Virus record (IMG/VR): IMGVR_UViG_2711768023_000006 | From: a virus | Taxonomy: Duplodnaviria; Heunggongvirae; Uroviricota; Caudoviricetes | Reading direction: 5' to 3' (one strand) | Length of the DNA stretch: 46,501 bases | Part shown: in pieces, positions 1 through 46,501 of the stretch | Layout of the letters: each line of letters opens with the position of its first letter | Numbering within the stretch: the stretch's first letter is position 1 | Notes under the pieces: model-generated | Databases searched by the model: none | Told to the model about the DNA's origin: nothing | The model's input: only the letters and a program-made list of their open reading frames with translations | Position numbers and translations under genes: made by a program

Positions 1-103
1 GGTTATCGCTCGCCACGGGAATATCTGCGGCAGCGGGCTTGTAATGGGTTAAGTGATAACAGATGTCTGGAAATATAGGGGCAAATCCAGTCCGTTATAA
101 AAA
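1..103 (+). mobile_element. IS2 3' terminal fragment (last codons of orfB plus terminal inverted repeat)
   Basis: Bases 1-103 match the recalled IS2 right end ...GGTTAAGTGATAACAGATGTCTGGAAATATAGGGGCAAATCCA; in-frame stop at 76-78. Confidence 0.7.
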
Positions 104-130
104 CGCCGGTAAATCGTTCCCAGAGAACCG

Positions 131-644
131 TGAGGTAGCCTGAGTTTAACGGACACTCCTTCCTGAAATAGAATGGCATCAGAAGGAGCTAATAATGAGC
201 AGAAAAACCCAACGTTACTCTAAAGAGTTCAAAGCCGAAGCTGTCAGAACGGTTCTTGAAAATCAACTTTCGATCAGTGAAGGCGCTTCCCGATTATCTC
301 TTCCTGAAGGCACTTTAGGACAATGGGTTACCGCCGCCAGAAAAGGGCTCGGTACTCCTGGTTCCCGCACGGTGGCTGAACTGGAATCTGAAATTCTGCA
401 ACTGCGTAAGGCGTTAAATGAAGCTCGCCTTGAGCGAGATATATTAAAAAAAGCAACAGCGTATTTTGCACAGGAGTCGCTGAAAAATACGCGTTAATCG
501 AACAATGGCGACAACAATTTCCCATTGAAGCGATGTGTCAGGTATTTGGTGTATCCAGGAGCGGTTATTACAACTGGGTACAGCATGAACCCTCAGACAG
601 AAAACAAAGTGATGAGCGGCTAAAACTGGAGATTAAGGTGGCAC
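131..644 (+). mobile_element. IS600 (IS3 family), 5' portion up to IS1 junction
   Basis: Starts with TGAGGTAGCCTGAGTTTAACGGACAC, inverse of the IS600 3' end seen at 2183-2212; contains orfA. Confidence 0.8.
195..497 (+). CDS. IS600 OrfA (IS3-family transposase HTH subunit)
   Basis: 100-aa ORF MSRKTQRYSKEFKAEAVRTV..., HTH plus leucine-zipper-like C-terminus; followed by orfB frame. Confidence 0.85.
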   Translation: MSRKTQRYSKEFKAEAVRTVLENQLSISEGASRLSLPEGTLGQWVTAARKGLGTPGSRTVAELESEILQLRKALNEARLERDILKKATAYFAQESLKNTR

Positions 645-1157
645 GGTAATGACTCCAACTTATTGATAGTGTTTTATGTTCAGATAATGCCCGATGACTT
701 TGTCATGCAGCTCCACCGATTTTGAGAACGACAGCGACTTCCGTCCCAGCCGTGCCAGGTGCTGCCTCAGATTCAGGTTATGCCGCTCAATTCGCTGCGT
801 ATATCGCTTGCTGATTACGTGCAGCTTTCCCTTCAGGCGGGATTCATACAGCGGCCAGCCATCCGTCATCCATATCACCACGTCAAAGGGTGACAGCAGG
901 CTCATAAGACGCCCCAGCGTCGCCATAGTGCGTTCACCGAATACGTGCGCAACAACCGTCTTCCGGAGACTGTCATATGCGTAAAACAGCCAGCGCTGGC
1001 GCGATTTAGCCCCGACATAGCCCCACTGTTCGTCCATTTCCGCGCAGACGATGACGTCACTGCCCGGCTGTATGCGCGAGGTTACCGACTGCGGCCTGAG
1101 TTTTTTAAGTGACGTAAAATCGTGTTGAGGCCAACGCCCATAATGCGTGCAGTTGCC
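645..1157 (-). mobile_element. IS1 fragment (terminal inverted repeat plus 3' part of insB), truncated at N
   Basis: GGTAATGACTCCAACTTATTGATAGTG IS1 end at 645; minus-strand translation ...[88 protein letters not shown] equals InsB C-terminus. Confidence 0.85.
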
Positions 1158-1158
1158 N

Positions 1159-2212
1159 AAAAGGGCTCGGTACTCCTGGTTCCCGCACGGTGGCTGAACT
1201 GGAATCTGAAATTCTGCAACTGCGTAAGGCGTTAAATGAAGCTCGCCTTGAGCGAGATATATTAAAAAAAGCAACAGCGTATTTTGCACAGGAGTCGCTG
1301 AAAAATACGCGTTAATCGAACAATGGCGACAACAATTTCCCATTGAAGCGATGTGTCAGGTATTTGGTGTATCCAGGAGCGGTTATTACAACTGGGTACA
1401 GCATGAACCCTCAGACAGAAAACAAAGTGATGAGCGGCTAAAACTGGAGATTAAGGTGGCACATATCCGCACTCGCGAAACATATGGAACCCGGCGGCTC
1501 CAGACGGAGCTGGCAGAGAATGGCATCATCGTTGGTCGTGACCGACTGGCACGTCTTCGTAAGGAGCTAAGGCTACGCTGTAAGCAGAAACGCAAGTTCA
1601 GAGCGACTACGAACTCGAACCACAATCTGCCAGTTGCGCCAAATCTGCTGAACCAGACGTTCGCTCCTACAGCACCAAATCAGGTCTGGGTGGCGGACCT
1701 GACGTATGTTGCCACACAGGAGGGATGGTTGTACCTCGCTGGCATCAAAGATGTTTATACGTGCGAAATTGTCGGCTACGCCATGGGAGAGCGCATGACA
1801 AAAGAGCTGACAGGTAAAGCCCTGTTTATGGCGCTCAGGAGCCAGCGCCCACCTGCCGGGCTAATCCACCACTCTGATCGAGGTTCACAGTACTGCGCAT
1901 ACGATTACCGGGTCATACAGGAGCAGTCTGGTCTGAAAACATCAATGTCGCGTAAAGGTAACTGTTACGACAACGCTCCGATGGAAAGCTTCTGGGGAAC
2001 GCTGAAAAATGAGAGCCTGAGCCACTATCGTTTTAATAACCGGGATGAAGCCATCTCAGTAATACGGGAATACATTGAGATTTTCTACAATCGTCAGCGT
2101 CGTCACTCTCGTCTGGGGAATATCTCCCCGGCAGCCTTCAGGGAAAAATATCATCAGATGGCTGCTTAAAAAAAGAACAAATGGTAGTGTCCGCTATTGC
2201 CAGTACACCTCA
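1159..2212 (+). mobile_element. IS600, internal position to 3' end (1159-1462 duplicates 341-644)
   Basis: Identical to 341-644, then continues through orfB to terminal ...GCCAGTACACCTCA shared by three copies in the window. Confidence 0.8.
1351..2169 (+). CDS. IS600 OrfB (IS3-family DDE transposase catalytic subunit)
   Basis: 272-aa ORF with DDE/integrase core (…HHSDRGSQY…NAPMESFWGTLK…) in the -1 frame relative to orfA. Confidence 0.85.
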   Translation: MCQVFGVSRSGYYNWVQHEPSDRKQSDERLKLEIKVAHIRTRETYGTRRLQTELAENGIIVGRDRLARLRKELRLRCKQKRKFRATTNSNHNLPVAPNLLNQTFAPTAPNQVWVADLTYVATQEGWLYLAGIKDVYTCEIVGYAMGERMTKELTGKALFMALRSQRPPAGLIHHSDRGSQYCAYDYRVIQEQSGLKTSMSRKGNCYDNAPMESFWGTLKNESLSHYRFNNRDEAISVIREYIEIFYNRQRRHSRLGNISPAAFREKYHQMAA

Positions 2213-2411
2213 GCTATTACCTTCTTCAGAGAGCCCCCAGCTACTTCCTGTGACTCTCGATGCAGCTGCCGAACAGCCAGAATCGCTCGCAGAGGACCCG
2301 AAAACCCTCAGTATCAGCTGTGAGGTAACGTTCCGGCACGGGACGCTCCGCTTCAATGGCAATGTCAGCGAAAAGCTCCTGACTCTGCTGATACAGGAAC
2401 TGAAGCGATGA
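2213..2411 (+). pseudogene. IS66 tnpA (orf1) C-terminal fragment
   Basis: Reading frame ...LSISCEVTFRHGTLRFNGNVSEKLLTLLIQELKR*; the apparent start MVVSAIAS lies inside the IS600 terminal repeat. Confidence 0.6.
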
Positions 2412-2718
2412 TCCCGTTACCTTCCGGGATCAAAATTTGGCTGGTTGCCGGTATCACCGATATGAGAAATGGCTTCAACGGCCTGGCTGCGAAAGTACAG
2501 ACGGCGCTGAAAGACGATCCCATGTCCGGCCATGTTTTCATTTTCCGGGGCCGCAGCGGCAGTCAGGTTAAACTGCTGTGGTCCACCAGTGACGGACTGT
2601 GCCTCCTGACCAAACGGCTGGAGCGTGGGCGCTTCGCCTGGCCGTCAGCCCGTGATGGCAAAGTGTTCCTTACACAGGCGCAGCTGGCGATGCTGCTGGA
2701 AGGTATCGACTGGCGACA
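2408..2718 (+). pseudogene. IS66 tnpB (orf2) N-terminal part, disrupted by prophage insertion
   Basis: MIPLPSGIKIWLVAGITDMRNGFNGLAAKVQ...LLEGIDWR; frame resumes at 41413-41453 (QPKRLLTSLTML*). Confidence 0.75.
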
Positions 2719-2900
2719 TATAACCAGGTGAATCATTTGATACCGACAAGGGGTTTAGTGAAAGGAGGTGAAATCACCTGTAAGATACTGAAATAAAACA
2801 GGTGATGGCTAGATGTGCGGATAAGGTCTATTTGATACCGATTGTGCAATAATTAGTCATTTATTATAAAATCGGCAACTCATTTGATACTGTGGTTTTA
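2719..2900 (+). promoter_or_regulatory. Prophage left end (attL) with three transposase-binding-like repeats
   Basis: TTTGATACCG at 2736-2745 and 2831-2840, variant TTTGATACTG at 2883-2892; same motif inverted three times at the right end. Confidence 0.6.
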
Positions 2901-2964
2901 GTCTTTTAAGGCGTTCCAAACAATGCGAAATACTCGATATAGTGCAAAATGCGGGCTAATGCTA

Positions 2965-3510
2965 TTAACCCGCTTTTGGTTCTACCGCGTTAGATTTGCG
3001 ACTTCTCTCAGTTTCTTCCAAAATCTCTCTGACGCGTTCGTCAGACATACCTTCAAGCTGTAATGCAGCTATTCTTTTCCTTCCTTCTAAGCGGATTAGA
3101 TCTTGATTTTCAGGCTCTAACAACCGAGCTAAGTACTTGGCTCCATTCAGAACCAAATTTTTCGATAGCTGCTCTAAGTCTTTTTCATCAAGTGCGCTGA
3201 TAATCGTCATAATTATCTTCTTGCTTTCATCTTGATTTTCCTTGATCTCACACCGATTCACTTGTGATGCATCACTGAATCCACATAGCCACTCAACACT
3301 TACTCCTTCGATAGACGCAATCTGAAGGGCGACACTTAAGGATGGCTCAGTGCCACGAGACAGATAATTGTTTAGTGTTGAAAATGAAAGCCCCCAATCT
3401 CTTGCTGCAGCTCTGACGCTGCGGGAGCCAATCAGCCTTTTCAGACGCTCAGCAATGCTTTCTTTTCTACCACCAGGAAAAGAAAGAGATGTTGTTGTTT
3501 GCTTGTTCAT
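2965..3510 (-). CDS. Putative prophage repressor (Mu c-like position, HTH protein)
   Basis: 181-aa HTH protein transcribed divergently from ner/A/B at the left end, as for Mu repressor. Confidence 0.6.
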   Translation of the reverse strand: MNKQTTTSLSFPGGRKESIAERLKRLIGSRSVRAAARDWGLSFSTLNNYLSRGTEPSLSVALQIASIEGVSVEWLCGFSDASQVNRCEIKENQDESKKIIMTIISALDEKDLEQLSKNLVLNGAKYLARLLEPENQDLIRLEGRKRIAALQLEGMSDERVREILEETERSRKSNAVEPKAG

Positions 3511-3695
3511 TTTCTTTTCTTCCTATCAATTTGAAATTATTAACTTTTAGTGTTGTCAGCAACCATTGATCCACAATAGACAAAAGAAAGATGTTTTTTT
3601 TGCTTTACATGAAGCAGAAGTGGATCAATACTTATATCAAACTTGATAACTAAGTTTAGTTATCAAATTTCGTAACTTTTTAGGATAGATGAATC
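3511..3695. promoter_or_regulatory. Divergent early promoter/operator region between repressor and ner
   Basis: AT-rich 185 bp with dyad TTGATAACTAAGTTTAGTTATCAA and inverted CCATTGATCCAC/GTGGATCAATA elements. Confidence 0.5.
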
Positions 3696-3926
3696 ATGGC
3701 GAGAAATGAAGTTAAGCCTGATTGGCATCCTCAAAGAATTTTGGGGGAAGTCAGAGCCAGAGAAGGAAGCATGAGGGCGCTGGCCCGTAAAGCTGGCGTG
3801 GGTCAGAACAATCTGTACAACGCGGTATACCGCCATGTTCCCAAGTATGAGGGGATTATCGCGGAATGCCTGGGGGTGCCGCCCGAGGAGATTTGGCCCA
3901 GCCGCTACATTCGTAAGGTCGCGTAA
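3696..3926 (+). CDS. ner: Ner-like DNA-binding regulator
   Basis: 76-aa protein with ...DWHPQRILGEVRAREGSMRALARKAGVG...EEIWPSRY, resembling Mu Ner/Nlp; first gene of early operon. Confidence 0.75.
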   Translation: MARNEVKPDWHPQRILGEVRAREGSMRALARKAGVGQNNLYNAVYRHVPKYEGIIAECLGVPPEEIWPSRYIRKVA

Positions 3927-3928
3927 TT

Positions 3929-6016
3929 ATGTTTGCTTCAGTTAAAGAACTGGTTGGATTACCGGGGATGCCGGGAACGGAGCAAGGCGTTCGCTATTCA
4001 ATCAGGAAGTATGCAACCAGCGAAACCAGCAGACGCCGCAAGAAAGGCGCTAAAGGTTTTGAATACAGCATTGACTGTTTACCTGAAGTGACACAGCAGG
4101 CATTACGCGAACGTTATGCCCTGCAACTGATGACGCAAAAAGCCGATGAATCACCGGCTCCGGTGGTGACAAAGGCCAGACGCTCGTCTGCCGTGGTTGA
4201 TGCGGTGGAGGCATATCGCGGATCACCACAACTGATGGTCGAACGCCTCAATGCCCTGACTGAAAACCAGCGCCAGGTGGCAGACGCACGCATTGCGATC
4301 GTCAGTGAGGTGCTGAAATTCACGCAACAACCCGGTTTCAGCTGCGCTAAAGCTATCCGGTTCCTCGTTAACAGCCTGGCACGATCACAACTGGACGAGC
4401 GCATTGTGGCAATGGTTGAGACGGCGAACGCCAAAAAGGGAAACAGCCGCGCGTTGAGTGAAATCACGCTGAAACGCTGGATTGCGGCCTTTAACAAGGC
4501 ACAGAACGCCGCTGAACGCCTGCTTTTACTGGCACCGGGTAAACGCCAGGAAATAAAAGCCGAAGATATTAACTGGCTGCCCGAATTTCTGGCGCAGTAT
4601 CGCCAGTCAAACGGCCGACCAATGACCGAGGCTTACGAGGATTTTGTTGCTGAATGGCAGCACCGGCACGCTGATGAGCCTTATATGCTCGATATCATGC
4701 CCTCTTATGACACCATTCGCCGCGCAATGAAGAAACTGCCGGAAGTGGTGAAACAAAAAGGCCGGGTAACTGGCAGTGAATACCGTCAGCTTGAGGGATT
4801 CACGCGCCGCGACTGGTCCAGAATGCCGGTGAATTATGTCTGGATTGGTGACGGTCACGGCATGAAGCTGAAATGCGCGCACCCGGTTCACGGGCGGCCA
4901 TTCGCACCGGAAGTGACCTTTGTTATCGACGGTGGCACGCGCTTTGTGGTGGGCTGGAGCCTTGACCTGGCTGAAAATGTTTTCGCCGTAGCCGGTGCCA
5001 TACAGCACGGTATTCGCCATCATGGCAAACCGTTTCTGTATTACTCGGATAATGGCTCCGGGGAAACCGCCGACGTCCTGGATAAGGAGATTGTGGGGAT
5101 ACTGCCACGACTGGGGATTAATCACCCGACAGGGATTGCCGGTAATCCGCAGGGACGGGGCATTATCGAACGGCTTAACCGCACATTACCGATGCGCATA
5201 GCCCGTAAATACCGCACCTATTTCGGGAAAGGAGCAGATCGCGAGACGTTACGTAAAACCAACCGCGATTTACGCTCGGCATTCAGTGCCCTGCAACAGG
5301 GCAAACGGCTGAACGCCCGGCAGCAGTCAGCGATGCGTGATTTACCGTCCTGGTCTGAACTGATTGATGCCATTCGTGACGGTGTTGAGTGGTACAACAA
5401 CCGGCCGCACGATGAATTACCCATGAAGCCGAACGGTAAACATTACAGCCCGGCGGAGTTCAGAAAAAAACGCCTGGCGGAAGAGGACACGGAAATTGAA
5501 TGGCTGTCCGATGTTGAACTGCGGGATATGTTCCGGCCGATGGTGGAGCGCCCTGTAAGACGCTGTGAAATACGCTGGCTGAATAATATTTACTACGCGC
5601 CCGAGCTGCGTGACGAGCATGGCCGTAAGGTACTTATCAGCTATGACATTCATGATGCCGAACGAATTACCGTGCGCCGCCCGGATGGCAGCGTGATTTG
5701 CGAGGCGGTATGGGACGGCAATAAACGCGAAGCCTTCCCTGTCAGCGCGGAATACTACAAACAGCAGCAGCGCCTTAAAGGCATGCGTAAACGCGCAGAG
5801 GAAAAAATCCGTGATGCCGAGGATGAGGTTGTCAACGTGCTGGAGCACAAGCCGCAGGAGCCCTGGCTGGAAAACATATACCGCCCTGTGGGTAATACGG
5901 TGACCGTTCAGCAACCGGTCGCTGACGATGAACCTGATGAAGAATACGAGCGTAATTTCCAGCGGGGATTGCAACTGCTCGAAGCGAAATTAAAAGAAAG
6001 TGATCCGCTGGCCTGA
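3929..6016 (+). CDS. A: Mu-type DDE transposase A
   Basis: 695-aa protein directly after ner, size and position of MuA. Confidence 0.85.
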   Translation: MFASVKELVGLPGMPGTEQGVRYSIRKYATSETSRRRKKGAKGFEYSIDCLPEVTQQALRERYALQLMTQKADESPAPVVTKARRSSAVVDAVEAYRGSPQLMVERLNALTENQRQVADARIAIVSEVLKFTQQPGFSCAKAIRFLVNSLARSQLDERIVAMVETANAKKGNSRALSEITLKRWIAAFNKAQNAAERLLLLAPGKRQEIKAEDINWLPEFLAQYRQSNGRPMTEAYEDFVAEWQHRHADEPYMLDIMPSYDTIRRAMKKLPEVVKQKGRVTGSEYRQLEGFTRRDWSRMPVNYVWIGDGHGMKLKCAHPVHGRPFAPEVTFVIDGGTRFVVGWSLDLAENVFAVAGAIQHGIRHHGKPFLYYSDNGSGETADVLDKEIVGILPRLGINHPTGIAGNPQGRGIIERLNRTLPMRIARKYRTYFGKGADRETLRKTNRDLRSAFSALQQGKRLNARQQSAMRDLPSWSELIDAIRDGVEWYNNRPHDELPMKPNGKHYSPAEFRKKRLAEEDTEIEWLSDVELRDMFRPMVERPVRRCEIRWLNNIYYAPELRDEHGRKVLISYDIHDAERITVRRPDGSVICEAVWDGNKREAFPVSAEYYKQQQRLKGMRKRAEEKIRDAEDEVVNVLEHKPQEPWLENIYRPVGNTVTVQQPVADDEPDEEYERNFQRGLQLLEAKLKESDPLA

Positions 6017-6098
6017 AATAAAAAAATAACCCGAGGGGTGACTCAGGTTATTTGAGGTTTCAGTCTCGGAGAATGCTGTCTCAAGCGAGGTGAATAAT

Positions 6099-7031
6099 AT
6101 GACCGATATTAACGATGTAATCAAGACCATTGATGAACTTATTGATGGCGGCGTACTGACGCAGTATGCCATCGCCAGAGAGGCGGGAATTTCCGACGGC
6201 ACATTATCGGCTTTCCGTAAGGGAAAATATAAAGGCGATAACGCTGCTGTGGCTGCTTCCCTGCGCTCCTGGTATGAGAACTGGAATAAACAAAGCGCAC
6301 TGCCGGAACCGCCGCAGTTTGTGGAAACTCAGACAGTCCAGGAGCTGCGCGCACTGTTTCAGGCGGTTCGCCTGATGGGCTGTATTAACGTTATTGTGGG
6401 CGTACCGGGTGTGGGTAAAACGGCCACTGCCCGTAATTACTGCCAGGAGCAACCAAACACCTGGATGATCACCCTGTCACCCGCGCACTCCAGCGTCACG
6501 GAGTGTCTGCTGGAGCTGGCCGATGCGCTGGGGATTGATTACACCCGCGCGAACAAAGGGGCATTATCCCGCGCCATCCGCCGTCGCCTGATGGGAACGC
6601 GTGGACTGGTGATTGTGGATGAGGCGGATCATCTTGGTATTGACGGTCTGGAGCAACTCCGGGCAATTCAGGACGCCACGGGGATCGGGATGGTGCTTAT
6701 TGGTAACCCGCGCGGATTGTTTAAAGGTGGACGCCGCGCCTTTGATGATTTATCGCGCCTGTTCAGCCGTCTTGCCCGTACAAAACAACTTCGCAAGGCC
6801 AAAAAGGCGGATGTGCTGGCCATTGCCATGGCGTGGGGGATCAGTGGTGAGGCCGAGCTGGCCGTCATGCAGGCTATCGCTGAAAAGCCGGGAGCGTTAC
6901 GCGTTCTGACACATACGCTTAACCAGGCGTGGCTCACCGCCAGCGGTGAAGGCGCGGCGCTGACAGAAAAACATATTAATGCGGCCTTTAAAGAGGTTTA
7001 TACCAACCCTGAATTACTCTCACAGGTGTGA
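6099..7031 (+). CDS. B: Transposition ATPase B (MuB-like AAA+)
   Basis: Walker A GVPGVGKT, Walker B VIVDEADHL; ATG at 6099 with RBS GCGAGG (the ORF-track start at 6090 is GTG). Confidence 0.85.
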   Translation: MTDINDVIKTIDELIDGGVLTQYAIAREAGISDGTLSAFRKGKYKGDNAAVAASLRSWYENWNKQSALPEPPQFVETQTVQELRALFQAVRLMGCINVIVGVPGVGKTATARNYCQEQPNTWMITLSPAHSSVTECLLELADALGIDYTRANKGALSRAIRRRLMGTRGLVIVDEADHLGIDGLEQLRAIQDATGIGMVLIGNPRGLFKGGRRAFDDLSRLFSRLARTKQLRKAKKADVLAIAMAWGISGEAELAVMQAIAEKPGALRVLTHTLNQAWLTASGEGAALTEKHINAAFKEVYTNPELLSQV

Positions 7032-7033
7032 TT

Positions 7034-7255
7034 ATGGCGGTATTTAATATTCCTGATATTTACGGACGCTTTTACCTGGTTAATTTCGATAACGTGAAGG
7101 TGATTTCACTGGCCGAAAATAAAGAATGTGGCGATTTACTTTTTGAATTTAATGACCGCACACGAATGGTGATATCTGCCGGACTTGATCGCGAAGGTGC
7201 GACAGAAGTTTACAGCGGAATATGCCGTTCTGTTGGTGCGAAACAAGTCAGCTAA
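7034..7255 (+). CDS. hypothetical early protein
   Basis: ORF after B; ATG at 7034 preceded by AGGTG. Confidence 0.4.
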   Translation: MAVFNIPDIYGRFYLVNFDNVKVISLAENKECGDLLFEFNDRTRMVISAGLDREGATEVYSGICRSVGAKQVS

Positions 7256-7267
7256 ATGAGGTGTTAT

Positions 7268-7522
7268 ATGAATATGCAATCCTGCGGTAACAAAATGAAT
7301 TTATTCGACTCCCTGAACAGCGCGCGCCGTCTGACCGAACTTGCCGGTGCGGTACTGGAACGCAGTAAGCGCTATCCGCAACGTTTTGCACTGAAAACCA
7401 CGCCGCCGGTAGGCAACGTGCAGGGAACCGGTGAAATTGAAATCACCATACAGACCAACGGCCTGCGCCGCCGTGTGAAGGCCACCCGCATCAGCGGCTG
7501 CACGGTTTACTGGGAGGTGTGA
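7268..7522 (+). CDS. hypothetical early protein
   Basis: ORF in early operon, RBS GAGGTG; start ambiguous (7256/7268/7274). Confidence 0.4.
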   Translation: MNMQSCGNKMNLFDSLNSARRLTELAGAVLERSKRYPQRFALKTTPPVGNVQGTGEIEITIQTNGLRRRVKATRISGCTVYWEV

Positions 7523-7523
7523 G

Positions 7524-7805
7524 GTGAAAAAAAATCTCATTGCATGGGCGTGGTCGAGTGGTCTTATTGAGTTTGGTTACGTCCTGCCGGAAGGTGCATT
7601 GCCGATAGTTGCCGGAAAGCCTGCCACGGTACGGCATGTGATTGAGGTTATGGCGCGTCATGGACGTGATGAACAGGAGCAGTTACTGGTTCCGGGGATA
7701 CCGGAAGCGGTGACGGAGGAAGAAGCCTTTAATGCCATGATTCGGTTCTGCCGTGAGGTTAGACGCCGGGTCAGTTATCCAAACAGAACGAGGACCAGAG
7801 GATGA
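7524..7805 (+). CDS. hypothetical early protein
   Basis: 93-aa ORF, GTG start preceded by GGGAGG, tightly coupled to neighbours. Confidence 0.4.
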   Translation: MKKNLIAWAWSSGLIEFGYVLPEGALPIVAGKPATVRHVIEVMARHGRDEQEQLLVPGIPEAVTEEEAFNAMIRFCREVRRRVSYPNRTRTRG

Positions 7806-8074
7806 GTAAAGTCGTACGCATTATTTTCGAATACAAGGAAGATGTTATCTGCAAAAACTCTGATGGCAGCACGCACAGAGGGGTAAGTCTGGATATACGT
7901 TCAACCGGAATAAAGAAGAAAGATAATGGACCCGCCATGATTTTTGGGGTGGTTATGCTGGCAGAAAGCAGAAACTTCGCAGAGTTTGTGGCAATGAAAG
8001 CCAGTGCATTCATGAAAGACAGAGGCATGGCTTCCGGGGTTATTAACGGTAATGAATTTAATCAACAGGGGTAA
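7802..8074 (+). CDS. hypothetical early protein (paralogue A)
   Basis: MSKVVRIIFEYKEDV...; N-terminus paralogous to next gene. Confidence 0.45.
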   Translation: MSKVVRIIFEYKEDVICKNSDGSTHRGVSLDIRSTGIKKKDNGPAMIFGVVMLAESRNFAEFVAMKASAFMKDRGMASGVINGNEFNQQG

Positions 8075-8078
8075 TTCC

Positions 8079-8372
8079 ATGAGCAAAGTACGCGTTATTT
8101 TTGAATTTAATCATGTTTCGCATGACGAAAAGTTGGCAGGCAATGACTGTGTTGAAGTGCATGAAAAGATTGGAGTGGATGTGAAAACAGAACGTGATAC
8201 GGATAACAGGCCGACGTCACTCTGTGACGTTTATGCAAGTATTCTCCAGTATCACAGTCCTGCAATTATTCAGTTTCTCTCAGCGGAATTTCAGGCATCT
8301 GCACAGTCTTTTGGAGCGGATGCCATCATTAAACGCCACCGCGTGCATAAAGCATCAGGCACACTGCAATAA
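8079..8372 (+). CDS. hypothetical early protein (paralogue B)
   Basis: MSKVRVIFEFNHV...; ATG at 8079 with RBS AGGGG. Confidence 0.45.
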   Translation: MSKVRVIFEFNHVSHDEKLAGNDCVEVHEKIGVDVKTERDTDNRPTSLCDVYASILQYHSPAIIQFLSAEFQASAQSFGADAIIKRHRVHKASGTLQ

Positions 8373-8383
8373 GGAAAAACAAA

Positions 8384-8914
8384 ATGGCTAAACGCGTTAC
8401 AAAATTAAAGGCCGCAGCCGAGGCGGCACCGCAGACCCGGGAAGAAGTCAGCCGTGATATCCGCACCCTGGGAGATATTCAGCGAGAGGCGCTGCGCCTG
8501 GAAACGGCGATGAATGACGAAGTGGCAGAAATCACCGCCCGTTATACGCCGCAGATTGAAAATCTTAAAAAGCAAATCAAAGTGCTTTTTAAAGGGATTC
8601 AGGACTGGTGCAAAACCAACCGTGATGAGCTGACGAACGGCGGCAAAACCAAAACAGCCAATCTGACCACCGGAACGGTGTCATGGCGGCTGGGAACGCC
8701 ATCATGCAGCGTCAGCCGTGATGTGGAAGGTGTGATTGAAATGCTGCGCCGTATGGGGCTTGAGCGTTTCATCCGCACGAAAGAGGAAGTGAACAAGGAA
8801 GCCGTCCTGGCGGAGCCGGATGCTGTGAAAGGCATTGCCGGTATCAAGGTGAATAAAGGCGCTGAAAGTTTTTATGTCGAGCCTTTTGAACAGGACGCCG
8901 GACTGAATAAATAA
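8384..8914 (+). CDS. gam: Gam-like host-nuclease inhibitor (DNA end-binding)
   Basis: 176 aa; ...IRTLGDIQREALRLETAMNDEVAEITARY...CKTNRDELTNGGKTKTANLTTGTVSWR...FIRTKEEVNKEA closely resembles Mu Gam. Confidence 0.85.
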   Translation: MAKRVTKLKAAAEAAPQTREEVSRDIRTLGDIQREALRLETAMNDEVAEITARYTPQIENLKKQIKVLFKGIQDWCKTNRDELTNGGKTKTANLTTGTVSWRLGTPSCSVSRDVEGVIEMLRRMGLERFIRTKEEVNKEAVLAEPDAVKGIAGIKVNKGAESFYVEPFEQDAGLNK

Positions 8915-9059
8915 CACCGCATTAATCAATTAAATATCACTTCATTTTAATTATGGCGCTCGCGTCAGGGGACTGCTTGCGCCTGAAAACAGAAAATAAG
9001 GGTTAAGAAATATGAAATACGTTTATATCGTCATTAATAATGTGGTGGGGAAATAAATC

Positions 9060-9593
9060 ATGATTGATGCAAAAGTGCTTGAAGGGGTTAAAAACTGGCT
9101 GTGTATTTATGGCCGCCTGACCTGCGGTGTACTGGCTGAAAAAATGAATATGCCGCCATCCTCCATGGTTTATTTTCTGCGTGATGCGGTTGATGCAGGC
9201 GTGCTGACGGAATGTAACGGTTTTTATGATATTCCGCGTCCCCGCCCGGTGCAGCCGGTTCGTCGCAAATGCAGCCAGGAATCTGCGGCTGATGATGTTC
9301 AGTGGTGCGGCTTCAGAAAATCCCTGCCATGGATTGAGGGGCATGATATTCCGTCGATGGCGTGGGAATTTGCTCAGGGCGTTCTGACCTGTGAAACCGT
9401 TTATGTGGTGGCTGAAGTTGATGAGCAGGCCATGAAAGAAGGCGTGCCCCAGTTTGTGATGGCGTATATCGACATACGCCTGGGCGTCATTATCTGCGGT
9501 TTAAGCGGCTGGAATATCACTGAACATGTTCTGCGCTACCTGATTGTTGACCGGACAGCAGCGCCTGCCGGGATATCTGCGGAGGTGGCGTAA
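9060..9593 (+). CDS. hypothetical protein
   Basis: 177-aa ORF in semi-essential early region. Confidence 0.4.
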   Translation: MIDAKVLEGVKNWLCIYGRLTCGVLAEKMNMPPSSMVYFLRDAVDAGVLTECNGFYDIPRPRPVQPVRRKCSQESAADDVQWCGFRKSLPWIEGHDIPSMAWEFAQGVLTCETVYVVAEVDEQAMKEGVPQFVMAYIDIRLGVIICGLSGWNITEHVLRYLIVDRTAAPAGISAEVA

Positions 9594-10108
9594 TGTTCTT
9601 TAAAACATCAAACCCTTCCGCGCTGGCTGCGTGGCAAAAATACCAGCAGGACTGCCAGAAAGTTAAGGATGAGGCAAAACGCCTTGAGGCCGTGCTGAAT
9701 GTTGCGTGCCGGTCGGTATTTGTATCCGGTATCAGTGGATTTTACTTTAAGGGACTGCGTTTTACGGAGGACAAATATCCTTTTCATCGCGACTTATGGC
9801 GAAAACCGACTGCGTCGAATGGCTGGAGCTGCACACCGCGCACATCACGTATCCCTAAAACCCTGCGTGTTGCCTCTGATGAACTGAACAGTCTGTGGCG
9901 TGAATATTCGCCCGTCACGTATGCCAGAACCGATGCGCTGTTGTTCTGGTTGGGTATTGATTTCTCGGCAATCCTGTTTGGCCCTGTGAAGTGGTTCTGC
10001 GTTGACGATGTGATTTACCTTCAGTGCGGCGTAAAACCCGCAAAACAGAAAATGACCGAAATACTGTCTGATGAGTTTTATGCTGCTGAAAAGCGAGTCA
10101 GGGGGTGA
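9593..10108 (+). CDS. hypothetical protein
   Basis: 171-aa ORF, start overlaps previous stop (TAATG). Confidence 0.4.
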   Translation: MFFKTSNPSALAAWQKYQQDCQKVKDEAKRLEAVLNVACRSVFVSGISGFYFKGLRFTEDKYPFHRDLWRKPTASNGWSCTPRTSRIPKTLRVASDELNSLWREYSPVTYARTDALLFWLGIDFSAILFGPVKWFCVDDVIYLQCGVKPAKQKMTEILSDEFYAAEKRVRG

Positions 10109-10111
10109 TGC

Positions 10112-10663
10112 ATGATGAAATTACAACCCATGGGACTAAAAGGTCGCGCCCCCGCTCATGTCCGTCCGTGGACACCTGAAGAAGATGCGCTGCTGATTGC
10201 GCTTTATTCATCCACCCCGGTTAAGGATATTGCTGCCAGAATAAAAAGAACTGTCTGGGCTGTATATAACCGGACTGGTGTATTGCGCAGTTCATACCCG
10301 GAGTTACTGAAATATAAACACCCAAGATTTACACCTGATGAAGATAAGTTTATTCGAAAAAATGCCAGAACAATGACCTGCCAGCAAATGGGAGAATATC
10401 TCGGACGTAATAAAGATTCTGTCAGATGTCGGGCAGGAATGATTGGTGCTGGATTAACAAAGTGCGGAGAGTTACGCCCCGGCACGCGCATATCTGATGA
10501 TGATGTACGTCTTATACGTGAGCTGCGTGATTCCGATTACCCACGCCGTCTGTCATTCCGGGAAATTGGCGAAAAGTTTGGAATATCTGAACATTCTGCT
10601 CACGCAGTTTATTACCGTCGCCGGACTGCCGAGGACGCTGTATTACGGGAGTTAACGCCATGA
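10112..10663 (+). CDS. hypothetical DNA-binding protein with three HTH/Myb-like repeats
   Basis: Repeats WTPEEDALLIALY...RTVWAVYNR / FTPDEDKFIRKNA...SVRCR / ISDDDVRLIRELRD...FGISEHSAHAVYYRR. Confidence 0.45.
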   Translation: MMKLQPMGLKGRAPAHVRPWTPEEDALLIALYSSTPVKDIAARIKRTVWAVYNRTGVLRSSYPELLKYKHPRFTPDEDKFIRKNARTMTCQQMGEYLGRNKDSVRCRAGMIGAGLTKCGELRPGTRISDDDVRLIRELRDSDYPRRLSFREIGEKFGISEHSAHAVYYRRRTAEDAVLRELTP

Positions 10664-10992
10664 TAACGACCTTATTTGTTGAATCAGATGAACCTCTTGT
10701 GTGTGCCGCCGGAATGCCGCTCTGTGGCGGAACGCTGACCGGCGTTTATTTCGGGGATTTGCGCGGTTATCCCTGGCATTCACTGGATGACGCATTTCCG
10801 CCTGATATGGAGGCTGTCGTGCTGATTGTTCAGTATGGTGACCAACAGGAACTGCGCATCGGCCATATGGGGTATGAAGGCTTTTTTATTGATGAAGAAA
10901 CCGGAGCCTGCCTTGAAGATGAGGACGGACAGGTGACGCACTGGTGCCATCTTTCGGCCTTGCCGGAATTACAGGGGATACATAATGGATGA
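10660..10992 (+). CDS. hypothetical protein
   Basis: 110-aa acidic ORF, overlapping coupling with neighbours. Confidence 0.4.
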   Translation: MITTLFVESDEPLVCAAGMPLCGGTLTGVYFGDLRGYPWHSLDDAFPPDMEAVVLIVQYGDQQELRIGHMGYEGFFIDEETGACLEDEDGQVTHWCHLSALPELQGIHNG

Positions 10993-11128
10993 GCAAATTG
11001 TTGAATGTCCCACCTGTGGAAATGAGGACCCGGAGTATCTGAAAGAGTGCCCACATTGTGGTGAGATAAAATGTAACCACTGCGATATGGGCGACGACAC
11101 TGCATGTATAAATTGTGAGGATGAATAA
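10985..11128 (+). CDS. small zinc-ribbon protein (47 aa, four CxxC motifs)
   Basis: MDEQIVECPTCGNEDPEYLKECPHCGEIKCNHCDMGDDTACINCEDE*; below the ORF-track size cut-off, fills gap between flanking genes. Confidence 0.5.
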   Translation: MDEQIVECPTCGNEDPEYLKECPHCGEIKCNHCDMGDDTACINCEDE

Positions 11129-11129
11129 T

Positions 11130-11417
11130 ATGGAAAAAGAAATCAAATTTGCGCCTAAATCTATCGACGAAGAACTGGCTAAAATCGGCATGCTTGAACG
11201 TATGCGGGACATTATCGAATATGCGATAAAAGAAAATCTTGCAGCCAGAGAAGCCCTTTTGATAATGGAGCGGGAGATTAACCTGATTAAGGATGCTGTA
11301 TCTCTGGATAATAAAATAGCCCGCGAGGAATACGTTCGCCGTAGGCTCGGTGTTGATGGTTCAGCAATTCTTACATCTGAACATTATGCAAAAATTTTTA
11401 ATCTTTTTCAGCGGTAA
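11130..11417 (+). CDS. hypothetical protein
   Basis: ATG at 11130 with RBS GAGGA; coiled-coil-like sequence. Confidence 0.45.
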   Translation: MEKEIKFAPKSIDEELAKIGMLERMRDIIEYAIKENLAAREALLIMEREINLIKDAVSLDNKIAREEYVRRRLGVDGSAILTSEHYAKIFNLFQR

Positions 11418-11637
11418 TCCCCATACAGGCCCGGAGATTGTCGAAATGCCAGTCGGTATTAATATATGAGCCATCCTGGATATCTTCTGCATTTTCCGGG
11501 GTAGAGTTTTTTTGAGCGAGATTGATAATATGTATTGCCTCCTCACGGGAAATCAGCCCCTTATCGAACAGGGTTACCATAAGATTTCCAGCCATTGTGA
11601 ATGCGGCAACATCAAGTGCATTTTTTATATCTGACAT
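11398..11637 (-). CDS. hypothetical protein encoded antisense to the early operon
   Basis: 79-aa ORF with RBS AAGGA 6 nt upstream of ATG on minus strand; no plus-strand ORF covers 11418-11707. Confidence 0.45.
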   Translation of the reverse strand: MSDIKNALDVAAFTMAGNLMVTLFDKGLISREEAIHIINLAQKNSTPENAEDIQDGSYINTDWHFDNLRACMGITAEKD

Positions 11638-11665
11638 AGATTTTTCCTTTTATGTTAATTGACAT

Positions 11666-11693
11666 GGCGGTGCGGTAACACCGCCCATTTTTT
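11666..11693 (+). terminator. Rho-independent terminator-like hairpin
   Basis: GGCGGTG-CGGTAA-CACCGCC followed by ATTTTTTAT. Confidence 0.5.
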
Positions 11694-11707
11694 ATGGAGC
11701 CACGATA

Positions 11708-12281
11708 ATGAATCGCGCTTCCCTGATTACCTTAATACATGTCGCAAAACGCGATCTACAGCTTGACCATGATACCTATACATCCGCGCTGCTGGCAGCC
11801 ACCGGCAAATCCAGTTGCCGTGATATGTCACCCGGTGAGTTATCCCGCGTGCTGGATGTTTTCAAAAAACGCGGTTTTAAAGTGCGTCAGAAGCCGGTTA
11901 ACCGGGCCTTAAAACCGGGTACGGTGACCGCCAAAATTCGCGCCATCTGGAAAGTGATGCACCGGCAGGGATTTATCTCTGATGGCGGGGAAACGGCCCT
12001 TAACCGCTGGGTGAAATCGCAGACGGCCGCGCNNNNNNNNNNNNNNNNNNNNNNNNNNNNNNNNNNNNNNNNNNNNNNNNNNNNNNNNNNNNNNNNNNNN
12101 NNNNNNNNNNNNNNNNNNNNNNNNNNNNNNNNNNNNNNNNCCCGCGCTGGCCTCTGATGTGCTGGAGCGTCTCAAACGCTGGCACCGCCGCAAAATGCTG
12201 GCAGCCCTGGATATGTCGGAACGTGCAGTGATGAGTTATGAGCGTGTTTGCAGGCTGTATGAAAAATCATTCCCCCGTTAA
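11708..12281 (+). CDS. gemA: GemA/gp16-like protein (interrupted by 108-N assembly gap)
   Basis: MNRASLITLIHVAKRDLQLD... N-terminus; C-terminal frame after the gap ends at 12279-12281; true length unknown. Confidence 0.55.
12033..12140. other. Assembly gap (108 N)
   Basis: Run of n characters inside gemA. Confidence 0.99.
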
Positions 12282-12285
12282 CCCC

Positions 12286-12317
12286 AAATCCCGCCACAGC
12301 GCGGGATTTTTATTTTA
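12286..12317 (+). terminator. Rho-independent terminator after gemA
   Basis: Perfect 9-bp stem AAATCCCGC/GCGGGATTT, 6-nt loop, then TTATTTT. Confidence 0.7.
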
Positions 12318-12351
12318 AACTTGCCCTGTGTAATGATGACCGGAGGCGGGT

Positions 12352-12774
12352 ATGGCTGAAACACAGATGAGCATGTTTGGTGACAGCGAACAGCTGCACG
12401 CGCTGATTGACCGTCTGGATGATATTCCTGATGATGAGCTGAAAAAGAACTGGCCCGGCACGCTGCGGGACCTGGTTGATGTGATCAGTGCTGAACTGCA
12501 CCGTCAGGGGATTGAACCTGCTCAGGCGGGAATGCTTGCCCGTAAGGTTGCAGCCGCACAGGCCGGGTACATGGGCGGGCGTGGTTATTATCTCCCGGTC
12601 GGTGAATCCCTTTTCACCGAACTGCGCAATAATGAAATTTTTTCCCGCTGGAGCCAGGGCGAAAAAATTGAAACCCTGCGCCGCCACTACCAGATGTCAG
12701 AGACGCAGATTTACTCCGTTATCCGCAACCAGCGTCGCCTGCATCAGGAACGCACGCAGCCACGGCTTTTCTGA
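12352..12774 (+). CDS. Mor/C-family late transcription activator
   Basis: 140 aa; C-terminal HTH ...ETLRRHYQMSETQIYSVIRNQRR resembles Mu Mor/C; sits between gemA and lysis genes. Confidence 0.7.
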   Translation: MAETQMSMFGDSEQLHALIDRLDDIPDDELKKNWPGTLRDLVDVISAELHRQGIEPAQAGMLARKVAAAQAGYMGGRGYYLPVGESLFTELRNNEIFSRWSQGEKIETLRRHYQMSETQIYSVIRNQRRLHQERTQPRLF

Positions 12775-12845
12775 TATTCCGCAAATCCTGCCCCCTTTTC
12801 CTCACGGTTACGCTGACTCAGAGAACACCATGAGACAGCGTAACA

Positions 12846-13346
12846 ATGCCAAAACTCCCCGCACCCCTGCGTAAAAAGCTGATTGCCCTTGTTCTGGCCG
12901 GAGCCGGGACGTTCACCATTGCCACGCACTACACCGGCTACTGGGAAGGGAAAGAAAACACCACGTACATTGATCCCACCGGCACCCCCACCATCTGTTA
13001 CGGCCATACCGGCCCGGATGTGAAACCGGGGATGACAAAAACTGATGAAGAGTGTCTGGAGCTGCTGGAAAAGGACATGAAATGGGCCTTTGCGGCTATC
13101 GATCGTCATGTTCAGGTGCCGCTTACCCGTGGTCAGACGGTGGCGCTGGCCTCCTGGATTTTCTGGGCCGGTGAAACGAACTTTCGCAACTCCACGCTCC
13201 TGCGCCTTATCAATGCCGGGCAGATGCCCGCGTCCTGTAAGCAGTATATCCGCTGGATTTATTCAAAGGGGGTAAAACTCCCCGGTCTTGAGGCCCGCCG
13301 TTCGGCGGATGAATGGTTATGTCGTTACGATTTGCCGAAAGTCTGA
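12846..13346 (+). CDS. lys: Endolysin, T4-lysozyme-like (GH24), probable SAR type
   Basis: N-terminal hydrophobic stretch LIALVLAGAGTFTIA then catalytic E-8aa-D-5aa-T motif (YWEGKENTTYIDPTGTPT). Confidence 0.8.
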   Translation: MPKLPAPLRKKLIALVLAGAGTFTIATHYTGYWEGKENTTYIDPTGTPTICYGHTGPDVKPGMTKTDEECLELLEKDMKWAFAAIDRHVQVPLTRGQTVALASWIFWAGETNFRNSTLLRLINAGQMPASCKQYIRWIYSKGVKLPGLEARRSADEWLCRYDLPKV

Positions 13347-13458
13347 ACCGCTTCTGGCGACCGCTCATGATTGCGCTGCTGTGTGCCGTTGTGCTGCTGC
13401 GGGGTGTGCTGTGTCTGCGGTGAACAATCCCTTACCGGCCCTGATTGCCGGAGGCTGT

Positions 13459-13809
13459 ATGGCGGCGCTGGGGGTGATGAGCGTGCTGGCTGCCGTGGTA
13501 TGGGGAATGCACCAGAAGACGCAGCGCCTTGAGGACAATAATCATGTGCTTGTGCGTGAACGGGACGAAGCCCGTCTGGTGCTGGCAAACCAGCAACGCA
13601 CCCTGCAACTCATTTCACAAATCAGCAAGGCGGCCACGAATGAAAAACAGCAGAACATGCAGCACAGCGAGGAACAGCAGAGCATTGTCCGCCGGTCACT
13701 GGCAACGGTGCCTGCTGCCGCTGTGCCTGTGCCTGATGATGTGGCTGACCGGGTGCGGCGGGCCGTCTGTGAAATACGTGCCGGTGAAGCCGGTGCCGAT
13801 CCCCGCTGA
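13459..13809 (+). CDS. Putative i-spanin (Rz-like); start uncertain
   Basis: N-terminal TM AALGVMSVLAAVVWGM then coiled-coil/charged periplasmic region; ORF-track start 13288 overlaps endolysin. Confidence 0.5.
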   Translation: MAALGVMSVLAAVVWGMHQKTQRLEDNNHVLVRERDEARLVLANQQRTLQLISQISKAATNEKQQNMQHSEEQQSIVRRSLATVPAAAVPVPDDVADRVRRAVCEIRAGEAGADPR

Positions 13810-14011
13810 ATGGCTGGCTGACTGCCTGGTCCCTCCCGCGCCGCAGCCGTTCACGTTTGGTGCATCGGTCACTTACAACCTGCAACTGCTGGCGGTGATT
13901 AAAAACTGCAACGTGGACAAGGCCAGCATCCGCCGTCTGGAGACACAGCGACAGCATGAATTTACTGATATGGCCGGAACGACTGCTGTTCCGGCAGGAA
14001 AGACGAAGTAA
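13640..14011 (+). CDS. Putative o-spanin lipoprotein (Rz1-like), overlapping i-spanin in another frame; start uncertain
   Basis: Lipobox LTGC (Cys codon 13751-13753) followed by proline-rich stretch PVKPVPIPAEW...PPAPQPF. Confidence 0.45.
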   Translation: MKNSRTCSTARNSRALSAGHWQRCLLPLCLCLMMWLTGCGGPSVKYVPVKPVPIPAEWLADCLVPPAPQPFTFGASVTYNLQLLAVIKNCNVDKASIRRLETQRQHEFTDMAGTTAVPAGKTK

Positions 14012-14021
14012 GGAAAAAGGT

Positions 14022-14249
14022 ATGGATGATTCAGATTGTGCTCAGGCAGTCATGGAGCGTGCAACAGAACGCGCCCTTTGTGACCGGCTGACACGTAAGC
14101 GCCGGGTGGCGGAGACACCGGGCAGGCGTGTATGCGCGGACTGCGGGGGTGACATTCCGGCTGCCCGTCTGGTTGCCGTGCCGGATGCCATCCGTTGTGT
14201 GAACTGCCAGAACATCATGGAGGCCGGTCATGTGGGTCAGCATCGTTAA
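14022..14249 (+). CDS. TraR/DksA-family C4 zinc-finger protein
   Basis: CADCGGDIPAARL...RCVNCQ motif; RBS AAGGAAAAAGG before ATG at 14022. Confidence 0.65.
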   Translation: MDDSDCAQAVMERATERALCDRLTRKRRVAETPGRRVCADCGGDIPAARLVAVPDAIRCVNCQNIMEAGHVGQHR

Positions 14250-14541
14250 AGATTATGTCGTGCCGATCCTGTCGGCAACGGCCACAGCCGGGGGGATCTT
14301 CATGGCGCTGATGCGCAAAACCTTTGTCCCCCGCGAGGCCTTTGAAAAACTCTCCGACCGGGTTGAGCGGGTGGAGAGCCGGATTTCCGGCCTGCCCACG
14401 CAGCAGGAGGTGAACAGACTCAATATCGAAATCACCACCCTGCGCGGTGAGCTTAAGGCCACCAATGCCACCCTGAAATCCGTCTCCCATCAGAACGAAC
14501 TGCTGCTGGAGCAGGCTGTAAGGAAAAAACACAATGAGTGA
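14230..14541 (+). CDS. Small membrane protein, possibly lysis-associated (holin/releasin-like)
   Basis: N-terminal TM VVPILSATATAGGIFMALM followed by coiled-coil region. Confidence 0.35.
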   Translation: MWVSIVKDYVVPILSATATAGGIFMALMRKTFVPREAFEKLSDRVERVESRISGLPTQQEVNRLNIEITTLRGELKATNATLKSVSHQNELLLEQAVRKKHNE

Positions 14542-14824
14542 TTTCATTACTGAAGATCAGCGTCTTGTCATTCTGCGGTCGCTGGCGGATTACAACGGCG
14601 AACTGGGCGAATCCGTGCTTCAGGACTGCCTGGATGATTACGGTCACCGCGTGTCCCGCGACACCGTTCATACCCACATTGCCTGGCTTGCCGAGCAGGG
14701 ACTGGTGCGTAAGCGCACGCTTGTTAACGGTTATTTCATCGCTGAACTGACCGGCCGGGGTCAGGATGTGGCGGAAGGCCGCGCCACCGTTCCGGGTGTG
14801 AAGAAACCACGCGCAAGGGGGTAA
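14534..14824 (+). CDS. hypothetical protein (Mu gp26 position)
   Basis: 96-aa ORF upstream of terminase module. Confidence 0.4.
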   Translation: MSDFITEDQRLVILRSLADYNGELGESVLQDCLDDYGHRVSRDTVHTHIAWLAEQGLVRKRTLVNGYFIAELTGRGQDVAEGRATVPGVKKPRARG

Positions 14825-14826
14825 CG

Positions 14827-15408
14827 ATGGATAAGCCAGCGCGTGGCCGTGTACGCAAGGTGGATTTGCTCCCCGACAGCATCCGTAAGCCGCTGCTGGA
14901 AATGCTGCGTGAAAAACGTCTGACGCAGGTCCAGATCCGCGAGGAAATCAACCGTCTGATCCGTGAAGCAGGTCTGCCGGAAGAGCAGCAGCTCTCACCG
15001 GCGGCCATCAGCCGGGAAGCCTCCCGTAATGAGCTGATTGCCCGTAATCTGCGTGATTTACGCGAGCAGACAAAAGCCATGATGGCCGAACTGGGGGATA
15101 AGCCGACCGGTGAAACCACGGCACTGATTCTGGAGATGTCCCGTGCCCTGATGTACCGCCGTCTGCGTGCCGCCACCGAATCCCTGAACAGCGACAGCGA
15201 TGTGGATATGCGCCTTATTAAGGACATCCTCCTGTCGGCACAGCGTGCAGAAAGTGCCGCCGAGCGCAGCATTAAGCGTGAAAAAGAAATCCGGGCCGCA
15301 TTTGCTGAAGAGATGGCGAATGCGGTCACCGATGAGTTGCGCGGCGTGGATGGCATGAGCGAGCAGATCGAATTCCGTATCAGGCAGATGCTGCTGGGTA
15401 AGGCGTAG
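14827..15408 (+). CDS. Putative terminase small subunit (Mu gp27-like)
   Basis: 193-aa protein immediately upstream of large terminase. Confidence 0.5.
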   Translation: MDKPARGRVRKVDLLPDSIRKPLLEMLREKRLTQVQIREEINRLIREAGLPEEQQLSPAAISREASRNELIARNLRDLREQTKAMMAELGDKPTGETTALILEMSRALMYRRLRAATESLNSDSDVDMRLIKDILLSAQRAESAAERSIKREKEIRAAFAEEMANAVTDELRGVDGMSEQIEFRIRQMLLGKA

Positions 15409-15418
15409 GAGGTGAATC

Positions 15419-15667
15419 ATGGCAACAGATAACCGCTCACTGATGAGCAGTGCCCATCAGAAAGCATTCAGTCTTGCAACACAGTTACCTCCTGAAACCA
15501 TAAAGGTATGTCGTGAGTTGACTGAACTCAGCATTGCCGGGGAAATATCCCTGGAACAACTGCATTCGCTGCTGGCAGAGGCTGCCACTGATGAGTTGAG
15601 CGGCGTGGACGTGATGACTGAAGAGCTTGAGTCCCGAATCAAAAGCATTCTGACAGGTAAAGCATGA
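15419..15667 (+). CDS. hypothetical protein sharing C-terminal motif with upstream gp27-like protein
   Basis: C-terminus DELSGVDVMTEELESRIKSILTGKA versus DELRGVDGMSEQIEFRIRQMLLGKA in 14827-15408. Confidence 0.45.
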   Translation: MATDNRSLMSSAHQKAFSLATQLPPETIKVCRELTELSIAGEISLEQLHSLLAEAATDELSGVDVMTEELESRIKSILTGKA

Positions 15668-17331
15668 TGAACAAAGCCAGAGAAACGTCGCCTTCACTGA
15701 TGCAAATGACGCCTCCCCGCAAAATTGATCTGTCAGGTGAAAAAGCCCTGCTGGGCGTGGATGTGCCGGACAGCCTTGATTTGCCCGGTGATATGCCGGT
15801 GTTTCTGGATTATCAGGCCCGCTGGTTTGCAGATGAAAGTCAGGTCTGCATCGCGGAGAAATCCCGCCGCACCGGTCTTACCTGGGCGGAAGCCGGGCGT
15901 AACGTCATTACTGCTGCAAAACCGAAGCGTCGTGGTGGCCGCAATGTGTTTTATGTGGGATCAAAGCAGGAGATGGCGCTGGAATATATTTCTGCCTGCG
16001 CGCTGTTCTCCCGTGCCTTTAACCAGCTGGCAGATGCTGATGTGTATGAGCAGACATTCTGGGATCGGGATAAAAAAGAAGAAATTTTGACCTACATGAT
16101 CCGCTTTCCGAACAGTGGATTCAAAATTCAGGCATTGTCTTCCCGTCCGTCAAACCTGCGCGGCCTTCAGGGGGATGTGGTGATTGATGAAGCCGCGTTC
16201 CACGAGTCACTGGATGAGCTTCTCAAGGCGGCAATGGCGCTCACTATGTGGGGCGCGCGCGTGCGTATTATCTCCACGCATAACGGCGTCGATAATCTGT
16301 TTAATCAGTACATTCAGGAAGCCCGCGAGGGGCGCAAGGATTACAGCGTCCACCGCATAACCCTGGATGATGCCATTGCGGACGGGCTGTACCGTCGTAT
16401 CTGTTACGTCACCGATCAGGAATGGTCACCGGAAAGCGAGCAGAAATGGCGTGATGATCTCTACAAAAACGCCCCGACCCGTGAGGATGCCGACGAGGAA
16501 TACGGCTGTATCCCGAAAAAATCCGGCGGTGCCTATATCCCCCACGCGCTTATTGAAATGGCGATGATCCGCGACATCCCGATTCTGACGTTTGAAGCCC
16601 CGGACAACTTCATCAGCCGTGCCGCATGGCTGCGTGAATCGGAAGTTTTAACCTGGTGTGAAGAACATTTAAAACCGCTTTTAGAGAAATTAAATCCCCG
16701 TTCCCGCTTCAGCTTCGGGGAAGACTTTGCCCGCACCGGTGACCTGTCCTGCTTTGTGCTGCTGGAAATCACCGAATCCCTGGCAAAGCGCGAGGTGTTT
16801 CGCGTGGAGCTGCGCAACCTGCCGTATGCCCAGCAGGAACAGGTGATGATGTACATCCTGACCCGCGTTCCGGCGCTGGTCGGTGCGGCGTTCGACGCCA
16901 CCGGTAACGGCGGCTATCTGGCAGAGGCCGCACTGCTGGCCTTTGGCCCGGACATCATCGACTGCGTGATGTTGTCGCCGAAGTGGTACGGCGAGTGGAT
17001 GCCAAAACTGAAAGCCGAGTTTGAAGATCAGAATATCCTCGTCGCCCGCCATCAGACCACGCTTGATGATTTGCGCCATGTGAAGGTAGTGAATGGTATC
17101 CCGCAAATCGACAAGGGGCGCACGAAGGACCAGAACGCAACGGCTGCGAACGCCCGCCGCCATGGTGATTTTGCCGTGGCGCTCTGTATGGCAAACCGGG
17201 CGTCATACATGGAGGGCTTCATCCTGGATGAATCAGCCTGTCAGGCGCTACAGGAGCGGTCGCGGGCAATGGAGGGCGGTTATCGTGATGACGATGAGGC
17301 ATATCATGAATTTGATCGGGGGGGCTGGTAG
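15664..17331 (+). CDS. Terminase large subunit (Mu gp28-like)
   Basis: 555-aa protein at the position of Mu gp28, followed by portal gene. Confidence 0.8.
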   Translation: MMNKARETSPSLMQMTPPRKIDLSGEKALLGVDVPDSLDLPGDMPVFLDYQARWFADESQVCIAEKSRRTGLTWAEAGRNVITAAKPKRRGGRNVFYVGSKQEMALEYISACALFSRAFNQLADADVYEQTFWDRDKKEEILTYMIRFPNSGFKIQALSSRPSNLRGLQGDVVIDEAAFHESLDELLKAAMALTMWGARVRIISTHNGVDNLFNQYIQEAREGRKDYSVHRITLDDAIADGLYRRICYVTDQEWSPESEQKWRDDLYKNAPTREDADEEYGCIPKKSGGAYIPHALIEMAMIRDIPILTFEAPDNFISRAAWLRESEVLTWCEEHLKPLLEKLNPRSRFSFGEDFARTGDLSCFVLLEITESLAKREVFRVELRNLPYAQQEQVMMYILTRVPALVGAAFDATGNGGYLAEAALLAFGPDIIDCVMLSPKWYGEWMPKLKAEFEDQNILVARHQTTLDDLRHVKVVNGIPQIDKGRTKDQNATAANARRHGDFAVALCMANRASYMEGFILDESACQALQERSRAMEGGYRDDDEAYHEFDRGGW

Positions 17332-18920
17332 TGGGACGCATCATTGATACTGACGGAAAACCTTTCTCCTTTGACCCGGAGATGCAGAGTGCCGCGCTGG
17401 ATATTCCGCAGATTGCCAGCCGTTATATTGAACATCCGGCTTCGGGTATCACCCCGAACCGGGCGGCGCAGTGCCTTCGCGGGGCTGAACGTGGCGATCT
17501 GATTGCCCAGTCCGATCTGGCCGCTGATATTGAAGAAAAGGACACCCACCTTTTTGCGGAGCTGGGCAAGCGACGTCTTGCCATTCAGGGGGTGCCATGG
17601 AGTATTGAGCCGCCACCGAACGCCAGCGCGAATGAGAAAAAGGACGCGGAAATGCTCGACGAATATCTGCATTCCGCAGACTGGTTTGATGCCATGCTGT
17701 TTGACGCCACGGATGCCATCCTGAAGGGCTATTCCTGCATGGAAATTGAGCACGGGATGCTCGGTAAAATGCACATCATCCGCGCCATCCGCTGGCGTGA
17801 CAGCGGGCATTTCTGCCTTAACCCGGATGATTTGAGCGAACTGCGGCTGCGTGACGGCAGCCATGCCGGGGTGGCGTTTCAGCCCTTTGGCTGGATAGTG
17901 CATCAGTCGCGTTCACGCACCGGCTACGGTGGTGCGACGGGGCTTGTCAGAACGCTTATCTGGCCGTTCATTTTCAAAAACTATTCCGTGCGCGATCTGG
18001 CGGAATTTCTGGAGGTGTACGGCCTGCCAATGAAGGTCGGGAAATACCCGTCCGGGGCAACACCGGAGCAGAAAAGTGCCCTGATGCGGGCGGTGATGGA
18101 TATCGGGCGACGTACAGGCGGGATCATCCCGGCCGGGATGTCGCTGGAGTTTCAGGCGGCAGCGAACGGTCAGGCCGATCCGTTTGAAACCATGATTTCG
18201 TGGGGTGAGCGTTCCATCTCCAAAGCAATACTCGGCGGCACGCTGACCACAGAAGCCGGAGACAAAGGCGCGCGCTCGCTGGGTGAGGTGCATAACGAGG
18301 TGCGCCGGGAAATCAGGGATTCTGATTTACGCCAGCTGGCTGCAACCCTGAACCGCGATCTGGTGTATCCGCTGTATGCCCTGAACACCGCCCACGCCAT
18401 TGATATCCGTCGCCTGCCGCGTATCTGTTTCCAGACCAAAGAACCGGGGGATATCACCAAAATAGCCAGTGCGGTGATGCAACTCAGTGCGGGGATGGAT
18501 ATTCCTGATCCCTGGGTACGGGATCAGACCGGTATTCCACAGCCCACGCCCGGTGAAGCCATATTCCGTGTCCGTCAGAGCAGTAATGAACCGGCCATGC
18601 CTGACAGGGAAACGCTACCGGAAAAACAGGAAAAGACAGAACAGACGGCGCTTTCAGCCCGACTGCCGGAAGCGAAAAACACGCCGCGTGATGAACTGGA
18701 CGACATGGGGGACGCGGTGCCTGCCCGCCGCTTACAGGAGGCCATCGATCCGGTGCTGGAGCCGGTCATTGATGTCATCAGAACGCGGGGGCTGGCGGAG
18801 GCACTGGCAGACCTGCCTGCCCTTTACCGTGAAATGGATGATTCCCGCCTGATGACGCTGCTCAGTGATGCCATGTTTGCTGCGGAAATGAAGGGGATGC
18901 TGGATGGCTCAGGGGATTGA
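17331..18920 (+). CDS. Portal protein (Mu gp29-like)
   Basis: 529-aa protein between terminase and F; start overlaps terminase stop (TAGTG). Confidence 0.75.
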   Translation: MGRIIDTDGKPFSFDPEMQSAALDIPQIASRYIEHPASGITPNRAAQCLRGAERGDLIAQSDLAADIEEKDTHLFAELGKRRLAIQGVPWSIEPPPNASANEKKDAEMLDEYLHSADWFDAMLFDATDAILKGYSCMEIEHGMLGKMHIIRAIRWRDSGHFCLNPDDLSELRLRDGSHAGVAFQPFGWIVHQSRSRTGYGGATGLVRTLIWPFIFKNYSVRDLAEFLEVYGLPMKVGKYPSGATPEQKSALMRAVMDIGRRTGGIIPAGMSLEFQAAANGQADPFETMISWGERSISKAILGGTLTTEAGDKGARSLGEVHNEVRREIRDSDLRQLAATLNRDLVYPLYALNTAHAIDIRRLPRICFQTKEPGDITKIASAVMQLSAGMDIPDPWVRDQTGIPQPTPGEAIFRVRQSSNEPAMPDRETLPEKQEKTEQTALSARLPEAKNTPRDELDDMGDAVPARRLQEAIDPVLEPVIDVIRTRGLAEALADLPALYREMDDSRLMTLLSDAMFAAEMKGMLDGSGD

Positions 18921-20235
18921 TTTAGGTTATGCCGCCACGCTTCCCTCAAAAGAGACGGTGGCATACTTCCGCGCCAAAGGGGCGCATATCAGCTGGAACT
19001 GGTTCGAAACAGACGCGGATGTTCATGCCCGCTCATTCACGGCAGCAAAAACGGCACGGCTGGATGTGGTAACCACATTACAGGCCGAAGTGCAGCGGGC
19101 CATTGATGAGGGGATTTCACAGAAAGAATTTATCCGCACACTGACGCCACGCCTGCAAAAGCTGGGATGGTGGGGAAAGCAGATTGTGGTGGACAGCGAC
19201 GGTAACGCGGAAGAAGTGCAGCAGGGCAGTCCCCGTCGTCTGGCGCTGATTTACAACGTGAACACCCGTGTGGCTTACAATGCCGGGCGTTACACGCAGA
19301 TGATGAACAACACGGACACGCATCCGTTCTGGCAGTATGTGGCGGTCATGGACAGCCGTACCCGCCCGTCGCATTCCGCCCTTAACGGTCTGGTATTCCG
19401 CTATGACGATCCGTTCTGGAAAACACACTACCCGCCCAATGGCTGGAACTGCCGCTGCCGTGTGCGGCCATTGTCTCAGGCCCGTCTGGATGCAATGGGG
19501 TTATCCGTTTCATCCGGTGAGGATCATCTCTCCACCCGCAATGTTGAGGCTGGCGTGGATAAACAGACCGGAGAAGTCAGAGAAATGCCGGTGACCACAT
19601 ATTCAGATGGCGCCAGAACCATGACACCGGATGTGGGCTGGTCATATAACCCCGGCTCGGCAGCGTTCGGCACAGACCAGGCGCTGATCCGCAAACTGAT
19701 CGAGGTGAAAAGCCCGGCGTTACGGGAAATGGTGGTTCAGGAGATGAACAACAGCCCGGAGCGGCAGCTGGCGTTCCGCATCTGGGCAAAAAACATCATG
19801 CAGACCCGGCGAGGTGGTAACGATATCCGCACGCTGGGCTTTATGACTGAAAGCATTGCGCAGGCAGTGGAAAGCCGGACGGGAACGCCACCGGCCCGCC
19901 TGCTGGCGATGAGCGGTAAAAATGTGCTCCATGCGGACAGTGTGAAACATCAGAATGACGGCATCGCTCTGACGCCGGAGGACTTCGGGCGCTTACCGGC
20001 AATGCTGGCAAGGCCAAAAGCGGTACTGTGGGACAAACGGCACAACAATCTGATGTATATCGTGGAAAATCAGGATGGCAGTGTGCAGATTGCCGTTAAT
20101 GCACCGTACAGTCTGAAACGTCAGCCCGACAAACTGGATGTGATTGTGAATGCTTACCGGGTTATCAATATGGATAAGCTGAAATCGGATATCCGGGGCG
20201 GAATGCTTGAGGTGCTGGAAGGACAAATTGATTAA
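18904..20235 (+). CDS. F: Head morphogenesis protein (Mu F-like)
   Basis: 443-aa protein following portal. Confidence 0.75.
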   Translation: MAQGIDLGYAATLPSKETVAYFRAKGAHISWNWFETDADVHARSFTAAKTARLDVVTTLQAEVQRAIDEGISQKEFIRTLTPRLQKLGWWGKQIVVDSDGNAEEVQQGSPRRLALIYNVNTRVAYNAGRYTQMMNNTDTHPFWQYVAVMDSRTRPSHSALNGLVFRYDDPFWKTHYPPNGWNCRCRVRPLSQARLDAMGLSVSSGEDHLSTRNVEAGVDKQTGEVREMPVTTYSDGARTMTPDVGWSYNPGSAAFGTDQALIRKLIEVKSPALREMVVQEMNNSPERQLAFRIWAKNIMQTRRGGNDIRTLGFMTESIAQAVESRTGTPPARLLAMSGKNVLHADSVKHQNDGIALTPEDFGRLPAMLARPKAVLWDKRHNNLMYIVENQDGSVQIAVNAPYSLKRQPDKLDVIVNAYRVINMDKLKSDIRGGMLEVLEGQID

Positions 20236-20356
20236 CGGTCAGTGGCGGGGGTCGAACCCGCATACATGATCCACCCGGAGGCAGGCACCGACTTTACCAG
20301 TTAAGCGTACACTGACCGCCTGTTTATTTTATATTCATCCTTTATGCGGAGGCAAT

Positions 20357-20830
20357 ATGTCATCCATTGATGCAGCTGTCGTTGTTGACGTTACGCGTCT
20401 CCAGCGAGTGTTTGCCCGGCTTCAGTTTGTGGGCGGCGGAAAAGACCTGGCCCGCAGTGTGGCGGCGAGTCTTCTGTCATCGTCAGAAATGGCGTTTGAG
20501 CAGGAAAAAGAGCCGGATGGTGAACGCTGGCATGACTGGTCAGATCCTTACCGTGAGTGGCGTACCCGTAAGGGATACACGCCCGGCAAAATCCTGACGC
20601 TGAACGGCGATCTGGCCCGCCGCCTGACCACGGATTATGGCGATACCTGGGCGCTGATTGGATCAAATGAACCTTATGCAGCCATTCATCAGTGGGGTGG
20701 CCTGCCTGGTATGCCACCGGGACCGGCGGCCATTGGCGCACGTCCGTATATGGGCTTTGATCAGGTGGCAGAACAGGAGATCATGGACGAAATCAGAAAA
20801 CGCTTTAAAAAGGCCACAGAAACGCCGTAA
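20357..20830 (+). CDS. G: Virion morphogenesis protein (Mu G-like)
   Basis: 157 aa, position and size of Mu gpG. Confidence 0.7.
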   Translation: MSSIDAAVVVDVTRLQRVFARLQFVGGGKDLARSVAASLLSSSEMAFEQEKEPDGERWHDWSDPYREWRTRKGYTPGKILTLNGDLARRLTTDYGDTWALIGSNEPYAAIHQWGGLPGMPPGPAAIGARPYMGFDQVAEQEIMDEIRKRFKKATETP

Positions 20831-21007
20831 TGGTTTAAGGTATGCAAACGTATTACCTTACCCCCTTCAGGCGCGTGTCGTGATTTTCTAACCTGTATTT
20901 AACGGGCTTTAAAATCTGCGTGAAGCGCCTTTCTCATTCCCCCCCTGTCAGCACTTTCTGAAGTCCCGCAAAACCAGCCCCAAAAATACCCGGCTTATGC
21001 TGCCGGT

Positions 21008-22141
21008 ATGAAGACAGAAAATCACCCAAAAGACGCAAATCGCCCCTCCGGTTTAGCCGTGCTTTCAGCTTCGCTGACTGCATCCGGCGACGGATGGTGT
21101 CAGTTACTGCCAGCCGGTCGGGTAAAGGCCCGTGACGGTCGCCCGGAAAAACCGACTGAAGGCTGGCTGATTAACGAATCCGCCTGTAACCGGATGAAAG
21201 CCGGGCTTTCCGCCCTGCATCAGCCGTTACTGATTGATTATGACCATCACTCCGTGAATGCGCAGAAAAACGGATTCAAGGCTATTGCTGCAGGATGGGT
21301 TAAGCCGGAAAACATCGAATGGCGTGAGGGTCAGGGGATTTTCATTAAACCTGAATGGACACCACAGGCACAAAAACATATTGATGACCGTGAATATGCC
21401 TATCTGTCTGCATATATGCATTATTTCGCTGACACCGGGGAACCCTACCTGTTGCGCATGGCTTCCCTGACGAATGATCCGGGTATTACGGGTATGAACC
21501 CTGTCGCGGCACTCAGTGCTGATGATCTCTATGTCGTTTCCCCTTCTCAGGAGCAATCCCCCATGAATGAGCAATTACGCCAGTTGCTGACGGCGCTCGG
21601 TCTGACCGTGGCTGACGGTGACGAATTTACACCGGAACTGGGCACGGCGGCGCTGTCTGCCCTTACCGGGATCAAAACCCGTGCGGATGCGCACGACACC
21701 CTGAAAACGCAGGTTGCCAGCCTGTCGGCAGAACTGGAAACCGCAAAAGGCACACCAACTGGCGGCACTATTGATCTGACGAAATATGTGCCCGTTGAGA
21801 CGTATAACGCCCTGCGTACCGAATATGCCGCGCTGTCGGCACAACACGGCAGCACCACGCTGGAGCAGTTGCTGGATAAGGCCGAGTCCGAAGGACGCAT
21901 TTTCAAAAGCGAACGCGGATACATGGAAGGACTCGGACAACAGATTGGCGTCGCGGCACTTTCTGCACAGCTTGACGCCCGCCAGCCGGTTGCGGCTCTG
22001 ACCACTCTTCAGACCGACACCGTAACCGTGCCGGATAAAAAGACCGCCACCGCTGTGCTGTCGGCTGAAGATATCGCCGCCGCACGTCTGTTGGGTAAAA
22101 CCGAAGCCGAGTTCCTGAAAATGAAAGAGGAAATGCAATAA
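21008..22141 (+). CDS. I: Head protease/scaffold protein (Mu I-like)
   Basis: 377 aa; Ala/Thr-rich coiled C-terminal half, placed before major capsid gene. Confidence 0.7.
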   Translation: MKTENHPKDANRPSGLAVLSASLTASGDGWCQLLPAGRVKARDGRPEKPTEGWLINESACNRMKAGLSALHQPLLIDYDHHSVNAQKNGFKAIAAGWVKPENIEWREGQGIFIKPEWTPQAQKHIDDREYAYLSAYMHYFADTGEPYLLRMASLTNDPGITGMNPVAALSADDLYVVSPSQEQSPMNEQLRQLLTALGLTVADGDEFTPELGTAALSALTGIKTRADAHDTLKTQVASLSAELETAKGTPTGGTIDLTKYVPVETYNALRTEYAALSAQHGSTTLEQLLDKAESEGRIFKSERGYMEGLGQQIGVAALSAQLDARQPVAALTTLQTDTVTVPDKKTATAVLSAEDIAAARLLGKTEAEFLKMKEEMQ

Positions 22142-23088
22142 TGCCTACCCCGATTACACCGGCGATGATCACCGCCCTGATGACGGGCTACCGTTCTGAT
22201 TTTCAGGCCGGGATGTCCATGGCTCCGTCGCAGTACCAGAAAATTGCGATGACCGTGCCGTCCACCTCGAAATCCAACACCTACGGCTGGCTGGGGCAGT
22301 TCCCGCAGTTCCGTGAGTGGATCGGCTCCCGCGTCATCGAGAAGATGAAAGCCTATGGCTACGCCATCGTGAACAAAACCTTTGAAGGCACCGTTGCCAT
22401 TAGCCGCGATGACTTTGAAGACGACAATCTCGGCATCTACTCCCCGTTATTCCAGGAAATGGGTCGTGCCGCTGCGGCACAACCGGATGAACTGGTCTTT
22501 GCTGCACTGCGTGATGGTCTGAATGCGGCCTGCTATGACGGCCAGAACTTCTTTGATACCGAACACCCTGTTTACCCCAAAGTGGATGGCTCCGGTGATG
22601 CACAGATGGTCAGCAATATGTTTGTGGCAAAAACCGGCTCTGTCGGTGCACAGGCGGATTACAGCGGCCCGGCCTGGTATCTGCTTGACTGCTCCCGCGC
22701 GGTAAAACCGCTGATTTATCAGGATCGCCGCAAAGCCGAACTGGTTGCCCAGACAAAAGTCGATGAAGGCCGTGCGTTTACTGATAACGAGTTTGTGTTC
22801 GGTGCTTCCGCCCGTCGCAATGTGGGCTACGGCTTCTGGCAGATGGCCTACATGATGCAGTCACCGCTGACGCTGGATGCGCTGTGGCACGGCTGGTCAG
22901 CCATGCGTGACTTTAAGGCTGACGGTGGCCGCAAACTCGGCATCAAACCCACCCATATTGTTGTCCCCACCTCGCTGGAAAAACAGGCGGTGCAGCTGCT
23001 GGAGCGCGAGCTGTTCGCAGACGGTAACGCCACAGTCTCTAACGAGATGAAGGGCAAGCTGGAGCTGGTTGTCGCGGATTATCTGTAA
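22141..23088 (+). CDS. T: Major capsid protein (Mu T-like)
   Basis: 315-aa protein immediately after I. Confidence 0.75.
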   Translation: MPTPITPAMITALMTGYRSDFQAGMSMAPSQYQKIAMTVPSTSKSNTYGWLGQFPQFREWIGSRVIEKMKAYGYAIVNKTFEGTVAISRDDFEDDNLGIYSPLFQEMGRAAAAQPDELVFAALRDGLNAACYDGQNFFDTEHPVYPKVDGSGDAQMVSNMFVAKTGSVGAQADYSGPAWYLLDCSRAVKPLIYQDRRKAELVAQTKVDEGRAFTDNEFVFGASARRNVGYGFWQMAYMMQSPLTLDALWHGWSAMRDFKADGGRKLGIKPTHIVVPTSLEKQAVQLLERELFADGNATVSNEMKGKLELVVADYL

Positions 23089-23131
23089 ACGGTGAGCCGG
23101 GCTTACGGCCCGGCCCCTGCGGAGGGCAAAT

Positions 23132-23491
23132 ATGAATGAACATCACACTGTGGCAGCAACAGATGATTCAGGCCTTCAGGTCAGTGGTGACAGTCCTGTC
23201 ACGGTACTGGCAGAAGTGCGTTGCAGTCGTACGCATTTTCGTCGTGCGGGGTTCCTGTTCATGCGGGGACGCCAGCAGGTTGACGTCACCCCGGAGCAGC
23301 TTGCCCGACTGGAAGCGGAGCCATGCCTCACTGTACGAATACTACAGACGCCTGGTGATGATGCGGGAGCCGTGGCGGGTGTGGTTCATGCAGAGACCGG
23401 TGCAGATTTAGCCGAAGCCGAAACCGTACAGGATGCTCCCCGGAAAAAGACCGGCAATAACGCCAGACAGGCGAAAAAGGCGCGCGCATGA
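23132..23491 (+). CDS. hypothetical head-associated protein (Mu gp35 position)
   Basis: 119-aa ORF; alternative-frame ORF 23136-23411 rejected. Confidence 0.45.
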   Translation: MNEHHTVAATDDSGLQVSGDSPVTVLAEVRCSRTHFRRAGFLFMRGRQQVDVTPEQLARLEAEPCLTVRILQTPGDDAGAVAGVVHAETGADLAEAETVQDAPRKKTGNNARQAKKARA

Positions 23492-23907
23492 ATTACGCCA
23501 CCGAAACCGATATGCGGGCACGTTACCGCGAGGATTTGCTCAGGCCATTACTGGCCGTGCCCCGTTCGGATGAACCGGACACGCGCAAGCTGAACCGGGC
23601 ACTGACGGACGCGTCTGCCCTTATCGACAGCTATCTGTCTTCCCGTTACACGCTGCCGCTGGCGGTGGTTCCGGCGGTCCTTGTTCAGCATTGCTGCACG
23701 ATTGCCTTTTATTACCTGTGCGATCAGCGGGCATCCGATCAGGCGCGTGACCGTTACCGTGAGGCGCTGGCCTGGCTGAAAGATGTCATGAACGGTAACG
23801 TGCCGGTCGGCGTGGATACAGACGGTGCGGCCCCTGAATCCGGGGATTTACCGCAGGTGCAGTCTGATGCGGCGGTGTTCGGGCGCAACCAGAAGGGCTT
23901 TATATGA
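23488..23907 (+). CDS. Head-tail joining protein (Mu gp36-like)
   Basis: 139 aa, translationally coupled. Confidence 0.5.
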   Translation: MNYATETDMRARYREDLLRPLLAVPRSDEPDTRKLNRALTDASALIDSYLSSRYTLPLAVVPAVLVQHCCTIAFYYLCDQRASDQARDRYREALAWLKDVMNGNVPVGVDTDGAAPESGDLPQVQSDAAVFGRNQKGFI

Positions 23908-24467
23908 TTACGGAAACCGAGCAGGCGTACATCGCCCGTATCCGTGAGTATTTCGGGAATGAACTGGTGTCTGTTGACACACATCCCGGCGACTGGAGCG
24001 ACAGCGTACTGCGCACCATGCTGATTAACGCCCCGGCTATCTATGTTGCCTGGCTGGGTGCCGGTGAAGGGCGTACCCGTGGGCGTCTGGTCAGTCACTG
24101 GGTGTTCTACGTCATCGGCGACATGCTCAATGGCCGTGAGGTCAGCCGTCCCGGGCTTTATCAGATTGTGGCCCGCCTGATTACCGTGCTGGACGGCTTC
24201 AGAGCAGAAAAAACCTCACCGCTTTACTTTGAAAAGGCGGTCAACGGTTACACCGAAACGCAGGCAGGCAGCGGTGCCGTGATGTACGCCCTGTATTTCT
24301 CATGCGAGGAAATGATCGACCCGCTGACGGATATCAGCTCGCTGGATGATTTCCTGCGCCATTACGAAACCTTTACCGAACCGGAAGGCACGCCGGAATT
24401 TAAGGCACACATCCGTCTGCCTGGTGCAACTGCCGCCGGTGAAAACGCCGGACTGTCAGAGGAATAA
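23904..24467 (+). CDS. Head-tail joining/tail completion protein (Mu gp37-like)
   Basis: 187 aa, translationally coupled. Confidence 0.5.
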   Translation: MITETEQAYIARIREYFGNELVSVDTHPGDWSDSVLRTMLINAPAIYVAWLGAGEGRTRGRLVSHWVFYVIGDMLNGREVSRPGLYQIVARLITVLDGFRAEKTSPLYFEKAVNGYTETQAGSGAVMYALYFSCEEMIDPLTDISSLDDFLRHYETFTEPEGTPEFKAHIRLPGATAAGENAGLSEE

Positions 24468-24470
24468 CAG

Positions 24471-24749
24471 ATGACAACCATTTTTATTAAACCTGCGCCG
24501 GGATGCCTGATCCGCGATCCCGACACGATGACTCCGCTCTCTCAGGACGGGGAAGAGAAACCCTTCACTCCGTTCTGGTGCCGCCGTCTTAATGATGGCG
24601 ACGTCATTGTGGTGGATAAAACGGCGGAGCCTGCCCCGGCTGCCACAACTGCTAATACCGGCGCGGCGGCAAAACCAGCGGGAGCGGTAGCAGAAAAAAC
24701 TGCGGCGGTGGCTGAAAAAACCGCAGCATCAGATAAGGGGACGTCCTGA
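24471..24749 (+). CDS. hypothetical protein (Mu gp38 position)
   Basis: 92 aa with Ala-rich repetitive C-terminus. Confidence 0.45.
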   Translation: MTTIFIKPAPGCLIRDPDTMTPLSQDGEEKPFTPFWCRRLNDGDVIVVDKTAEPAPAATTANTGAAAKPAGAVAEKTAAVAEKTAASDKGTS

Positions 24750-26251
24750 TGATTAACTTTGATTATATCGGCGATAACAATCGCATTCCGCTGGTACAGA
24801 TTGAAATCAATAATTCAATGGCCGTGACCGGCACTCCACCACAGCGTCAGGCGGTACTGTTGTTTGGTCAGGCTGCAATGAAAGACACTACCATTCAGGG
24901 GCGCGGTCAGCTTGATGTACCAGTACGTATTACCCGAGCTTCACAAGCAAGAGAACTCTGGGGGCGAGGTTCCATGATTGCACTGATGGTAGAGGAATTT
25001 ATCGCCATTAACCCTGACACAGAGTTATATGCCATTGCACAGGGGGCTGGAACAGGTCAGTCCAGGGCATGCGTGATGAATATCATTGGAACAGCATTGG
25101 CAGACGGGGTGTTAAGTGTTTACATCGGCGGTCGCCGTTACCTCCTGCCCGTCAGTAAGGGGAAAAAAGGTAAAGAGCTTGTGGAAGAGCTGGCTAAGGT
25201 CATTAACGCTGACACTGATGCGCCATTCACTGCTATCGCAGCTGAAGTCAGTGGTGATAATGCTGAAGGACTTAAAGGCAGCATGGGGGTTAACGCCCGC
25301 TTTATCGGTGAATGCTCAGCTCATGATTTACGGGTGAACTATTATGACGGTGAAACTACACCGGCCGGTCTTACGCTGGAGCTCGTCGCGCCAACACAGA
25401 AGGCAACAAACCCCGATATCACCCGTAGCGTCTCAGGGATGGGGAATCGTCAGTACAACTACATCGTCATGCCCTATAAGGATGCGGCAAATCTCAAAAT
25501 TCTGGCGGATGAACTGCTGAAACGCTGGGGACCGGTAAAAATGTCGGACGGTATGGTCTGGATGGCGCATACCGGCACCTTCGGTACGGCAACCAGTTTT
25601 GGTGAATCCCGTAATGACTTCCTGTTTACCTGCACTTCTATTCCTAAAGCACCAGAGCCGGATTATGTCTGGGCTGCCTCCATTTGTGCGGTCTGTGCGC
25701 CCTCCCTGTCAACGGATCCGGCCCGACCATTACAGACACTGGCGCTGCCTGCCCGTATGGCACCTGAAGCACCGGATCGTCTGACGCGGGAAGAGCGAAA
25801 CAGCCTGCTTTATACCGGCATGTCCACGGTGACCGTCGCGGCCGCGGATGTGGTGCAGATTGAACGTCAGGTGACGATGTACCGTCAGAATGCATACGGC
25901 GAAATCGATCCCAGCTATCTGGATGTGGAAACCATCTACACCCTGTCATATCTGCGTTATTCCCTGCGCACCTTTATCACGCAGCGTTTTCCGCGCCATA
26001 AACTGGCTGATGACGGGACGCCCGTTCGTGCCGGTCAGAATATCGTGACACCGGAGATCATGAAACTTCAGTTAATTTCGCTGGGGGAAGAATGGGTGGA
26101 TCTGGGACTGGTCGAAAATCTGGACACCTTTAAAAAGAATCTGCTCGTGGAGCGCAACACAAAAGACCGTAACCGTCTGGATGTGATGTGTACACCGGAT
26201 CTGGTTAACCAGTTCCGCTTCATGGCCGCGCAGATCCGTTTCATTTTGTGA
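24749..26251 (+). CDS. L: Tail sheath protein (Mu L-like)
   Basis: 500-aa protein followed by small tube gene. Confidence 0.75.
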   Translation: MINFDYIGDNNRIPLVQIEINNSMAVTGTPPQRQAVLLFGQAAMKDTTIQGRGQLDVPVRITRASQARELWGRGSMIALMVEEFIAINPDTELYAIAQGAGTGQSRACVMNIIGTALADGVLSVYIGGRRYLLPVSKGKKGKELVEELAKVINADTDAPFTAIAAEVSGDNAEGLKGSMGVNARFIGECSAHDLRVNYYDGETTPAGLTLELVAPTQKATNPDITRSVSGMGNRQYNYIVMPYKDAANLKILADELLKRWGPVKMSDGMVWMAHTGTFGTATSFGESRNDFLFTCTSIPKAPEPDYVWAASICAVCAPSLSTDPARPLQTLALPARMAPEAPDRLTREERNSLLYTGMSTVTVAAADVVQIERQVTMYRQNAYGEIDPSYLDVETIYTLSYLRYSLRTFITQRFPRHKLADDGTPVRAGQNIVTPEIMKLQLISLGEEWVDLGLVENLDTFKKNLLVERNTKDRNRLDVMCTPDLVNQFRFMAAQIRFIL

Positions 26252-26259
26252 GGTAAGGC

Positions 26260-26625
26260 ATGAGCGGAAAACAGTATCAGGGCACGGCCACCATCCGTGT
26301 GAACGGGCAGGAGTACGACACCCTTGAGGGGGCCACGTTCTCCCCGTCCGGCTTTGAGCGTGAAGTGGTGAAAGGCGCGAAAGTTTACGGCTATCGCGAG
26401 AAACCCCGTGAGGCGACGCTGGACTGTAAATTCCCGGCGGGCGGAGAAGGTTCACCGGCTGCCGATGAAATCAACACCTGGACTGCGGTCACGATTGAGT
26501 TCGTGGCCGATACCGGTGAAGTCCACATGATGACGAAGGCCTGGAGCAGTGAACCGGCCTCGCTTGACGGTGGTGGTGATATCTCCGCGAAGTTCGCCAG
26601 CGCCACCAGTACCCGTGTCCAGTAA
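26260..26625 (+). CDS. M: Tail tube protein (Mu M-like)
   Basis: 121 aa directly after sheath. Confidence 0.65.
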   Translation: MSGKQYQGTATIRVNGQEYDTLEGATFSPSGFEREVVKGAKVYGYREKPREATLDCKFPAGGEGSPAADEINTWTAVTIEFVADTGEVHMMTKAWSSEPASLDGGGDISAKFASATSTRVQ

Positions 26626-26639
26626 TCAGGAAAAATGTA

Positions 26640-27116
26640 ATGAGCACACGTAAGAAAAAAACGGCGGTTTCTGACGAGGCCGTGATGGAGGCTATCCGGG
26701 ATGCACTTGAAGACGGCGATCCCCGCACCGCCGGGCTGGCTGAACAACTGGCGAACGGCTATGTGGATCTGCTCGACGGTCTGCCGTTCGGGGAATCCCG
26801 TGAATACCGCGTCACCTTCCGCGAACTGACGGCAAAAGACAGCATTGATGCGGAGAGCGAGGCCGAGCGTCTTATGGAAACCCGAAACGGTCCGGTTCTT
26901 GTGGCCTCACCGGCACTGCGCGGCATTGCGCTGCTGCGCCGTCAGATTGCCGCTGTCGGCCAGATTGAGGGGCCATTGTCTCCGCGTCAGATAGGACAGC
27001 TCAGCGAGCGCGATCTCTCCCGACTGATGGCGGCAGTAAGCCTGCTTGATTCCGCGATGGCCGGAAAGCTGGTCGCTGAACGGGGGCGACCAGATGCAGT
27101 GCCGGGATCAGATTGA
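26640..27116 (+). CDS. Putative tail assembly chaperone
   Basis: 158-aa acidic protein between tube and tape measure; overlapping +1-frame ORF 27046-27240. Confidence 0.45.
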   Translation: MSTRKKKTAVSDEAVMEAIRDALEDGDPRTAGLAEQLANGYVDLLDGLPFGESREYRVTFRELTAKDSIDAESEAERLMETRNGPVLVASPALRGIALLRRQIAAVGQIEGPLSPRQIGQLSERDLSRLMAAVSLLDSAMAGKLVAERGRPDAVPGSD

Positions 27117-27243
27117 AGAAGCCGCAATTGTGCTGGGGATGGTGACAAAAAGCGGCCCGGAGTGGGCGCTTAACCTCCCCTTATCGCAGCTTTACCGGCA
27201 CTGCCGACAGACCGAAAAAATTCTCAGAACGAAGCAGTAACCC

Positions 27244-29301
27244 ATGGCAAAAAACCTGAAAGCCTCCCTGATTGTCGATTTACTCGGCAATATTTCTGCC
27301 AAATCCCGCCAGTGGTCACAGGAGCTGGGGGCATTCTCCCGTTCCGGCAGGACGGGGCTGGGTGGTCTTGGAAATGCAGCACGTCGTGCCGGTCAGGAGA
27401 CAGAACTTGTCGGCTCCCGTATGCAGCGAACGCTTGCCGGTGTTCGTGGCAGTATCCGCACGGTGACGTCAGATTTTGACCGCCTTCAGGGCAGCATTAC
27501 CGGCACCATCGGGCGGATAAGCAACCTTTACGGGATGCTGGCGGGAGGGGCTGCGGTCTACGGGTTTAATAAAGCCTTTATCCGCCCGGCCGCAGAGATG
27601 GAGAACTATATTCTGCGTCTCAACGCCATTAATCATGGCGATACGGCAAAAACGGAAGCAGTGAAAGCCTGGGCGGTACAGAACGCCAAAGACACCACCT
27701 GGGGGCTGGCGGGGGTTATGCAGGAATACGCCTCCAGTCGCGGGTTCGGTATGAGTGACAGGGAAGCCCGTCGCTTTATTACCATGCTTCAGGATCAGGG
27801 CGGCTATCACGGCTGGTCACTGTCAGATGCACAGGGTGCGTCCCTGCAACTCAAACAGATGTTTGCCCGCCAGAGTATCCAGGCAGCGGACGCCAATATT
27901 CTGACCGGATACGGGATTAACGTTTACCAGTTGCTGGCCGATAAGCTGGGTGTAAACCAGAAGATCATCCGTGAGAAAGGCGAGAAAGGAAAACTGGGAC
28001 CGGACAGCATTCGCCTGTTATTTCAGGTGATGGCCGAACAGGCAAAAGGTGCCCAGAAAAACGCCATGAATTCCTGGACGGGAATGACGTCCATGATGGG
28101 CGATGTCTGGGACGGATTTGCCCGCGAGGTGATGGCAAAGGGACCGTTTGACAGCCTGAAAAAGAGCCTGAAAGGCTTTCTGGATTATGCTGATGCGGCA
28201 CAGAAAAGCGGCTTACAGGATAAGCTGGCCACACAGACGGCCTCAGCCCTGAATCAGGGATTTGAGTATGCCAGAGACGCTGCGACCGGCTTTTACCGGG
28301 TCATTCAGAAAGTCAGGGAAACGCTTCAGGCACTGCGCGACGCCGGTTATGGCGATGCGCTGGATCGCATTGGTCAGGGTGCGCAGACCGCCGCAAAGTA
28401 CCTGATGTATATGTATCTCGCCTCCCGTGCGCTGAAGGTGCTCAGGTTTGCGGGGACGGGGGCATTACGTCTCGGCGCAACCCCCTTACGCTATGGCATG
28501 GCGATGACCTCCGTGCTGACGTCGCCCTTCCGCAAACCGCAGACCACTGTACCGGGAACGCAGCCCGGACGCGCTGGCCGGTTCCTGAATTTCCTTACCG
28601 GGGTAAATCCGGCTGCCGTTCAGCCCGTGCTGGTCACCAATTGGCCTGCGGGTGGCCTGGCCTCAGGTGGCGGGGATGTGGTGGTCAGCGGTGACGGCAA
28701 AACCGTGCGCGGCCGTAAAAAACGCGGCCCCGGACGTGGACGGGGTGTCACGACCGTCGTGACTGCCGGTGAGCAACTGGCGGAGAGTGCCGGTAAACAG
28801 GGCTTCTTCGGTCGTATGATGAGCCGTGCCGGTGGTCTGCTAACGGCGGCCGGAAACCGCATGGGGCTGGGGCGTTTTGCCGGGCTGTTCCGTGGTGCCG
28901 GTCGGCTGGGTGGTGGTGCCCTGTGGGCCGGTGCCATGGCGGCTCCTGTACTGCTGGACAGCAGCGCCAGTGCAGCCGATAAAGCCGGTGCCGTGGGTTC
29001 CCTTGCCGGAAGTATCGCCGGTGGCGCGCTGGGGGCGGCTGCCGGTCCGGTCGGGGTTGCCATTGGTTCCACGGTGGGCAGCTATCTCGGTGATTATCTG
29101 GGGGGCTGGCTGACGCAGGCCTGGCAGAAACTGCGTGGCGGCAGTGACGAAAACGGCGGACAGGCCACCGCGAAAACCGCCGCACGGGTGGAGCTTGTTG
29201 CCCCTGAAGGCTGGCGGGCGCGCAGTATTGATGTGGATGATACCGCACAGCATGGCCTGGATGTGAACGTCTGGAACGGAGGGAACTATGGCCTCTACTG
29301 A
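27244..29301 (+). CDS. Tail tape measure protein
   Basis: 685 aa with Gly/Ala-rich C-terminal region, after chaperone gene. Confidence 0.75.
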   Translation: MAKNLKASLIVDLLGNISAKSRQWSQELGAFSRSGRTGLGGLGNAARRAGQETELVGSRMQRTLAGVRGSIRTVTSDFDRLQGSITGTIGRISNLYGMLAGGAAVYGFNKAFIRPAAEMENYILRLNAINHGDTAKTEAVKAWAVQNAKDTTWGLAGVMQEYASSRGFGMSDREARRFITMLQDQGGYHGWSLSDAQGASLQLKQMFARQSIQAADANILTGYGINVYQLLADKLGVNQKIIREKGEKGKLGPDSIRLLFQVMAEQAKGAQKNAMNSWTGMTSMMGDVWDGFAREVMAKGPFDSLKKSLKGFLDYADAAQKSGLQDKLATQTASALNQGFEYARDAATGFYRVIQKVRETLQALRDAGYGDALDRIGQGAQTAAKYLMYMYLASRALKVLRFAGTGALRLGATPLRYGMAMTSVLTSPFRKPQTTVPGTQPGRAGRFLNFLTGVNPAAVQPVLVTNWPAGGLASGGGDVVVSGDGKTVRGRKKRGPGRGRGVTTVVTAGEQLAESAGKQGFFGRMMSRAGGLLTAAGNRMGLGRFAGLFRGAGRLGGGALWAGAMAAPVLLDSSASAADKAGAVGSLAGSIAGGALGAAAGPVGVAIGSTVGSYLGDYLGGWLTQAWQKLRGGSDENGGQATAKTAARVELVAPEGWRARSIDVDDTAQHGLDVNVWNGGNYGLY

Positions 29302-30646
29302 CACGCCGGGGCGTGGCTCCTTTCGTGGCGTACCGTTCCTGGTTTATCAGGAGCAGCGGGAACGGGGCGGACGTAACATTGTGCGCCGTGAATACCCACT
29401 GCGTGAAAGCGGCGGTGCGGATGATCTGGGGCCAAAACTCCCGGAGTTCACATTCACGGTTCTGGTGACCGGAGACGATCTTCAGACACAGCGAAGCCGC
29501 CTGCGTGATGCGCTGCGTGCACCCGGTGCCGGTGAACTGATGCACCCGGATTACGGCACGTTAAACGTGCTGATAAACAGCTTTGAAAGCCGTTATAACG
29601 CCAGCGAGCAGGGAACGGTTGAGTTCACGATCAACGTGATCCCCGCCAGTGACGATACCGCCCCTGCGGTGGCAGAAGATACGGCAGCTGCGCTGGAGCA
29701 GAAAAGCGGCTCAGCAATGAATCAGCTGTTTAACACGCTTTCAGACGGCTGGACGGTGATTTCAGACGGTCTGCATGATGTACAGGCCATGACCGACACC
29801 ATCAGCGATAAGATTGATGCACTGGAGAATGCCGTTTCGGGGATGGGGATTGTGCAGGATATCAGTGCCTTTACGGCCAGTTTTACTGCCCTGAAAGGCA
29901 ATGCCGCCGCCCTGATTAATGCGCCCCGTCGCATGGCTGAATCGCTGGCCGGAATGTTTGCCGTGCTGACCGGGCTGCCCGGCGATCCTTCCCTGTCTCT
30001 GACCGGAAAAGCCGGAACGCCGTCCGGCAGCCTGACCACAAACCGTGACAGCATGGCAGAGCAGGCCATGCCGCAGCTGTACCGCACACTTTCCTCCCTG
30101 CGTTACACCCTCAGCGAACAGGATGATCCACAGCGCCTGATTGGCCTGACGCCTGCGGCACAGAAAAATATCCGTCTGCTGCGGAGCGTGATGCAGAGTG
30201 CAACCCTGGTGTCGCAGGCACAGACGCTCGGAAAACTGCTGGATCAGGTCATCCGGCAGAATACGACGCACGTTCAGGATACTGACCGTTCGGGCGGACT
30301 GGCCTGGCTGGAAAGTTCTGCTGATGTGCAGCGTATCAACCGGGATTTGAGCGATGCCATGGAACAACAGGTGCTGGATCTGTCCGCACAGGGCTATACC
30401 GGGACTGCCCTTGCATTACGTGATGCAGGGCTTGCGCTGACAGAAGATTTAACCACACGGAGCGTGCATCTTCCCGGTGCTTTTCAGGTCATGGTTCGCA
30501 CCACCGAACCGGCACTGGTCACGCTGTACCGTGCCACCGGCAACAGCAGTCGCTGGCAGTATTTTGTCCGCAGAAACAATATCCCCGATCCGGTTTTTGT
30601 TCCGGGTGGCCGCAGCGTGGAGGTGATCAGTGAGCAGCAGGATTGA
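29288..30646 (+). CDS. N: DNA circularisation protein (Mu N-like)
   Basis: 452 aa between tape measure and baseplate hub. Confidence 0.65.
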   Translation: MASTDTPGRGSFRGVPFLVYQEQRERGGRNIVRREYPLRESGGADDLGPKLPEFTFTVLVTGDDLQTQRSRLRDALRAPGAGELMHPDYGTLNVLINSFESRYNASEQGTVEFTINVIPASDDTAPAVAEDTAAALEQKSGSAMNQLFNTLSDGWTVISDGLHDVQAMTDTISDKIDALENAVSGMGIVQDISAFTASFTALKGNAAALINAPRRMAESLAGMFAVLTGLPGDPSLSLTGKAGTPSGSLTTNRDSMAEQAMPQLYRTLSSLRYTLSEQDDPQRLIGLTPAAQKNIRLLRSVMQSATLVSQAQTLGKLLDQVIRQNTTHVQDTDRSGGLAWLESSADVQRINRDLSDAMEQQVLDLSAQGYTGTALALRDAGLALTEDLTTRSVHLPGAFQVMVRTTEPALVTLYRATGNSSRWQYFVRRNNIPDPVFVPGGRSVEVISEQQD

Positions 30647-31754
30647 ACTGTATATCGGTGGCAGTATTTTTTCCGGCTGGCTGACGGTCAGCGTCCGTCG
30701 CTCGCTGGAGCATCTGGCCGGGTCGTTTGAACTGGGGCTGATGCTGCCCGGTGAGCGCATCCCCTCAGCCCTGCGAACCGGTCAGTCCCTGACGCTCAGA
30801 ATTAACGGGCAGACGGTCATCAGTGGCTGGCTGGATCAGGTCAGTCAGCGGATCAGTGCAACCCGTCATCAGATCAGCATCAGCGGTCGGGATAAAACCG
30901 GCGACCTGGTGGACTGTGCCGCCATCCATCCCGGCAGCCAGTGGCGCAACCGGACGCTGGCACAGATTGCCGCAGATTTATGTGCGCCCTTCGGGATAGC
31001 CGTGCGCTGGCAGGTTAACGACGACACGGCTGCACGCCCCTTCAGCTCTTTTACGCTGGAAAACTCAGAAACCGTGGCGGATGCGCTGACCCGTGCTGCC
31101 CGGCATCGCGGGGTGCTGGTGACCAGTAATGCTGACGGCGATCTGGTGTTCACCCAGGCAGGAAGCCAGCAGACGGACAGACTGGTGCTGGGAGATAACC
31201 TGCTTGATGCCGATTACAACACGGACTGGCGAGGACGATACAGCGAATACCGTGTCCGGGGACACGGGCGCGGTGGTGGCAAACGGGGAGACAGCGAATC
31301 CGCCGCCCGTCTGGCAGCACCTGTGGGCGTCATCAGTGATGAGCAGATCGGCCGCTACCGGTCGAAAATCATCCTCGCCGATCAACAGACAGACACCACC
31401 GGTGCACGGCAGCGTGCCCTGCGTGAAATGCGCCGTGCGATTGCCCGTTCAGAACGGTTTTCTGCCACCGTGCGTGGCTGGTTCCGGGATGATGGCCGGT
31501 TATGGGATGTCAATCTGCTGACCGGTGTTTCAGCCCTGCGTTTCGGTATAGAACAGACTGAACTGCTGGTCTGTCAGGTGGAGTTTTTACTTGATGAACA
31601 TAACGGGGAAGTCACCCGGCTGGTACTGGCACCGCGTGACGGCTTTATCGTTCCGGCAGAGCCGGACAGTAAGGGCCGGGGTGGTTCCGGTGACGATGTT
31701 GATGCCTTTATTCGCCAGCAGATGAAAAAACAGGGGATCAGCTTTGATGAATGA
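30630..31754 (+). CDS. P: Baseplate hub protein (Mu P-like)
   Basis: 374 aa at Mu P position. Confidence 0.65.
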   Translation: MSSRIELYIGGSIFSGWLTVSVRRSLEHLAGSFELGLMLPGERIPSALRTGQSLTLRINGQTVISGWLDQVSQRISATRHQISISGRDKTGDLVDCAAIHPGSQWRNRTLAQIAADLCAPFGIAVRWQVNDDTAARPFSSFTLENSETVADALTRAARHRGVLVTSNADGDLVFTQAGSQQTDRLVLGDNLLDADYNTDWRGRYSEYRVRGHGRGGGKRGDSESAARLAAPVGVISDEQIGRYRSKIILADQQTDTTGARQRALREMRRAIARSERFSATVRGWFRDDGRLWDVNLLTGVSALRFGIEQTELLVCQVEFLLDEHNGEVTRLVLAPRDGFIVPAEPDSKGRGGSGDDVDAFIRQQMKKQGISFDE

Positions 31755-32358
31755 TGAAGTGTTCAGCCGCCTGATTGCCCCGGTAACGCGCGGTATTCGC
31801 CTGTTGTTTGGCCGGGGCGTTCTGACCGGCACACATGACGAACTGAAAATGCAGAATGTGCAGCTCACCGGCATGGACGGCGAAACCTTTGATGATGTGG
31901 AGCGTCCCCAGCAGTACGGGCAGATCAGCGTTCCCCTGCCGGGTGCGGAAACCTTTTTTGCCTGTCTGGGCGGACAGCGGGATCAGACTGTGGTGCTTGT
32001 GGTGGAAGACCGGCGCAGCCGCCCGACCGGACTCACAGCCGGAGATACGGGGGTGTATCACCATGAGGGGCACCGGATACGGTTAACAAAGGATGGTCGC
32101 ATTATTGTGACATGCAAAATGCTGGAGATTTACGCCGATGAGGGGATGCGGGTGGATACGCCGGAGGCCACCTTTACGGGCAATGTGACGGTGGATAAAA
32201 ACCTGCATGTTAAGGGTAATTTCGTGCTTGATGGTACAGGTAAATCAGACGGGCTGTTCACGATGTCTGATGCCGTTATTGCCGGGATCACCTATTCCGG
32301 CCATGTGCATCAGGATAACGGCAAAGGCAGTAAGACAGGAGCGCCGGAGAATGGCTGA
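31744..32358 (+). CDS. Baseplate spike protein (Mu gp45-like)
   Basis: 204 aa at Mu gp45 position. Confidence 0.6.
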   Translation: MMNDEVFSRLIAPVTRGIRLLFGRGVLTGTHDELKMQNVQLTGMDGETFDDVERPQQYGQISVPLPGAETFFACLGGQRDQTVVLVVEDRRSRPTGLTAGDTGVYHHEGHRIRLTKDGRIIVTCKMLEIYADEGMRVDTPEATFTGNVTVDKNLHVKGNFVLDGTGKSDGLFTMSDAVIAGITYSGHVHQDNGKGSKTGAPENG

Positions 32359-32788
32359 TATTGCAATTGTATGGGATCAGGGGTGCGGTTCGCTGCAACT
32401 GAACGGTGCCGACTTGCTGACGGATGACAGTCTGCTGACGGCCGTTCTGATTTCGCTGTTTACTGACCGCCGGGCGCTGGCATCGGATGAAATCCCTGAC
32501 GGTACGCGCGACCGCCGGGGATGGTGGGGAGACAGTTTTCGCCCGCGCCCCATTGGCTCCCGTCTGTGGCTTCTCAGCCGGGAAAAAACGCTGGCCTCGG
32601 TGATAAGCCGTGCCCGTGCTTACGCGGATGAGGCGCTGGGCTGGCTCAGTCAGGATGGCGTGGCGTCATCCGTGGTCTGTCATGCAGAACGTGTGGGACA
32701 CGCGCGGCTGGCGCTTTCGGTGCGCATAACCCTGCCTGATGGTTCAGTGAGGCCCATGATTTTTTATGCTGATCTTAAGGGGGAGTAA
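32351..32788 (+). CDS. Baseplate protein (Mu gp46-like)
   Basis: ATG at 32351 (MADIAIVWDQG...) overlapping previous stop. Confidence 0.6.
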   Translation: MADIAIVWDQGCGSLQLNGADLLTDDSLLTAVLISLFTDRRALASDEIPDGTRDRRGWWGDSFRPRPIGSRLWLLSREKTLASVISRARAYADEALGWLSQDGVASSVVCHAERVGHARLALSVRITLPDGSVRPMIFYADLKGE

Positions 32789-33870
32789 TGCCTTATCAGC
32801 CTTTACCGCTGGCACAGTTAATCACGCAGACACAGCAGGATATCAGCCAGCGCCTGCCCGGCTCGCAGCCGGGTGTGAATGAAACCACCCTGAATGCCAT
32901 TGCTTACGCTCAGGCAGGGTTATCTGCTCAGGAGCATGAGCATCTGGCCTGGATTGCGCGTCAGATCATCCCGACCGAAGCCGATGAAGCCGAACTGCTG
33001 AAACACTGTGCATTCTGGGGCGTCATGCGTAAGCCTGCCTCTCGGGGGGACGGGCCGGTTCAGCTGATGCTGACCACGGATGCGGGGATCAAGGAAGGTG
33101 TGCTTCTCCAGCGAAGTGATGGCGTGGTTTACCGTATCACCACCTCCCTGACCGGTAAGGCCGGTACGCTGAATGTCAGTGTGGAAGCCGAAAGTGCCGG
33201 TCGTGCGGGGAATGCCCCGGCAGGGACAAAACTGACATTTATCACACCGCAGGCGGGGATCAACCAGACGGCCACGGTGACCGGAACGGGGATCACCGGT
33301 GGTGCGGATGTGGAAACCGTGCCGGAGCTGCTTTCCCGTCTGGTTTTCCGGGTGCAGAATCCACCGTCCGGCGGCACGCAGTATGATTTTGAACGCTGGG
33401 CGCGTGAAGTGCCGGGCGTGACGCGGGCATGGTGCCGCCCGGAATGGCCGCAGGCGGGCAGCGTGGGGGTAACGTTTGTTCAGGATAATAACCCGGATAT
33501 TTTCCCCGGTGACGGTGATGTTCAGCGGGTGGCGGATTATATCCGCAGTCATGATGATCCGGCGACCGGCCAGCCTGTCGGACAGCCTCTGGGGCCGACG
33601 GTGACCGTGTTTAAACTGACCAATAAGCCGGTGCCCTTCAGCATCAGGATCATCCCGAAAACACCGGAGAATCAGGCGGCCGTAAAACAGGCGCTGACCG
33701 ACCTGTTGTATAACGAATCCCGGCCCGGCGGTCTGGTTCTGCCGTCGTCTTTCTGGCGGGCGGTGGCAGGGGTGAAAAATCTGGAGGATTTTGAAGTGCG
33801 CAGTCCGCTGACGTCAGTTCAGGCGGGAGACAGTGAGCTGCTGACGGTAGGAGAAATCACATGGCTGTAA
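32788..33870 (+). CDS. Baseplate wedge protein (Mu gp47-like)
   Basis: 360 aa at Mu gp47 position. Confidence 0.65.
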   Translation: MPYQPLPLAQLITQTQQDISQRLPGSQPGVNETTLNAIAYAQAGLSAQEHEHLAWIARQIIPTEADEAELLKHCAFWGVMRKPASRGDGPVQLMLTTDAGIKEGVLLQRSDGVVYRITTSLTGKAGTLNVSVEAESAGRAGNAPAGTKLTFITPQAGINQTATVTGTGITGGADVETVPELLSRLVFRVQNPPSGGTQYDFERWAREVPGVTRAWCRPEWPQAGSVGVTFVQDNNPDIFPGDGDVQRVADYIRSHDDPATGQPVGQPLGPTVTVFKLTNKPVPFSIRIIPKTPENQAAVKQALTDLLYNESRPGGLVLPSSFWRAVAGVKNLEDFEVRSPLTSVQAGDSELLTVGEITWL

Positions 33871-34421
33871 CCCTGACCCCGCATCAGCGCGCCCTGTTGC
33901 AGTTACTGCCTGACGGGCTGGCATGGGACAAGCGTCCGTCATCCGTACTGGCATCATTATGTCTGGGCCTCAGTCATTCGACAGCGCGTGTATCCTGGAC
34001 GGGTAAACAGCTGCTTGCCGAGCGTTTCCCTGACACGTCGCGCCTGCTGCTGGAAGACTGGGAGCGTTATCTCGGGCTTCCCGAGTGTGATATGGCCGGA
34101 GCCACCCTCACGGAGCGACAGCGTTATGCCGGAAATAAATACCGGATGAAGCCCTCGCTGAACCGTGAATTTTATATCCGGTTTGCGGCGGAGTTTGGTT
34201 ATCAGATTGACATTCAGCCCTCACCGGATTCGCAGTGGGTCAGTATTGTCACGATTAACAGTGAAACCGGCTACCGGAATATGAATGTGCTGGATGATAT
34301 TCTCACGCCGCTGCGTATTTATGAAGGCGGTGCGCTGGAATGTATTCTGAACCGTTATAAGCCTGCATGGCAGACGTTTATTTACGTTTATGCAAACAGC
34401 CATGAAGAGGAGACTATTTAA
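33861..34421 (+). CDS. Baseplate/tail protein (Mu gp48-like)
   Basis: 186 aa immediately upstream of tail fibre. Confidence 0.55.
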
Positions 34422-35302
34422 TGTTTCATGTTGATAATAATTCCGGCGTGGCGAATATGCCTGCGCTGGCACCGGCGCAGAGTAATACCACCACCTGGTT
34501 TACCGAAGGTGACGGACAAAAAGGTATCAGCTGGATTGGTCAGGACTGGCTGAATATTCTCCAGGCCGAACTGCTGAATATTCTGGCTGAAGCCAGTATT
34601 CAGCCGGATAAGGCGCAGTTAAACCAGCTTACGCTGTCCATTAAAGCCATTATCGCTGCGAATGCCTTTTCCCGGAAAAATAACCTGAAAGAAATTGCTG
34701 ATGCCGGTGCGGAGGCCCAGCGTCTGGCCCGTGGTTATCTTGGTCTGGGGACGCTTGCCACAAAAAACAGTCTTGGTCCCGCTGACGTTAATGCCCTGGC
34801 GAAGGATCAGAATCTCGCCGACCTGGAGAATAAGGGAACCGCCCGTAATAATCTGGATGTTTACAGCAAAAGCGAAGGTGATAACCGTTACCTGCGCAGG
34901 GAGCAGAACGGCGCAGACATTCCGGATAAAGGGGCTTTTATCGATAACGTCGGTTTACGGGAAACGGTAAACAGGGCGGCGAATGCCCTGCCATCGGACG
35001 GCACCGCCGTTGCCGCGAACAGGCTGGCAAATGCCCACACAATTAATGGTGTTCCCTTTGACGGGACGCAGGATATCACTATCTCATCAGGAACAGTAAC
35101 CGCCATAAGACTGGGGTCGGTGACCGCACATATGCCCGGAACATGGGAAAGCTGGGATCTGAATCTGGGGGGCGGCAATGTTCTTACCGGAATTAAAGTA
35201 CAGGATGTCGGTAAGAATACGGCAGATAACGTCGGCGGCGTGTATTACCGGCCGTTGCAGTATCTGTTAAATGGAGCATGGGTGACGGCTGCAAGTATAT
35301 AA
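34421..35302 (+). CDS. S: Tail fibre protein S (constant N-terminus plus currently expressed variable C-terminus)
   Basis: 293 aa; codons 173-181 span a gix-like recombination site; downstream part lies in invertible segment. Confidence 0.75.
34938..34963. other. Left invertase crossover site (gix/hix-like, 26 bp) inside S
   Basis: TTATCGATAACGTCGGTTTACGGGAA, imperfect dyad with central TC; inverse partner at 36255-36280. Confidence 0.6.
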
Positions 35303-35310
35303 TGATATTC

Positions 35311-35336
35311 AGAAGGCCTTCCGGCCTTCTTTATTA
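35311..35336. terminator. Bidirectional terminator hairpin between S and convergent U'
   Basis: AGAAGGCC-TTCC-GGCCTTCT followed by TTATT; overlaps U' stop. Confidence 0.6.
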
Positions 35337-35855
35337 CTGTGGCTGCTCAGGCCATTTAATGGCGTTAAATTCAGCTTCTGTTTTAATGGCGGGTAGTTCC
35401 ATTTTCTTCACCTGACTGATGTATGCCATCCATTGGGTAAGTGCTGCTCTGTCTTCATCGCTGATGGTGCCCAGTTGTAGCTCCGTTCTCCAGTCATTAA
35501 TTTTTTCATATGCCTGATTAAGATATGACTGGCGCATTGCTTCCAGTTTTCTTGCGTAGTTAACCGGAATACGGGAGATTATGCCATTATCAAACTTCCA
35601 GTTTCCTGAAATATCCGTGCCTTCAGGGAGTTCATCGACCTCAACCACAGAAAACCCCGCAGGATACAGCGCCGAGGCGTCCTGTGATATTGAGCAGATA
35701 ACGCCGCTGTCAGGTGTTATGCAAAGTTTATATTTTTTGGTGAATAATGGCAGGGATTCGTAGAAATCCTTACCATCTTCACTCTGGAAATACTGAACAT
35801 TATTACCATATGGCATATTTTCAGGATAATAACGGGTTATATTTTTTAGTTCCAT
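35334..35855 (-). CDS. Tail fibre assembly protein (U'/Tfa) in the currently silent orientation
   Basis: 173-aa protein on minus strand inside invertible segment, RBS GGAGG, directly downstream of alternative fibre tip. Confidence 0.7.
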   Translation of the reverse strand: MELKNITRYYPENMPYGNNVQYFQSEDGKDFYESLPLFTKKYKLCITPDSGVICSISQDASALYPAGFSVVEVDELPEGTDISGNWKFDNGIISRIPVNYARKLEAMRQSYLNQAYEKINDWRTELQLGTISDEDRAALTQWMAYISQVKKMELPAIKTEAEFNAIKWPEQPQ

Positions 35856-35906
35856 AAAATCCTCCTGGAAATAAATCTGTTTTAAAATATATTATTTACT
35901 GACTAT

Positions 35907-36268
35907 TTATAACTGAGATACCGTAATCCATGTACCTCCGACTAATTTTTGCAGGGGTCTGAATGCTATAAAATCGTTTGAAGCATCAACTTTACTGTCA
36001 ATCTGCAGGCCTGCCATAACATTACCGTACGCAGAGTAATATGCCCCACCGTACATTACCTGCCTGTTCTCTGCTCCCAGCCTGATATCCTGGATATATC
36101 GGGAATCCGCATCCTGCTGTGTTATACCAGAAGTGATGTTTATGTCCTGCGTCCCGTCAAAGGGAACCCCATTAATATTTCTTGGGGTGGCGAGTCTATT
36201 CGCGGCAACGGCGGTGCCGTCCGATGGCAGAGCATTCGCCGCCCTGTTTACCGTTTCCCGTAAACCGA
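35907..36268 (-). other. Silent alternative tail-fibre C-terminal cassette (Sv')
   Basis: Minus-strand frame ...[60 protein letters not shown]...GGTWITVSQL*; first ~45 codons near-identical to S codons 178-222, no start codon, in-frame stop just upstream of repeat. Confidence 0.65.
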
Positions 36269-36280
36269 GGTTTTCAGGAA
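36255..36280. other. Right invertase crossover site (gix/hix-like, 26 bp)
   Basis: TTCCCGTAAACCGAGGTTTTCAGGAA, very close to recalled Mu gix sequence; central GA is reverse complement of left-site core. Confidence 0.65.
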
Positions 36281-36345
36281 AGCCAGGATTAACTCTGTTT
36301 TATTCCTCATGCGACAATTCCGGCTTTTTATAATAAGGAAATCGT

Positions 36346-36918
36346 ATGCTGATTGGGTATATCAGGGTGTCAACAAATGACCAGAATACGGCGCTACAAA
36401 GAAATGCGCTGGAATGTGCAGGATGTGAGCTGTTTTTCGAAGACAGAATAAGCGGTAAGACAAGGGAGCGTCCCGGACTTAAACGCGCATTAAAGCGACT
36501 CCGGCCAGGGGATACCCTGCTGGTCTGGAAACTGGATCGCCTTGGACGCAGTATGCAGCACCTTGTCCTTTTAACAGAAGAACTCCGGCAACGCGGCGTT
36601 AACTTCCGCAGCATTACGGACAATATTGATACATCCACTCCCATGGGACGTTTCTTTTTCCATATAATGGGCGCGCTGGCGGAAATGGAGCGGGAACTCA
36701 TTATTGAACGTACACGCGCGGGTCTTGCTGCTGCCCGTGCTCAGGGGCGTCATGGCGGCAGACCTCAGAAACTGACAGAGAAAGAGCGGGAGCAAATCGC
36801 CCGTTTGCTGGCTAATGGCGAGTCCCGTAAACAAATCGCACTGATATTTGATATTGGCCTTTCCACCCTTTATCGTTATTTTCCTGCCTCACCAGCTCCG
36901 TCACCAAAAGTACCGTGA
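36346..36918 (+). CDS. gin: Serine recombinase, DNA invertase Gin/Hin/Pin family
   Basis: MLIGYIRVSTNDQNTALQRNALECAGCE...GDTLLVWKLDRLGRSMQHL...MGRFFFHIMGALAEMERELIIERT, near-identical motifs to Gin. Confidence 0.95.
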   Translation: MLIGYIRVSTNDQNTALQRNALECAGCELFFEDRISGKTRERPGLKRALKRLRPGDTLLVWKLDRLGRSMQHLVLLTEELRQRGVNFRSITDNIDTSTPMGRFFFHIMGALAEMERELIIERTRAGLAAARAQGRHGGRPQKLTEKEREQIARLLANGESRKQIALIFDIGLSTLYRYFPASPAPSPKVP

Positions 36919-37003
36919 CGCTTTTTTGAATTTCCGCAAAACACATATTTTTCAGCGGTCGCTATTCTGACTCTGTTTAATTCAGAAACAGGCAGAAAAG
37001 ACG

Positions 37004-39058
37004 ATGTCAGACTCCAAGTGGAAAATGCTCTCCGCCATGCCCGGAGAGTTTTCAGTCAAGGTTGCCGGTGGCACGGTGGCATTTATTGAAAGCCCTTTCC
37101 GCCCTTCGGGTAATAAAGGGGGGATCACCTTCGCAGACTGCGTGATCCGCTTCAGCACGAAAGAGCCATTATGGGTAATGCCGGTATCCGGTAATCCCAG
37201 TGCAGAAATCACCAGTTCAGGCGTGACTGGCATCATTCCAATCACATCTGACGTGGCCGGAACGCTCACGCCCTCCGACTGGAATGCACCGGATAACGCC
37301 GGGCCTTCCGGTAGCACGAATGGCAGCAGTTCAGAGCCGGAATATTACTTTGTTGTCATTCTCGCGGGTCAGTCAAATGGCATGGCCTACGGCGAGGGGC
37401 TGCCGTTACCGGATTCGTTTGACCGCCCGGACCCACGCATTAAGCAACTGGCACGCCGCAGTACGGTAACGCCCAACGGTACGTCGTGTACATACAACGA
37501 CATCATTCCGGCAGACCACTGCCTGCATGATGTTCAGGATATGAGCGGGATAAACCACCCGAAAGCTGATCTGGCAAAAGGCCAGTACGGGACTGTCGGT
37601 CAGGGGTTGCATATTGCCAAAAAACTGCTTCCCTATATCCCACAGAATGCCGGGATACTTCTGGTGCCCTGTTGTCGTGGCGGGTCAGCATTCACCACTG
37701 GAGCCGACGGCTCATTCAGTGAGGCCAGCGGTGCTTCCGCTGATTCTTCACGCTGGGGGGCCGGTAAACCTCTGTATCAGGACCTGGTAAGCCGCACCAA
37801 AGTCGCGCTGGCGAAAAACCCGAAAAACAAACTTCTGGCTGTGGTCTGGATGCAGGGAGAGGCAGACCTTGCCTCAGGAAGCCAGCAGCATAATAGTTTA
37901 TTCACGGCCATGGTTCAGCAGTTCAGAACTGACCTGGCTCCGCTTGCTGCGCAGTGCGTGAGTGGAAATGCCACCACGGTGCCGTGGATTTGCGGTGATA
38001 CCACGTATTACTGGAAAAACGCTGGCACCGATAAATATGAGGCAGTATACGGTGGCTACAAAGGCAAGGAAGCACAGAAAATTTTCTTTGTACCGTTCCT
38101 GACGGATGAGAATGGACAGAGCACGCCAACGAATGCTCCGGCGGAAGACCCGGATATTGTGGCTGTCGGGTATTACGGTGCAGCATCCCGAACCCAGGGC
38201 AGTTTTGTTTCGACACAGCGTGACAGCCATTTCAGCTCATGGGCACGCAGGGGCGTCATTTCAGACCGTCTGGCCTCAGCTATTATGCTCCATGCAGGGC
38301 GCACGGCTGAACTGATGCGTGGGCAGACCGTGACACCACCGGATGAGAAGCCGTCACCTGATACACCATCAAAACCGTCCACGCCACCCGCAGACACCAC
38401 GACGATGAGTACGCTATTTGCTTACCGGGCATCTGAGTCTGAAGGACGGTTGACACCACAGGGTTGGGCTGCCGGAGGTGGCAAGGCTCAAATCGTGGAT
38501 GATGCCGGAGCCAGCGGGGGTAAGGCAATGAAACTGACCAAGGAAACAGGAAGAGCCCCCTGGTACCTTGAGCATGATGCTGGTAATGGTGCGGACCTGC
38601 TGGGTAAAGGTGGTCTTGTCAGTTGTCGTTTTAAACTCGATGGCGCGCTTACGGCTAATCAGTACGCACTGGCGCTGTACTGGCCGGTTTCTGCCCTGCC
38701 GCAAGGGGTTACTCTGGAAGGAAATGCCGGTCATAACCTGCTGGCATCGTTCTACGTACAGAGCGATGCCACAGACCTTAACGTGATGTATCACAAAGGA
38801 AACACGGCGCAGAACACGAAGCTGGGGTCATTCGGCGCATTTAATAACGAATGGCATACGCTGGGCTTCCGTTTTGCCGGTAACAACAGTATTGAGGTGA
38901 CGCCGGTCATTGATGGTAAGGACGGGACACCATTCATGCTGTCGCAGTCTCCGGTCGGCACGTTTACGGCAGACAAGTTGCGCGTGACCGATATCACTAA
39001 AAATGCGACTTACCCGGTACTGATTGACAGTATCGTGGTGGAAGTGAATAACGCGTAA
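37004..39058 (+). CDS. SGNH/sialate-O-acetylesterase-like hydrolase with Pro/Thr linker and C-terminal beta-rich domain
   Basis: 684 aa; GQSNGMAYGEG block with catalytic Ser, downstream RDSH (Asp/His) block; linker PPDEKPSPDTPSKPSTPPADTTT; no signal peptide evident. Confidence 0.6.
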   Translation: MSDSKWKMLSAMPGEFSVKVAGGTVAFIESPFRPSGNKGGITFADCVIRFSTKEPLWVMPVSGNPSAEITSSGVTGIIPITSDVAGTLTPSDWNAPDNAGPSGSTNGSSSEPEYYFVVILAGQSNGMAYGEGLPLPDSFDRPDPRIKQLARRSTVTPNGTSCTYNDIIPADHCLHDVQDMSGINHPKADLAKGQYGTVGQGLHIAKKLLPYIPQNAGILLVPCCRGGSAFTTGADGSFSEASGASADSSRWGAGKPLYQDLVSRTKVALAKNPKNKLLAVVWMQGEADLASGSQQHNSLFTAMVQQFRTDLAPLAAQCVSGNATTVPWICGDTTYYWKNAGTDKYEAVYGGYKGKEAQKIFFVPFLTDENGQSTPTNAPAEDPDIVAVGYYGAASRTQGSFVSTQRDSHFSSWARRGVISDRLASAIMLHAGRTAELMRGQTVTPPDEKPSPDTPSKPSTPPADTTTMSTLFAYRASESEGRLTPQGWAAGGGKAQIVDDAGASGGKAMKLTKETGRAPWYLEHDAGNGADLLGKGGLVSCRFKLDGALTANQYALALYWPVSALPQGVTLEGNAGHNLLASFYVQSDATDLNVMYHKGNTAQNTKLGSFGAFNNEWHTLGFRFAGNNSIEVTPVIDGKDGTPFMLSQSPVGTFTADKLRVTDITKNATYPVLIDSIVVEVNNA

Positions 39059-39202
39059 GCAGGATAAAAAAATGCCGCCGGTAAGGGAAAACAAGAAACC
39101 GGCGGCAAAAAGATCGTTATATCCAAAGCAAAAAATGCAGTGCACCTTTTTACCTAACAGATATTACCGGTGTCAACACCATGTCAATAATTGGGAGGGA
39201 TA

Positions 39203-39385
39203 ATGACATTTTTACAGCTTATTTTATTGTATTTCTGCACGGCAGTATGTGCGTTATATCTGGTGAGTGGTGGTTATAAGGCCATCAGAAATTATGTTCG
39301 CCGCAAAATTGAGGACGCAGCAGCTGAAAAACTCAGTAAAACAGCGCAGGTAACTCCGCTCCCAAAAGACCCGACCCAGCCCTGA
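39203..39385 (+). CDS. Small membrane protein
   Basis: MTFLQLILLYFCTAVCALYLVSGG TM segment; RBS GGGAGGG before ATG 39203. Confidence 0.45.
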   Translation: MTFLQLILLYFCTAVCALYLVSGGYKAIRNYVRRKIEDAAAEKLSKTAQVTPLPKDPTQP

Positions 39386-39420
39386 TTGCAGGGCTTTATT
39401 CCCGCATAAGGAGGATATAC

Positions 39421-39675
39421 ATGCCAGAAATTAAAGGCACCGTCACTGAAGACCTGGTAAAACAGGCACTGTATTCCGGTGAAGTAAATAAGTTGCTGAA
39501 AGCGCAGGTCCGCAAGGATTTTGAGGCACAAATCGACACTTACGTTGATGAAGTGCTGGCAAAACTTATTGGGCCAGCAGTTGCGGCCAGTGATGCTGAT
39601 AATGAGCCGAAAACCGACGCGCAGCCAGAGCAACCAGACCCGGCTCAGCCCGGAACTGACAGTACCATGATGTAA
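39421..39675 (+). CDS. hypothetical acidic protein
   Basis: 84 aa with strong RBS AAGGAGG. Confidence 0.5.
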   Translation: MPEIKGTVTEDLVKQALYSGEVNKLLKAQVRKDFEAQIDTYVDEVLAKLIGPAVAASDADNEPKTDAQPEQPDPAQPGTDSTMM

Positions 39676-39842
39676 CAATACAAACCGGTGGTGTCCTCTG
39701 CCGGTTTGACACTAATGAAAACATCTTTGCCGCTATCCAGCCATATGTAATCGCTGGATAGTATTTCGTATTCAGAAATATAGCTGCTTATGGAGCAGTC
39801 AATCCTGCTTCCCCATCCGGGCAGGCAAATGAACCGGTATCA

Positions 39843-40136
39843 TTAGTCCGATTCACGCTTTTGTAGAATCGTTCCCAGAATGCTATACAGCTCATTAGCC
39901 TGTTGCTCCATCATTGAGACGGAGGCTATACGGTGCAAAGTGATTTCAGGAGGTGGCACACCTCCATCTTCTTGCTGTGGAGGAAAAACATAAGATTTAA
40001 TAAAAAAGTTGAAGCATATGAACTCTCCCGCACTCGAACTGTATTTGCAGGCATCTGAATAATCGGAAAAATAATCATTATAGATTTCCGCATTTTCAAT
40101 CATTTTTCGATTTCTCGTCGTTACATGATTGTCCAT
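39843..40136 (-). CDS. hypothetical protein, divergent from com-mom
   Basis: 97-aa minus-strand ORF; AT-rich intergenic region shared with com-mom. Confidence 0.4.
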   Translation of the reverse strand: MDNHVTTRNRKMIENAEIYNDYFSDYSDACKYSSSAGEFICFNFFIKSYVFPPQQEDGGVPPPEITLHRIASVSMMEQQANELYSILGTILQKRESD

Positions 40137-40254
40137 AGCAGCCTCTTACGCTGGCAATTAACCAATTGACTTCTATAAATTAGTTGATTTGTTTGCTTTG
40201 CGGTATTCAAATGTACAATCATTCAGCACTTATGCGTTACAGCACCGTTTAAAA

Positions 40255-40392
40255 TTAGTGATCAAACTCATAAATTTTCGCTAATGACATTTCGTGTTAT
40301 TTGTTGTATCAATTAAATAAATCAAATCGATCGTTTTTGTCGATCGATTGAGTGATAAAGATATCAACAACAAAGCAGGAGGTTATGCGGCC
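40255..40392 (+). promoter_or_regulatory. com-mom upstream regulatory region with GATC cluster
   Basis: GATC at 40260-40263, 40329-40332 and 40342-40345 upstream of com start. Confidence 0.45.
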
Positions 40393-40593
40393 ATGTATCG
40401 AAACATACGGTGCCGACATTGTAACAAGCTACTGGCACGAGCCAGCTTCAGTTATCTGGAAGTTAAATGTCCGCGCTGTAAAACCCTCAATCAAATCACA
40501 TCTCAGAGCGCCACAGAGCACCCCACATACACAAGGAAATCCTGTCGTGGGGAACAGAAAGCAAGTTACATCCCGTATCATCAGCACGCCTGA
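40393..40593 (+). CDS. com: Com-like zinc-finger translational activator of mom
   Basis: [17 protein letters not shown]...VKCPRCKT resembles Mu Com (MKSIRCKNCNKLL...RCPRCK); RBS AGGAGG; overlaps mom. Confidence 0.7.
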
Positions 40594-41284
40594 ACTTATT
40601 CACTATAACGACAATATCGTCGGTTATGGCTCCCGTGAGTTACGGGTTGAGACAATAAGTTGCTGGCTGGCCCGGCTGGTCGTCGTCAATAAACATTACA
40701 GCCATCGTTTCGTAAATAATTCCTACCTTCATCTGGGCATATTTTCAGAACGGGAGCTGGTTGGCGTAATGCAATGGGGTTATGCCCTTAATCCAAACAA
40801 TGGTGCACGCGTCGTAACTGGCACGCAGAACCGCGAATATATGGAGCTTAACCGGTTATGGCTGCATGACTGTATGCCGAGAAACTCCGAATCAAGGGCA
40901 ATCAGTTACGCGCTCAAACTAATCAGACAACTTTATCCGCAGGTGCAGTGGGTTCAGTCGTTTGCAGATGAGCGTTGTGGCTGTCTTGGTGTCGTGTACC
41001 AGGCAAGCAATTTTGATTATGTAGGCAGTCATGAAACAACATTCTATGAACTTGATGGCGAGTGGTATCACGAGATTTGCAAGAATGCAATCAAACGAGG
41101 AGGACAGCGAGGTGAACATCTGCGGGCTAATATCGACAGAGCCAGTGTTCATAAATTCCGTCAGTTTCGTTACATCCGGTTTCTGGACAAGAGAGCCAGA
41201 AAACGCCTTAACACAAAGCTATTCAAAGTCCAGCCTTACCCAAAACCACAAACAGTTAAAACTGGTTTGAAAGAGAGTGAATGA
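40547..41284 (+). CDS. mom: Mom-like DNA modification enzyme (adenine modification); start uncertain
   Basis: ...[43 protein letters not shown]...[11 protein letters not shown]...[23 protein letters not shown] matches Mu Mom; GTG at 40547 with RBS AAGGA; ORF extends upstream to 40352. Confidence 0.8.
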
Positions 41285-41324
41285 ACGCTTAAAAACTCAT
41301 TCTAAAACTCAAAAGAAAAGCGCC

Positions 41325-41412
41325 GATTTAGTATCAAATAAGTTGCGTATCGGCGTTTTTCAGCGGTATCAAATGAAATGCAAATCGGTATCAAAAAAAT
41401 CGCCGCGCTATA
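41325..41412 (+). promoter_or_regulatory. Prophage right end (attR) with three inverted transposase-binding-like repeats
   Basis: CGGTATCAAA at 41364-41373 and 41386-41395, variant AGTATCAAA at 41330-41338; terminal ...GCGCTATA mirrors left terminal TATAACC. Confidence 0.6.
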
Positions 41413-41998
41413 GACAGCCTAAGCGGCTGCTGACCTCCCTGACCATGCTGTAAATCTCTTTATCCTGGTTGTCACAGAATAAGCCCGGTAAAATACGGGC
41501 TTATGAACGACATCTCTTCTGACGACATCTTCCTGCTGAAACAGCGCCTTGCCGAACGTCAGTTGAAAACGAAACCGCTGCTGAAATCCCTGGAAAGCTG
41601 GCTGCGTGAAAAGATGAAAACCCTGTCGCGACACTCAGAACTGGCGAAAGCGTTCGCATACGCCCTGAACCAGTGGCCGGCGCTGACGTACTATGCAGAT
41701 GATGGCTGGGCTGAGGCGGACAATAACATCGCTGAAAATGCGTTGCGGATGGTCAGTCTGGGCCGCAAAAACTACCTGTTCTTCGGTTCGGATCATGGAG
41801 GAGAGCGGGGAGCGCTGCTGTACAGCCTGATCGGGACGTGCAAACTGAACGGAGTGGAGCCAGAAAGCTACCTCCGCTATGTCCTTGACGTCATAGCCGA
41901 CTGGCCGATAAACCGGGTCGGCGAACTGCTCCCCTGGCGCGTAGCACTGCCGACTGAATAACACATTCCCGTCAATACGGTTCTTGCTGCACGCTTAC
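41413..41998 (+). mobile_element. IS66-family element, right portion (tnpB 3' end, internally deleted tnpC, right terminus)
   Basis: QPKRLLTSLTML* at 41415-41453; tnpC remnant; ends ...CACGCTTAC, complementary to the IS66-family GTAAGCG terminal motif. Confidence 0.7.
41503..41961 (+). pseudogene. IS66 tnpC, internally deleted (N-terminal leader fused to C-terminal ~130 aa)
   Basis: ...MKTLSRHSELAKAFAYALNQW...DNNIAENALRMVSLGRKNYLFFGSDHGGERGALLYSLIGTCKLNGVEPESYLRYVL...LLPW matches transposase C-terminus only; 152 aa versus ~520 expected. Confidence 0.75.
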
Positions 41999-42014
41999 GG
42001 TAAACACCCCGGAA

Positions 42015-43187
42015 GTGGTGATGCACACTGTTGCTGATGTGATGACAGGAAACGATGGTGAATACTGTTTCCATGCGCGGACTGGAAAATATGGTGTGTA
42101 TCTGAAACCGGGCTGGCACAACGAGTACAACGTTGGCGACATTGCTGTATATGAGGACTCAAAGCCCGGCACGCTGAATGACTTTCTGATTGCTCCTGAT
42201 GAGGGCGACCTGAAACCGGATGTCGTCAAACGCTTTGAGGAAATGGTGGCGCAGGCGCAGCAGAGCGCCGGGGCCGCAGCCGGAAACGCACAGCAGACGG
42301 CGCAGGATGTGGCGGCAGCCGCAGGTTATGCCCGCGCAGCAGAGCAGGCCAAAAATGACATTGATGCTGCGCTGACCGGCACTCTGAAAACGGCTAACCA
42401 TCTGTCTGAAATCGCAGCAGCAGGCGAAAAGGCACAACAGAAGTCCCGGGATAATCTGGGGCTGAAAAGTGCGGCCACGATGGAAGCACAGAGCGACATT
42501 TACGACCGGACAAAAGGCCGTCTGGCGATACCCGGCGCATTCGGCTTTGGGTGTGCTTTTCTGCCTGAAGATGTTATCCGTTTTGACACTAAGAGTGATT
42601 TCCTGGCCTGGGTAAGGAATGCGCTGCCAGGTGAATATTCCGTTGCTGGCCCCTACGACATCATCATACCCGACACACGGTTTGAAGGGGTGCTCAGCAT
42701 CCGGTGGACTGATGCACGCCCTGAGACAACAGAACCGAGGTACAGAGCCAAATCCCTTACTTTTTACGGCATTAACGGCCCCATTTATCACACCCGCTAC
42801 TGCTACTGGCCCATATCCAGACTGACTGGCTGGGTGAAAATAAATATAACCACAGAAGATATTATTTACAGAATCGTGGCGAGCTCTGTCTGCAACAGAT
42901 GGGGAGACCCTGACATTGGCGGGCTGATTATTGCTGCGTACCAGGGAGAAGCTGACGGTGATAAAGTCATCAGACTTGTCAGGGGGCAGTCATACAGAGG
43001 CTCACGACTGGGACCGGTGGGGATTTCAGTGCCCAGTACTCCCACCGGAACGTATATAGCATCCCCACAATTTTTCATTACGGGATGTTCAGAGCATTCA
43101 TTACCGGGGTCATATTGCGCCCTGTCCGGGGTGCCGGATGCTCATGTCTCTGGCGCAATGCCCGGGCTTTTTATTCGCACATCGTGA
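42015..43187 (+). pseudogene. 5'-truncated phage tail fibre gene (second prophage remnant)
   Basis: Tail-fibre-like C-terminal region with Ala/Gln-rich coiled segment; ORF begins right at IS66 end; followed by Tfa. Confidence 0.55.
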
Positions 43188-43197
43188 GGAATGCACC

Positions 43198-43761
43198 GTG
43201 GAAATTAAAAAAATCATTAATCCCCGTTATACCGAAAGTGGCGCAGTAGACTGTGACGTTTTTTTTGACGACAGGGACCAGGCAGTCCCCTACACAGCCA
43301 CCGCTGATGATGTCGCACCGACGGGTCAGCGAATCTGGCAGGAACTGCAAAGTGGCAAATGGGGTGAGATAGCCCCATTCACTGTGACACCAGAAATGCT
43401 GGAAGCGGCCAGAGAGGCCAGACGTCAGGAAATTGAAGCATGGCGCACAGAACAGGAGGCGAAGCCGTTCACGTTTGAATGGAACGGTCGTATCTGGAAT
43501 GCTGGCCCCAACTCACTGGGCCGCCTGTCCCCGGTAGTCATGCTGGCAAAATCTGTCACAGCACAAACACATATGGCGTGGAGCGATGCCGATAATCAGC
43601 AGGTGAAACTGTCGATGCCGGAACTGGAAGAACTGGCGGCAGCAATGGTGCAGGCGCAGGTCGATCGCAACGATGAGATTTATCGCCGTCAGCGTGAAAT
43701 GAAAGAGGAGCTGAGCAGTCTGGATGATTTGGCTTCAATTCGGGCGTTTGACGTTAAGTAA
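43198..43761 (+). CDS. Tail fibre assembly protein (Tfa)
   Basis: GTG at 43198 with RBS TGAGGA; VEIKKIINPRYTESGAVDCDVFFDD... typical Tfa N-terminus. Confidence 0.65.
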   Translation: MEIKKIINPRYTESGAVDCDVFFDDRDQAVPYTATADDVAPTGQRIWQELQSGKWGEIAPFTVTPEMLEAAREARRQEIEAWRTEQEAKPFTFEWNGRIWNAGPNSLGRLSPVVMLAKSVTAQTHMAWSDADNQQVKLSMPELEELAAAMVQAQVDRNDEIYRRQREMKEELSSLDDLASIRAFDVK

Positions 43762-43858
43762 TGAATAAGCCGCAACTGGCGGAATCACAGAAGACCGCTT
43801 TGCTTACCGAGGCGGAGTCTGTCATCCGGCCGCGGGGGCGTGCTGTCAGGCTGAACAN

Positions 43859-44404
43859 CTACAGCACCAAATCAGGTCTGGGTGGCGGACCTGACGTATG
43901 TTGCCACACAGGAGGGATGGTTGTACCTCGCTGGCATCAAAGATGTTTATACGTGCGAAATTGTCGGCTACGCCATGGGAGAGCGCATGACAAAAGAGCT
44001 GACAGGTAAAGCCCTGTTTATGGCGCTCAGGAGCCAGCGCCCACCTGCCGGGCTAATCCACCACTCTGATCGAGGTTCACAGTACTGCGCATACGATTAC
44101 CGGGTCATACAGGAGCAGTCTGGTCTGAAAACATCAATGTCGCGTAAAGGTAACTGTTACGACAACGCTCCGATGGAAAGCTTCTGGGGAACGCTGAAAA
44201 ATGAGAGCCTGAGCCACTATCGTTTTAATAACCGGGATGAAGCCATCTCAGTAATACGGGAATACATTGAGATTTTCTACAATCGTCAGCGTCGTCACTC
44301 TCGTCTGGGGAATATCTCCCCGGCAGCCTTCAGGGAAAAATATCATCAGATGGCTGCTTAAAAAAAGAACAAATGGTAGTGTCCGCTATTGCCAGTACAC
44401 CTCA
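43859..44404 (+). mobile_element. IS600 partial copy (3' 546 bp) after N at 43858
   Basis: Identical to 1667-2212 of first copy incl. orfB C-terminus and terminal ...GCCAGTACACCTCA. Confidence 0.85.
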
Positions 44405-44476
44405 GAATCCGGGGAGGCCCGGGGGCGGGCCTCTGTTTTTCCGGAGTCAGTCCGGTCTGTGGTTTATGCGATGTGA

Positions 44477-46192
44477 TTATGAATGGTGCAGTTGTGAGCC
44501 GTTTTCAGACAATCGCAGGGCCAGTACCTCGTCAGTCAGCTGACGGTAAATCTGCTGTTCAGTCTCACGCATCACCTGTGCACCGGCTTCCCTCTCCGCA
44601 TCCGCATCACCGCTCAGACCTGATGCTTTCAGCCGGTCAGCCACCCTCTGAGGGTACTCATTCTCCAGCATCTCATATTTCTGCTCTTCTGCCAGCGCCC
44701 AGCGGTCAGCTTCCGTACGCTTCAGTACAGCATGCCATGGTCCCCAGAGGGAGAACCAGTCCGTAAATTCATTCTCTTCACGGCTTCTGACCATGGCTTC
44801 GGCAGTGCGGAGGTCATTTGCTGTCACTCCCGACACGCCATAGAAACGCATTTCCTTCACGGCAGTGGAGAGCTGAAGTTTCTCTGCGAGCATGGTCTGG
44901 AAGGCCAGGTAGACTTCTATCTCATCCACAAAATGGAGAGTTCTGACTTTATCCCGGGCAATGTCCTCCAGAATTTCGAGGCGGAACATTTCCCTGCCCA
45001 GGGAGAGCAGAGCGCCGGTATCATTATCGAAAAGGCCTTCTGATGCCTGATGGACCAGGAGGGTTTTCCGGAGATTGTTCCATGTGAGCGCGACACGGTC
45101 CTCACAGCTCTCAGTGGCATCAGCAGCAACAGCGAAAGACTGCTGTCGAAGCTCCGCAGAGGCACTGAGTTTTTCCAGCCATGCAGCGACCTGTTCACGG
45201 AATCCGGAGGTATTGCGTGCAGAGACGGTATCGGAAAGGCGGTCAAGGAACGCGGAAAAGGTGTTGGCGTGCTCTTCATGTTCAAAAGCATGCCATATCT
45301 GTGATACATCAGATTGTTTGTTTTCCGGGAACCATGCTGTCACGGCATCAGCCAGGGGGCGATGGAGTGTATTCTGTTGTCCGTCACTCATGGAGAAGTA
45401 AATCCGTGGGCCGTGGTAGTCCGGTTGGGCGGTTTGTTGCGACAGAGACTCCCTGATCCGTGAGGACAGAGGATTGTCTTCGAGGATGATAGTGCAGGTC
45501 GGATCAAGGCTAAGTATATTTTCCGGAATGTATGTGATGCGATTCTCGCGGCACCGGAAAAATATCTCGGTTTCCTCTGAGTGATGATTTCTTACAGGTA
45601 CGGCTGGTAGGCTTTCCAGAAGATTAGTACTTACATCGAGCGCTTCCAGTGATTCAGGTAACTCAGGGAGAAATGTCAGCTGGTTATTTCTTACTGAGAG
45701 CACTTCCAGCGATGTAGGTAATTCAGGAAGCATGGTTAGCTGATTGTTATCTGCATTAATATATTCCAGCAATGCAGGCAATTCAGGAAGCATGGTTAGT
45801 TGGTTGTTATCTACATCAAGATGTTTCAGAGATGCGGGTAATTCAGGAAGTGTTGACAGGTGATTGTCACAGGCGTCAAGGTATTCCAGCGATGCTGGCA
45901 ATTCTGGTAATGATATTAGGGCATTCTGAGTAATTTCCAGAACAGTGATTTGAGGTGGTAAGTTGTCAGGTAGCGAGGACAGATTTAAACGATTCAGTTG
46001 AAGCTCACTGAACTGATTGATGAGACATTCTTTAAGTAGGGAGACCGCTTCATTCCGATTTTCACCGGGGAGCGCTTGTTTTTCCCATTTATCCCATGCT
46101 GAAAAGTAATCAGCATATGTACCGGAAATAGTGTTATAAAAAGAATTTTGGGACAATGAAAAGTTATTATTTATCGGTAACATGATGGACAT
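44477..46192 (-). CDS. ipaH: IpaH-family type III secretion effector (LRR plus NEL E3 ubiquitin ligase domain)
   Basis: MLPINNNFSLSQNSFYNTISGTYADYFSAWDKWEKQALPGE..., LxxLPxLP leucine-rich repeats, conserved C-terminal NEL domain; canonical start probably at 46183. Confidence 0.93.
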   Translation of the reverse strand: MSIMLPINNNFSLSQNSFYNTISGTYADYFSAWDKWEKQALPGENRNEAVSLLKECLINQFSELQLNRLNLSSLPDNLPPQITVLEITQNALISLPELPASLEYLDACDNHLSTLPELPASLKHLDVDNNQLTMLPELPALLEYINADNNQLTMLPELPTSLEVLSVRNNQLTFLPELPESLEALDVSTNLLESLPAVPVRNHHSEETEIFFRCRENRITYIPENILSLDPTCTIILEDNPLSSRIRESLSQQTAQPDYHGPRIYFSMSDGQQNTLHRPLADAVTAWFPENKQSDVSQIWHAFEHEEHANTFSAFLDRLSDTVSARNTSGFREQVAAWLEKLSASAELRQQSFAVAADATESCEDRVALTWNNLRKTLLVHQASEGLFDNDTGALLSLGREMFRLEILEDIARDKVRTLHFVDEIEVYLAFQTMLAEKLQLSTAVKEMRFYGVSGVTANDLRTAEAMVRSREENEFTDWFSLWGPWHAVLKRTEADRWALAEEQKYEMLENEYPQRVADRLKASGLSGDADAEREAGAQVMRETEQQIYRQLTDEVLALRLSENGSQLHHS

Positions 46193-46350
46193 TCAGTTAA
46201 AGCCGATGGACAAATGGCTTTGTTAAAAGAAATAAGTAGGAGTTTTTATGAAGTTCATTCCATGAAATGAACTTCAGCACTTTTTTATTATAAAAGGACA
46301 AACAAAATTGGCTGTAAAAAAACGATACTGTTTCAGTTAACTGTGAATAG

Positions 46351-46501: not shown

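Follow-up and report, generated by a model that had tools for sequence, protein, structure and literature searches.

The window examined here, a stretch of 46,501 nucleotides of DNA, raises the question of whether a transposable prophage lies as one complete unit within the tnpB gene of an IS66-family element, and of how it arrived there and whether it could still move. The preliminary description proposed that a complete Mu-like prophage, flanked by GACA, had gone into tnpB as a precise insertion. Comparison with empty-site genomes of the same species bears this out, as both the tnpB frame and the whole locus are restored exactly. The prophage (2719–41412, plus strand; 38,694 bp as assembled) is colinear with Mu by tblastn but, judged by its sequence, belongs to the Sp18 lineage, known from E. 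coli O157 and other STEC, and is not Mu proper.

Insertion site and target-site duplication

The prophage boundaries can be read directly from the sequence. The left junction lies at 2718/2719, where ...GACTGGCGACA meets TATAACCAGG, and the right junction at 41412/41413, where ...GCCGCGCTATA meets GACAGCCTAAGCGG. A 4-bp target-site duplication, GACA, is found at 2715–2718 and again at 41413–41416, with a single copy at empty sites. Joining 2213–2718 to 41417 onward yields a sequence that aligns with an intact IS66-family element (E. coli O104:H4 plasmid, L001 positions 3001–3647) over 647 bp at 99.4% identity with no gaps, confirming that the joined flanks restore an uninterrupted tnpB. The restored TnpB has 115 aa and the C-terminus ...LLEGIDWRQPKRLLTSLTML, whereas the disrupted gene continues into the phage end as far as a stop at 2731 (107 aa, ...DWRHITR). 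Likewise, the window minus 2719–41412 and one GACA aligns gap-free with an intact IS66 tnpA-tnpB-tnpC. Ten assemblies, including S. sonnei 53G (HE616528.1), contain the same locus without the prophage and with a single GACA (GGTATCGACTGGCGACAGCCTAAGCGG); the prophage-free window aligns with them without gaps over up to 4,001 bp at 99.7–99.9% identity. The same occupied left junction is seen in the closed chromosome CP176614.1 (99.98% over 8.9 kb), and the index of the assembly collection lists the junction-specific truncated TnpB (107 aa) in 110 blocks.

A nested structure of this kind could also arise if junctions of different prophage or IS66 copies had been joined across the N gap during assembly. 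A 108-N scaffold gap does separate the two junctions, single-N joins at 1158 and 43858 mark the record as stitched from contigs, some genomes harbor such phages at up to four places, and two drafts (L030 and L031) have another left continuation. However, the left and right junctions interrupt tnpB at one and the same nucleotide, the 4-bp duplication matches and has the family-typical length, removal of the insert recreates the empty locus exactly, and both sides of the gap are colinear with one prophage, that of E. coli HH35. Draft contigs of 40–48 kb with the junction-specific TnpB are also as long as a prophage with a flank on either side should be. An assembly artefact is thus very improbable. 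In the two drafts, the left IS66 arm runs on into an uninterrupted tnpA, as the result either of a path through a second IS66 copy or of genuine recombination among copies.

The preliminary description also noted that a fifth duplicated base would be C on the left but A on the right. The mismatch is real, as is GACA at both junctions, but it does not represent an imperfection. Mu makes 5-bp duplications (PMC8705779), and the near-match at the fifth base could indicate a Mu-like 5-bp duplication in which one copy has mutated (CGACA against AGACA), making the element a member of Mu proper. Nevertheless, the duplications are exactly 4 bp in all nine paired insertions of the Sp18-type lineage examined (GACA, TACG, CGAT, CCCC, CATC, TTAG, CACC, AGAG and GACG). 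The fifth base disagrees on both sides in eight of the nine, and the right copy is in every case preceded by the A that ends the element itself. At the empty site the lone GACA has a C before it, and the depositors of LC727895 and LC727881 likewise annotated 4-bp duplications. Nucleotide similarity to Mu, D108 and SfMu amounts to about 3–4% of the query, in short stretches at about 72%. The nine pairs, the empty site and the low similarity to Mu refute the 5-bp reading, to which we attach practically no credence. A 4-bp duplication, and not an imperfect 5-bp one, is the rule for the Sp18-type lineage.

The IS66-family target

The interrupted element belongs to the IS66 family (tnpA-tnpB-tnpC), as its flanks are 99.4–99.6% identical to an intact family copy, present in 3,547 of 5,426 E. 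coli genomes, and code for TnpB_IS66 and DDE_Tnp_IS66 domains. Unlike that copy, the one in the window is dead, with IS600 in tnpA, a deletion in tnpC, the tip of the left inverted repeat missing and the prophage in tnpB. The left arm (2213–2718, plus strand; 99.6% identity to L001 3001–3506) contains the 3' portion of tnpA, which extends to 2411, and the opening 311 nt of tnpB (2408–2718; Pfam TnpB_IS66, E 1e-37). The right arm (41417–41998, plus strand; Pfam DDE_Tnp_IS66 and DDE_Tnp_IS66_C) comprises the final 37 nt of tnpB (ending at 41453) and a 152-residue tnpC remnant (41503–41961), and finishes at 41998 with the right inverted repeat, ...GCACGCTTAC. The tnpC deletion removes 1,080 bp in frame (360 codons) between two copies of AACAGCGCCTnGCCGAAC.

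The 3' 1,054 bp of IS600 (IS3 family; 1159–2212, plus strand; Pfam rve/HTH_21 on 1351–2169) adjoin the left arm, IS66 homology starting at 2213. The element had been described as degraded, internally deleted in tnpC and truncated on the left by IS600. The first two points stand, but the third does not: in closed relatives IS600 separates the first 268 bp of IS66 from the rest, and there is a GCT duplication of 3 bp (L017). IS600 is therefore a simple insertion into tnpA that does not truncate the element, and the apparent truncation results from the window's assembly, in which the contig starts inside IS600 at the single-N join at 1158. The empty-site genomes already show IS600 in its place as well as the deletion in tnpC, so the IS66 element was dead before the phage arrived.

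Completeness and gene content of the prophage

The prophage is 99.3–99.9% identical to that of HH35, which sits at another site, in a diguanylate-cyclase gene, and no indels separate the two apart from an intergenic one of 1 bp and an in-frame one of 6 bp. Among the 55 HH35 prophage genes, 54 are full length in the window; the exception is gemA (gp16 family; 11708–12281), which is broken only by the assembly gap, a 108-N run (12033–12140) standing for about 47 bp. Its N-terminal 108 residues match HH35 exactly, and so do its C-terminal 46 residues and the stop. The genes are arranged colinearly with Mu, and the domain content of A and B is as expected. The earlier claims of a complete Mu-like prophage with Mu-type genes intact apart from the gemA gap thus hold, and on its gene content the prophage is apparently functional.

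Genes are on the plus strand unless noted. The immunity repressor (2965–3510, minus strand; 181 aa; phrog_3037, E 4.5e-60) contains an XRE-type helix-turn-helix in its N-terminal part (Pfam HTH_3, weak), and its C-terminal part matches the PHROG repressor family phrog_7148 over residues 94–178; searches of Pfam, PHROG and PDB found no LexA-type cleavage domain in it. This XRE-type repressor region is present at 80% or greater coverage in 12 of 5,426 E. coli genomes. It is followed by a ner-like early regulator (3696–3926; 45% identity to Mu Ner; Pfam HTH_35), transposase A (3929–6016; 695 aa; Pfam HTH_Tnp_Mu_1 and Mu-transpos_C; phrog_310, E 1e-211) and a MuB-like AAA+ transposition activator (6099–7031; 48% identity to MuB; Pfam Phage-MuB_C and AAA_22). 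Transposase A shows 94% identity to Sp18 A and 22.6% to MuA, and MuA structures were not retrieved with the transposase A core; local motifs suggest D308, D374 and E414 as candidate catalytic residues. The small ORFs of the early/semi-essential region (7034–11417) include kil (7268–7522), gam (8384–8914), gp11 and gp12 homologues, and a DNA-binding protein annotated as SANT/Myb-like (10112–10663; D5-like regulator in PHROG). Downstream of gemA lies a Mor/C-family transcription activator (12352–12774; 28% identity to Mu Mor, 40% to Mu C), an assignment that also draws on the PGAP annotation of HH35. No second member of this family was detected in the prophage, whereas Mu has two, Mor and C.

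The lysis block (12846–14249) codes for an endolysin (12846–13346), an Rz-like spanin (13411–13809), a small overlapping ORF (13793–14011) and a TraR/DksA zinc-finger protein (14022–14249). The packaging and head genes (14230–23088; 33–72% identity to Mu proteins) are all intact and comprise gp25, gp26, the small (14827–15408) and large (15664–17331) terminases, portal (17331–18920), F (18904–20235), G (20357–20830), protease/scaffold I (21008–22141) and major head protein T (22141–23088). Equally intact are the head-tail connector, contractile tail and baseplate genes (23132–34421; 34–58% identity), with sheath (24749–26251), tube (26260–26625), tape measure (27244–29301), N, P, V, gp46, gp47 and gp48. 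A tail-fibre/host-range switch (34421–36918) contains S (34421–35302), one U-like chaperone (35334–35855, minus strand), an alternative S C-terminus (about 35916–36300, minus strand), inverted repeats at 34943–35091 and 36127–36275, and a Gin invertase (36346–36918) 74% identical to Mu Gin. Between gin and com lies cargo absent from Mu (37004–40103), assigned with Pfam: a 684-residue SASA-type carbohydrate esterase with DUF6645 (37004–39058), DUF1378 (39203–39385), DUF826 (39421–39675) and a small ORF (39846–40103, minus strand). The cargo genes are also found in the O157 Sp18-type copy and other relatives. A DNA-modification module (40393–41284) follows, consisting of com (40393–40593) and mom (40547–41284; Pfam Mom, E 2e-77), whose product is 75% identical to Mu Mom.

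Prophage ends

The left end (2719–2890, plus strand), whose end sequence is kept in every relative, contains three TTTGATAC(C/T) repeats in the same orientation (2736–2743, 2831–2838 and 2883–2890), putative transposase sites arranged like Mu L1...L2-L3. The right end (41331–41412, plus strand) contains three GTATCAAA repeats (41331–41338, 41366–41373 and 41388–41395) arranged like Mu R3-R2-R1. Ten further loci share its last 34 bases exactly, and six fetched prophages its last 40.

Both termini of the window prophage are TA-3'. Mu transposase requires CA-3' ends for full activity. The prophage might accordingly be a defective relic, complete in gene content but immobilized by TA, in place of the canonical CA, at both termini, or by a lesion hidden in the gap; the left end is TG in most E. 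coli relatives, and about 47 bp of gemA are concealed. However, the right end reads ...CTATA in 17 of 17 relatives examined (the six fetched prophages, LC727895 and the ten further loci), so TA-3' is the normal right end. Moreover, copies with a TA left end and an identical A protein are present at eight or more different sites, a distribution that requires TA/TA elements to have transposed recently; the seven different left junctions with the identical A all begin TATAACC. All genes outside the gap are intact. A defective relic is rather unlikely.

Proposed history and activity

The best account, which we hold with high confidence, is that an Sp18-lineage transposable phage integrated in tnpB of an already inactive IS66-family element in a Shigella sonnei-type strain. 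The phage would have infected such a strain, or transposed within it, and met a target already disabled by IS600, by the loss of 360 tnpC codons and by the missing repeat tip. We infer that integration was a DDE transposition, in which A would bind the three TTTGATAC repeats at each end and join the phage DNA 3' ends to target phosphates with a 4-bp stagger, gap repair then giving the duplicated GACA, and B would serve as AAA+ target-capture partner. In this neutral location, and with every needed gene, the prophage probably retains the capacity for transpositional replication and DNA packaging. Induction by mitomycin C is unlikely, and the test would be a poor one, because Sp18 is reported as intact and efficiently packaged yet not induced by mitomycin C (PMC2669165), and because the repressor shows no LexA-type cleavage domain.

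Relationship to other transposable phages

Sp18 of E. coli O157:H7 strain Sakai and the Sp18-like STEC phages (such as the inserts annotated in Stx phages LC727895 and LC727881) share the gene order of the window prophage, about 91–93% nucleotide identity over 54–95% of each segment, an identical right end and end repeats, 4-bp duplications, and the esterase, DUF1378 and DUF826 genes between gin and com-mom. They differ in the immunity region, some early genes, a TG left terminus versus TA, and the host, which for the window is a Shigella sonnei-type chromosome. Members of the group occupy many insertion sites, often within other mobile elements (six of ten in STEC CC119; PMC10132054), and related left ends occur at many loci in 233 of 5,426 complete E. 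coli genomes.

Mu, together with D108 and SfMu (genus Muvirus), has in common with the prophage c, ner, A, B, gam, gemA, Mor/C, the lysis, head and tail genes, the S/U invertible segment, gin, com and mom, with late proteins at 34–72% identity, as well as the end layout, in which the left end has an isolated repeat and two others and the right end a cluster of three. It is set apart by its distant A, 5-bp duplications, CA-3' ends, a different repressor, a second Mor/C-family activator, and the absence of the roughly 3.4 kb of cargo between gin and com. Outside the Sp18 group, the best full-length A matches are VW-6B (47% over 92% of the protein), MP22-like phages (about 30% over 89%) and RcapMu (30% over 60%). 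The Pseudomonas phages with similar transposases (MP22, MP29 and JBD-type) presumably represent the D3112 group; these phages, VW-6B and RcapMu are siphoviruses whose virion modules are unrelated and whose hosts differ.

The setting of the prophage is ordinary apart from the lineage's 4-bp duplication, versus 5 bp in Mu, and its TA end, versus CA; the combination of TA-3' ends with 4-bp duplications in the Sp18-type lineage is mildly novel. TG...CA has been described as a conserved feature of every Mu- and B3-like phage known until then (PMC8705779). The Leptospira 'TA-TA' transposable prophages have 6-bp duplications, a B3/Tn552-type transposase, spirochaete hosts and no sequence relationship to the window prophage, but share with it the non-canonical TA dinucleotides at their ends (PMC8705779).

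Precise insertion into an IS66 tnpB gene

The prophage occupies positions 2719–41412 and interrupts the tnpB gene of an IS66-family element. At the left junction (2718/2719) the flank ends in ...GGTATCGACTGGCGACA and the prophage begins with TATAACCAGGTGAATCATTTGATACC..., while at the right junction (41412/41413) the prophage ends in ...GGTATCAAAAAAATCGCCGCGCTATA and the flank resumes with GACAGCCTAAGCGG...; at the matching place, the uninterrupted tnpB of L001, a locus with an intact IS66-family element on an E. coli O104:H4 plasmid, reads GGTATCGACTGGCGACAGCCCAAGCGG. Window 2213–2718 joined to 41417 onward aligns without gaps to L001 3001–3647 (647 bp, 99.4% identity), and the rejoined flanks encode a 115-residue TnpB whose C-terminal end, immediately before the stop codon, is ...LLEGIDWRQPKRLLTSLTML. 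Segment 2719–41412 has therefore inserted precisely, duplicating GACA. Alignment to the intact element and to empty sites thus bears out the preliminary description, which had proposed a precise insertion with one restored tnpB frame and GACA on both sides.

Direct proof of the insertion comes from ten assemblies with an empty site, found by an exact-protein look-up with the 152-residue TnpC remnant; one is HE616528.1 (S. sonnei 53G). All share the order IS110-family gene, 5’ part of IS66, IS600, 3’ part of IS66 tnpA, intact 115-residue TnpB, 152-residue TnpC remnant, truncated tail-fibre gene, DUF4376 gene and ipaH. None of the ten carries a prophage in tnpB, and GACA is single-copy in every one. 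With the prophage and one GACA removed, the window aligns gap-free over 4,001 bp at 99.8–99.9% identity to eight of them; for the other two the alignment is shorter or slightly gapped. Since the IS600 insertion and the tnpC deletion are both present in these empty-site genomes, both are older than the arrival of the phage. The occupied left junction is also found in the closed chromosome CP176614.1, which is 99.98% identical to window 1159–10016. The index of the assembly collection lists the junction-specific truncated TnpB (107 residues, ending ...DWRHITR) in 110 blocks; most of these contigs measure 20–50 kb, as a prophage with a flank on either side should. Chimeric assembly of the nested structure and a shift of the element borders were both considered and rejected.

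Two draft assemblies with the same tnpB-phage junction differ on the left, where the IS66 arm runs into an uninterrupted tnpA without IS600 (L030, positions 1–360; L031, positions 1–265); beyond this tnpA, the L030 sequence was read as an IS1 end. Either the assembler followed a different IS66 copy here, or IS66 copies have recombined.

The host element is recognizable as IS66 by its TnpB_IS66 and DDE_Tnp_IS66 Pfam domains, its tnpA-tnpB-tnpC organization and its gap-free match to the intact copy, and its right inverted repeat ends at 41998. It does not have the intact genes and both inverted repeats of a mobile copy: IS600 lies in tnpA, tnpB is split by the prophage, 360 codons are deleted from tnpC, and the left end is incomplete, with homology beginning 9 bp inside the inverted repeat. 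The internal tnpC deletion noted in the preliminary description can be defined against L001, where the alignment breaks off at 3647 and resumes at 4710, with an 18-bp repeat, AACAGCGCCTnGCCGAAC, at the break and 1,080 bp lost in frame. The statement in that description that IS600 had truncated IS66 on the left requires correction. In CP176614.1 and the empty-site genomes, 268 bp of IS66 (L001 2736–3003), including the tnpA start, lie upstream of IS600, and IS66 resumes downstream at L001 3001, which amounts to a 3-bp GCT duplication. Thus IS600 is a simple insertion in tnpA.

IS66 itself is inserted in a prophage tail-fibre gene; compared with the Pfam profile, the encoded protein is missing positions 1–33. 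A gene for an IpaH-type E3 ligase (Pfam) lies at 44477–46192 on the minus strand. The window contains single-N joins at 1158 and 43858, both within IS600 copies, and a 108-N run at 12033–12140. Positions 1–1157 form a separate contig. Its sequence was read as an IS2-like end together with an IS600 5’ part and a fragment of IS1, and it differs from what precedes IS600 in closed relatives; this mismatch and the N joins in IS600 indicate that the outer pieces were scaffolded rather than assembled. Relative to the empty-site genomes, the window also has an IS600 copy at 43847–44416, between the DUF4376 gene and ipaH, where approximately 11 bp (GGGAAACGGAT) are replaced; the 5’ part of this copy is lost at the N join (outer piece 43858–44405).

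Relationship to Mu and to Sp18-like prophages

At ~38.6 kb, the prophage has the genome size (~36–40 kb) and the early, lysis, head and tail gene order of Mu-like transposable phages, and of 54 Mu proteins used as tblastn queries, 40 gave colinear matches. The matches span the early genes (ner, A, B, gam, gp11–14, gemA and one Mor/C-family gene), lysis and packaging genes (endolysin, gp25–27, large terminase at 72% and portal at 58%), head and tail genes (F, G, I, T at 67%, sheath, tube, tape measure, N, P, V and gp46–48) and the right-hand region (S, U, Gin at 74%, Com, and Mom at 75%). At the nucleotide level, however, the megablast match to Mu, D108 and SfMu is only ~600 bp at ~72% identity, or 3–4% of an 18-kb query, and the other two prophage segments gave no match to any of the three. 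The prophage has neither the genome-wide Mu nucleotide similarity nor the 5-bp duplication that characterize Muvirus.

The prophage is 91–93% identical in nucleotide sequence to Mu-like inserts within the STEC Stx phages LC727895 and LC727881. The study behind these records reported that such Mu-like phages resemble Sp18 of O157 Sakai, and that six of ten lay inside other mobile elements (PMC10132054). Membership in this Sp18-like lineage is supported by the high identity, an identical right end and end repeats, and a transposase (A) 94% identical to that of the Sp18-type prophage in agaF of O157:H7. Among 5,426 complete E. coli genomes, 233 have a related left end, and it occupies many loci. 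The nearest relative, a prophage of E. coli HH35, is inserted in a diguanylate-cyclase gene and shows 99.9% identity in its left 9.3 kb and 99.3% in the other 29.3 kb. The prophage is well delimited but an ordinary member of a known lineage, and the same insertion is present in many public assemblies.

In one closed genome, CM128582.1 (loci L016 and L041), a left end with an identical A and a right end with an identical Mom lie ~3.4 Mb apart, which implies several copies or rearrangement between copies.

Prophage ends and target duplication

Three TTTGATAC(C/T) repeats are present at each prophage end, all oriented alike with respect to the tip, at distances from it of 17, 112 and 164 bp on the left and 17, 39 and 74 bp on the right. 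This arrangement mirrors the L1...L2-L3 and R1-R2-R3 layout of the Mu ends.

The target duplication was compared across the nine insertions for which both junctions are available. In all nine the duplication is exactly 4 bp long and directly adjoins the prophage, which begins T(G/A)TAACC... on the left and finishes ...GCGCTATA on the right: GACA in the window, TACG in HH35, CGAT in O157:H7 Wll001 (in agaF), CCCC in strain 102651 (in motA), CATC in LC727881, TTAG in FORC_029, CACC in strain 03_3503, AGAG in LC727895 and GACG in S1-CAM-01-A. The preliminary description had allowed for a fifth duplicated base, C on the left and A on the right in the window. A 5-bp duplication with one mutated copy is rejected, since the fifth base disagrees on both sides in eight of the nine insertions; in the ninth (GACG) it matches on one side, as chance predicts. 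The depositors of LC727895 and LC727881 likewise annotated 4-bp repeats. These nine pairs, further single junctions elsewhere and the empty site of the window together demonstrate insertion at many unrelated sites.

The terminal nucleotides also depart from the 5’-TG...CA-3’ pattern. All 17 relatives examined finish in ...CTATA on the right. The left end is TG in five fetched prophages and TA in the window, HH35, FORC_029, S1-CAM-01-A and other loci with an identical A, at least eight sites in all, such that the window copy is 5’-TA...TA-3’ and its relatives are TG...TA or TA...TA. In a 2021 survey, duplications of 5 bp for Mu and 6 bp for B3 were listed, TG...CA ends were stated to be conserved in every Mu- and B3-like phage known until then, and TA-TA ends were newly seen in Leptospira (PMC8705779). 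Literature searches found no published 4-bp duplications or TA ends for Sp18-like phages, and a Pseudomonas integration-site paper does not mention duplications; the sole record found of a 4-bp repeat is the annotation in the two database entries.

Two further phages were noted. S. sonnei 53G, an empty-site strain, carries another Sp18-like prophage ~1.2 kb from the tnpB site, in the adjoining tail-fibre gene (position 4125 of its locus L021, approximately window 42626), with a TG left end and a repressor different from that of the window. Because its left flank ends in ...GCGCTG, the target duplication is probably GCTG. The isolated Yersinia pestis phage vB_YpM_5 (MT374853.1; L011 670–860) has an A gene of 81% nucleotide identity, and its ends carry the same GGTATCAAA / TTTGATAC repeats as the window prophage. 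The record is circularized through ~100 bp of apparently host-derived DNA, from which single sequence the exact termini cannot be fixed; its ends may be TA...TA if the repeat spacing is conserved.

Transposase lineage and proposed mechanism

Transposase A contains the Pfam domains HTH_Tnp_Mu_1 (E 1e-8) and Mu-transpos_C (E 2e-17), with weak matches to the rve core, and is assigned to the phrog_310 transposases (E 1e-211). It adjoins a MuB-like AAA+ activator, B, with Phage-MuB_C (E 8e-25) and AAA_22 domains and 48% identity to MuB, the arrangement typical of transposable phages. A itself is only 22.6% identical to MuA over its full length. In a PDB search, only the N-terminal domain of A retrieves MuA (1tns), and its core weakly retrieves retroviral integrase cores, not the MuA core. 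In isolated phages, A is best matched over its full length by the transposases of Pseudomonas phage VW-6B (47%) and of Pseudomonas phages MP22, MP29 and similar phages (~30% over 89% of the protein); the RcapMu transposase matches at 30% over 60%. Because the best matches to A lie outside Mu, the Sp18-like lineage joins Mu-like B, virion, gin and mom modules to a different branch of the same transposase superfamily, and a different branch would fit a different stagger.

The borders of the prophage, its duplication and empty site, its intact genes and the recent mobility of its near-identical copies can be read from the DNA; the steps of its insertion may be modelled on established Mu biology. 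A would bind the end repeats and build a transpososome, to which B would deliver target DNA. The phage 3’-OH ends, each a terminal A preceded by T, would then be joined by A to target phosphates 4 bp apart, and filling of the gaps by host repair or replication would leave GACA on both sides.

It is an even call whether Sp18-like phages constitute a distinct, undescribed subtype of Mu-like transposition, combining a Mu-type virion, B, gin and mom with an A nearer to Pseudomonas phage transposases, TA-3’ in place of CA-3’ ends and a stagger of 4 bp instead of 5 or 6 bp. The underlying sequence facts are solid, and TA-3’ is the putative cleavage point. The family-wide 4-bp duplication with TA-3’ ends is the sole feature that might surprise a specialist. 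The genome itself calls for routine annotation, the prophage being a further copy of a known type at a neutral site. A common Mu relative of E. coli and Shigella breaks two usual recognition rules, TG...CA ends and duplications of 5–6 bp, and prophage finders and end-calling scripts built on those rules will misplace Sp18-like borders. A also offers a natural variant for studying what determines target stagger and end specificity in Mu-type transpososomes.

The locus is a clean example of nested elements, with IS66 in a prophage tail-fibre gene and both IS600 and the phage in IS66. Empty-site genomes from the same species reveal in which order the last events took place, and the insertion could therefore be used as an S. 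sonnei lineage marker. It lies in a dead IS inside a prophage remnant, a selectively neutral location, which probably explains both its survival and the frequent finding of such phages in other mobile elements.

Gene content and regulation

Judged by its sequence, the prophage is complete. Relative to HH35 it has only two indels, a single base between genes (7527) and an in-frame difference of six bases (23423–23428), and the 108 Ns stand for 47 bp of HH35. All 55 HH35 coding sequences are full length in the window and free of stop codons, except gemA, whose 108 codons before the gap, and 46 codons and stop after it, are identical to HH35. The earlier view that the genes are intact apart from the gap in gemA is thereby upheld.

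The repressor (2965–3510, minus strand) is a 181-residue protein that looks chimeric, with an XRE-type helix-turn-helix N-terminus and a C-terminal half matching the PHROG repressor family phrog_7148, which is likewise matched by the N-terminus of A. Only 12 of the 5,426 E. coli genomes contain this rare immunity region at 80% coverage or more. No LexA-type cleavage domain was detected in the repressor, and a PDB search gave only a marginal match to the CI helix-turn-helix. Sp18 is reported to be intact and efficiently packaged but not mitomycin C-inducible (PMC2669165). Given the latter and a repressor of this kind, SOS induction of the prophage would not be expected. A single Mor/C-family activator gene lies between gemA and the endolysin gene (12352–12774), where Mu has both Mor and C, and the regulatory cascade may be one tier shorter than that of Mu.

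Neither ARAGORN nor Rfam at gathering thresholds identified RNA genes in the window. A cloverleaf-like fold with a T-arm-like hairpin (GCGGG-UUCGACC-CCCGC) lies in the 120-bp gap between F and G (20237–20316, minus strand); its stability relative to shuffled sequence is not significant (z = -1.6), and PGAP labels the equivalent F-G region ‘tRNA-OTHER’ in HH35, 102651 and FORC_029.

The right-hand region contains an invertible tail-fibre segment (34421–36918) with ~150-bp inverted repeats at 34943–35091 and 36127–36275 and a single gene for a U-like chaperone, which lies on the minus strand. The present orientation, common to all fetched relatives, yields a 293-residue S protein without a co-oriented chaperone; inversion would join S to an alternative C-terminus and place U downstream. 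Between gin and com (37004–39675) lies cargo encoding a 684-residue SASA-type carbohydrate esterase with DUF6645, and then DUF1378 and DUF826. Those fetched Sp18-like relatives that are annotated share this cargo, which resembles the nanS-p esterase module that adjoins the lysis genes of Stx phages.

Follow-up and report, generated by a model that had tools for sequence, protein, structure and literature searches.

Six putative Mu-type end sites of divergent sequence, TA tips and a 4-bp target-site duplication in an Sp18-type transposable prophage of E. coli

The stretch of DNA analysed here (the window; 46,501 bp) is E. coli DNA in which an IS66-family tnpB gene is split by a Mu-like prophage, whose features are collected in Table 1. 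To the left, the flank matches IS66 tnpA/tnpB at 99.5% up to position 2718. The gene content is Mu-like as annotated by PGAP in a relative that carries the window's end sequences (99.8–100% over both terminal segments); there, a repressor, a Ner-like helix-turn-helix protein, the transposase, an AAA+ ATPase, Gam, Mor and lysis genes are followed by head genes, tail genes, an invertible tail-fibre segment with its recombinase, Com and Mom. The window is syntenic with the Mu-like insert of Stx phages and with copies in O157:H7 and other STEC strains, at 93–95% nucleotide identity. Searches over the window with ARAGORN and Rfam returned no matches. In PGAP annotation, the host genes split by the prophage are left as unexplained fragments.

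Table 1. Coordinates of the prophage, its ends, the putative end sites and the genes discussed in the text (positions in the window; nt, distance from the nearer prophage tip).
Feature	Position	Strand	Remarks
Complete Mu-like (Sp18-type) transposable prophage	2719..41412	+	38,694 bp
Left copy of the 4-bp target-site duplication GACA	2715..2718	.	From uninterrupted IS66 tnpB and junctions
Left terminus 5'-TATAA	2719..2723	+	TA tip; TGTAA in majority of relatives
L1, putative transposase-binding site	2724..2745	+	nt 6-27; core TTTGATACCG at 2736-2745, nt 18-27
L2, putative transposase-binding site	2819..2840	+	nt 101-122; core at 2831-2840, nt 113-122
L3, putative transposase-binding site	2871..2892	+	nt 153-174; core TTTGATACTG at 2883-2892, nt 165-174
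Repressor	2965..3510	-	Weak XRE/CI-type helix-turn-helix match; not of Mu c type
DDE transposase, 695 aa	3929..6016	+	MuA I-alpha-like N-terminus, rve-like core, Mu-transpos_C domain
MuB-like AAA+ target-DNA activator	6090..7031	+	Pfam AAA_22 and Phage-MuB_C
Interior exact copy of the 10-mer	22552..22561	+	Coding; F-D-T-E of major head protein
R3, putative transposase-binding site	41329..41350	-	nt 63-84; core TTTGATACTA, nt 75-84
R2, putative transposase-binding site	41364..41385	-	nt 28-49; core nt 40-49
R1, putative transposase-binding site	41386..41407	-	nt 6-27; core nt 18-27
Right terminus …CTATA-3'	41408..41412	+	TA tip, invariant in the Sp18-type family
Right copy of the 4-bp target-site duplication GACA	41413..41416	.	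From uninterrupted IS66 tnpB and junctions

The boundaries of the prophage rest on seven independent E. coli insertions, namely the window and six other E. coli genomes in which the phage lies in different genes (sgrR, bcsA, a diguanylate cyclase gene, elyC, xdhA and nadB), together with three empty-site reconstructions. In all six of the other genomes, similarity to the window begins at the equivalent of 2719 and ends at the equivalent of 41412. The GACA that flanks the window's prophage on both sides occurs once in uninterrupted IS66 tnpB (…ggcGACAgcc…), and the uninterrupted IS66 copy reads …gactggcGACAgcc… at the target, with a single GACA. By junction mapping, the termini are 5'-TATAACCAGG… and …CGCCGCGCTATA-3'. 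An earlier note on this DNA, made from its letters alone, had read the ends of the prophage as 5'-TATAACC…GCGCTATA-3'; the junctions bear this out and place the true ends at 2719 and 41412, not elsewhere.

We found a 4-bp direct repeat at each of the seven E. coli insertions (gaca, aaca, gacg, tacg, taga, tgtg and cacg) and at three left/right pairs of ends from IMG/VR, the members of each pair coming from the same genome or sample (agtc, agaa and aaca). When the prophage and exactly one 4-bp copy were removed from nadB and bcsA, the reconstructions matched at 196 of 196 nt the uninterrupted counterparts found in thousands of genomes, and the intact copy of IS66 tnpB likewise agrees with a duplication of 4 bp. 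Boundaries shifted so as to yield a 5- or 6-bp duplication fit none of the seven insertion sites. The identical procedure applied to Mu in E. coli W returned 5 bp (gccgc). In the 43 distinct flanks compared, position −6 favours G (26/43) and position −5 favours C (22/43), and C is nearly absent at −3 (1/43); the resulting target bias approximates GC-N4-GC, with the 4-bp duplication as its centre of symmetry. This duplication of 4 bp, not 5 bp, is the most unusual feature of the prophage.

Two related prophages allow the length of the duplication to be set against the identity of the tips. The vB_YpM_5-like prophage of strain A21, with a transposase 56% identical to the window's, has TA-TA ends and a target-site duplication of TACT, and the single insertion of the E. 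coli prophage FDAARGOS_1303 has TG-CA ends and a duplication of GATG. The latter figure of 4 bp assumes that the terminal T and A belong to the phage, with which seven IMG/VR left ends agree. A search of IMG/VR for paired Kp4852-type ends returned left ends alone with a degenerate pattern and one unpaired contig with a right-end pattern. Because both the TA-TA and the TG-CA prophage have duplications of 4 bp, the 4-bp stagger appears to belong to this transposase branch, independently of the TA tips.

The earlier note had also listed three direct copies of a motif at the left end of the prophage and three inverted copies at the right, and all six positions proved correct. The 10-mer TTTGATACCG occurs exactly at 2736 and 2831 on the plus strand and at 41364 and 41386 on the minus strand; the copy at 2883, TTTGATACTG, has one mismatch to it, and the minus-strand copy at 41330, TTTGATACTA, has two, with the 8-mer TTTGATAC exact within it. 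Allowing at most one mismatch to the 10-mer, the window holds 11 matches versus 2.8 expected, a count reached in none of 100 shuffles. Counting both strands, the 46.5-kb window has seven copies of the 8-mer where about 1.05 would be expected; six of them are located no more than 175 nt from a prophage end, each facing inward. A 22-bp weight matrix built from five of the sites and scored on the sixth, in a leave-one-out scheme over 92,960 positions, placed each omitted site between 4th and 18th; L2 is the weakest (rank 18) and matches poorly beyond its core. The six sites together give a consensus of about 22 bp, …GC.A.T.ATTTGATACYG.

The motif does not recur at similar density through the prophage interior, an outcome that the note had named as damaging to its reading. 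Inside the prophage the 10-mer occurs exactly only once, at 22552; this copy is an in-frame TTT GAT ACC GAA kept in two close relatives, and coding constraint therefore explains it. A central-site function for this copy, which lies near mid-genome, was rejected on the grounds that its codons are in frame and conserved in the major head gene.

Alignment with the ends of Mu, which the note had proposed, returned the same register at L1, R1 and R2, a different motif, and an R3 in direct orientation. We recomputed the Mu positions from the Mu sequence using CGAAAR cores counted inward from the tips, which fall at nt 22–27 (L1), 127–132 (L2) and 167–172 (L3) on the left and at nt 22–27 (R1), 44–49 (R2) and, on the opposite strand, 56–61 (R3) on the right. 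As in Mu, each end of the prophage carries three sites of about 22 bp, with inverted orientation between the ends; R2 abuts R1 (nt 28–49), and a long spacer, in the range of roughly 70–90 bp, parts L1 from L2 and L3. The agreement is exact to the base for the outermost cores, which end at nt 27 in both L1 and R1, and for R2, which ends at nt 49. In Mu, L2 and L3 occupy nt 111–132 and 151–172, so that the prophage L2 is about 10 nt off. Unlike Mu, the prophage has TTTGATACYG in place of CGAAAR as its core, and its R3 is direct, at nt 63–84, whereas that of Mu is inverted, at about nt 56–77. We found no inverted R3-type copy within 260 nt of the right end; R3 is oriented like R1 and R2.

The six repeats are very probably the att (end-recognition) sites of a Mu-type transposable phage, bound by its transposase. 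The earlier reading of the repeats as putative L1–L3 and R1–R3 transposase sites gains support from their inward orientation, the Mu register, the spacer that follows L1 and the conservation of the cores. We infer the assignment to the transposase from position, symmetry and conservation.

The transposase has an intact catalytic triad by alignment (D308/D374/E414), which is conserved in its lineage, and D308 and D374 align with the MuA aspartates D269 and D336. Full-length identity to MuA is 23%. In Pfam, HTH_Tnp_Mu_1 and Mu-transpos_C score above their curated cut-offs and the rve models below theirs, and DDE_2 and HTH_Tnp_Mu_2 (I-gamma) have no match in this protein, compared to 2e-136 and 3e-48 for MuA. 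A search versus solved structures matched residues 2–62 to the MuA I-alpha enhancer-binding domain (1TNS, E = 7e-6), and for the catalytic core the closest matches by sequence were retroviral integrases. The transposase belongs to the SuMu/D3112-type lineage, outside MuA proper, and the recognition sequence therefore differs though the site layout is kept. The neighbouring MuB-like gene has about 67% nucleotide identity to Mu B. No similarity was detected between the repressor and the N-terminus of the transposase, and a Mu-style DNA-binding domain common to these two proteins was rejected given the dissimilarity of their sequences.

To follow the sites through relatives, we aligned the ends of the window's prophage with those of the CI5 copy, the O157 copy, Yersinia phage vB_YpM_5 and Klebsiella phage Kp4866-3. 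All of these relatives have unchanged TTGATAC cores in R1, R2 and R3, between which the spacers are mostly rewritten; L1 is kept, and L2 and L3 are present at shifted positions. This conservation spans considerable distances, with the early region of vB_YpM_5 at 74% DNA identity to the window, its transposase at 58–92% by region, and the transposase of Kp4866-3 at 57% overall. Kp4866-3 has both the TTGATAC core and the …CTATA right end of the window. More remote phages have another motif: SuMu of Haemophilus and Kp4852-3, with transposases 43% and 41.5% identical to the window's (D3112-type Pseudomonas phages, about 30%), have the core TTTGCATAG at nt 19–27 and TG tips, and FDAARGOS_1303, a relative of Kp4852-3 in E. 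coli, has a left core of TTTCTGCATAG and a right core of TTTCGCACCG with the register kept. We read the ends of SuMu, Kp4852-3 and Kp4866-3, and the outer core stops at nt 27 in all three, just as it does in the window's prophage.

Regional comparison of the transposases parallels this division by motif. Over the putative end-binding region (residues about 71–290), phages that share the window's motif are 97%, 74% and 55% identical to it, those with other motifs 35–39%, and MuA 14%; the catalytic core is always better conserved than this region. The lower identity in the other-motif phages would fit a change of specificity and is no proof of one. The divergent transposase specificity suggested by the earlier note is supported by the low identity to MuA and the lack of matches to its end-binding and DDE_2 models, and further by the pairing of transposases of 41–43% identity with the TTTGCATAG core in the same register.

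The two tips of the prophage differ in how far they are fixed. We found the right tip …CTATA in 16 of 16 IMG/VR copies, in every E. coli copy examined and in Kp4866-3; the right ends of vB_YpM_5 and A21 read …CTTTA, and both of these relatives have TA at both ends. On the left, 11 of the 16 IMG/VR copies have TG and five have TA, with TGTAACC in the O157 copy and TATAACC in the window and five other E. coli genomes. Of the note's contention that the ends depart from the TG…CA of Mu, the part concerning the right end therefore stands, with TA fixed there, and the left TA turns out to be a minority polymorphism beside a TGTAACC majority.

The left TA is carried by copies at 11 distinct insertion sites (the window, L001, L003, L004, L005, L012, L031, L036, L041, L042 and L049), the flanks of which are all different, and each of the six TA-left copies in which both ends were examined has its own 4-bp duplication (6/6). 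The TA-left variant is thus mobile and still transposing. Judged from these end sequences, the enzyme joins transferred strands that finish in either CA-3' or TA-3', tolerating C or T as the penultimate base.

By analogy with MuA, subunits of the 695-aa DDE transposase would bind L1–L3 and R1–R3, presumably through a two-part DNA-binding region as in Mu, and the bound subunits would pair both ends in a transpososome. Each end would then be nicked after its 3'-terminal A, which in this copy would leave …TATA-3' on both transferred strands, and the 3'-OH groups would be joined to target DNA captured or delivered by the MuB-like ATPase. To account for the 4-bp duplications, joining would take place at phosphates 4 nt apart on the target strands.

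Several other explanations of these observations can be weighed against this one. The repeats might be bound by the repressor or Ner, by a host nucleoid protein or by the pac machinery, with their location at the ends incidental to transposition. That the transposase is the protein bound is our deduction, the motif is AT-rich, as are many nucleoid-protein sites, and Mu has its pac site within the left end, flanked by L1 and L2. We nonetheless consider this quite improbable, because the sites stand in inverted symmetry at two ends, because they keep the register of the MuA sites exactly (the outer sites end at nt 27 at either tip, and R2 ends 22 bp deeper), and because the motif and the transposase lineage vary in step. 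For pac, a site at just one end would be expected, and for an operator a position between the repressor and ner (about 3511–3695), where there is no strong motif match. Chance accumulation of the motif in prophage ends that are AT-rich and non-coding is effectively refuted by the shuffles, the clustering of six of the seven 8-mers at the ends in inward orientation, the leave-one-out ranks, and the persistence of the cores across relatives with diverged spacers.

The left TA could be a disabling G-to-A mutation at position 2 that has rendered this copy immobile and decaying, as the prevalence of TG-left ends (including the O157 copy) and the importance of the terminal CA in Mu would suggest. 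Against this, the TA-left copies with separate sites and duplications must have integrated after gaining the A; all copies have TA on the right, so the enzyme already handles TA-3'; and vB_YpM_5 and A21 have TA at both ends, the former being a plaque-forming phage (PMC10434027). We regard a disabling mutation as very unlikely. It is also very improbable that the 4-bp duplication arises from a 5-bp stagger that loses one base in repair, or from misplaced boundaries. The evidence consists of final products from which the stagger is read indirectly, and such an origin is countered by four observations: shifting the boundaries by 1–2 nt leaves no consistent direct repeat at the seven sites, removing one 4-bp copy restores the interrupted genes, IS66 tnpB included, the flanks on either side prefer G at −6 and C at −5, symmetrically around the 4-bp centre, and Mu yields its 5 bp under the same procedure.

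On balance, we lean slightly towards a broader generalization, in which enterobacterial phages of the Sp18, vB_YpM_5 and Kp4852 types make up a widespread lineage that has in common a non-MuA transposase, a 4-bp stagger, a GC-N4-GC target bias and a C or T before the 3' A. In the literature, Sp18 is described as efficiently packaged and non-circularising, with strain-specific sites (PMC2669165, PMC7430833, PMC10132054). Our literature search, which covered few subscription-journal papers, found no description of Sp18-type phages that deals with their ends, att sites or duplication length and no report of a 4-bp duplication in a Mu-like phage, and the only paper it found on TA termini in Mu-like phages concerns Leptospira (PMC8705779). 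The papers on SuMu and on the Mannheimia and Yersinia phages give no account of either ends or duplications.

Work on DDE transposition takes Mu as its reference, and the terminal CA and 5-bp stagger of this phage are usually considered fixed. In the Sp18-type E. coli family, which occurs in many pathogenic strains, the Mu layout is kept while the recognition sequence, the penultimate base and the stagger have changed, so that two supposedly fixed Mu-like features are revised in a very common and experimentally tractable prophage, although the mechanism itself is not new. If our reading is correct, no TA-ended transposable phage would have been recognised beyond Leptospira before these, and the left TG/TA polymorphism would amount to a natural experiment on the supposedly invariant CA, with closely related TG-left and TA-left forms available for direct comparison in E. 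coli. In practical terms, exact ends, a site consensus and the 4-bp/GC-N4-GC rule would permit precise delimitation of such prophages in annotation, and the defined ends could be used for mini-elements with a specificity orthogonal to that of mini-Mu.

Compared to Mu, then, the prophage represents a known mechanism, that of Mu-type ends, in a variant form: the sites have another sequence, R3 is direct, the tips are TA and the stagger is 4 bp. It resembles Mu in the 3'-terminal A of its ends, in the transposase and MuB-like ATPase genes that adjoin the left end, and in its many different insertion sites, each with a short duplication. It differs in the termini of this copy (TA…TA here, TG…CA in Mu), in the length of the duplication (4 bp here, 5 bp in Mu) and in a repressor that has no N-terminal domain in common with the transposase.

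Closer at hand, the Sp18-type prophages of O157 and other STEC strains have the gene order, right end, six sites and 4-bp duplication of the window. The O157 copy departs from it in its TGTAACC left end (TATAACC in the window), in its transposase, of which the first ~70 aa are 61% identical to the window's and the rest 96–99%, and in its repressor gene, which corresponds to a different protein accession and differs in length (531 vs 546 bp).

The other transposable elements described with such tips are the Leptospira prophages, whose TA-TA tips were called unusual (Olo Ndela et al. 2021, PMC8705779). These prophages make up a separate group, to which B3 comes nearest among known transposable phages (PMC8705779). 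That study left the occurrence of the TA-TA type in other bacteria to be investigated (PMC8705779), a question to which the E. coli prophage gives a positive answer. Going by the published description of the Leptospira prophages, the two have TA at both tips. The duplication, however, is 4 bp in the E. coli prophage and 6 bp in the Leptospira prophages, as it is in B3, compared to 5 bp in Mu (PMC8705779). Finally, TA ends define the whole Leptospira clade, whereas here the left tip varies between TA and TG within one family of about 95% identity.

We assessed target-site bias across 43 independent ends (the window, the copies and relatives L001-L005, L012 and L025-L056, and the O157 copy L013), and found G at flank position -6 in 26 of the 43 and C at position -5 in 22, with C nearly missing from position -3 (1/43). 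The target preference is about GC-N4-GC and lies outside the duplication, unlike that of Mu, which prefers N-Y-(G/C)-R-N within its 5-bp duplication.

The prophage was inserted within an IS66-family element, splitting its tnpB accessory gene: the tnpB ORF continues into the phage end, and past 41413 tnpB picks up again, followed by tnpC. The opposite nesting occurs in L005, a relative whose prophage itself carries two inserted IS66-family elements. Public records of two other relatives, Klebsiella phage Kp4866-3 and Yersinia phage vB_YpM_5, both extend past the true phage ends; the former includes 2 and 3 extra flank bases, and the latter was deposited as circular, with its right and left ends joined by ~80 bp of apparent host DNA (4653-4732). 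Isolated single Ns occur at 1158 and 43858 of the window.

Coordinates of features in the window
Feature	Position	Strand	Remark
IS66-family element	2075-2718 and 41413-43187		surrounds prophage
tnpB ORF	2408-2731		
Repressor gene	2965-3510	-	546 bp
Transposase, aa 1 to ~70	3929-4140	+	compared with 2527-2740 of L013
Run of 108 Ns	12033-12140		masked or unresolved; prophage early/middle region
tRNA-like cloverleaf	20234-20320	-	between head-morphogenesis and virion-morphogenesis genes
Top interior site match	22540-22561	+	close to genome middle
684-aa protein gene	37004-39058	+	DUF6645 annotation on relative's orthologue

The six end sites, put forward in the earlier note as transposase-binding sites, score 19.8-27.5 against the 22-bp site matrix, compared with 16.5 for the top interior match. 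This interior match is most likely coincidental, because the major head protein is encoded there in frame (…NFFDTEHP…).

Mu has no counterpart for the stretch that separates the invertase gene from com/mom. It runs from 37004 to about 39700 and looks like an accessory (moron) cargo region, in which DUF1378 and DUF826 genes come after the gene for the 684-aa protein, with small ORFs reaching the far limit. The T-loop of the tRNA-like cloverleaf reads GGTTCGA, its closing stem is unusually long (~11 bp), and relatives carry a PGAP 'tRNA-OTHER' annotation at the matching position; ARAGORN and Rfam searches of the window called nothing there, and the fold z-score is only -1.4. Such a phage-borne tRNA-like RNA might be relevant, since the current RefSeq name for this phage's Mom enzyme is 'tRNA(Gly)-dependent adenine aminoacyltransferase'.

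In Mu, homologous domains let repressor and transposase compete for one operator/enhancer. The window's repressor gives only weak XRE/CI-type helix-turn-helix matches, with HTH_3 just under the Pfam cut-off, and its comparison with the transposase N-terminus detected no similarity; judged from sequence, Mu-style competition through homologous domains may therefore be absent from this prophage. The ~70-aa N-terminal domain of the window's transposase, which resembles the enhancer-binding I-alpha domain of MuA, is only 61% identical to its counterpart in the O157 copy, against 96-99% for the remainder of the protein. The O157 repressor gene likewise has another protein accession and another length (531 bp). 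This difference resembles that between Mu and D108, in which the immunity region and the enhancer-binding domain form a swapped module.

Follow-up and report, generated by a model that had tools for sequence, protein, structure and literature searches.

The 79-amino acid (aa) gene on the minus strand at positions 11398–11637 of the window, i.e., the whole stretch of 46,501 nucleotides of IMG/VR virus record IMGVR_UViG_2711768023_000006 that was analyzed, belongs, by profile homology, to the gp15 (Mup15) family of phage Mu. Although Mu serves as a model phage, its gene 15 has been without a function since the left end was sequenced, and the strand assigned to this gene is inconsistent between records: RefSeq places it on the minus strand and the revised GenBank record gives a plus-strand open reading frame (ORF) instead. 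No functional study emerged from a literature search that covered Mu gp15, Mup15, the gem operon and antisense transcription. The Mu gp15 family was annotated but uncharacterized beforehand, and the window gene is a further member. Contributed here are the gp14–gp15 cassette, the alternative cassettes found in the same slot and the structural selection on the hairpin before gemA.

Identification of the gp15 Homolog

The window is a Mu-like transposable prophage, with an HTH repressor encoded on the minus strand and MuA, MuB, Gam, GemA, a Mor-family activator and a lysozyme encoded on the plus strand. The 79-aa gene starts with ATG and is preceded, 7 nt from this codon, by the Shine-Dalgarno (SD) element AAGGAA (11644–11649, minus strand; TTCCTT on the plus strand). 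An SD-like element was found at the equivalent place in Mu, D108 and the loci L029, L032, L033, and L036. The 3′ end of the gene overlaps by 20 nt that of the gp14 homolog on the plus strand (11130–11417; 95 aa; phrog_6075). On its other side, a divergent intergenic region of 70 bp (11638–11707), which holds the gemA SD GGAG (11697–11700), separates its ATG from that of gemA (11708–12281, plus strand; Pfam GemA, 8.7e-22). A run of N at 12034–12140 interrupts gemA of the window; the intact allele in NZ_AP022815 encodes 170 aa, and the annotation in L004 is "gp16 family protein." The preliminary description of this DNA, which reported a 79-aa minus-strand gene with a good ribosome binding site and a 20-nt tail-to-tail overlap with the plus-strand gene, was correct on these points and in all of its coordinates.

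The 79-aa protein matched phrog_32893 over its full length (E = 1.3e-45). PGAP annotates it in complete Escherichia coli genomes as hypothetical protein WP_001280088.1, and at least 1000 contigs of E. coli and Shigella encode the identical protein, in each case named "hypothetical protein." DNA of the gp15 locus was present in 14 of 5426 complete genomes. Among six alleles, whose DNA diverges by at most 12.5%, dN/dS of the informative pairs ranged from 0.17 to 0.36 and the substitutions were concentrated at third codon positions of the minus-strand frame, a pattern that indicates that the gp15-family gene evolves under purifying selection. Moreover, GC skew changes sign across the gene, and the GC content was 0.41–0.42 over positions 11040–11760 versus 0.49–0.55 in the flanks. 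Judged from its homologs, dN/dS values and GC skew, the minus-strand ORF is a genuine gene, beyond a chance reading frame.

In RefSeq NC_000929, Mup15 (gp15; NP_050619.1) is a protein of 88 aa encoded on the minus strand at 7896–8162. Mu gp15 matched phrog_8747 at 7e-60 and phrog_32893 at 5.9e-4, and the corresponding ORF of D108 matched phrog_38610 at 8e-83 and phrog_32893 at 5.4e-7. In BLASTP, the window protein matched the D108 ORF at 2e-6 and had no significant pairwise match with Mu gp15. Profiles link the window protein and Mu gp15 where pairwise BLASTP does not, and homology to the PHROG profiles places the window protein within the family. The family profile recovered all three PHROG types (32893, 8747, and 38610), and the whole yield of an exhaustive profile search against 1.84 billion representative proteins was about 22 small proteins of 60–119 aa. 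According to these searches, the gp15 family is confined to Mu-like transposable phages. Its members share the N-terminal motif (F/Y)D-x-A-(A/G)-F-x-x-(A/S)-G-N-(L/I)-x-x-x-L-x-x-K-G-x-(I/L)-x-x-x-(E/D)-A, which in the window protein reads DVAAFTMAGNLMVTLFDKGLIS..EA..II. The window protein also has the C-terminal motif DWHFDNLRA, and this WHLDNL-type motif is present in many family members. The conservation of the C-terminal motif shows that the 79-aa frame is the functional one.

Co-inheritance of gp14 and gp15

In Mu, D108, and SfMu, a minus-strand ORF lies between gp14 and gemA, with a gap of 69–70 bp to the gemA ATG (70 bp in the window and in Mu and 69 bp in D108). The arrangement of SfMu_16 and of the Mu_3F6 and Tongde equivalents is the same as that of Mup15. 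The contigs of eight distant homologs were also fetched. In all eight cases, the homolog is found within a Mu-like early region, is encoded on the strand opposite to it and is convergent with a gene of about 100 aa. GemA is the direct divergent neighbor in six of the eight, and one to four genes lie between in the other two (L033 and L034). The partner genes of all nine loci, including that of the window, belong to one gp14 family: phmmer searches with the window gp14 matched the partners of seven of the eight other loci with E values from 7e-34 to 3e-11, and the eighth partner, that of L035, is linked through those of Mu, L029, and L032–L034. The window gene thus shows both the opposite-strand position and the tail-to-tail pairing with gp14 that mark the family.

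To sample the locus more widely, viral contigs were gathered through GemA alone; this anchor was chosen since no stretch of the family alignment was conserved enough for a back-translated pattern search. Of the resulting 80 contigs, which are phylogenetically non-independent, 32 had gp15, in every case on the minus strand, and about 70 nt separate the start of the gp15 ORFs of annotated length on these contigs from the ATG of gemA. Both gp14 and gp15 were present on these 32 contigs and both were absent from 47; gp14 occurred without gp15 on a single contig, which represents a gp15 deletion, and gp15 occurred without gp14 on none. The co-occurrence extends to gp15 subtypes whose DNA can no longer be aligned. 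Thus, as far as gene content tells, gp14 and gp15 are one dispensable, accessory two-gene cassette arranged tail to tail. The plus-strand gene at 11130–11417 had previously been taken as the ordinary last early gene; it does stand at that place, but it is inherited together with gp15. The 3′ overlap between gp14 and gp15 ranged from 4 to 98 nt among the loci. Since its length varies to this extent, the overlap itself may not be functional.

A Conserved Hairpin Before gemA

The divergent region contains a hairpin on the plus strand, in which the arms GGCGGTG and CACCGCC enclose the loop cggtaa (stem-loop, 11666–11685) and are followed by CATTTTTT (whole element from the terminator scan, 11666–11693). 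The stem has 7 bp, six of which are GC pairs, the loop has 6 nt and the tail includes T6; the hairpin ends 22 nt before the gemA ATG at 11708. A plus-strand terminator-like hairpin just before gemA, as described earlier, is therefore real: it has the GC-rich stem-loop and the U-tract on the transcribed strand that are expected of a terminator, and it is conserved. A near-palindrome at 11652–11665, ATGTTAATTGACAT, was also considered and was dropped, as by eye it was not conserved in D108 or Mu.

All gp15-bearing loci scanned have a GC-rich stem-loop that ends 16–22 nt upstream of the gemA ATG, as have several loci with a DUF2513 gene and the loci that have lost gp15. In L033 and L034, gp15 and gemA are separated by other genes, and the plus-strand gene that comes next is preceded by an equivalent GC-rich hairpin. 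The stems vary in sequence, including GGCGGTG/CACCGCC, GGCGGCT/AGCCGCC, GGCGGCG/TGCCGCC, GGCCGCGC/GCGTGGCC, and GGTGGCGG/CCGCCGCC. In an alignment of 19 distinct sequences with five alignable pairs, pairing was kept in all 95 cells. Double-sided changes occurred in three of the five scored pairs, none of 500 shuffles reached the covariation score and the score collapsed in slid controls. Moreover, four cells held G.U pairs, whose minus-strand counterparts would be A.C. Because such pairs fit the plus strand only, the comparison indicates that the structure is selected in, and acts in, plus-strand RNA. Rfam gave no match at the gathering threshold in the whole window and none at E ≤ 1 in 11200–11900, and folding of a 56-nt context was unremarkable (z = -1.1).

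A second terminator, AAATCCCGC-cacag-GCGGGATTT followed by TTATTTT, is located between gemA and the Mor-family gene (12286–12309, plus strand). This canonical terminator was present in every locus examined of the window lineage, which includes the Citrobacter locus L006 as well as L038/L040, L049, and L119, and was absent from the Mu/D108 lineage. The two lineages differ in other respects, too. In Mu, D108, SfMu, and their relatives, gemA encodes 181–184 aa and overlaps the Mor gene by 4 nt; in the window lineage, gemA encodes 170–172 aa and the two genes are about 70 nt apart. Furthermore, the tail of the hairpin before gemA is T-poor on the Mu side (CCCTTTCC) and T-rich in the window lineage, with four to seven T in 8 nt after the stem; L077, which belongs to the Mu side and has a T-rich tail, is the exception. 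As the hairpins of Mu and D108 lack a U-tract, termination is not the universal role of this structure. In the window, the hairpins at 11666 and 12286 mean that gemA is bracketed by two terminator-like structures. Based on these features, the hairpin in the window lineage most likely attenuates early transcription before gemA. If termination at the hairpin were efficient, the downstream Mor-family activator would need another promoter; none was identified for the Mor-family gene downstream of the hairpin.

Instead, the hairpin might affect the stability or translation of gemA mRNA, for example as the 5′-terminal stem-loop of a transcript that starts just upstream or as a 3′ processing barrier. 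Its fixed distance of 16–22 nt to the SD and ATG of gemA, its retention without a U-tract in Mu and D108 and its presence in gp15-deleted loci point in this direction, and the promoter feature annotated in Mu ends 5 nt past the hairpin. For the window lineage, however, the T-rich tail in combination with the canonical terminator after gemA fits transcriptional insulation, and we regard a stability or translation element in place of a terminator as possible and the less probable of the two. It is a live alternative all the same, is the more likely role in Mu and would be compatible with a role as a terminator.

The Variable Slot and the Question of a Moron

The gp14–gp15 pair was absent or replaced in 47 of the 80 contigs. 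Exact loss of gp15, with gp14, hairpin and gemA kept, was found in the Yersinia phage vB_YpM_3 and in contig L099, where the deletion apparently took place between short TGAT repeats. Phage vB_YpM_3 is a plaque-forming isolate, which shows that gp15 is unneeded for plaque formation. In contigs of the L038 type, GemA is 100% identical to that of the window type, yet the slot contains a different convergent pair, whose minus-strand member encodes a DUF2513-like protein of 134–151 aa (phrog_585). In other Mu-like phages, the plus-strand genes run directly into gemA. As read from these contigs, the slot before gemA thus holds gp14–gp15, the DUF2513-like pair or nothing. The comparison of related Mu-like phages that had been proposed as a check shows a locus that is variable and an ORF that is nonetheless conserved across homologous prophages.

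The preliminary description interpreted the gene as a lone acquired moron, such as a superinfection-exclusion or host-interaction factor, that is expressed from the prophage. Several observations agree with part of this interpretation. The gene runs against the early operon, and the content of its slot differs among relatives, as in vB_YpM_3, in L099 and in the phages with a DUF2513-like minus-strand alternative; the GC content of the gp15 region is also lower than that of the flanks. Other observations do not agree. The gene is neither lone nor private: homologs of Mu gp15 are found in Mu, D108, SfMu, Klebsiella and other Mu-like prophages, gp15 is old and syntenic across genera and it never occurred without gp14 among the 80 contigs. 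Nor does it have a downstream terminator of its own, as no minus-strand terminator-like site was found in 10900–12400 and the gene runs into gp14; a convincing sigma-70 promoter in the window is lacking as well. Most exclusion proteins carry a transmembrane segment or a signal sequence. The gp15 product has neither, and it gave no PADLOC match and no fold match, so that superinfection exclusion is unsupported, even though opposite-strand exclusion genes have been documented in Pseudomonas transposable phages (PMC9936078). Taken together, the lone, prophage-expressed moron appears unlikely.

Properties of the gp15 Product and Proposed Leftward Transcription

The window protein has a net charge of -7 and the D108 type one of -15. 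An AlphaFold (AF2) model based on 18 family members had a mean pLDDT of 77, with helices at residues 2–25, 31–44, and 62–71. The hydrophobic stretch, of about 15 residues, is below the threshold for a membrane helix in hydropathy analysis. The gp15-family product is therefore predicted to be a small, acidic, soluble, three-helix protein. A membrane protein or type I toxin was rejected in view of the short hydrophobic stretch, the internal charges that it has in some members and the strongly acidic character. For gp14 and for the window, Mu, and D108 types of gp15, no significant match was obtained in Pfam, NCBIfam, or PADLOC, and PDB sequence-profile and fold searches of gp15 gave nothing informative. 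Of the PDB profile matches, that of gp15 to the N-terminal domain of T4 MotA (E about 0.1) and that of gp14 to a KIF9 coiled coil (0.0015) were rejected as chance or coiled-coil matches. The gp15 protein showed no sign of an HTH or of any other DNA-binding fold, and neither a membrane anchor nor membership of a known defense family connects it with defense proteins. Given the lack of DNA-binding, membrane and enzymatic features, we infer that binding to another protein is the most likely mode of action of gp15. The best candidate for this protein would be gp14, to which co-inheritance is the pointer, or a host factor.

The number of sigma-70-like matches for leftward transcription was no higher than in shuffled sequence, and no convincing leftward promoter was found in the window. 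The best candidate there, CTGCCA-18-TATCAT, is inside gemA, 131 nt upstream of the gp15-family gene. At a conserved position, sigma-70-like candidates precede gp15 of L034 and L035 (scores of about 9), with a weaker one in L033 (5.0), and an inverted repeat surrounds the SD in each of these three loci. The GenBank record of Mu annotates a "semi-early promoter" for gemA in the interval equivalent to 11638–11707. A passage in PMC3820752 cites the gem operon as constitutively expressed in lysogens.

Proposed Function of the gp14–gp15 Locus

In the explanation that best joins these results, the Mup15-family gp14–gp15 cassette has leftward gp15 transcription that is independent of the early promoter Pe and opposed by it, and the hairpin attenuates transcription before gemA. 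We consider the chances that this joint explanation holds as a whole to be about even. On account of its orientation, gp15 could not be made from Pe. Its transcription would start in the 70-bp divergent region between gp15 and gemA or in the 5′ part of gemA, and the protein could be made in a lysogen, in which Pe is repressed. After induction, convergent transcription from Pe would oppose that of gp15, because it would cross the whole gene in antisense with no terminator between the convergent genes. The gp15 protein would bind gp14 or a host factor. At the other end, the stem-loop at 11666–11685 with its U-tract and the terminator after gemA would bring about attenuation and set gemA off as a separately controlled unit.

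A more specific version can be formulated. Here gp14, expressed from Pe, would serve as an effector early in the lytic cycle and gp15 would be its small, acidic, convergently encoded partner, which would neutralize gp14, or the gp14 of a relative, in the lysogen and would be switched off by convergent transcription on induction, with the hairpin insulating gemA from the zone of collision. We put this version forward as speculative and improbable in its details. If true, it would represent an undescribed two-component module of transposable phages, i.e., an effector-antidote or immunity-like switch that is built from gene orientation. As it stands, the gp15 locus reveals no new class of system. 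It does provide testable hypotheses for the "semi-essential" region of Mu, namely mutual silencing by convergent transcription, an interaction between gp14 and gp15 and attenuation before gemA.

Alternatively, gp15 could regulate the adjacent gemA (and mor) unit at the shared 70-bp region, for example as an autoregulator or an anti-activator. The constant divergent spacing of 69–70 bp in the window, Mu and D108, the "semi-early promoter" that the Mu record places in this interval and the constitutive expression of the gem operon cited above would all be consistent with such a role. However, other genes lie between gp15 and gemA in L033 and L034, most gemA-bearing Mu-like phages are without gp15 and the plaque-forming vB_YpM_3 has hairpin and gemA intact after a clean deletion of gp15. 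As the protein also has no recognizable DNA-binding fold, regulation of gemA by gp15 is slightly less probable still than the effector-antidote version.

Strand of Mu Gene 15

The records of the Mu left end disagree over the gp14–gemA interval. The record from the 1980s has a longer putative ORF in the interval of Mu gene 15, the D108 record leaves the interval empty and the revised Mu GenBank record, AF083977, gives a plus-strand ORF of 55 aa, Mu_54, in place of gp15. As alleles of the Mu type are at least 97.7% identical, dN/dS is undecided between gp15 and Mu_54 among them, and divergent homologs were used instead. The view that the minus-strand ORF is not a gene and that coding is on the plus strand draws on the Mu_54 annotation and on a Mu_54 frame that is also open in the divergent homolog L118, but is highly improbable: in the window, the plus-strand ORF in the phase of Mu_54 shows no relation to it and could start only at a TTG, no PHROG family contains Mu_54 and the Mu_54 frame is broken by a stop in L119, the other of the two divergent homologs of the Mu type, while the minus-strand frame of gp15 is intact in all subtypes, with conservation at the protein level at about 66% DNA identity and dN/dS below 0.4. 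In addition, the Mu_54 frame shares its third codon positions with gp15, so that spurious openness is favored. The comparative data thus favor the minus-strand annotation of Mu gene 15.

Comparison with Known Systems

Like Rho-independent terminators, the hairpin of the window has a GC-rich stem, a 6-nt loop and a U6 on the strand of the operon. It differs from them in its location within an operon, where the essential Mor-family activator lies downstream and a start codon follows after only 22 nt. In Mu, the terminator of the early operon is annotated after mor in AF083977 and GQ357916.

Temperate phages also carry morons, the extra genes of the Hendrix type, such as lom, bor, and rexAB of phage lambda. 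The gp14–gp15 cassette is similar to these in being a dispensable unit of lower GC content in a slot that varies between collinear relatives and in having an orientation that would permit expression independent of the lytic operon. Different from morons, it consists of two convergent genes, of which gp14 is transcribed as part of the early operon; it also lacks its own terminator, and its promoter is a candidate.

The olg1/sie1 gene and gene 10 of Pseudomonas phage Fc02 are opposite-strand, overlapping exclusion genes; one is active in the lysogen, and the early lytic promoter drives the other (PMC9936078). Similar to this pair, gp14 and gp15 are overlapping genes on opposite strands in the early/immunity region of a Mu-like phage. 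The Fc02 genes, however, are located by the repressor and ner, encode unrelated proteins and overlap extensively; moreover, exclusion has been shown experimentally in Fc02.

The closest counterparts are Mu gp15, SfMu_16 and the equivalents in Tongde and Mu_3F6, which have the same locus between gp14 and gemA and the same opposite orientation as the window gene. Mu gp15 shares with the latter the tail-to-tail overlap with gp14, the divergent gap of about 70 bp to gemA, the hairpin before gemA and an N-terminal domain that is homologous at the profile level. The two differ in the C-terminal half, where the window type has the WHxDNL motif common to Klebsiella-type homologs. They also differ in their surroundings, as the hairpin of Mu is without a U-tract and its gemA overlaps mor.

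Annotation of Mu Gene 15

The strand assigned to gene 15 differs between two public records of phage Mu, AF083977 and NC_000929. In NC_000929, gene 15 is placed at 7896–8162. In the revised GenBank record AF083977, Mu_54 occupies 2933–3100 on the plus strand, whereas the gp15 frame spans 2869–3135 on the minus strand of the same locus. The Mu_54 frame is antisense to gp15 and the two have their third codon positions in common. No homolog family was found for Mu_54, and its frame is interrupted by a stop codon in the divergent homolog L119. The D108 record GQ357916 also contains a homologous minus-strand ORF of 119 aa, which carries no annotation.

Variation of gp15 Homologs and Their Locus

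In three distant homologs (L033, L034, and L035), an inverted repeat, CTCCTGTTA-N22-24-TAACAGGAG, spans the ribosome-binding site of gp15. The repeat also overlaps a sigma-70-like promoter, the -10 element of which ends 34–36 nt upstream of the ATG; the regions containing the repeat and candidate promoter are L033 2906–3000, L034 2886–3000, and L035 1502–1650. The repeat could serve as an operator or could sequester the RBS, and either role, if true, would point to regulated expression in these homologs.

Five of 10 close database homologs (P0005 and P0007–P0010) change frame after residue 43–52, at no fewer than two different sites, and their alternative frame is open for about 45 codons. The corresponding region of the window is 11361–11546 on the minus strand, with an A7 run at 11509–11515. 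These frame shifts could stem from errors in sequencing, from decay, or from phase variation that truncates the C-terminal half.

In other loci, the slot upstream of gemA is filled by a minus-strand DUF2513-like gene unrelated to gp15 (134–151 aa, phrog_585; L006 2019–2474, also L038, L052, L070, and L081). It lies tail-to-tail with its own plus-strand partner, which encodes about 100 aa with the motif LIAGGMP, and the overlap is 30–38 nt. This partner was also found without the DUF2513-like gene in other contigs.

The low-GC stretch that contains gp14 and gp15 begins at the gp13 homolog (10985–11128, 47 aa, phrog_5584). With its cysteine motifs (CxxC...CxxC...CxxC...CxxC), the latter is predicted to be a zinc-ribbon-like early protein; its Pfam zinc-ribbon matches were weak.

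Besides the gp15 locus, opposite-strand genes were found at one further prophage site, where a minus-strand tail-fiber assembly gene (35334–35855) adjoins a plus-strand Gin-type serine invertase gene (36346–36918). This is the invertible segment for host range that a Mu-like phage is expected to carry.

The gemA–Mor Interval

The gemA of the window is broken by 107 N (12034–12140). Given that the flanking sequences cover 467 of the 513 nt of an intact allele (NZ_AP022815), the N-run stands for about 46 nt; it resembles an assembly gap, or a mask that does not preserve length. A strong terminator is predicted on the plus strand (12286–12309) between gemA and the sole Mor/C-family gene (12352–12774), which is directly followed by the lysozyme gene (12846–13346). 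Among the loci compared, gemA of the Mu-type lineage overlaps mor without a terminator, whereas in the window-type lineage gemA is shorter and a terminator and a gap of 70 nt come after it. Compared with that of Mu, the activator cascade of the window type seems to be simpler, with one activator.

Follow-up and report, generated by a model that had tools for sequence, protein, structure and literature searches.

Tail fibre switching by Gin-type DNA inversion has been in the textbooks since the 1980s. The best-described examples are the G segment of phage Mu (invertase Gin, also found in SfMu) and the C segment of P1 (invertase Cin), in both of which each alternative fibre tip is followed by its own assembly gene. 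The canonical P1 repeats measure about 0.6 kb. The P1 segment spans 4.2 kb, includes two Tfa genes (U and U') and has cin on the other side of the operon (bioRxiv 10.1101/2022.07.24.501295). The e14 P segment (PinE/PinQ) and the Salmonella H segment (Hin) are like the locus described here in belonging to the Din family and in having 26-bp sites, but e14 carries two pairs of stf and tfa and its core is AA, and Hin flips a promoter, not a coding end. In these relatives (e14 Pin, Hin) the invertase gene itself contains the enhancer, at about 100 bp from the nearest site (PMC12529663, PMC3798978). In Mu, Tfa remains attached to the fibre, according to work cited in PMC9608196. An invertible host-specificity region was also noted in Sp18, a Mu-like prophage of E. 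coli O157:H7 Sakai (Asadulghani et al., 2009); in the literature searched, no published dissection of the Sp18 sites, of its two states or of its single Tfa was found.

The locus analysed here lies in a viral sequence of 46,501 nt (hereafter the window), which is very probably a Mu-like (Sp18-type) prophage of E. coli or Shigella carrying an equivalent of the G segment, i.e. a Gin-type invertible tail-fibre switch. Its features are:

34421–34949, + strand: constant N-terminal part of S (Sc, codons 1–176), outside the invertible segment
34421–35302, + strand: S, intact ORF of 293 aa, stop codon at 35300–35302
34938–34963: gixL-like site, TTATCGATAACG TC GGTTTACGGGAA, core TC at 34950–34951
34950–36268: invertible segment, 1,319 bp from core to core
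34950–35302, + strand: tip A, the variable S C-terminus that the window orientation expresses
34950–35094, + strand: left arm of the inverted homology (partner 36124–36268)
35311–35330: GC-rich hairpin separating the S-A and tfa stop codons
35334–35855, − strand: tfa, the sole fibre-assembly gene (173 aa), co-oriented with silent tip B
35856–35906, − strand: AT-rich spacer of 51 nt between the tip B stop codon and the tfa start codon
35907–36268, − strand: silent tip B, the alternative S C-terminus, which lacks its own start codon
36255–36280: gixR-like site, TTCCCGTAAACC GA GGTTTTCAGGAA, core GA at 36267–36268
36346–36918, + strand: gin-like gene for a serine DNA invertase of 190 aa, outside the segment
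36367–36430, + strand: candidate recombinational enhancer (64 bp) within the 5' end of gin

The order of expressed tip, hairpin, reversed tfa and silent tip, proposed earlier from the letters and reading frames, was confirmed by ORF, domain and hairpin calls. Directly upstream of S are the baseplate genes gp47 and gp48, the immediate neighbour being a PF10076 (Phage_Mu_Gp48) gene. In genome annotations the S forms appear as 'hypothetical protein' and the silent tip as a pseudogene. ARAGORN detected no tRNA in the window, and RefSeq has a 'tRNA-OTHER' in the same prophage.

The resemblance to the G segment of Mu (and SfMu) concerns both the position of the switch, which follows gp47/gp48, lies inside S and precedes gin and com/mom, and its parts, i.e. 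homologous 26-bp sites with the same TC/GA core, a constant Sc with alternative Sv portions, and an invertase 74% identical to Mu Gin. There are, however, several differences: (i) the segment is 1.3 kb long with tips of 117–120 aa, compared with 3 kb and about 330 aa in Mu, (ii) Mu has both U and U', whereas here there is one tfa, with a hairpin in place of the second, (iii) the inverted homology covers 145 bp, compared with 41 bp in Mu, and (iv) an extra 2-kb gene (SASA esterase and DUF6645) is located between gin and mom. With P1 the locus shares an invertase 72% identical to Cin and sites placed at the outer ends of long repeats that reach into the alternative fibre genes. The copy of the Sp18 lineage in O157:H7 (L008) has the same tip, tfa and silent-tip layout (Sc 99%, Gin 78% and Tfa 61% identical), but its tip modules are only 38–46% identical to those of the window and no intact full-length S is annotated in it.

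The invertase has the build typical of the Din family, as it is a small recombinase of the serine type, with its catalytic domain at the N-terminus (PF00239 Resolvase, E 2e-51) and a helix-turn-helix at the C-terminus (PF02796 HTH_7, E 5e-15), and it was assigned to phrog_125 (DNA invertase). Its catalytic motifs, IRVSTNDQ (Ser9; the family has its active-site Ser at about position 9–10) and DRLGRS, are intact, as is the whole window gene, whose product is 100% identical to a protein present in many genomes. The two sites also follow the family plan: they are 26 bp long (12-2-12), inverted, and have matching asymmetric 2-bp cores. The left site is identical at 22 of 26 positions to the Mu gix at the S/G boundary (TTATCCAAAACC-TC-GGTTTACAGGAA), and the homology extends 14 nt past the site. 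A Din-family pattern (TTCNNNNAAACNNANGTTNNNNNNAA), based on the consensus table in PMC3241671, had two exact matches in the window, namely the gixL-like and gixR-like sites, against a chance expectation of 0.06, and three or more matches occurred in 0 of 100 shuffles. The original prediction of two gix-like sites with TC/GA cores, inverted and adjoining a Gin-family invertase gene, is thus borne out by the consensus match, by the uniqueness of the sites in the window and by the similarity to Mu Gin.

A first, simple scan of gin for Fis motifs gave no clear pair. Comparison of 37 dereplicated invertase homologues revealed synonymous constraint over nt 1–105 of the gene (majority fraction at synonymous third positions of 0.73 for codons 1–35 vs 0.54 for codons 36–180), with near-invariant blocks at nt 22–41 and nt 73–85. 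The candidate enhancer begins about 100 bp away from the gixR centre and is delimited by two G-N13-C motifs (GTGTCAACAAATGAC and GTGCAGGATGTGAGC) with centres 49 bp apart, though the register may be 1–2 off. This geometry resembles that of the hin enhancer, which is 65 bp long, lies 99 bp from hix and has Fis sites with centres 47 bp apart (PMC3798978). Gin would bind both 26-bp sites, cut at the central TC/GA dinucleotides and invert the intervening 1,319 bp, presumably with the help of Fis bound to an enhancer within the first ~100 nt of gin; catalysis by the window Gin itself and the dependence on Fis are both presumed here.

The similarity of the two ends of the segment continues well beyond the sites, as the original prediction had stated. 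Inverted-repeat arms were found at 34943–35028 and 36190–36275 (86 nt, 93% complementary) and at 35042–35091 and 36127–36176 (50 nt, 84% complementary). When 34950–35094 and 36124–36268 were paired by coordinate, 121 of 145 positions matched (83%; 95% over the first 79 nt), and past 35095 the identity dropped to a random 30%. This 145-bp homology encodes a fibre stretch (38 residues) common to both tips. The homology is real but not unusual, as comparable repeats occupy the same position in a P1-like phage (165 nt, 95%) and in SfMu (58 nt).

Inversion in silico at the TC/GA cores joined Sc in frame with tip B, giving a 296-aa S-B with tfa downstream. As in Mu and P1, the constant 5' part of the fibre gene is outside the segment, the alternative 3' parts are inside, and inversion connects them in frame. 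The predicted fusion of the constant S part to the alternative tip, with Tfa downstream, is also realized in flipped E. coli genomes, in which S is annotated as an intact 891-bp CDS followed by tfa. Reverse-complementing FORC_029 over 34950–36268 reproduced NCCP 13983 with 0 mismatches across 42,498 bp, and this pair bounded the crossover to 34950–34969 / 36249–36268, i.e. to 20 bp starting at the predicted core. In the DLI.5a genome, two copies of the prophage differ over 2,498 bp by the inversion alone, and the window, after in-silico inversion, is 99.7% identical to FORC_043 over 2,498 bp. In all pairs compared, the outer limit of the crossover was 34950, the first base of the core. Among complete E. 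coli genomes, about 20 had the window orientation and 6 the flipped one; for Sp18-like loci of IMG/VR the numbers were 13 and 4. By these genome comparisons, the segment inverts with crossover at the core, as in other Din systems, and both orientations arise in nature at the predicted site.

Two other explanations of these orientations were considered. With 95% identity over 79 nt, the arms are similar enough for homologous exchange to happen now and then, and the orientation differences could be a product of RecA-dependent recombination between the ~145-bp repeats, the Gin-like gene and the gix-like sites being incidental or inactive. The DLI.5a genome would fit such a route, as its invertase gene is frameshifted in both prophage copies and yet their orientations differ. 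However, homologous exchange needs identity on both flanks and would scatter along the repeat, whereas the best-resolved crossover lies within 20 bp at the outer edge of the homology, which begin exactly at the predicted core, and the core is the outer limit in every pair; moreover, the sites conform to the consensus of the family and occur nowhere else in the window. This route is therefore considered extremely unlikely. Related invertases act in trans, as with the e14 P segment, which can be inverted by PinQ, PinR or PinE (PMC12529663), and such action would explain flipping despite a frameshifted local invertase.

It is also very unlikely, if slightly less so, that the window element is a frozen relic that no longer switches. 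A single assembly shows one orientation only, and the invertase gene is frameshifted in some relatives (L009, DLI.5a), but in the window gin is intact, both sites fit the consensus, and copies that are 99.8–100% identical are found in both orientations. We infer current switching of the window copy from these relatives.

The fibre protein itself matched phrog_1833 (tail fiber protein) over its full length (E 7e-141), and its N-terminus is 47% identical to that of Mu S. Pfam gave no matches for S or for the isolated tips, even at E ≤10, and they were placed with PHROGs and tblastn. Tip A is 46–53% identical to the C-terminal tips of P1 S, SfMu S' and P2 H, and tip B is 40–47% identical to the C-termini of tail fibres of P2-like, Mu-like and P1-like phages; the two tips are 47% identical to each other (about 30% over the distal 70 aa). 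The dN/dS ratio of tip A, about 0.09 at a dS of about 0.45 (vs relatives L009 and L011), places it under strong purifying selection. In the window orientation, tip B is annotated in RefSeq as 'phage tail protein, missing N-terminus'. On the evidence of sequence comparison, both tips are real coding modules.

In the window state, the late tail operon would yield S-A (293 aa) and transcription would then meet the hairpin terminator, with tfa and tip B antisense and silent. In the flipped state, the same 176-codon constant part would be joined to tip B (S-B, 296 aa), with tfa next in the operon. A lysogenic population with two switch states would therefore release virions with two alternative receptor-binding tips, presumably recognizing different receptors, which would amount to host-range bet hedging as in Mu and P1. 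As a textbook mechanism, the switch itself adds little to current knowledge. The mechanism is ordinary, and the modest oddity lies in the chaperone gene, which follows one tip but not the other.

The product of this gene matched PF02413 (Caudo_TAP, E 5e-19) and phrog_136 (E 5e-56), shows 32% identity to Mu U' and 28% to Mu U, and has a dN/dS of 0.16–0.22 vs relatives. It is the only PF02413 gene in the segment, and no tfa was found 3' of tip A on the + strand. The Mu/P1 plan, in which each tip precedes its own assembly gene, is thus not followed, and the locus is therefore a variant of that architecture and not a copy of it. Two Tfa genes each are present in Mu, SfMu, the P1-like phage, pro483, Cartapus and Chris1, and in this respect the contrast drawn originally, that unlike in Mu only the silent orientation has a Tfa, was correct. 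The layout is real and conserved in the Sp18-like lineage but not unique, as it recurs in a Mu-like prophage of Citrobacter braakii, in Erwinia phage ENT90 and in some P2-like viral contigs. These cassettes combine 2–3 alternative tips with one tfa, Din-type sites and an adjoining Gin-like invertase (65–80% identical), and differ in their tip sequences and, in the P2-like ones, in that tfa abuts its tip. They were found as database sequences only, and no description of them as a class was found. A contig search with S yielded two useful relatives, from Citrobacter and Edwardsiella; the Edwardsiella locus stops at the contig edge.

The hairpin between the two stop codons had been called a bidirectional terminator. 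It folds on both strands, with −16.2 kcal/mol and a z of −3.2 for the + strand and −14.8 kcal/mol and a z of −4.4 for the minus strand, but a T-run (TTTATTACTG) follows it on the + strand and none follows it on the minus strand. The hairpin is thus present and terminator-like on the + strand, and 'bidirectional' is only partly borne out because of this one-sided T-run. In the window state, it might still end both convergent transcripts.

The 51-nt spacer contains −10-like hexamers and an AGGAGG ribosome-binding site and is a candidate site for a putative tfa promoter, although a sigma-70 promoter scan passed none on the tfa strand. Comparison of 9-mers between the region upstream of tfa and other late intergenic regions gave trivial matches only, with no shared late-promoter motif, and the Mu-type C-activator box (TTAT-N6-ATAA), which is present in Mu Pmom, had two matches, neither near tfa nor S. 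The spacer before tfa measures 2 nt in Mu, 51 nt here and 69–121 nt in other single-Tfa relatives; spacers of this kind (51–121 nt) precede tfa in single-Tfa cassettes with homologous tips. A long spacer as a mark of all single-Tfa cassettes was considered and rejected, as the P2-like L040, L042 and L051 are without one. An own promoter is therefore not general in single-Tfa layouts, because the P2-like tfa abuts its tip.

How a single Tfa could serve two tips may be answered in several ways. The reading that we prefer, although tentatively, is that Tfa is a generalist partner of both homologous tips, transcribed in both orientations from its own promoter, which would be located in the AT-rich spacer or in the 3' end of tip B. 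Among relatives, Tfa is 85–89% conserved over its full length, while the preceding tip is at most 49% identical, and in L067, L070 and L082 the same Tfa family follows an A-type tip.

It is rather unlikely, in our estimation, that tip A needs no Tfa, so that the switch would toggle between a chaperone-independent fibre and a Tfa-dependent one, the latter possibly carrying a Tfa cap. Tip A is under strong purifying selection though it is never accompanied by a co-oriented tfa in the Sp18-like lineage, and the Tfa-less orientation is the commoner one among both genomes and viral contigs. In the P2-like L040, L051 and L042, the end sequence of the Tfa-less tip differs from that of its Tfa-bearing counterpart, and the coupling between tfa and its own tip is tight; in mouse strain M3, tip A and the reversed tfa have been kept, while tip B and gin have been lost. 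On the other hand, tips A and B are homologous, and A-type tips elsewhere are followed by Tfa (P1 S/U, SfMu S'/U' and the three loci L067, L070 and L082). P2 gpG and Mu U are, moreover, essential for their fibres, which counts against a Tfa-independent tip A.

Still less probable is that the fibre of the window orientation uses a Tfa supplied in trans by another prophage, or that the A state is poorly infectious and effectively OFF. Several tfa genes are usual in E. coli genomes, and a second fibre-chaperone-like gene (43138–43761, DUF4376) lies in the window itself, ~7 kb away, beside a lambdoid fibre N-terminus. Supply by unrelated prophages would, however, be an unstable solution across hosts, the selection acting on tip A speaks against a non-functional A state, and the conservation of the single-Tfa layout from E. 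coli to Citrobacter argues against both.

The genome comparisons provide direct comparative proof that this compact 1.3-kb switch operates in natural E. coli and place its crossover at the predicted core, and recognition of the switch corrects the annotation of the S forms and of the silent tip. Somewhat more tentatively than for the generalist reading of the window Tfa, we suggest that single-Tfa cassettes represent a recurrent design, in which either a generalist Tfa serves all tips or inversion toggles the tip together with a Tfa cap retained on the virion. Either possibility, if true, would revise the Mu/P1 rule of one tip and one cognate chaperone. In the generalist design, a single Tfa located inside the segment, driven by a promoter of its own and sharing a convergent terminator, would suffice in any orientation, whereas a toggled Tfa cap would give the phage two structurally different fibre ends. 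The conserved and recurrent single-Tfa layout thus raises a testable question about the tip specificity and expression of Tfa, which bears on host-range engineering by tip swapping.

The window carries a Mu-like prophage: besides head and tail genes, it encodes a baseplate protein of the Mu gp48 family, an invertase resembling Gin and a member of the Mom family. The fibre switch occupies the slot of the Mu G segment, downstream of baseplate genes gp47 and gp48 and upstream of gin. ORF, domain and Mu Gin comparisons bore out the gene order predicted between the recombination sites and the adjacent Gin-family invertase, which shares 74% identity with Mu Gin and retains the motif of the catalytic serine. 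The studied region is free of ambiguous or masked bases, which do occur elsewhere: position 1158 is an N, a run begins at 12033, and one more is implied by an X in the 43761-44009 ORF.

Features of the prophage and its fibre switch
3929-6016: MuA-sized transposase ORF, from the ORF listing
34421-35302, plus strand: intact S tail-fibre gene (293 aa), its 3' end (tip A) inside the segment
34938-34963: left 26-bp site, TTATCGATAACG-TC-GGTTTACGGGAA, at the outer end of an inverted arm
after the S stop: 8-bp GC-rich hairpin
35334-35855, minus strand: tfa (173 aa), Caudo_TAP tail-fibre assembly domain
35907-36268, minus strand: fibre tip without a start codon (silent tip B), the last item between the two sites
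36255-36280: right 26-bp site, TTCCCGTAAACC-GA-GGTTTTCAGGAA, at the outer end of an inverted arm
36346-36918, plus strand: gin, adjoining the segment, encoding a 190-aa Gin-like protein with Resolvase and HTH_7 domains

Several other loci deserve mention. Between gin and com/mom lies a 684-aa gene (37004-39058, plus strand) with a PF03629 SASA sialate O-acetylesterase-type domain and a C-terminal DUF6645; Mu has no gene in this slot, and a Citrobacter braakii prophage (locus L013, 8934-9896) has a collagen-repeat, fibre-like protein there. The product may be a second protein acting on the host surface, for instance by deacetylating O-antigen or as an accessory fibre. Past the right end of the prophage, an IpaH-type effector gene with LRR_TTSS and NEL E3 ligase domains (44477-46192, minus strand) suggests that the host is Shigella or enteroinvasive E. 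coli; beside it (42015-43761, plus strand) are a lambdoid "prophage tail fibre N-terminal" gene, a DUF4376 chaperone-like gene and IS fragments. In the FORC_029 prophage, RefSeq places a "tRNA-OTHER" between head-morphogenesis and virion-morphogenesis genes; the equivalent minus-strand region of the window (~20238-20317) contains a T-arm-like GGTTCGACCCCCGCC, and ARAGORN called no tRNA across the entire window.

Alignment with Mu gix and a consensus pattern search confirmed the two predicted 26-bp gix-like sites with TC and GA cores. Both conform to the Din-family consensus and to the accompanying table of hix, gix, cix, pix, mix and bix sites (PMC3241671), and the consensus-derived pattern occurs at only two places in 46.5 kb, the left and right sites, with 0.06 expected by chance. 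Likeness to the Mu site at the S/G boundary (TTATCCAAAACC-TC-GGTTTACAGGAA) runs on for 14 nt into the segment. The long inverted homology claimed beyond the sites is present: a repeat finder returned arms of 86 nt (34943-35028/36190-36275, 93%) and 50 nt (35042-35091/36127-36176, 84%), and with position x paired against 71218-x, 121 of the 145 positions in 34950-35094 match (95% over the first 79 nt, then a 13-nt gap, then 84%), the match falling to a random 30% past 35095. It is not unusual: a P1-like phage has a 165-nt, 95% repeat running inward from the recombination site at the equivalent position; the inward repeat is 58 nt in SfMu and 41 nt in Mu. Arm identity is 75-93% in relatives of the prophage, and the homology encodes a 38-residue stretch opening both tips.

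Reverse complementation of 34950-36268 in silico joined the 176 constant codons of S in frame with the silent tip, for a protein of 296 aa, and placed tfa 51 nt downstream of S-tip B, preceded by an AGGAGG ribosome-binding site; together with the flipped genomes, this agrees with the predicted fusion of constant S to the alternative tip with Tfa downstream. FORC_043 is 99.7% identical to the in-silico inversion over 2,498 bp, and its RefSeq annotation shows an intact 891-bp S gene, then tfa. The FORC_029 and NCCP 13983 chromosomes differ by 1 bp in length and are identical over the compared 42,498 bp save for an exact inversion, whose endpoints are confined to the range 34950/36268 through 34969/36249. 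Two prophage copies in the single genome of DLI.5a are likewise identical save for the inversion. In all pairs tested the crossover reached no further out than 34950, where the predicted TC core begins. RecA-mediated recombination between the inverted arms could also produce orientation differences, but the crossover is restricted to the outermost 20 bp of the 145-bp homology, which points to a site-specific enzyme and leaves RecA exchange a minor rival. The enzyme, the sites, a real inversion (by genome comparison) and an in-frame tip exchange were all found. Judged from these comparisons, this known prophage lineage carries a Gin-type fibre switch that is compact (1,319 bp) and active; on the strength of sites, genes and natural inversions, the original prediction of such a segment was correct.

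Among complete E. coli genomes, the window orientation was seen in 20 (matches spanning 80% or more of the query) and the flipped one in 6, and three hold one copy per orientation; viral contigs resembling Sp18, the Mu-like prophage of E. coli O157:H7 Sakai, were divided 13 to 4. The orientation without a co-transcribed tfa is thus about three times commoner, which may reflect biased inversion, selection or clonal sampling. The prophage is transposable, as Mu is. DLI.5a (L021/L022) and TOE17 (L023/L024) each have two copies, one in each orientation. The DLI.5a copies have large internal deletions and a frameshifted invertase gene in both, so either the flip is older than the frameshift or a different Din invertase made it in trans. 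A natural deletion derivative in E. coli M3 from mouse (L010, 3001-4740) retains S, tip A included, and the reversed tfa; tip B, the right site and almost the whole of gin are gone, which locks it in the Tfa-less orientation. E. coli M1 and M18 show the same truncated match.

Din invertases require a Fis-bound enhancer. That of hin spans 65 bp, its Fis sites are spaced by 47 bp, and the nearest hix lies 99 bp away (PMC3798978). The candidate enhancer here was assessed indirectly, from synonymous-site conservation across a dereplicated set of 37 invertase genes (protein identity 74-100%). The majority fraction at synonymous third positions was 0.73 in codons 1-35 vs 0.54 in the rest of the gene, with near-invariant blocks at nt 22-41 and 73-85. 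Nucleotides 1-105 of the gin homologues (window 36346-36450) thus bear a family-wide footprint of a cis element within coding sequence, presumably the Fis enhancer. Two G-N13-C motifs flank a 64-bp stretch (36367-36430) starting ~100 bp from the centre of the right site, which fits a candidate embedded enhancer.

The single Tfa is a real feature of the switch, and its sole unusual one. The segment has one tfa and lacks the one-tfa-per-tip feature of the Mu/P1 architecture; as predicted, it differs in this from Mu, which, like SfMu, a P1-like phage, P2-like pro483, Cartapus and Chris1, has two convergent tfa genes. A single tfa was found in all lineage relatives examined, down to ~80% DNA identity, including the O157:H7 (Sp18-type) copy and 17 IMG/VR loci, and also in the C. 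braakii prophage with three gix-like sites. The latter, a related Mu-like prophage of strain ATCC 51113 (L013, 5819-8223; sites at ~5820, 7856 and 8223), has two or more silent tips and is a small system of multiple inversions comparable to Min of p15B. Beyond this lineage, Erwinia phage ENT90 and several P2-like viral contigs have single-Tfa cassettes, vs ~26 loci with the classic pair. This distribution indicates a minority design that recurs, rather than a single deletion event.

The substitution pattern of tip A, which has no tfa running in its own direction, shows no decay (dN/dS ~0.09 at dS ~0.45 over the distal 71 codons, against two relatives). Both tips are members of the family that terminates P2 H, P1 S and Mu/SfMu S, fibres that have Tfa partners. 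In relatives, Tfa is conserved over its full length (85-89%) though the preceding tip is at most 49% identical, and in three related contigs an A-type tip is followed by the same Tfa family. The N-terminal domain of TfaMu binds the fibre, and TfaMu stays on the virion (PMC9608196). Conservation of this domain opposite varied tips suggests a generalist Tfa.

How tip A obtains its chaperone is a matter of tentative choice. Transcription of tfa from its own promoter in either orientation has somewhat less than an even chance: where the tips of a single-Tfa cassette are homologous, tfa is preceded by a long AT-rich spacer (51, 69, 106 or 121 nt), whereas the spacer is 2 nt in Mu and absent from P2-like cassettes whose two tips differ in C-terminal sequence, and the hairpin is placed exactly between the convergent S-A and tfa. 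However, a promoter scan passed none on the tfa strand, and a search for a shared late-promoter motif found none. The hairpin, moreover, had been called a bidirectional terminator, which fits the plus strand with its T-run but is not borne out on the tfa strand, where there is none. That tip A functions without any Tfa is rather unlikely. Supply of Tfa by another prophage, for which one candidate gene exists at 43138-43761, is improbable, and we give equally little credence to an A state yielding poorly infectious particles.

In mechanism the element is both a Din-family inversion system and a fibre switch of the Mu/P1 type. In a 2023 survey, phage tail fibre genes are listed among those often subject to programmed inversion (PMC9881135). 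The literature searched, which covers older work incompletely, yielded no account of the single-Tfa design. The one-Tfa-for-two-tips variant is conserved and recurrent. The prophage lineage and the fibre switch are of already known kinds, and what is new is limited to the architectural variant, in which a switch with two tips has one Tfa.

Follow-up and report, generated by a model that had tools for sequence, protein, structure and literature searches.

The gene lying just downstream of gin in this Mu-like prophage very probably codes for a sialate O-acetylesterase belonging to the NanS-p family. NanS-p enzymes of Shiga-toxin (Stx) and other lambdoid prophages enable pathogenic E. coli to use acetylated mucus sialic acids as food and, to our knowledge, they have been discussed almost solely as cargo of such prophages. 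New here are the replacement of their N-terminal DUF1737 by another domain, the position of the homology junction at the catalytic domain, and the near-universal occurrence of this fusion in a Mu-like lineage: a whole lineage of Mu-type transposable prophages has its own version of NanS-p. As the enzyme family is well known, the finding refines existing knowledge and opens no new field.

The window, i.e., the whole stretch of 46,501 nucleotides that was analyzed (IMG/VR record IMGVR_UViG_2711768023_000006), contains the gene as a 684-aa ORF between gin and com-mom, a placement confirmed by the ORF listing and the flanking Pfam matches. Its domains are arranged as follows.

37004..39058, plus strand: esterase ORF, ATG start, 684 aa (ORF listing)
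37004..37252, plus strand: residues 1-83, all-beta N-terminal domain in the place of DUF1737 (predicted by AlphaFold2; no Pfam match)
37253..37339, plus strand: residues 84-112, Ser/Gly/Pro/Asn-rich linker (pLDDT <50; 76% P/S/T/G/N/D)
37340..38308, plus strand: residues 113-435, SASA / SGNH type II catalytic domain of NanS type, with Gln123, Ser124, and His409 (Pfam, 3PT5)
38309..38407, plus strand: residues 436-468, Pro/Thr/Ser-rich interdomain linker (composition; its length differs among homologues)
38408..39058, plus strand: residues 469-684 and stop codon, lectin-like jelly-roll C-terminal domain, DUF6645 (Pfam, 6YP6)

The original prediction, made from the sequence alone, had assigned the protein to the SASA/SGNH esterases, with Pfam as a check; PF03629 indeed matches at 1.5e-13, over its gathering score, and the esterase matches phrog_143 at 1.7e-296 (PHROG). 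The details named in that prediction are all present: the GQSNGMAYGEG signature (residues 122-132), the downstream Asp/His block (RDSH, residues 406-409), the Pro/Thr-rich linker (TPPDEKPSPDTPSKPSTPPADTTT, at about residues 444-467), and the absence of a signal peptide, the Kyte-Doolittle(15) maximum being 1.08 within the first 60 residues. Likewise, the C-terminal lectin-like domain is recognized by its matches to DUF6645 (PF20350; 7.4e-68, Pfam) and to the structure of a NanS-p C-terminal domain (6YP6 vs residues 469-683: E=7.1e-98, 68.8% identity). As a full-length AlphaFold2 model built on 13 close homologues was poor (pLDDT 44), solved structures of homologues were used in its place.

Among the functions originally considered, a sialate esterase of the NanS-p type is strongly supported by the two structures and by the conservation of catalytic and sugar-binding residues. 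E. coli NanS (PDB 3PT5) aligns with residues 110-428 (E=1.8e-117, 57.8% identity over 315 positions). Ser124, His409, and the oxyanion residue Gln123 align with NanS Ser19, His301, and Gln18 (constant numbering offset of 11) and are invariant across 13 homologues (alignment A1). In the C-terminal domain, Tyr554, Tyr559, Tyr584, and Phe654 are the conserved counterparts of the aromatic platform Y510/Y515/Y540/F611, the proposed binding site of the NanS-p C-terminal domain (PMC10462455). The Ser/His/Asp triad, which the original prediction had made the touchstone of the assignment, is not present in its canonical SGNH form: in R406-D407-S408-H409 the Asp is located at −2 of the His and not at −3 (DxxH). 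However, because NanS reportedly functions with Ser19/His301 and lacks a catalytic Asp (PMC9063846), this triad is inappropriate as a refutation test, and its lack does not exclude an esterase function. At block V, the protein has RDSH, whereas NanS and the NanS-p of Stx2a phages have RSSH or RASH. [quoted passage not shown] An enzymatic function is thus well supported by homology. As the identity to the characterized Stx-phage enzymes is about 65%, the substrate preference could differ.

The N-terminal region sets the protein apart. Residues 1-114 have no Pfam match at E<=10 and do not align with copies of DUF1737 (PF08410), a criterion of NanS-p; because this N-terminal domain is absent, we consider the protein a variant and not a typical NanS-p. 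AlphaFold2 predicts five beta strands in residues 1-80 (pLDDT 71-89). The fold matches are weak and cupin-like, all structural matches being below significance; none links the domain to known decoration proteins, and no tail-protein or tail-adaptor match was found for it. The domain is nevertheless under purifying selection (pN 0.23 vs pS 0.77), and its hydrophobic core is kept across versions that are 100%, 61%, and 30% identical, the 61%-identical version being that of the Mu-like phage LC727895. Together, the pN/pS values, the pLDDT, and the conserved core identify these ~83 residues as a constrained, folded unit. By analogy with DUF1737, we would take this unit most probably for a domain that docks or targets the enzyme and is fitted to the Mu-like phage. 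A 2026 preprint (bioRxiv 10.64898/2026.04.10.717836) reports for phage phi24B that DUF1737 of gp84, a NanS-p homologue, assembles into hexamers at the capsid hexon centers and that the enzyme part is removed by cleavage.

This domain has a restricted distribution. An exhaustive HMMER search with the N-domain retrieved only the 30%-identical version of a Salmonella Mu-like element, frameshifted fragments of the gene itself, and one weak match (P0127, E=6e-4), a low-complexity ORF with no context on a 1.3-kb contig, which was judged probably spurious. A word-indexed protein search with the N-domain alone as query returned fragments only, and a scan of genome contigs with the N-domain/esterase alignment, whose patterns fell on the boundary of linker and catalytic domain and on the GQSN block, gave two esterase-domain matches (Proteus and a Bacillota MAG), neither of which carries the N-domain. 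The domain was found only fused to the esterase, and only in E. coli/Shigella and Salmonella prophages of the Mu-like type: fusion and Mu-like context coincide in 22/22 IMG/VR loci, and all the E. coli N-domain matches listed lie under a DUF6645 gene. Among complete E. coli genomes (n=5426), the N-domain was counted in 28 + 205 genomes and the gpT gene of the lineage in 233. According to this comparison of genome counts, the fusion is near-universal in the lineage, which is found in about 4% of these genomes, mostly STEC and sometimes in several copies. Counts of nanS-p dosage that are limited to lambdoid prophages, or that search for DUF1737, miss these Mu-like copies.

The carrier element is Mu-like: Pfam identifies MuA and MuB transposition proteins, a Mu portal, MuF, the gpT head protein, and a tail sheath. 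Its insertion sites on the chromosome differ among strains, and the annotation of the LC727895 copy includes a target duplication of 4 bp. Around the esterase gene we distinguish the following features.

34943-35028 and 36190-36275: inverted repeats of the invertible tail-fiber segment (86 nt, 93% complementary)
36346..36918, plus strand: gin, serine invertase of the adjacent invertible tail-fiber segment (Pfam Resolvase 1.6e-51, HTH_7 4.9e-15)
36919..37003, plus strand: gin-esterase intergenic region, with a conserved block TGAATTTCCGCAAAA at 36927-36941
39074..39106, no strand assigned: GC-rich hairpin just 3' of the esterase stop (9-bp stem GCCGCCGGT/ACCGGCGGC, 15-nt loop)
39203..39385, plus strand: DUF1378 small single-pass membrane protein (Pfam 1.2e-31; phrog_494; Kyte-Doolittle(19) maximum 2.27)
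39421..39675, plus strand: DUF826 protein (Pfam 6.4e-16; phrog_311)
39843..40136, minus strand: orphan ORF between DUF826 and com, 97 aa as listed (86 aa in RefSeq), annotated as hypothetical
40393..40593, plus strand: com (Pfam Zn_ribbon_Com 1.3e-12; RefSeq coordinates)
40547..41284, plus strand: mom, for DNA modification, at the right prophage end (Pfam Mom 7.8e-78; 72% DNA identity to Mu mom)

The order of the invertible tail-fiber segment, gin, com, mom, and right end is that of Mu, and gin shares about 70% DNA identity with Mu gin. As in Mu, a GATC-rich mom control region precedes com (at about 40305-40350), with short exact matches to its Mu counterpart. The two elements differ in what separates gin from this region. 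In Mu (AF083977), the end of gin (35673), the mom promoter (35693-35759), and the start of com (35768) follow closely on one another; the interval between gin and the mom promoter is gene free and, as the original prediction stated, nothing intervenes between gin and com-mom. The Mu-like lineage described here has a block of about 3.4 kb (36919-40300) comprising four ORFs. The esterase gene is thus not the only intervening one: DUF1378, DUF826, and the orphan ORF accompany it. The latter has no Pfam or PHROG family, and the slot between DUF826 and com is variable, other small ORFs being present there in relatives.

Part of this block has counterparts in lambdoid prophages. Lambdoid DUF1737-SASA-DUF6645 proteins show 83-91% identity over about 85% of the esterase length, and the DNA homology to their loci extends from 37334 to 39261/39336 at 84-87% identity. 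The left junction of this homology, at 37334, coincides with the start of the catalytic domain, and the right end is inside DUF1378. By sequence comparison, the catalytic and C-terminal coding region and DUF1378 are common to lambdoid prophages, as is DUF826 at the protein level. Like the Mu-like copy, lambdoid NanS-p (933W L0105/z1466; phi24B vb_24B_21, i.e., gp84) combine SASA/SGNH and DUF6645 domains, have DUF1378/DUF826 partners, and lack a signal peptide; the identity to the Mu-like copy is 83-91% for non-Stx and about 65% for Stx-phage proteins (tblastn). In contrast, they possess an N-terminal DUF1737, a helix plus three strands, where the Mu-like copy has an unrelated domain of ~83 residues that is predicted to be all-beta. 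The genomic context differs as well. In lambdoid phages, whether Stx or non-Stx, the gene is flanked by the Q antiterminator (or stx) and by the holin gene, nanS-p, DUF1378, and DUF826 preceding the latter; here a transposable myovirus prophage of the Mu type carries the gene, which is located between gin and com-mom, with no adjacent lysis genes.

Two other relatives are informative. Chromosomal E. coli NanS (YjhS, 3PT5) belongs to the same SGNH type II fold family and keeps the equivalents Ser19/His301/Gln18, but it is a single-domain protein (3PT5 chain of 337 residues) of the sialic-acid utilization system, with neither of the extra domains, and is not phage-borne. The P2-like phages vB_EcoM-569R5 and Entero_P88 carry a homologous esterase in a myovirus rather than in a lambdoid phage; unlike the Mu-like protein, their esterases keep DUF1737 (Pfam 7.4e-7), and the gene follows the P2 lysis genes. 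Both P2-like records end within the esterase gene.

From these comparisons, a mode of action can be proposed. In the central SGNH type II domain, Ser124 would act as the nucleophile and His409 as the base, the oxyanion hole being formed by Gln123 and a backbone Gly. The enzyme would take the O-acetyl groups off 9-O-acetylated sialic acids (Neu5,9Ac2), whether these are free or carried by mucin glycans, and the C-terminal jelly-roll would hold it on the glycan through the aromatic platform Tyr554/Tyr559/Tyr584/Phe654. As there is no signal peptide, the extracellular substrate would be reached only through prophage lysis of some cells or with the virion as a vehicle. The sialic acid freed of its acetyl groups could then be consumed by those lysogens that survive. 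Substrate, expression timing, and release route are what we infer for this scheme. In evolutionary terms, a lineage-specific beta domain of ~83 residues has taken the place of DUF1737.

What the new N-domain does for the enzyme can be envisaged in different ways. By taking over the role of DUF1737, it may dock the esterase on the Mu-like virion, on the capsid or another exposed structure, a possible although not the probable case, which would extend the main explanation and not replace it. The particle would then carry a mucin-binding de-acetylase, or shed the same by cleavage of the linker. In line with this, DUF1737 of gp84, the capsid-binding domain that is absent from the Mu-like esterase, is reported as a capsid anchor in phi24B (bioRxiv 10.64898/2026.04.10.717836), and the swap hits exactly this anchor module, the DNA junction being at the start of the catalytic domain. 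Furthermore, the replacement domain is limited to Mu-like phages, evolves under purifying selection, and precedes a flexible linker, and the fusion is fixed in the lineage and not sporadic. However, DUF1737 also serves P2-like myoviruses, so a change of phage type alone needs no new anchor. Two sublineages that share 96% identity in the I (protease/scaffold) protein and about 93.5% in gpT DNA have N-domains of just 60% identity, which is not as expected under tight co-evolution with the capsid, and the fold of the N-domain has no link to known decoration proteins. We therefore put forward only tentatively that NanS-p are modular virion accessories whose anchor is swapped according to the phage type, DUF1737 in lambdoid and P2-like phages and the new N-domain in Mu-like phages. 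If virion docking is true, mucus de-acetylation or binding would be part of the particle's own biology across unrelated coliphage families, beyond a benefit to the lysogen. The replacement of the anchor domain in any case constitutes a clean natural experiment on the virion membership of these esterases and on the roles of their N-terminal modules. Alternatively, the N-domain might serve a soluble enzyme, freed at lysis and having no link with the virion, as a further module for carbohydrate binding or substrate targeting or as an oligomerization domain. Small beta-barrel/sandwich folds of this kind are common among carbohydrate-binding modules, and the enzyme already has one lectin-like module. 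We regard this as rather unlikely: the structural matches are all below significance, no sequence family ties the domain to known carbohydrate-binding modules, and the restriction of the N-domain to Mu-like phages, with DUF1737 in the lambdoid and P2-like copies, would be left unexplained.

The original prediction had also offered a receptor-modifying deacetylase on the tail, acting on the O-antigen or capsule of a prospective host. In its favor, phage tail proteins can contain SGNH esterase domains, the gene follows closely on the tail-fiber/invertible segment, LPS de-acetylation by NanS-p has been raised as a possibility (PMC8065619), and the esterase has weak matches to PHROG tail families (phrog_25867, 1.2e-6; phrog_4201, 0.018). 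These matches, however, are partial, being limited to a stretch of about 70-100 residues in the esterase core, and the gene is outside the tail module, with gin between it and the tail genes. No tail-adaptor, trimeric fiber, or spike domain was detected in the protein; its nearest relatives are sialate esterases with demonstrated activity, and its DUF1378/DUF826 partners are those of lambdoid loci, where the gene is beside lysis genes and not tail genes. Little thus speaks for this proposal, which we consider improbable. Even less credible is a decaying or non-functional remnant that is passively carried. Frameshifted fragments (P0002, P0003) exist in public data, as do many partial entries at contig ends, short-read contigs being broken within the gene, but the intact 684-aa sequence is present on at least 1000 contigs, the catalytic and binding residues are all kept, dN/dS in the enzyme domains is about 0.09-0.13, and essentially every prophage of the lineage has the gene.

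Regarding its expression, a scan of 36200-41600 for sigma-70 promoters and terminators yielded no more sites than shuffled sequence. The Mu C-activator site TTAT-N6-ATAA has two matches in the window, none of them before the esterase gene or at the starts of late operons; the match inside the cassette, at 39396-39409, is probably due to chance. Upstream of the esterase gene, the block TGAATTTCCGCAAAA is kept in relatives in which the flanking sequence is just ~69% identical, and a TAnnnT hexamer (TATTCT) follows about 25 nt downstream. A near-identical block is present at 20959-20973, upstream of an I-like gene of the head operon, and the Mu-like phage LC727895 has the same pair of blocks. The block and TATTCT possibly form an activator-dependent promoter. 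The shared block TGAATTNNCGCAAAA is a candidate signal that we retain as a lead: with <=2 mismatches it was found 4 times vs 1.8 expected, which is not significant, and at this threshold it is absent before lys, P, and com, the nearest match before com (14/18 positions) being upstream of the GATC cluster. The hairpin at 39074..39106, which is missing from the output of the terminator scan, has a T-run on the minus strand only and lies within the block common to the lambdoid loci.

The esterase is carried by a Mu-type transposable prophage that encodes MuA, MuB, a Mu portal, MuF, the gpT major head protein, a tail sheath, and a tape measure protein; the annotation of identical prophages also includes baseplate genes. 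Phage Mu itself has the end of gin at 35673, the mom promoter at 35693–35759, and the start of com at 35768. The premise of the original prediction, that gin directly precedes com–mom in Mu, is therefore correct. The 684-aa protein said to intervene here is present, but it is not alone, as the inserted block also holds DUF1378, DUF826, and an orphan ORF. The region is organized as follows:

34943–35028 and 36190–36275, 86-nt inverted repeats of the invertible segment
36346..36918, gin
37004..39058, plus strand, esterase
39203..39385, DUF1378 gene, part of the inserted block
39421..39675, DUF826 gene, part of the inserted block
39843..40136, minus strand, orphan ORF of 97 aa without Pfam or PHROG family
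40393..40593, com
40547..41284, mom

Because the GATC-rich mom control region is kept directly upstream of com, the block is confined to the space between this region and the end of gin. The invertible segment is short (~1.3 kb, 34943–36275), and its truncated alternative tail-fibre gene is an annotated pseudogene in an identical prophage. The slot of the orphan ORF between DUF826 and com is variable and contains other small ORFs in relatives, such as a Cys-rich 64-aa ORF on the minus strand of the Mu-like phage in LC727895 (L031, 8686–8880).

The esterase ORF, on the plus strand with an ATG start, is exactly as described. The predicted sequence features were all located: the GQSNGMAYGEG motif at residues 122–132, the downstream Asp/His block as RDSH at residues 406–409, and the Pro/Thr-rich linker at about residues 444–467, with no signal peptide (Kyte-Doolittle(15) maximum of 1.08 across residues 1–60). 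Pfam identifies SASA (PF03629, residues 117–312, 1.5e-13) and DUF6645 (PF20350, residues 533–650, 7.4e-68). Residues 110–428 match Escherichia coli NanS/YjhS (3PT5, E=1.8e-117, 57.8% identity) and residues 469–683 a NanS-p C-terminal domain (6YP6, E=7.1e-98, 68.8% identity). These matches bear out the reading as a NanS-p-type sialate esterase. NanS is reported to rely on Ser19 and His301 for catalysis, without a catalytic Asp, and to have Gln18 in its oxyanion hole (PMC9063846). These residues correspond to Ser124, His409, and Gln123 of the esterase, given a constant offset of 11 between the numbering of that paper and the 3PT5 chain index, and are invariant across 13 aligned homologues. The proposed carbohydrate-binding aromatics of the phi24B C-terminal domain, Y510, Y515, Y540, and F611 (PMC10462455), map to Tyr554, Tyr559, Tyr584, and Phe654 with a constant alignment offset of 422. 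All tested NanS-p alleles of EDL933 and O104:H4 are active Neu5,9Ac2 esterases that support growth on Neu5,9Ac2 and de-acetylate mucin O-glycans (reviewed in PMC8065619). On the basis of this homology, of the mapped residues, and of the activity of the tested alleles, an esterase function can be assigned with high confidence from the sequence. Block V reads RDSH (38222–38230, residues 407–409), versus RSSH or RASH in NanS and the NanS-p enzymes of Stx2a phages; Asp407 is invariant in 13 aligned Mu-type and close lambdoid proteins.

A full-length protein search revealed two architectures. The first (647–655 aa, ~85% query coverage, 83–91% identity) combines DUF1737, SASA, and DUF6645; the second (678–691 aa, 98–100% coverage) is devoid of DUF1737. 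In the alignment, both are nearly collinear from EPEYY (residue 111) on and unrelated N-terminal to it. The PHROG family phrog_143 matches the esterase at 1.7e-296 with an alignment starting only at residue 71. DNA homology with two lambdoid loci (84–87% identity) extends from position 37334 (codon ~111) to 39261 or 39336, inside DUF1378, and the lambdoid gene order is Q antiterminator ... nanS-p, DUF1378, DUF826, holin, lysozyme. Therefore, one cassette is present in two unrelated phage types, with its left junction at a domain boundary. Just 3' of the esterase stop codon, a strong GC hairpin (39074–39106) within a block common to lambdoid prophages has a T-run on the minus strand only and would terminate antisense, not sense, transcription.

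The enzyme family is already known, and the exact protein, found on at least 1000 public contigs, is automatically named sialate O-acetylesterase, YjhS, or DUF6645. What is new here is the replacement of DUF1737 by a lineage-specific beta domain, the Mu-like transposable prophage as a carrier in which the gene is fixed, and the cassette junction at a domain boundary. We found no paper joining "NanS-p" with "Mu-like", and "Mu-like prophage" with "acetylesterase" retrieved only one, unrelated, on Acinetobacter.

For residues 1–114, Pfam returns nothing at E<=10, and PHROGs a single, marginal match. An exhaustive HMMER search with residues 1–100 returned four matches among 1.84 billion representative proteins, two of which are frameshifted fragments of the same gene; a third (P0127) is probably spurious. 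The remaining match (P0126), 30% identical to the N-domain (residues 1–83), is a fragment at the end of a Salmonella enterica contig. It extends into the esterase motif and, in another Mu-like prophage, lies 3' of a gin-like invertase. A 61% identical N-domain heads the 680-aa esterase of the Mu-like phage inserted in Stx phages LC727881 and LC727895, with DUF1378, DUF826, and com again next in order. A core of hydrophobic, Gly, and Pro residues is common to all three versions. In the comparison of the window with LC727895, pN is 0.23 and pS 0.77 (saturated) for the N-domain, similar to the catalytic domain (0.20/0.72). The AlphaFold2 model of residues 1–105 (pLDDT of 72 overall, 71–89 over residues 1–80) shows five beta strands, with the disordered linker beginning at residue 84. 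Considering these relatives, the shared core, the pN/pS values, and the model, the N-domain is a real, constrained domain. We rejected a divergent DUF1737, which is described as one helix and three strands (bioRxiv 10.64898/2026.04.10.717836), and, since the N-domain lacks any His, a metal-binding cupin enzyme.

The phi24B NanS-p homologue gp84 is reported to be a virion protein whose DUF1737 hexamers occupy the capsid hexon centres, the esterase part being cleaved off (2026 preprint, bioRxiv 10.64898/2026.04.10.717836). Compared with gp84, the Mu-like lineage has exchanged exactly this module, reported as the capsid anchor, a change that would fit, indirectly, a docking module specific to the phage type. 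However, P2-like myoviruses keep DUF1737, and the N-domain is down to 60% identity between two sublineages with much better conserved head genes (96% identity for the I-like protein, ~93.5% at the DNA level for gpT). We regard such a docking role as possible but less likely than not.

NanS-p-like DNA was detected in 1320 of 5426 complete E. coli genomes. The window-type N-domain (at least 90% identity) is present in 28 of them, the search total of 32 genomes and 43 places including four weak cross-hits to the other type. The LC727895/STEC type was found in 205 genomes (246 places) and the gpT gene of the Mu-like lineage in 233 (273 places). As 28 and 205 add up to 233, the esterase appears near-universal in this lineage, by comparison of counts rather than of intersected genome lists. 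Genes over all listed N-domain matches are annotated "DUF6645 domain-containing protein", and in two strains checked gpT and the N-domain are 14.3 kb apart on the same strand. The N-domain is fused to the catalytic domain in 22/22 IMG/VR loci, with Mu-like neighbours wherever the contig extends far enough. The N-terminus is covered in only two, both Mu-like inserts, of the 347 phage records with homologues. Chromosomal sites of the prophages differ between strains. Some relatives keep the esterase in the absence of gin; strains M3 and CI5 have lost gin except for its last ~67 bp, retained before the esterase (L003, 8849–9154; L004, 5850–6155). The eight members of the 90%-identity cluster of P0126 (L005, 8001–8461), seven from Salmonella and one from Serratia, are all partial, most or all of them truncated by the end of the contig. 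The gene is multi-copy, and assemblies from short reads seem to break within it, so that its occurrences beyond E. coli are probably under-counted.

Scans for generic promoters and terminators stayed at background. In the 85-bp gap 3' of gin, TGAATTTCCGCAAAA (36927–36941) stands out as conserved in relatives despite a flanking identity of only ~69%; a TAnnnT hexamer lies ~25 nt downstream, and the −35 region is poor. A one-mismatch copy (20959–20973) precedes the I-like protease/scaffold gene located before gpT. Two diverged Mu-like phages have the 15-nt block TGAAnTnnCGCAAAA both before the I-like head-operon gene and before the esterase, and it may be a shared late-regulatory site:

window, 20959–20973 and 36927–36941
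LC727895 phage (L039), 18719–18733 and 34715–34729

As the pair recurs and ~0.06 matches at up to one mismatch are expected per window by our own arithmetic, we have a modest lead, from sequence, that the esterase could belong to a late regulon. No copy of the block was found ahead of the other late operons, and the Mu C-site motif does not mark late promoters in this phage. A perfect TTAT-N6-ATAA dyad of the Mu C-activator form (TTATTCCCGCATAA, 39396–39409) between DUF1378 and DUF826 is probably due to chance, as two or more matches occurred in 4/100 shuffles.

In the LC727895 Mu-like insert, a 350-aa ORF follows com where mom would be (L031, 9221–10472). By eye, it carries C5-cytosine methyltransferase-like motifs (..GGTPCQAFS.., ..ENV..), which suggests that a DNA-modification gene was swapped behind the same com gene. 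Two IMG/VR loci (L009, 2957; L014, 5743–12440) have a divergent DUF1378 (57% identity) after the Mu-type esterase; in L014, DUF826, the orphan ORF, com, and mom are found several kb further along, with their order reversed. Recombination or rearrangement of the right end may explain these loci. Just beyond the right end of the prophage, the window contains a C-terminal fragment of an IS66-family transposase (41503–41961), which suggests that the Mu-like element inserted into or beside an IS66 element.

Follow-up and report, generated by a model that had tools for sequence, protein, structure and literature searches.

A NanS-p cassette with a predicted antisense sRNA, a replaceable slot and the start of a mom operator near the right end of a Mu-like prophage

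The arrangements that most resemble the region studied here come from Stx and lambdoid phages, from prophage-encoded small RNAs and from phage Mu. The order Q or stx, NanS-p, DUF1378, DUF826 and holin S is found in O157 TR01, Sakai Sp6, VT2-Sakai, PhiR12_4 and 1720a-02, and the same lambdoid gene order is stated in PMC10462455. DUF1378 and DUF826 stand directly 5' of holin S in hundreds of Stx/lambdoid phages, and nearly all of the 309 phage records that contain DUF1378 are Stx or lambdoid. Two minus-strand RNAs of E. coli O157:H7 Sakai have been catalogued in the supplementary tables of Tree et al. 2014 (PMC4104026): EcOnc33, from Sp6, which measured ~71 nt on a northern blot and was recovered with Hfq by CRAC, and EcOnc37, from the Mu-like Sp18, which is Hfq-bound. 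We found no follow-up of either RNA in the literature beyond supplementary tables, and no mention of EcOnc33, EcOnc37, EcOnc51 or EcOnc52 in the main texts of papers. Literature searches for nanS-p in Mu-like prophages or Sp18 returned nothing, and searches under old locus tags of the genes returned unrelated papers only. PasA and PasC are described by Pearl Mizrahi 2021 (PMC8550237) and in a 2026 preprint by Zhu, Shabalina and Storz, and PasA is reported to be processed from a longer precursor. At the right end of Mu, a divergent promoter, momP2, overlaps Pmom (PMC3378877). Mu momP2 is without a known product.

We analysed a 46,501-nt stretch of a Caudoviricetes genome (IMG/VR record IMGVR_UViG_2711768023_000006; hereafter the window), and in particular the interval 39059-40347, which a sequence-only reading had described as one accessory block of three small genes upstream of com and mom. 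When the sequence was re-read, the three ORFs and a hairpin were present where that reading had put them. We consider it probable that the interval is a composite, made up of the distal half of a NanS-p cassette, an exchange slot and the start of the mom operator, and this judgement includes the mechanisms proposed below. Most of the content is known or already catalogued, and nothing in it overturns current knowledge. The features of the region are as follows.

37004-39058, plus strand: NanS-p-type sialate 9-O-acetylesterase gene, 684 aa, heading the cassette from outside the interval
39066-39140, minus strand: predicted gene for an Hfq-type sRNA of ~75 nt, an EcOnc33 homologue, in the NanS-p/DUF1378 spacer
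39073-39107, minus strand: intrinsic terminator stem-loop, then U7 at 39072-39066; the hairpin of the sequence-only reading
39147-39176, minus strand: promoter-like elements of the sRNA, TTGACA at 39176-39171, an 18-nt spacer and TAAAAA at 39152-39147
39203-39385, plus strand: DUF1378 gene, 60 aa, with a hydrophobic N-terminal segment and then a basic tail
39421-39675, plus strand: DUF826 gene, 84 aa, net charge ~ -8
39681-39708, no strand assigned: closing hairpin of the cassette, with a U-rich tail that is better on the minus strand; left edge of the variable slot
39708-40283, no strand assigned: replaceable slot from the cassette to the mom operator, set by blastn breakpoints; AT-rich, 34-47% GC
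39843-40136, minus strand: 97-aa ORFan of slot type A, divergent from com, with AAGAGG 5 nt 5' of its ATG
40284-40392, plus strand: mom operator/promoter region, with the palindrome AATCGATCG-N7-CGATCGATT at 40325-40349 and the com RBS
40393-40593, plus strand: com (Pfam Zn_ribbon_Com, 1.3e-12)
~40547-41284, plus strand: mom, overlapping com (Pfam Mom, 1.6e-77)

The product of the 684-aa gene matched Pfam SASA PF03629 (51.3 bits, cut-off 24.8, E 1.5e-13) and DUF6645 PF20350 (226.5 bits, cut-off 27, E 7e-68). Residues 110-428 matched NanS (PDB 3PT5, 1.8e-117), residues 469-683 matched the C-terminal domain of NanS-p (PDB 6YP6, 7.1e-98), and the GQSN block I motif was visible in the translation. 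Judged by its sequence, the gene thus has the make-up of a NanS-p, a SASA/SGNH catalytic domain with a C-terminal DUF6645 domain, and its esterase activity is predicted; its dN/dS was 0.10. Positions 39059-39708 make up the distal half of a NanS-p cassette; the cassette is portable and consists of the esterase, an antisense sRNA, DUF1378, DUF826 and a closing hairpin. The three small genes are therefore not one block: the plus-strand pair is the tail of the cassette, and the main gene of that cassette lies outside the interval.

The Mu-like order, gin, NanS-p, DUF1378, DUF826, the minus-strand gene, com and then mom or a C5-methyltransferase gene, was found in all 30 IMG/VR loci whose contig runs past DUF826; three of the 33 loci end at DUF826, so that the slot and com are out of sight there. 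The same order was present in the relatives L001, L003, L004 and L005, in Sakai Sp18, and in 4/4 genomes picked solely by a com-mom end, an end of this type being found in 233 of 5426 E. coli genomes. Among the IMG/VR loci it stayed while the esterase diverged to ~52% amino-acid identity. The EPEC prophages PP2 and PP5 carry the esterase and the sRNA without the DUF genes. A megablast search with the block against the phage collection gave no match, the relatives there being too diverged; these were recovered with a wider query and a protein search. The three plus-strand genes would form one rightward transcript, as no plus-strand terminator was found between them and all three are preceded by a Shine-Dalgarno sequence, which for DUF826 is AAGGAGG 6 nt 5' of the ATG. 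A scan for consensus promoters found sites less often than chance would predict, and no site accounted for expression of the cassette.

These data bear on the proposal that the three small genes are an independent accessory block at the phage end, serving superinfection exclusion or anti-defence. The statement that the region has no counterpart in Mu is true of phage Mu itself, where just 94 bp lie between gin and com, compared with 3.47 kb in the window, and the absence of the block from Mu is in keeping with this proposal. So are its position beside com-mom, a DNA-modification (anti-restriction) module, the small membrane protein, a common form of exclusion factor, and the variability of the slot beside com, as in hotspots of defence and counter-defence. 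However, the plus-strand genes travel with NanS-p, in lambdoid phages too, whereas the minus-strand gene is replaced independently, and the block is constant in the lineage and not sporadic: the cassette was found in every examined member of the Mu-like lineage, including the four genomes chosen by their com-mom end. The region is thus accessory relative to Mu, but within the lineage variable cargo is limited to the minus-strand gene. When four proteins were compared with PADLOC-DB, the best match was DUF826 with PbeC (12.9 bits, E 0.0076), which is not credible. We regard an independent exclusion or anti-defence block as very unlikely. Of the functions suggested from the sequence, a host-modulating role is plausible because NanS-p esterases and prophage Hfq sRNAs both affect host physiology; exclusion and anti-defence are unsupported.

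The hairpin begins 15 nt past the esterase stop codon and has a 10-bp GC-rich stem (39073-39082 with 39098-39107) and a 15-nt loop. Its fold scored a z of about -4 against shuffled sequences on either strand. The observation that it has a T-run on the minus strand only was borne out: seven A residues precede the stem on the plus strand, giving U7 on the minus strand, and there is no plus-strand T-run. Both the stem and the A-run are retained in lambdoid and Mu-like versions, none of which has a T-run on the plus strand. Covariation in the terminator comprised three pairs with compensatory changes, and 89% of cells were paired, compared with 22-55% when the partner was slid.

Far from a mere oddity, the hairpin is the terminator of a predicted sRNA homologous to the catalogued antisense RNA EcOnc33. 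The northern probe for EcOnc33 mapped exactly to the homologous spacer of Sakai Sp6 and to that of L002, and the window aligned with the EcOnc33 spacer along the whole unit, with one change in the first 27 nt. EcOnc37, after coordinate correction, mapped to the stop-proximal spacer of Sp18. Within the sRNA, the 5' 27 nt are conserved more than the terminator loop, and its predicted fold has an open 5' part, the terminator and U7 (z = -4.6). We therefore predict a minus-strand sRNA gene of ~75 nt and EcOnc33 type in the window. The discrete RNA and its binding to Hfq are results for the Sakai loci only, and the sRNA of the window is predicted from sequence.

The same hairpin might only stabilise or process the 3' end of the esterase mRNA, or act as a barrier to antisense transcription, with no sRNA in this phage. 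Its distance of 15 nt from the esterase stop would suit such a role, and the signals for an sRNA are in part faint, namely a weak predicted -10 element and a covariance-model score of only 15.9 bits. That score came from a model trained only on PasA, PasC and one other copy, and its best match in the whole window was at 39066-39140 (E 0.22, a weak hit); related loci mostly fell under its reporting threshold. Against this explanation, in no version is the U-run on the strand that would serve the esterase, the nearly identical Sakai sequence encodes a minus-strand RNA that is northern-verified and bound by Hfq, a second Hfq-bound RNA maps in a Mu-like prophage, and the 5' end is better conserved than the loop. 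A hairpin without an sRNA is accordingly quite unlikely in our estimation. The seed of PasA is GCCAGCACC and shares part of the terminator's 5' arm; the window lacks it and has GCCGCCGGU instead. The Rfam family Esr41 (RF02676) gave a weak full-length match at 39064-39146 on the minus strand and was rejected: the score was 22.2 bits (E 0.7), where the threshold is 102, and the gene for Esr41 proper is at a different locus, on SpLE1.

For the predicted sRNA, we infer that TTGACA/TAAAAA is the promoter, with a predicted start at 39140, 7 nt beyond TAAAAA. TTGAC was present in 19 of 21 distinct spacer types, and the two types without it also lacked the terminator. It aligned with the TTGACA 5' of the mapped 5' ends of PasA and PasC. 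The promoter may nevertheless lie elsewhere, since the -10 element is poor and non-canonical and PasA is reportedly cut from a longer RNA. As we picture it, an Hfq-binding sRNA of ~75 nt would start near 39140 and stop at the 39107-39073 stem and U7, and host mRNAs would be targeted in trans by its open, nearly invariant 5' 27 nt. The sRNA is also fully complementary to the long mRNA across the esterase-DUF1378 junction, and in this way it may decouple expression of the esterase from that of the genes that follow. The hairpin would then be the visible end of an sRNA gene that neither Rfam nor genome annotation reports, in this lineage or in O157 prophages.

The product of 39203-39385 is DUF1378 (Pfam PF07125, 109.1 bits, cut-off 25, model positions 1-58 of 59; phrog_494, 1.3e-32), and that of 39421-39675 is DUF826 (Pfam PF05696, 58.7 bits, cut-off 25, model positions 1-58 of 75; phrog_311, 4.9e-28). 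Both small ORFs are under purifying selection, with dN/dS values of 0.14-0.30 for DUF1378 and 0.09-0.16 for DUF826. DUF1378 is probably a single-pass membrane protein with a cytoplasmic basic C-terminal tail. The AlphaFold2 model of DUF826 is approximately one long helix, with residues 20-50 helical at pLDDT ~90 and a disordered Pro/Gln/Asp tail below 50. Searches of PDB sequences with profiles of both families gave nothing below E 0.3. In Cedecea, DUF1378 occurs without either partner. When genome contigs were searched with a DUF1378 profile, no loci were confirmed other than two, in Cedecea and E. ruysiae; this search is too insensitive for a 60-aa protein and is no measure of taxonomic breadth.

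The two proteins could instead be lysis accessories, for example modulators of a class II holin, carried along with the esterase cassette from a lambdoid to a Mu-like phage and having no link to the esterase. In lambdoid phages both genes are immediately upstream of holin S on the same transcript, DUF1378, being small and crossing the membrane once, resembles the partners of holins, and the EPEC prophages retain the esterase, the sRNA and the holin without the DUF genes. In the Mu-like lineage, however, the DUF genes are far from any lysis gene and yet intact, and their dN/dS remains at 0.09-0.30 despite the divergence of the esterase; genes that were mere passengers should decay, as the slot gene often does. 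We therefore consider the lysis explanation rather unlikely. Under the cassette interpretation, DUF1378 would span the inner membrane once, and DUF826, acidic and helical (net -8), would probably dock on the basic cytoplasmic tail of DUF1378 (net +4). This pairing, and a tie to the function of the esterase, are candidates that we infer from charge and linkage. The esterase, the antisense Hfq sRNA and the two conserved small proteins move together, as one cassette, between two unrelated phage types, lambdoid and Mu-like. Of the clues available to the role of DUF1378 and DUF826, this joint movement is the best, and it points to the esterase or the sRNA as their partner, not to the holin.

The closing hairpin of the cassette (-16.7 kcal/mol, z = -2.5) has Watson-Crick pairs in the CI5 allele in place of the G-U pairs of the window. 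Beyond it, homology with slot types B and C ended at 39704-39707 by blastn. The contents of the slot among the IMG/VR loci were type A in 11, type B in nine and type C in 10, and every type seen holds a gene that runs leftward, away from com; the type C gene encodes 154 aa where intact, but it is often frameshifted. The minus-strand gene of the window is an uncharacterised, swappable ORFan, which PGAP annotates in an 86-aa version that starts at an internal ATG at 40103. Its homologues were near-identical E. coli and Shigella proteins only, and a search of 1.84 billion representatives matched nothing further. No Pfam, PHROG, NCBIfam or PADLOC family was found for it, its AlphaFold2 model had a pLDDT of 59, and no Foldseek match in the PDB was better than E 0.5.

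A decaying or chance ORF in AT-rich recombination filler, rather than a functional gene, would be in line with the confinement of homologues to these two groups and with the low-confidence model. It would also agree with the dN/dS of 0.36, the weakest constraint in the region, with the several alleles that are frameshifted or truncated and with the frequent frameshifts of the type C gene. On the other hand, the CI5 allele keeps the frame, the Shine-Dalgarno sequence and the start at 13% DNA divergence, with dN below dS; no allele departs from the core FIKSYVFPP...PPPE or from the C-terminal helix; and the 190 bp upstream of the gene are conserved more than its 3' flank. We judge a non-functional ORF to be unlikely, but it is the alternative in this study to which we give the most weight.

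The end of the interval, 40347, had been included in accessory DNA. By alignment of its GATC sites with those of Mu, the DNA from 40284 belongs to the mom operator, and 40284-40347 is, on this sequence comparison, the start of a mom operator of the Dam/OxyR type. The two GATC sites (40329-40332 and 40342-40345) lie inside the palindrome and align with two of the three sites 5' of com in Mu, and the operator is retained whichever slot type is present. Homology with Mu-like prophages at other chromosomal sites stops at 41412, which marks the right end of the prophage. The C-activator dyad TTAT-N6-ATAA was not found 5' of com. One such dyad occurs at 39396-39409; it is wrongly placed for DUF826 and unconserved in the CI5, Sp18-type and lambdoid versions, and it was dismissed as a chance occurrence.

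Transcription of the ORFan may begin at a leftward promoter like momP2 of Mu; the sole sigma-70 promoter that the consensus scan offered for it would start inside the 97-aa ORF. A bolder proposal is that the slot is a dedicated exchange site for leftward genes, driven by a divergent promoter in the mom region, the counterpart of momP2. The slot genes would then be on when mom is silent (without the C activator and with OxyR bound), expressed in the lysogen and tied to DNA modification or counter-defence. This is a long shot. If it were true, the 97-aa ORFan and its 154-aa and 99-aa alternatives would be factors of this kind. The slot beside the mom operator offers a small, well-delimited place to seek new lysogen-expressed functions.

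Compared with the NanS-p moron of the Stx and lambdoid phages 933W, VT2-Sakai and Sakai Sp6, the window has the same three protein families in the same order, and the same spacer with its A-run, hairpin and antisense sRNA. The lambdoid moron lies in the late region, between Q or stx and the holin, and is followed by S-R-Rz, whereas the cassette of the window lies between gin and com in a Mu-like carrier, outside Q antitermination and with no lysis genes after it. Instead, it has a closing hairpin of its own and then the variable slot.

Like the window sRNA, EcOnc33 and EcOnc37 are antisense, lie just past the esterase stop and end in an intrinsic terminator with a U-run. The predicted length of ~75 nt is close to the ~71 nt of EcOnc33 on the northern blot, and the first 27 nt hardly differ from those of the EcOnc33 locus, but the terminator loop of the window is shorter than that of Sp6. 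The carrier of EcOnc37 is a Mu-like prophage of the lineage of the window. The sRNA body differs from the Sp18 version, and the window therefore pairs an Sp18-like phage with an Sp6-like spacer. PasA and PasC of EPEC E2348/69 are likewise antisense and directly 3' of a prophage SASA esterase gene, with an aligned TTGACA upstream, 5' ends that start with CUGC, lengths of 79-85 nt and a U-run terminator beside the esterase stop. In contrast to the window, their body sequence has diverged, the seed is not shared, and the EPEC prophages that carry them are without DUF1378 and DUF826.

The right end of Mu, whose Pmom is under the control of Dam, OxyR and C, has gin, com, mom and the phage end in the same order as the window, and the paired GATC sites 5' of com align. 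Mu has three such sites, whereas the window has two within a perfect palindrome, and its leftward gene sits where momP2 of Mu would point.

The window covers the right-hand portion of a prophage of the Mu type, which ends at 41412, where homology with copies at other chromosomal sites ceases. The sequence-only reading had described the interval 39059-40347 as a block of three small accessory genes upstream of com-mom with no Mu counterpart. As gin and com are separated by only 94 bp in Mu but by 3.47 kb in the window, the DNA of the interval is indeed extra relative to Mu. The placing of the three ORFs and of a hairpin was borne out on re-examination. The features are as follows.

36346-36918, gin
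37004-39058, plus strand, esterase gene (684 aa; SASA and DUF6645 domains), outside the interval and just upstream of the DUF1378 gene
39140 to 39066, minus strand, predicted sRNA gene of ~75 nt, from EcOnc33/EcOnc37 homology and position
39203-39385, plus strand, DUF1378 gene (60 aa), hydrophobic segment at the N-terminus (TFLQLILLYFCTAVCALYLVSGG), then a basic tail
39421-39675, plus strand, DUF826 gene (84 aa), net charge about -8
39681-39708, second hairpin, 3' of DUF826
39843-40136, minus strand, orphan gene (97 aa), AAGAGG 5 nt 5' of the ATG
40393-40593, com
ending at 41284, mom

The 684-aa protein matched solved structures of the NanS esterase (3PT5, 1.8e-117) and of the NanS-p C-terminal domain (6YP6, 7e-98), and because of these matches we regard the product of 37004-39058 as a predicted NanS-p-type sialate O-acetylesterase. 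The 60-aa and 84-aa proteins belong to Pfam families DUF1378 (109 bits; phrog_494) and DUF826 (58.7 bits; phrog_311), respectively, both of unknown function in PHROGs. The strong ribosome-binding site claimed for the 84-aa gene was present (AAGGAGG, 6 nt 5' of the ATG). The three plus-strand genes may be co-transcribed. By the positive-inside rule, DUF1378 would have its N-terminus out and its C-terminus in, and its +4 tail could pair electrostatically with DUF826 (-8, long helix).

Gene order was compared among 33 IMG/VR loci, 30 of which carried gin (where covered), NanS-p, DUF1378, DUF826, a variable stretch, com, and then mom or a C5-methyltransferase; the other three contigs end at DUF826. 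As these loci had been picked via DUF826 and are a biased set, a separate search was made with the com-mom end alone. This end was present in 233 of 5426 complete E. coli genomes, and the layout was identical in all four genomes sampled at even steps down the com-mom ranking, as well as in Sp18, annotated as a Mu-like prophage of O157 Sakai. The order was maintained while the esterase fell to about 52% identity. Every examined member of this Mu-like lineage thus had the cassette.

Several further observations concern this prophage and its surroundings. In some relatives (L005 23453-24505; also L016, L027, L038 and H125), mom is replaced after com by a 350-aa C-5 cytosine DNA methyltransferase (PF00145, 2e-42), so the com-controlled position seems open to alternative DNA-modification enzymes. 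The com gene is intact in the window; in E. coli JE86-ST05 (L001 9335-9534) it is annotated as frameshifted, with one indel in the alignment of a copy otherwise 99.9% identical. Two stretches of ~145 bp (34933-35076 and 36142-36284) that border the tail-fibre variable region, immediately to the left of gin, match each other inversely and probably represent the inverted repeats of an invertible region similar to the G segment. An ISEc8/IS66-family fragment (41413-41961) directly abuts the prophage right end and IS3-like transposase fragments follow (43880-44360); the prophage appears to lie in a patch of IS debris. Outside the Mu-like prophage, a 390-aa tail-fibre-like ORF and an overlapping 207-aa ORF resembling a tail-fibre assembly gene (42015-43761) are probably remnants of another prophage. 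The ORF at 43761-44009 contains an X (ambiguous base). A 571-aa minus-strand ORF (44477-46192), its translation judged by eye, combines leucine-rich repeats with a C-terminal part like that of IpaH-type effectors, which suggests a Shigella-like or enteroinvasive host background.

Among lambdoid and Stx prophages, the identical order of esterase, DUF1378 and DUF826 was found immediately 5' of the holin gene in O157 TR01, Sakai Sp6, VT2-Sakai, PhiR12_4 and 1720a-02, and a survey of Stx2a phages reports ORFs of both DUF families between nanS-p and S (PMC10462455). By tblastn, 309 phage records contained DUF1378, and almost all of these were of the Stx or lambdoid kind. Values of dN/dS were 0.10 for the esterase, 0.14-0.30 for DUF1378 and 0.09-0.16 for DUF826. 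As order is kept despite esterase divergence, with low dN/dS, the DUF1378 and DUF826 genes are real and constrained, and they accompany the esterase in two unrelated phage architectures. Two cases run counter to a linkage between these genes: EPEC prophages lack the DUF genes but retain esterase and sRNA, and a Cedecea prophage has DUF1378 without NanS-p or DUF826. In the latter (Cedecea neteri, L040 4797-5804), the lone gene lies at the prophage end, flanked by genes for a tail fibre and for an adenine methyltransferase of the Dam type. On one IMG/VR contig (L017 1-7303), a Mu-like right end (DUF826, orphan, com, mom) is followed about 4 kb beyond by an inverted lambdoid copy of NanS-p, DUF1378, DUF826 and holin; because both lie on this contig, the two cassette versions can come near enough for recombination.

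Within the lineage, homology to other members breaks just after the second hairpin, at 39704-39707, and restarts at ~40284. In the relatives, the AT-rich slot in between (39708-40283) holds one of three contents, and in each of them a gene reads leftward, divergently from com.

Type A, 11 IMG/VR loci: the 97-aa minus-strand gene
Type B, 9 IMG/VR loci: a 78-aa plus-strand gene, with 68-aa and 99-aa minus-strand genes
Type C, 10 IMG/VR loci: a minus-strand gene, 154 aa if intact (ECs_4996) and often frameshifted

The 97-aa orphan could not be placed in any Pfam, PHROGs, NCBIfam or PADLOC family. Its homologues were near-identical E. coli and Shigella proteins only, with no other among 1.84 billion representatives. 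Its structure model was of low confidence (pLDDT 59; beta sheet and C-terminal helix) and had no significant neighbour in PDB. Compared with the 13%-diverged CI5 allele, which retains the frame, Shine-Dalgarno sequence and start, dN/dS was 0.36, and the upstream 190 bp were better conserved than the 3' flank. Some alleles are frameshifted, and in identical E. coli copies PGAP starts the gene at an internal ATG (86 aa). The ORF is probably a gene, but a weakly constrained one. An exclusion, anti-defence or host-modulating role had been suggested for the block; PADLOC gave no evidence of defence or anti-defence.

From ~40284 the sequence is common to all slot types and aligns with the Mu region upstream of com. 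Mu has three GATC sites there, whereas the window aligns with two, inside a perfect palindrome (40325-40349). In Mu, RNA polymerase occupies the divergent overlapping promoter momP2 without the activator C (PMC3378877). A momP2-like leftward promoter would face the slot genes, and the slot gene may be expressed leftward from the mom control region; a consensus scan gave no convincing sigma-70 site for it. In the DUF1378-DUF826 spacer, TTATTCCCGCATAA (39396-39409) forms a dyad, TTAT-N6-ATAA, that resembles the site of the C activator at Mu Pmom; this candidate was rejected, as related copies do not conserve it.

The first hairpin consists of a 15-nt loop closed by a 10-bp stem (39073-39082 paired to 39098-39107) and reaches a z-score of about -4 relative to shuffled sequences. 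Its T-run had been assigned to the minus strand only, and on the plus strand seven A lie 5' of the hairpin with no T-run 3' of it. The esterase-DUF1378 spacer of the window has homologues in lambdoid prophages. An A-run and then a GC-rich stem immediately 3' of the esterase stop codon occurred in 19 of 21 distinct spacer versions, and a plus-strand T-run in none of the 21. The stem showed compensatory changes at three pairs, with 89% of cells paired compared to 22-55% when partners were slid.

The first pointer to an sRNA here was a weak yet full-length minus-strand match to the Rfam model of Esr41 (39064-39146); membership was rejected because the match is weak and Esr41 itself is encoded on SpLE1. 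Two Hfq-bound RNAs of O157 Sakai come from the minus strands of Sp6 (EcOnc33, which CRAC recovered together with Hfq and which gave a ~71-nt northern band; probe AAATGTCGTTATATCCAAAGCAAAACATGCAGGAC) and of Mu-like Sp18 (EcOnc37) (Tree et al. 2014, PMC4104026, supplementary tables). The EcOnc33 probe matched exactly in the esterase-DUF1378 spacer of Sp6 and of a retrieved locus, L002. Sakai coordinates presumably shift by ~128 bp between assembly versions, a value estimated from assembly lengths, with EcOnc33 as a cross-check; once it is applied, EcOnc37 falls on the stop-proximal spacer of ECs_4993/ECs_4994. Given the EcOnc33 probe and alignment and the EcOnc37 position, 39140-39066 was read as a putative sRNA gene, with the hairpin as its likely terminator and Hfq-binding 3' end. 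The alignment with EcOnc33 spans the whole unit with one change in the first 27 nt, although the window's terminator loop is shorter. These conserved 27 nt may act in trans, and the RNA might possibly act in cis on the esterase-DUF1378 junction.

PasA and PasC of EPEC are Hfq-dependent, northern-verified RNAs antisense immediately downstream of a prophage esterase gene (table S6, PMC8550237). Their terminators in E2348/69, like that of the window, have an A-run and stem beside the esterase stop codon. When the minus strands were aligned, TTGAC(A) proved conserved, together with an A-rich element resembling a -10 and with CUGC at the position of the mapped PasA/PasC 5' ends; these would be the promoter and start of the sRNA. 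A covariance model built from PasA, PasC and a second PP2 copy only had its window-wide best match at the predicted sRNA; since this scored just 15.9 bits (E 0.22) and the PasA seed is absent from the predicted sRNA, it is position and architecture, rather than sequence statistics, that point to kinship with the Pas family. Two lambdoid phages gave further matches to the model, on the minus strand 5' of their esterase genes (L043 2157-2224, 18.7 bits; L044 2197-2264, 20.2 bits), the position, 3' of a moron CDS, at which convergent anti-sRNAs such as AsxR are placed (Tree et al. 2014). What had been observed of the interval is thus confirmed and its interpretation partly supported: the DNA is additional to Mu, but it is not one block, most of it being a cassette already known, though from more familiar host phages, together with a putative sRNA that is catalogued in Sakai but unannotated.
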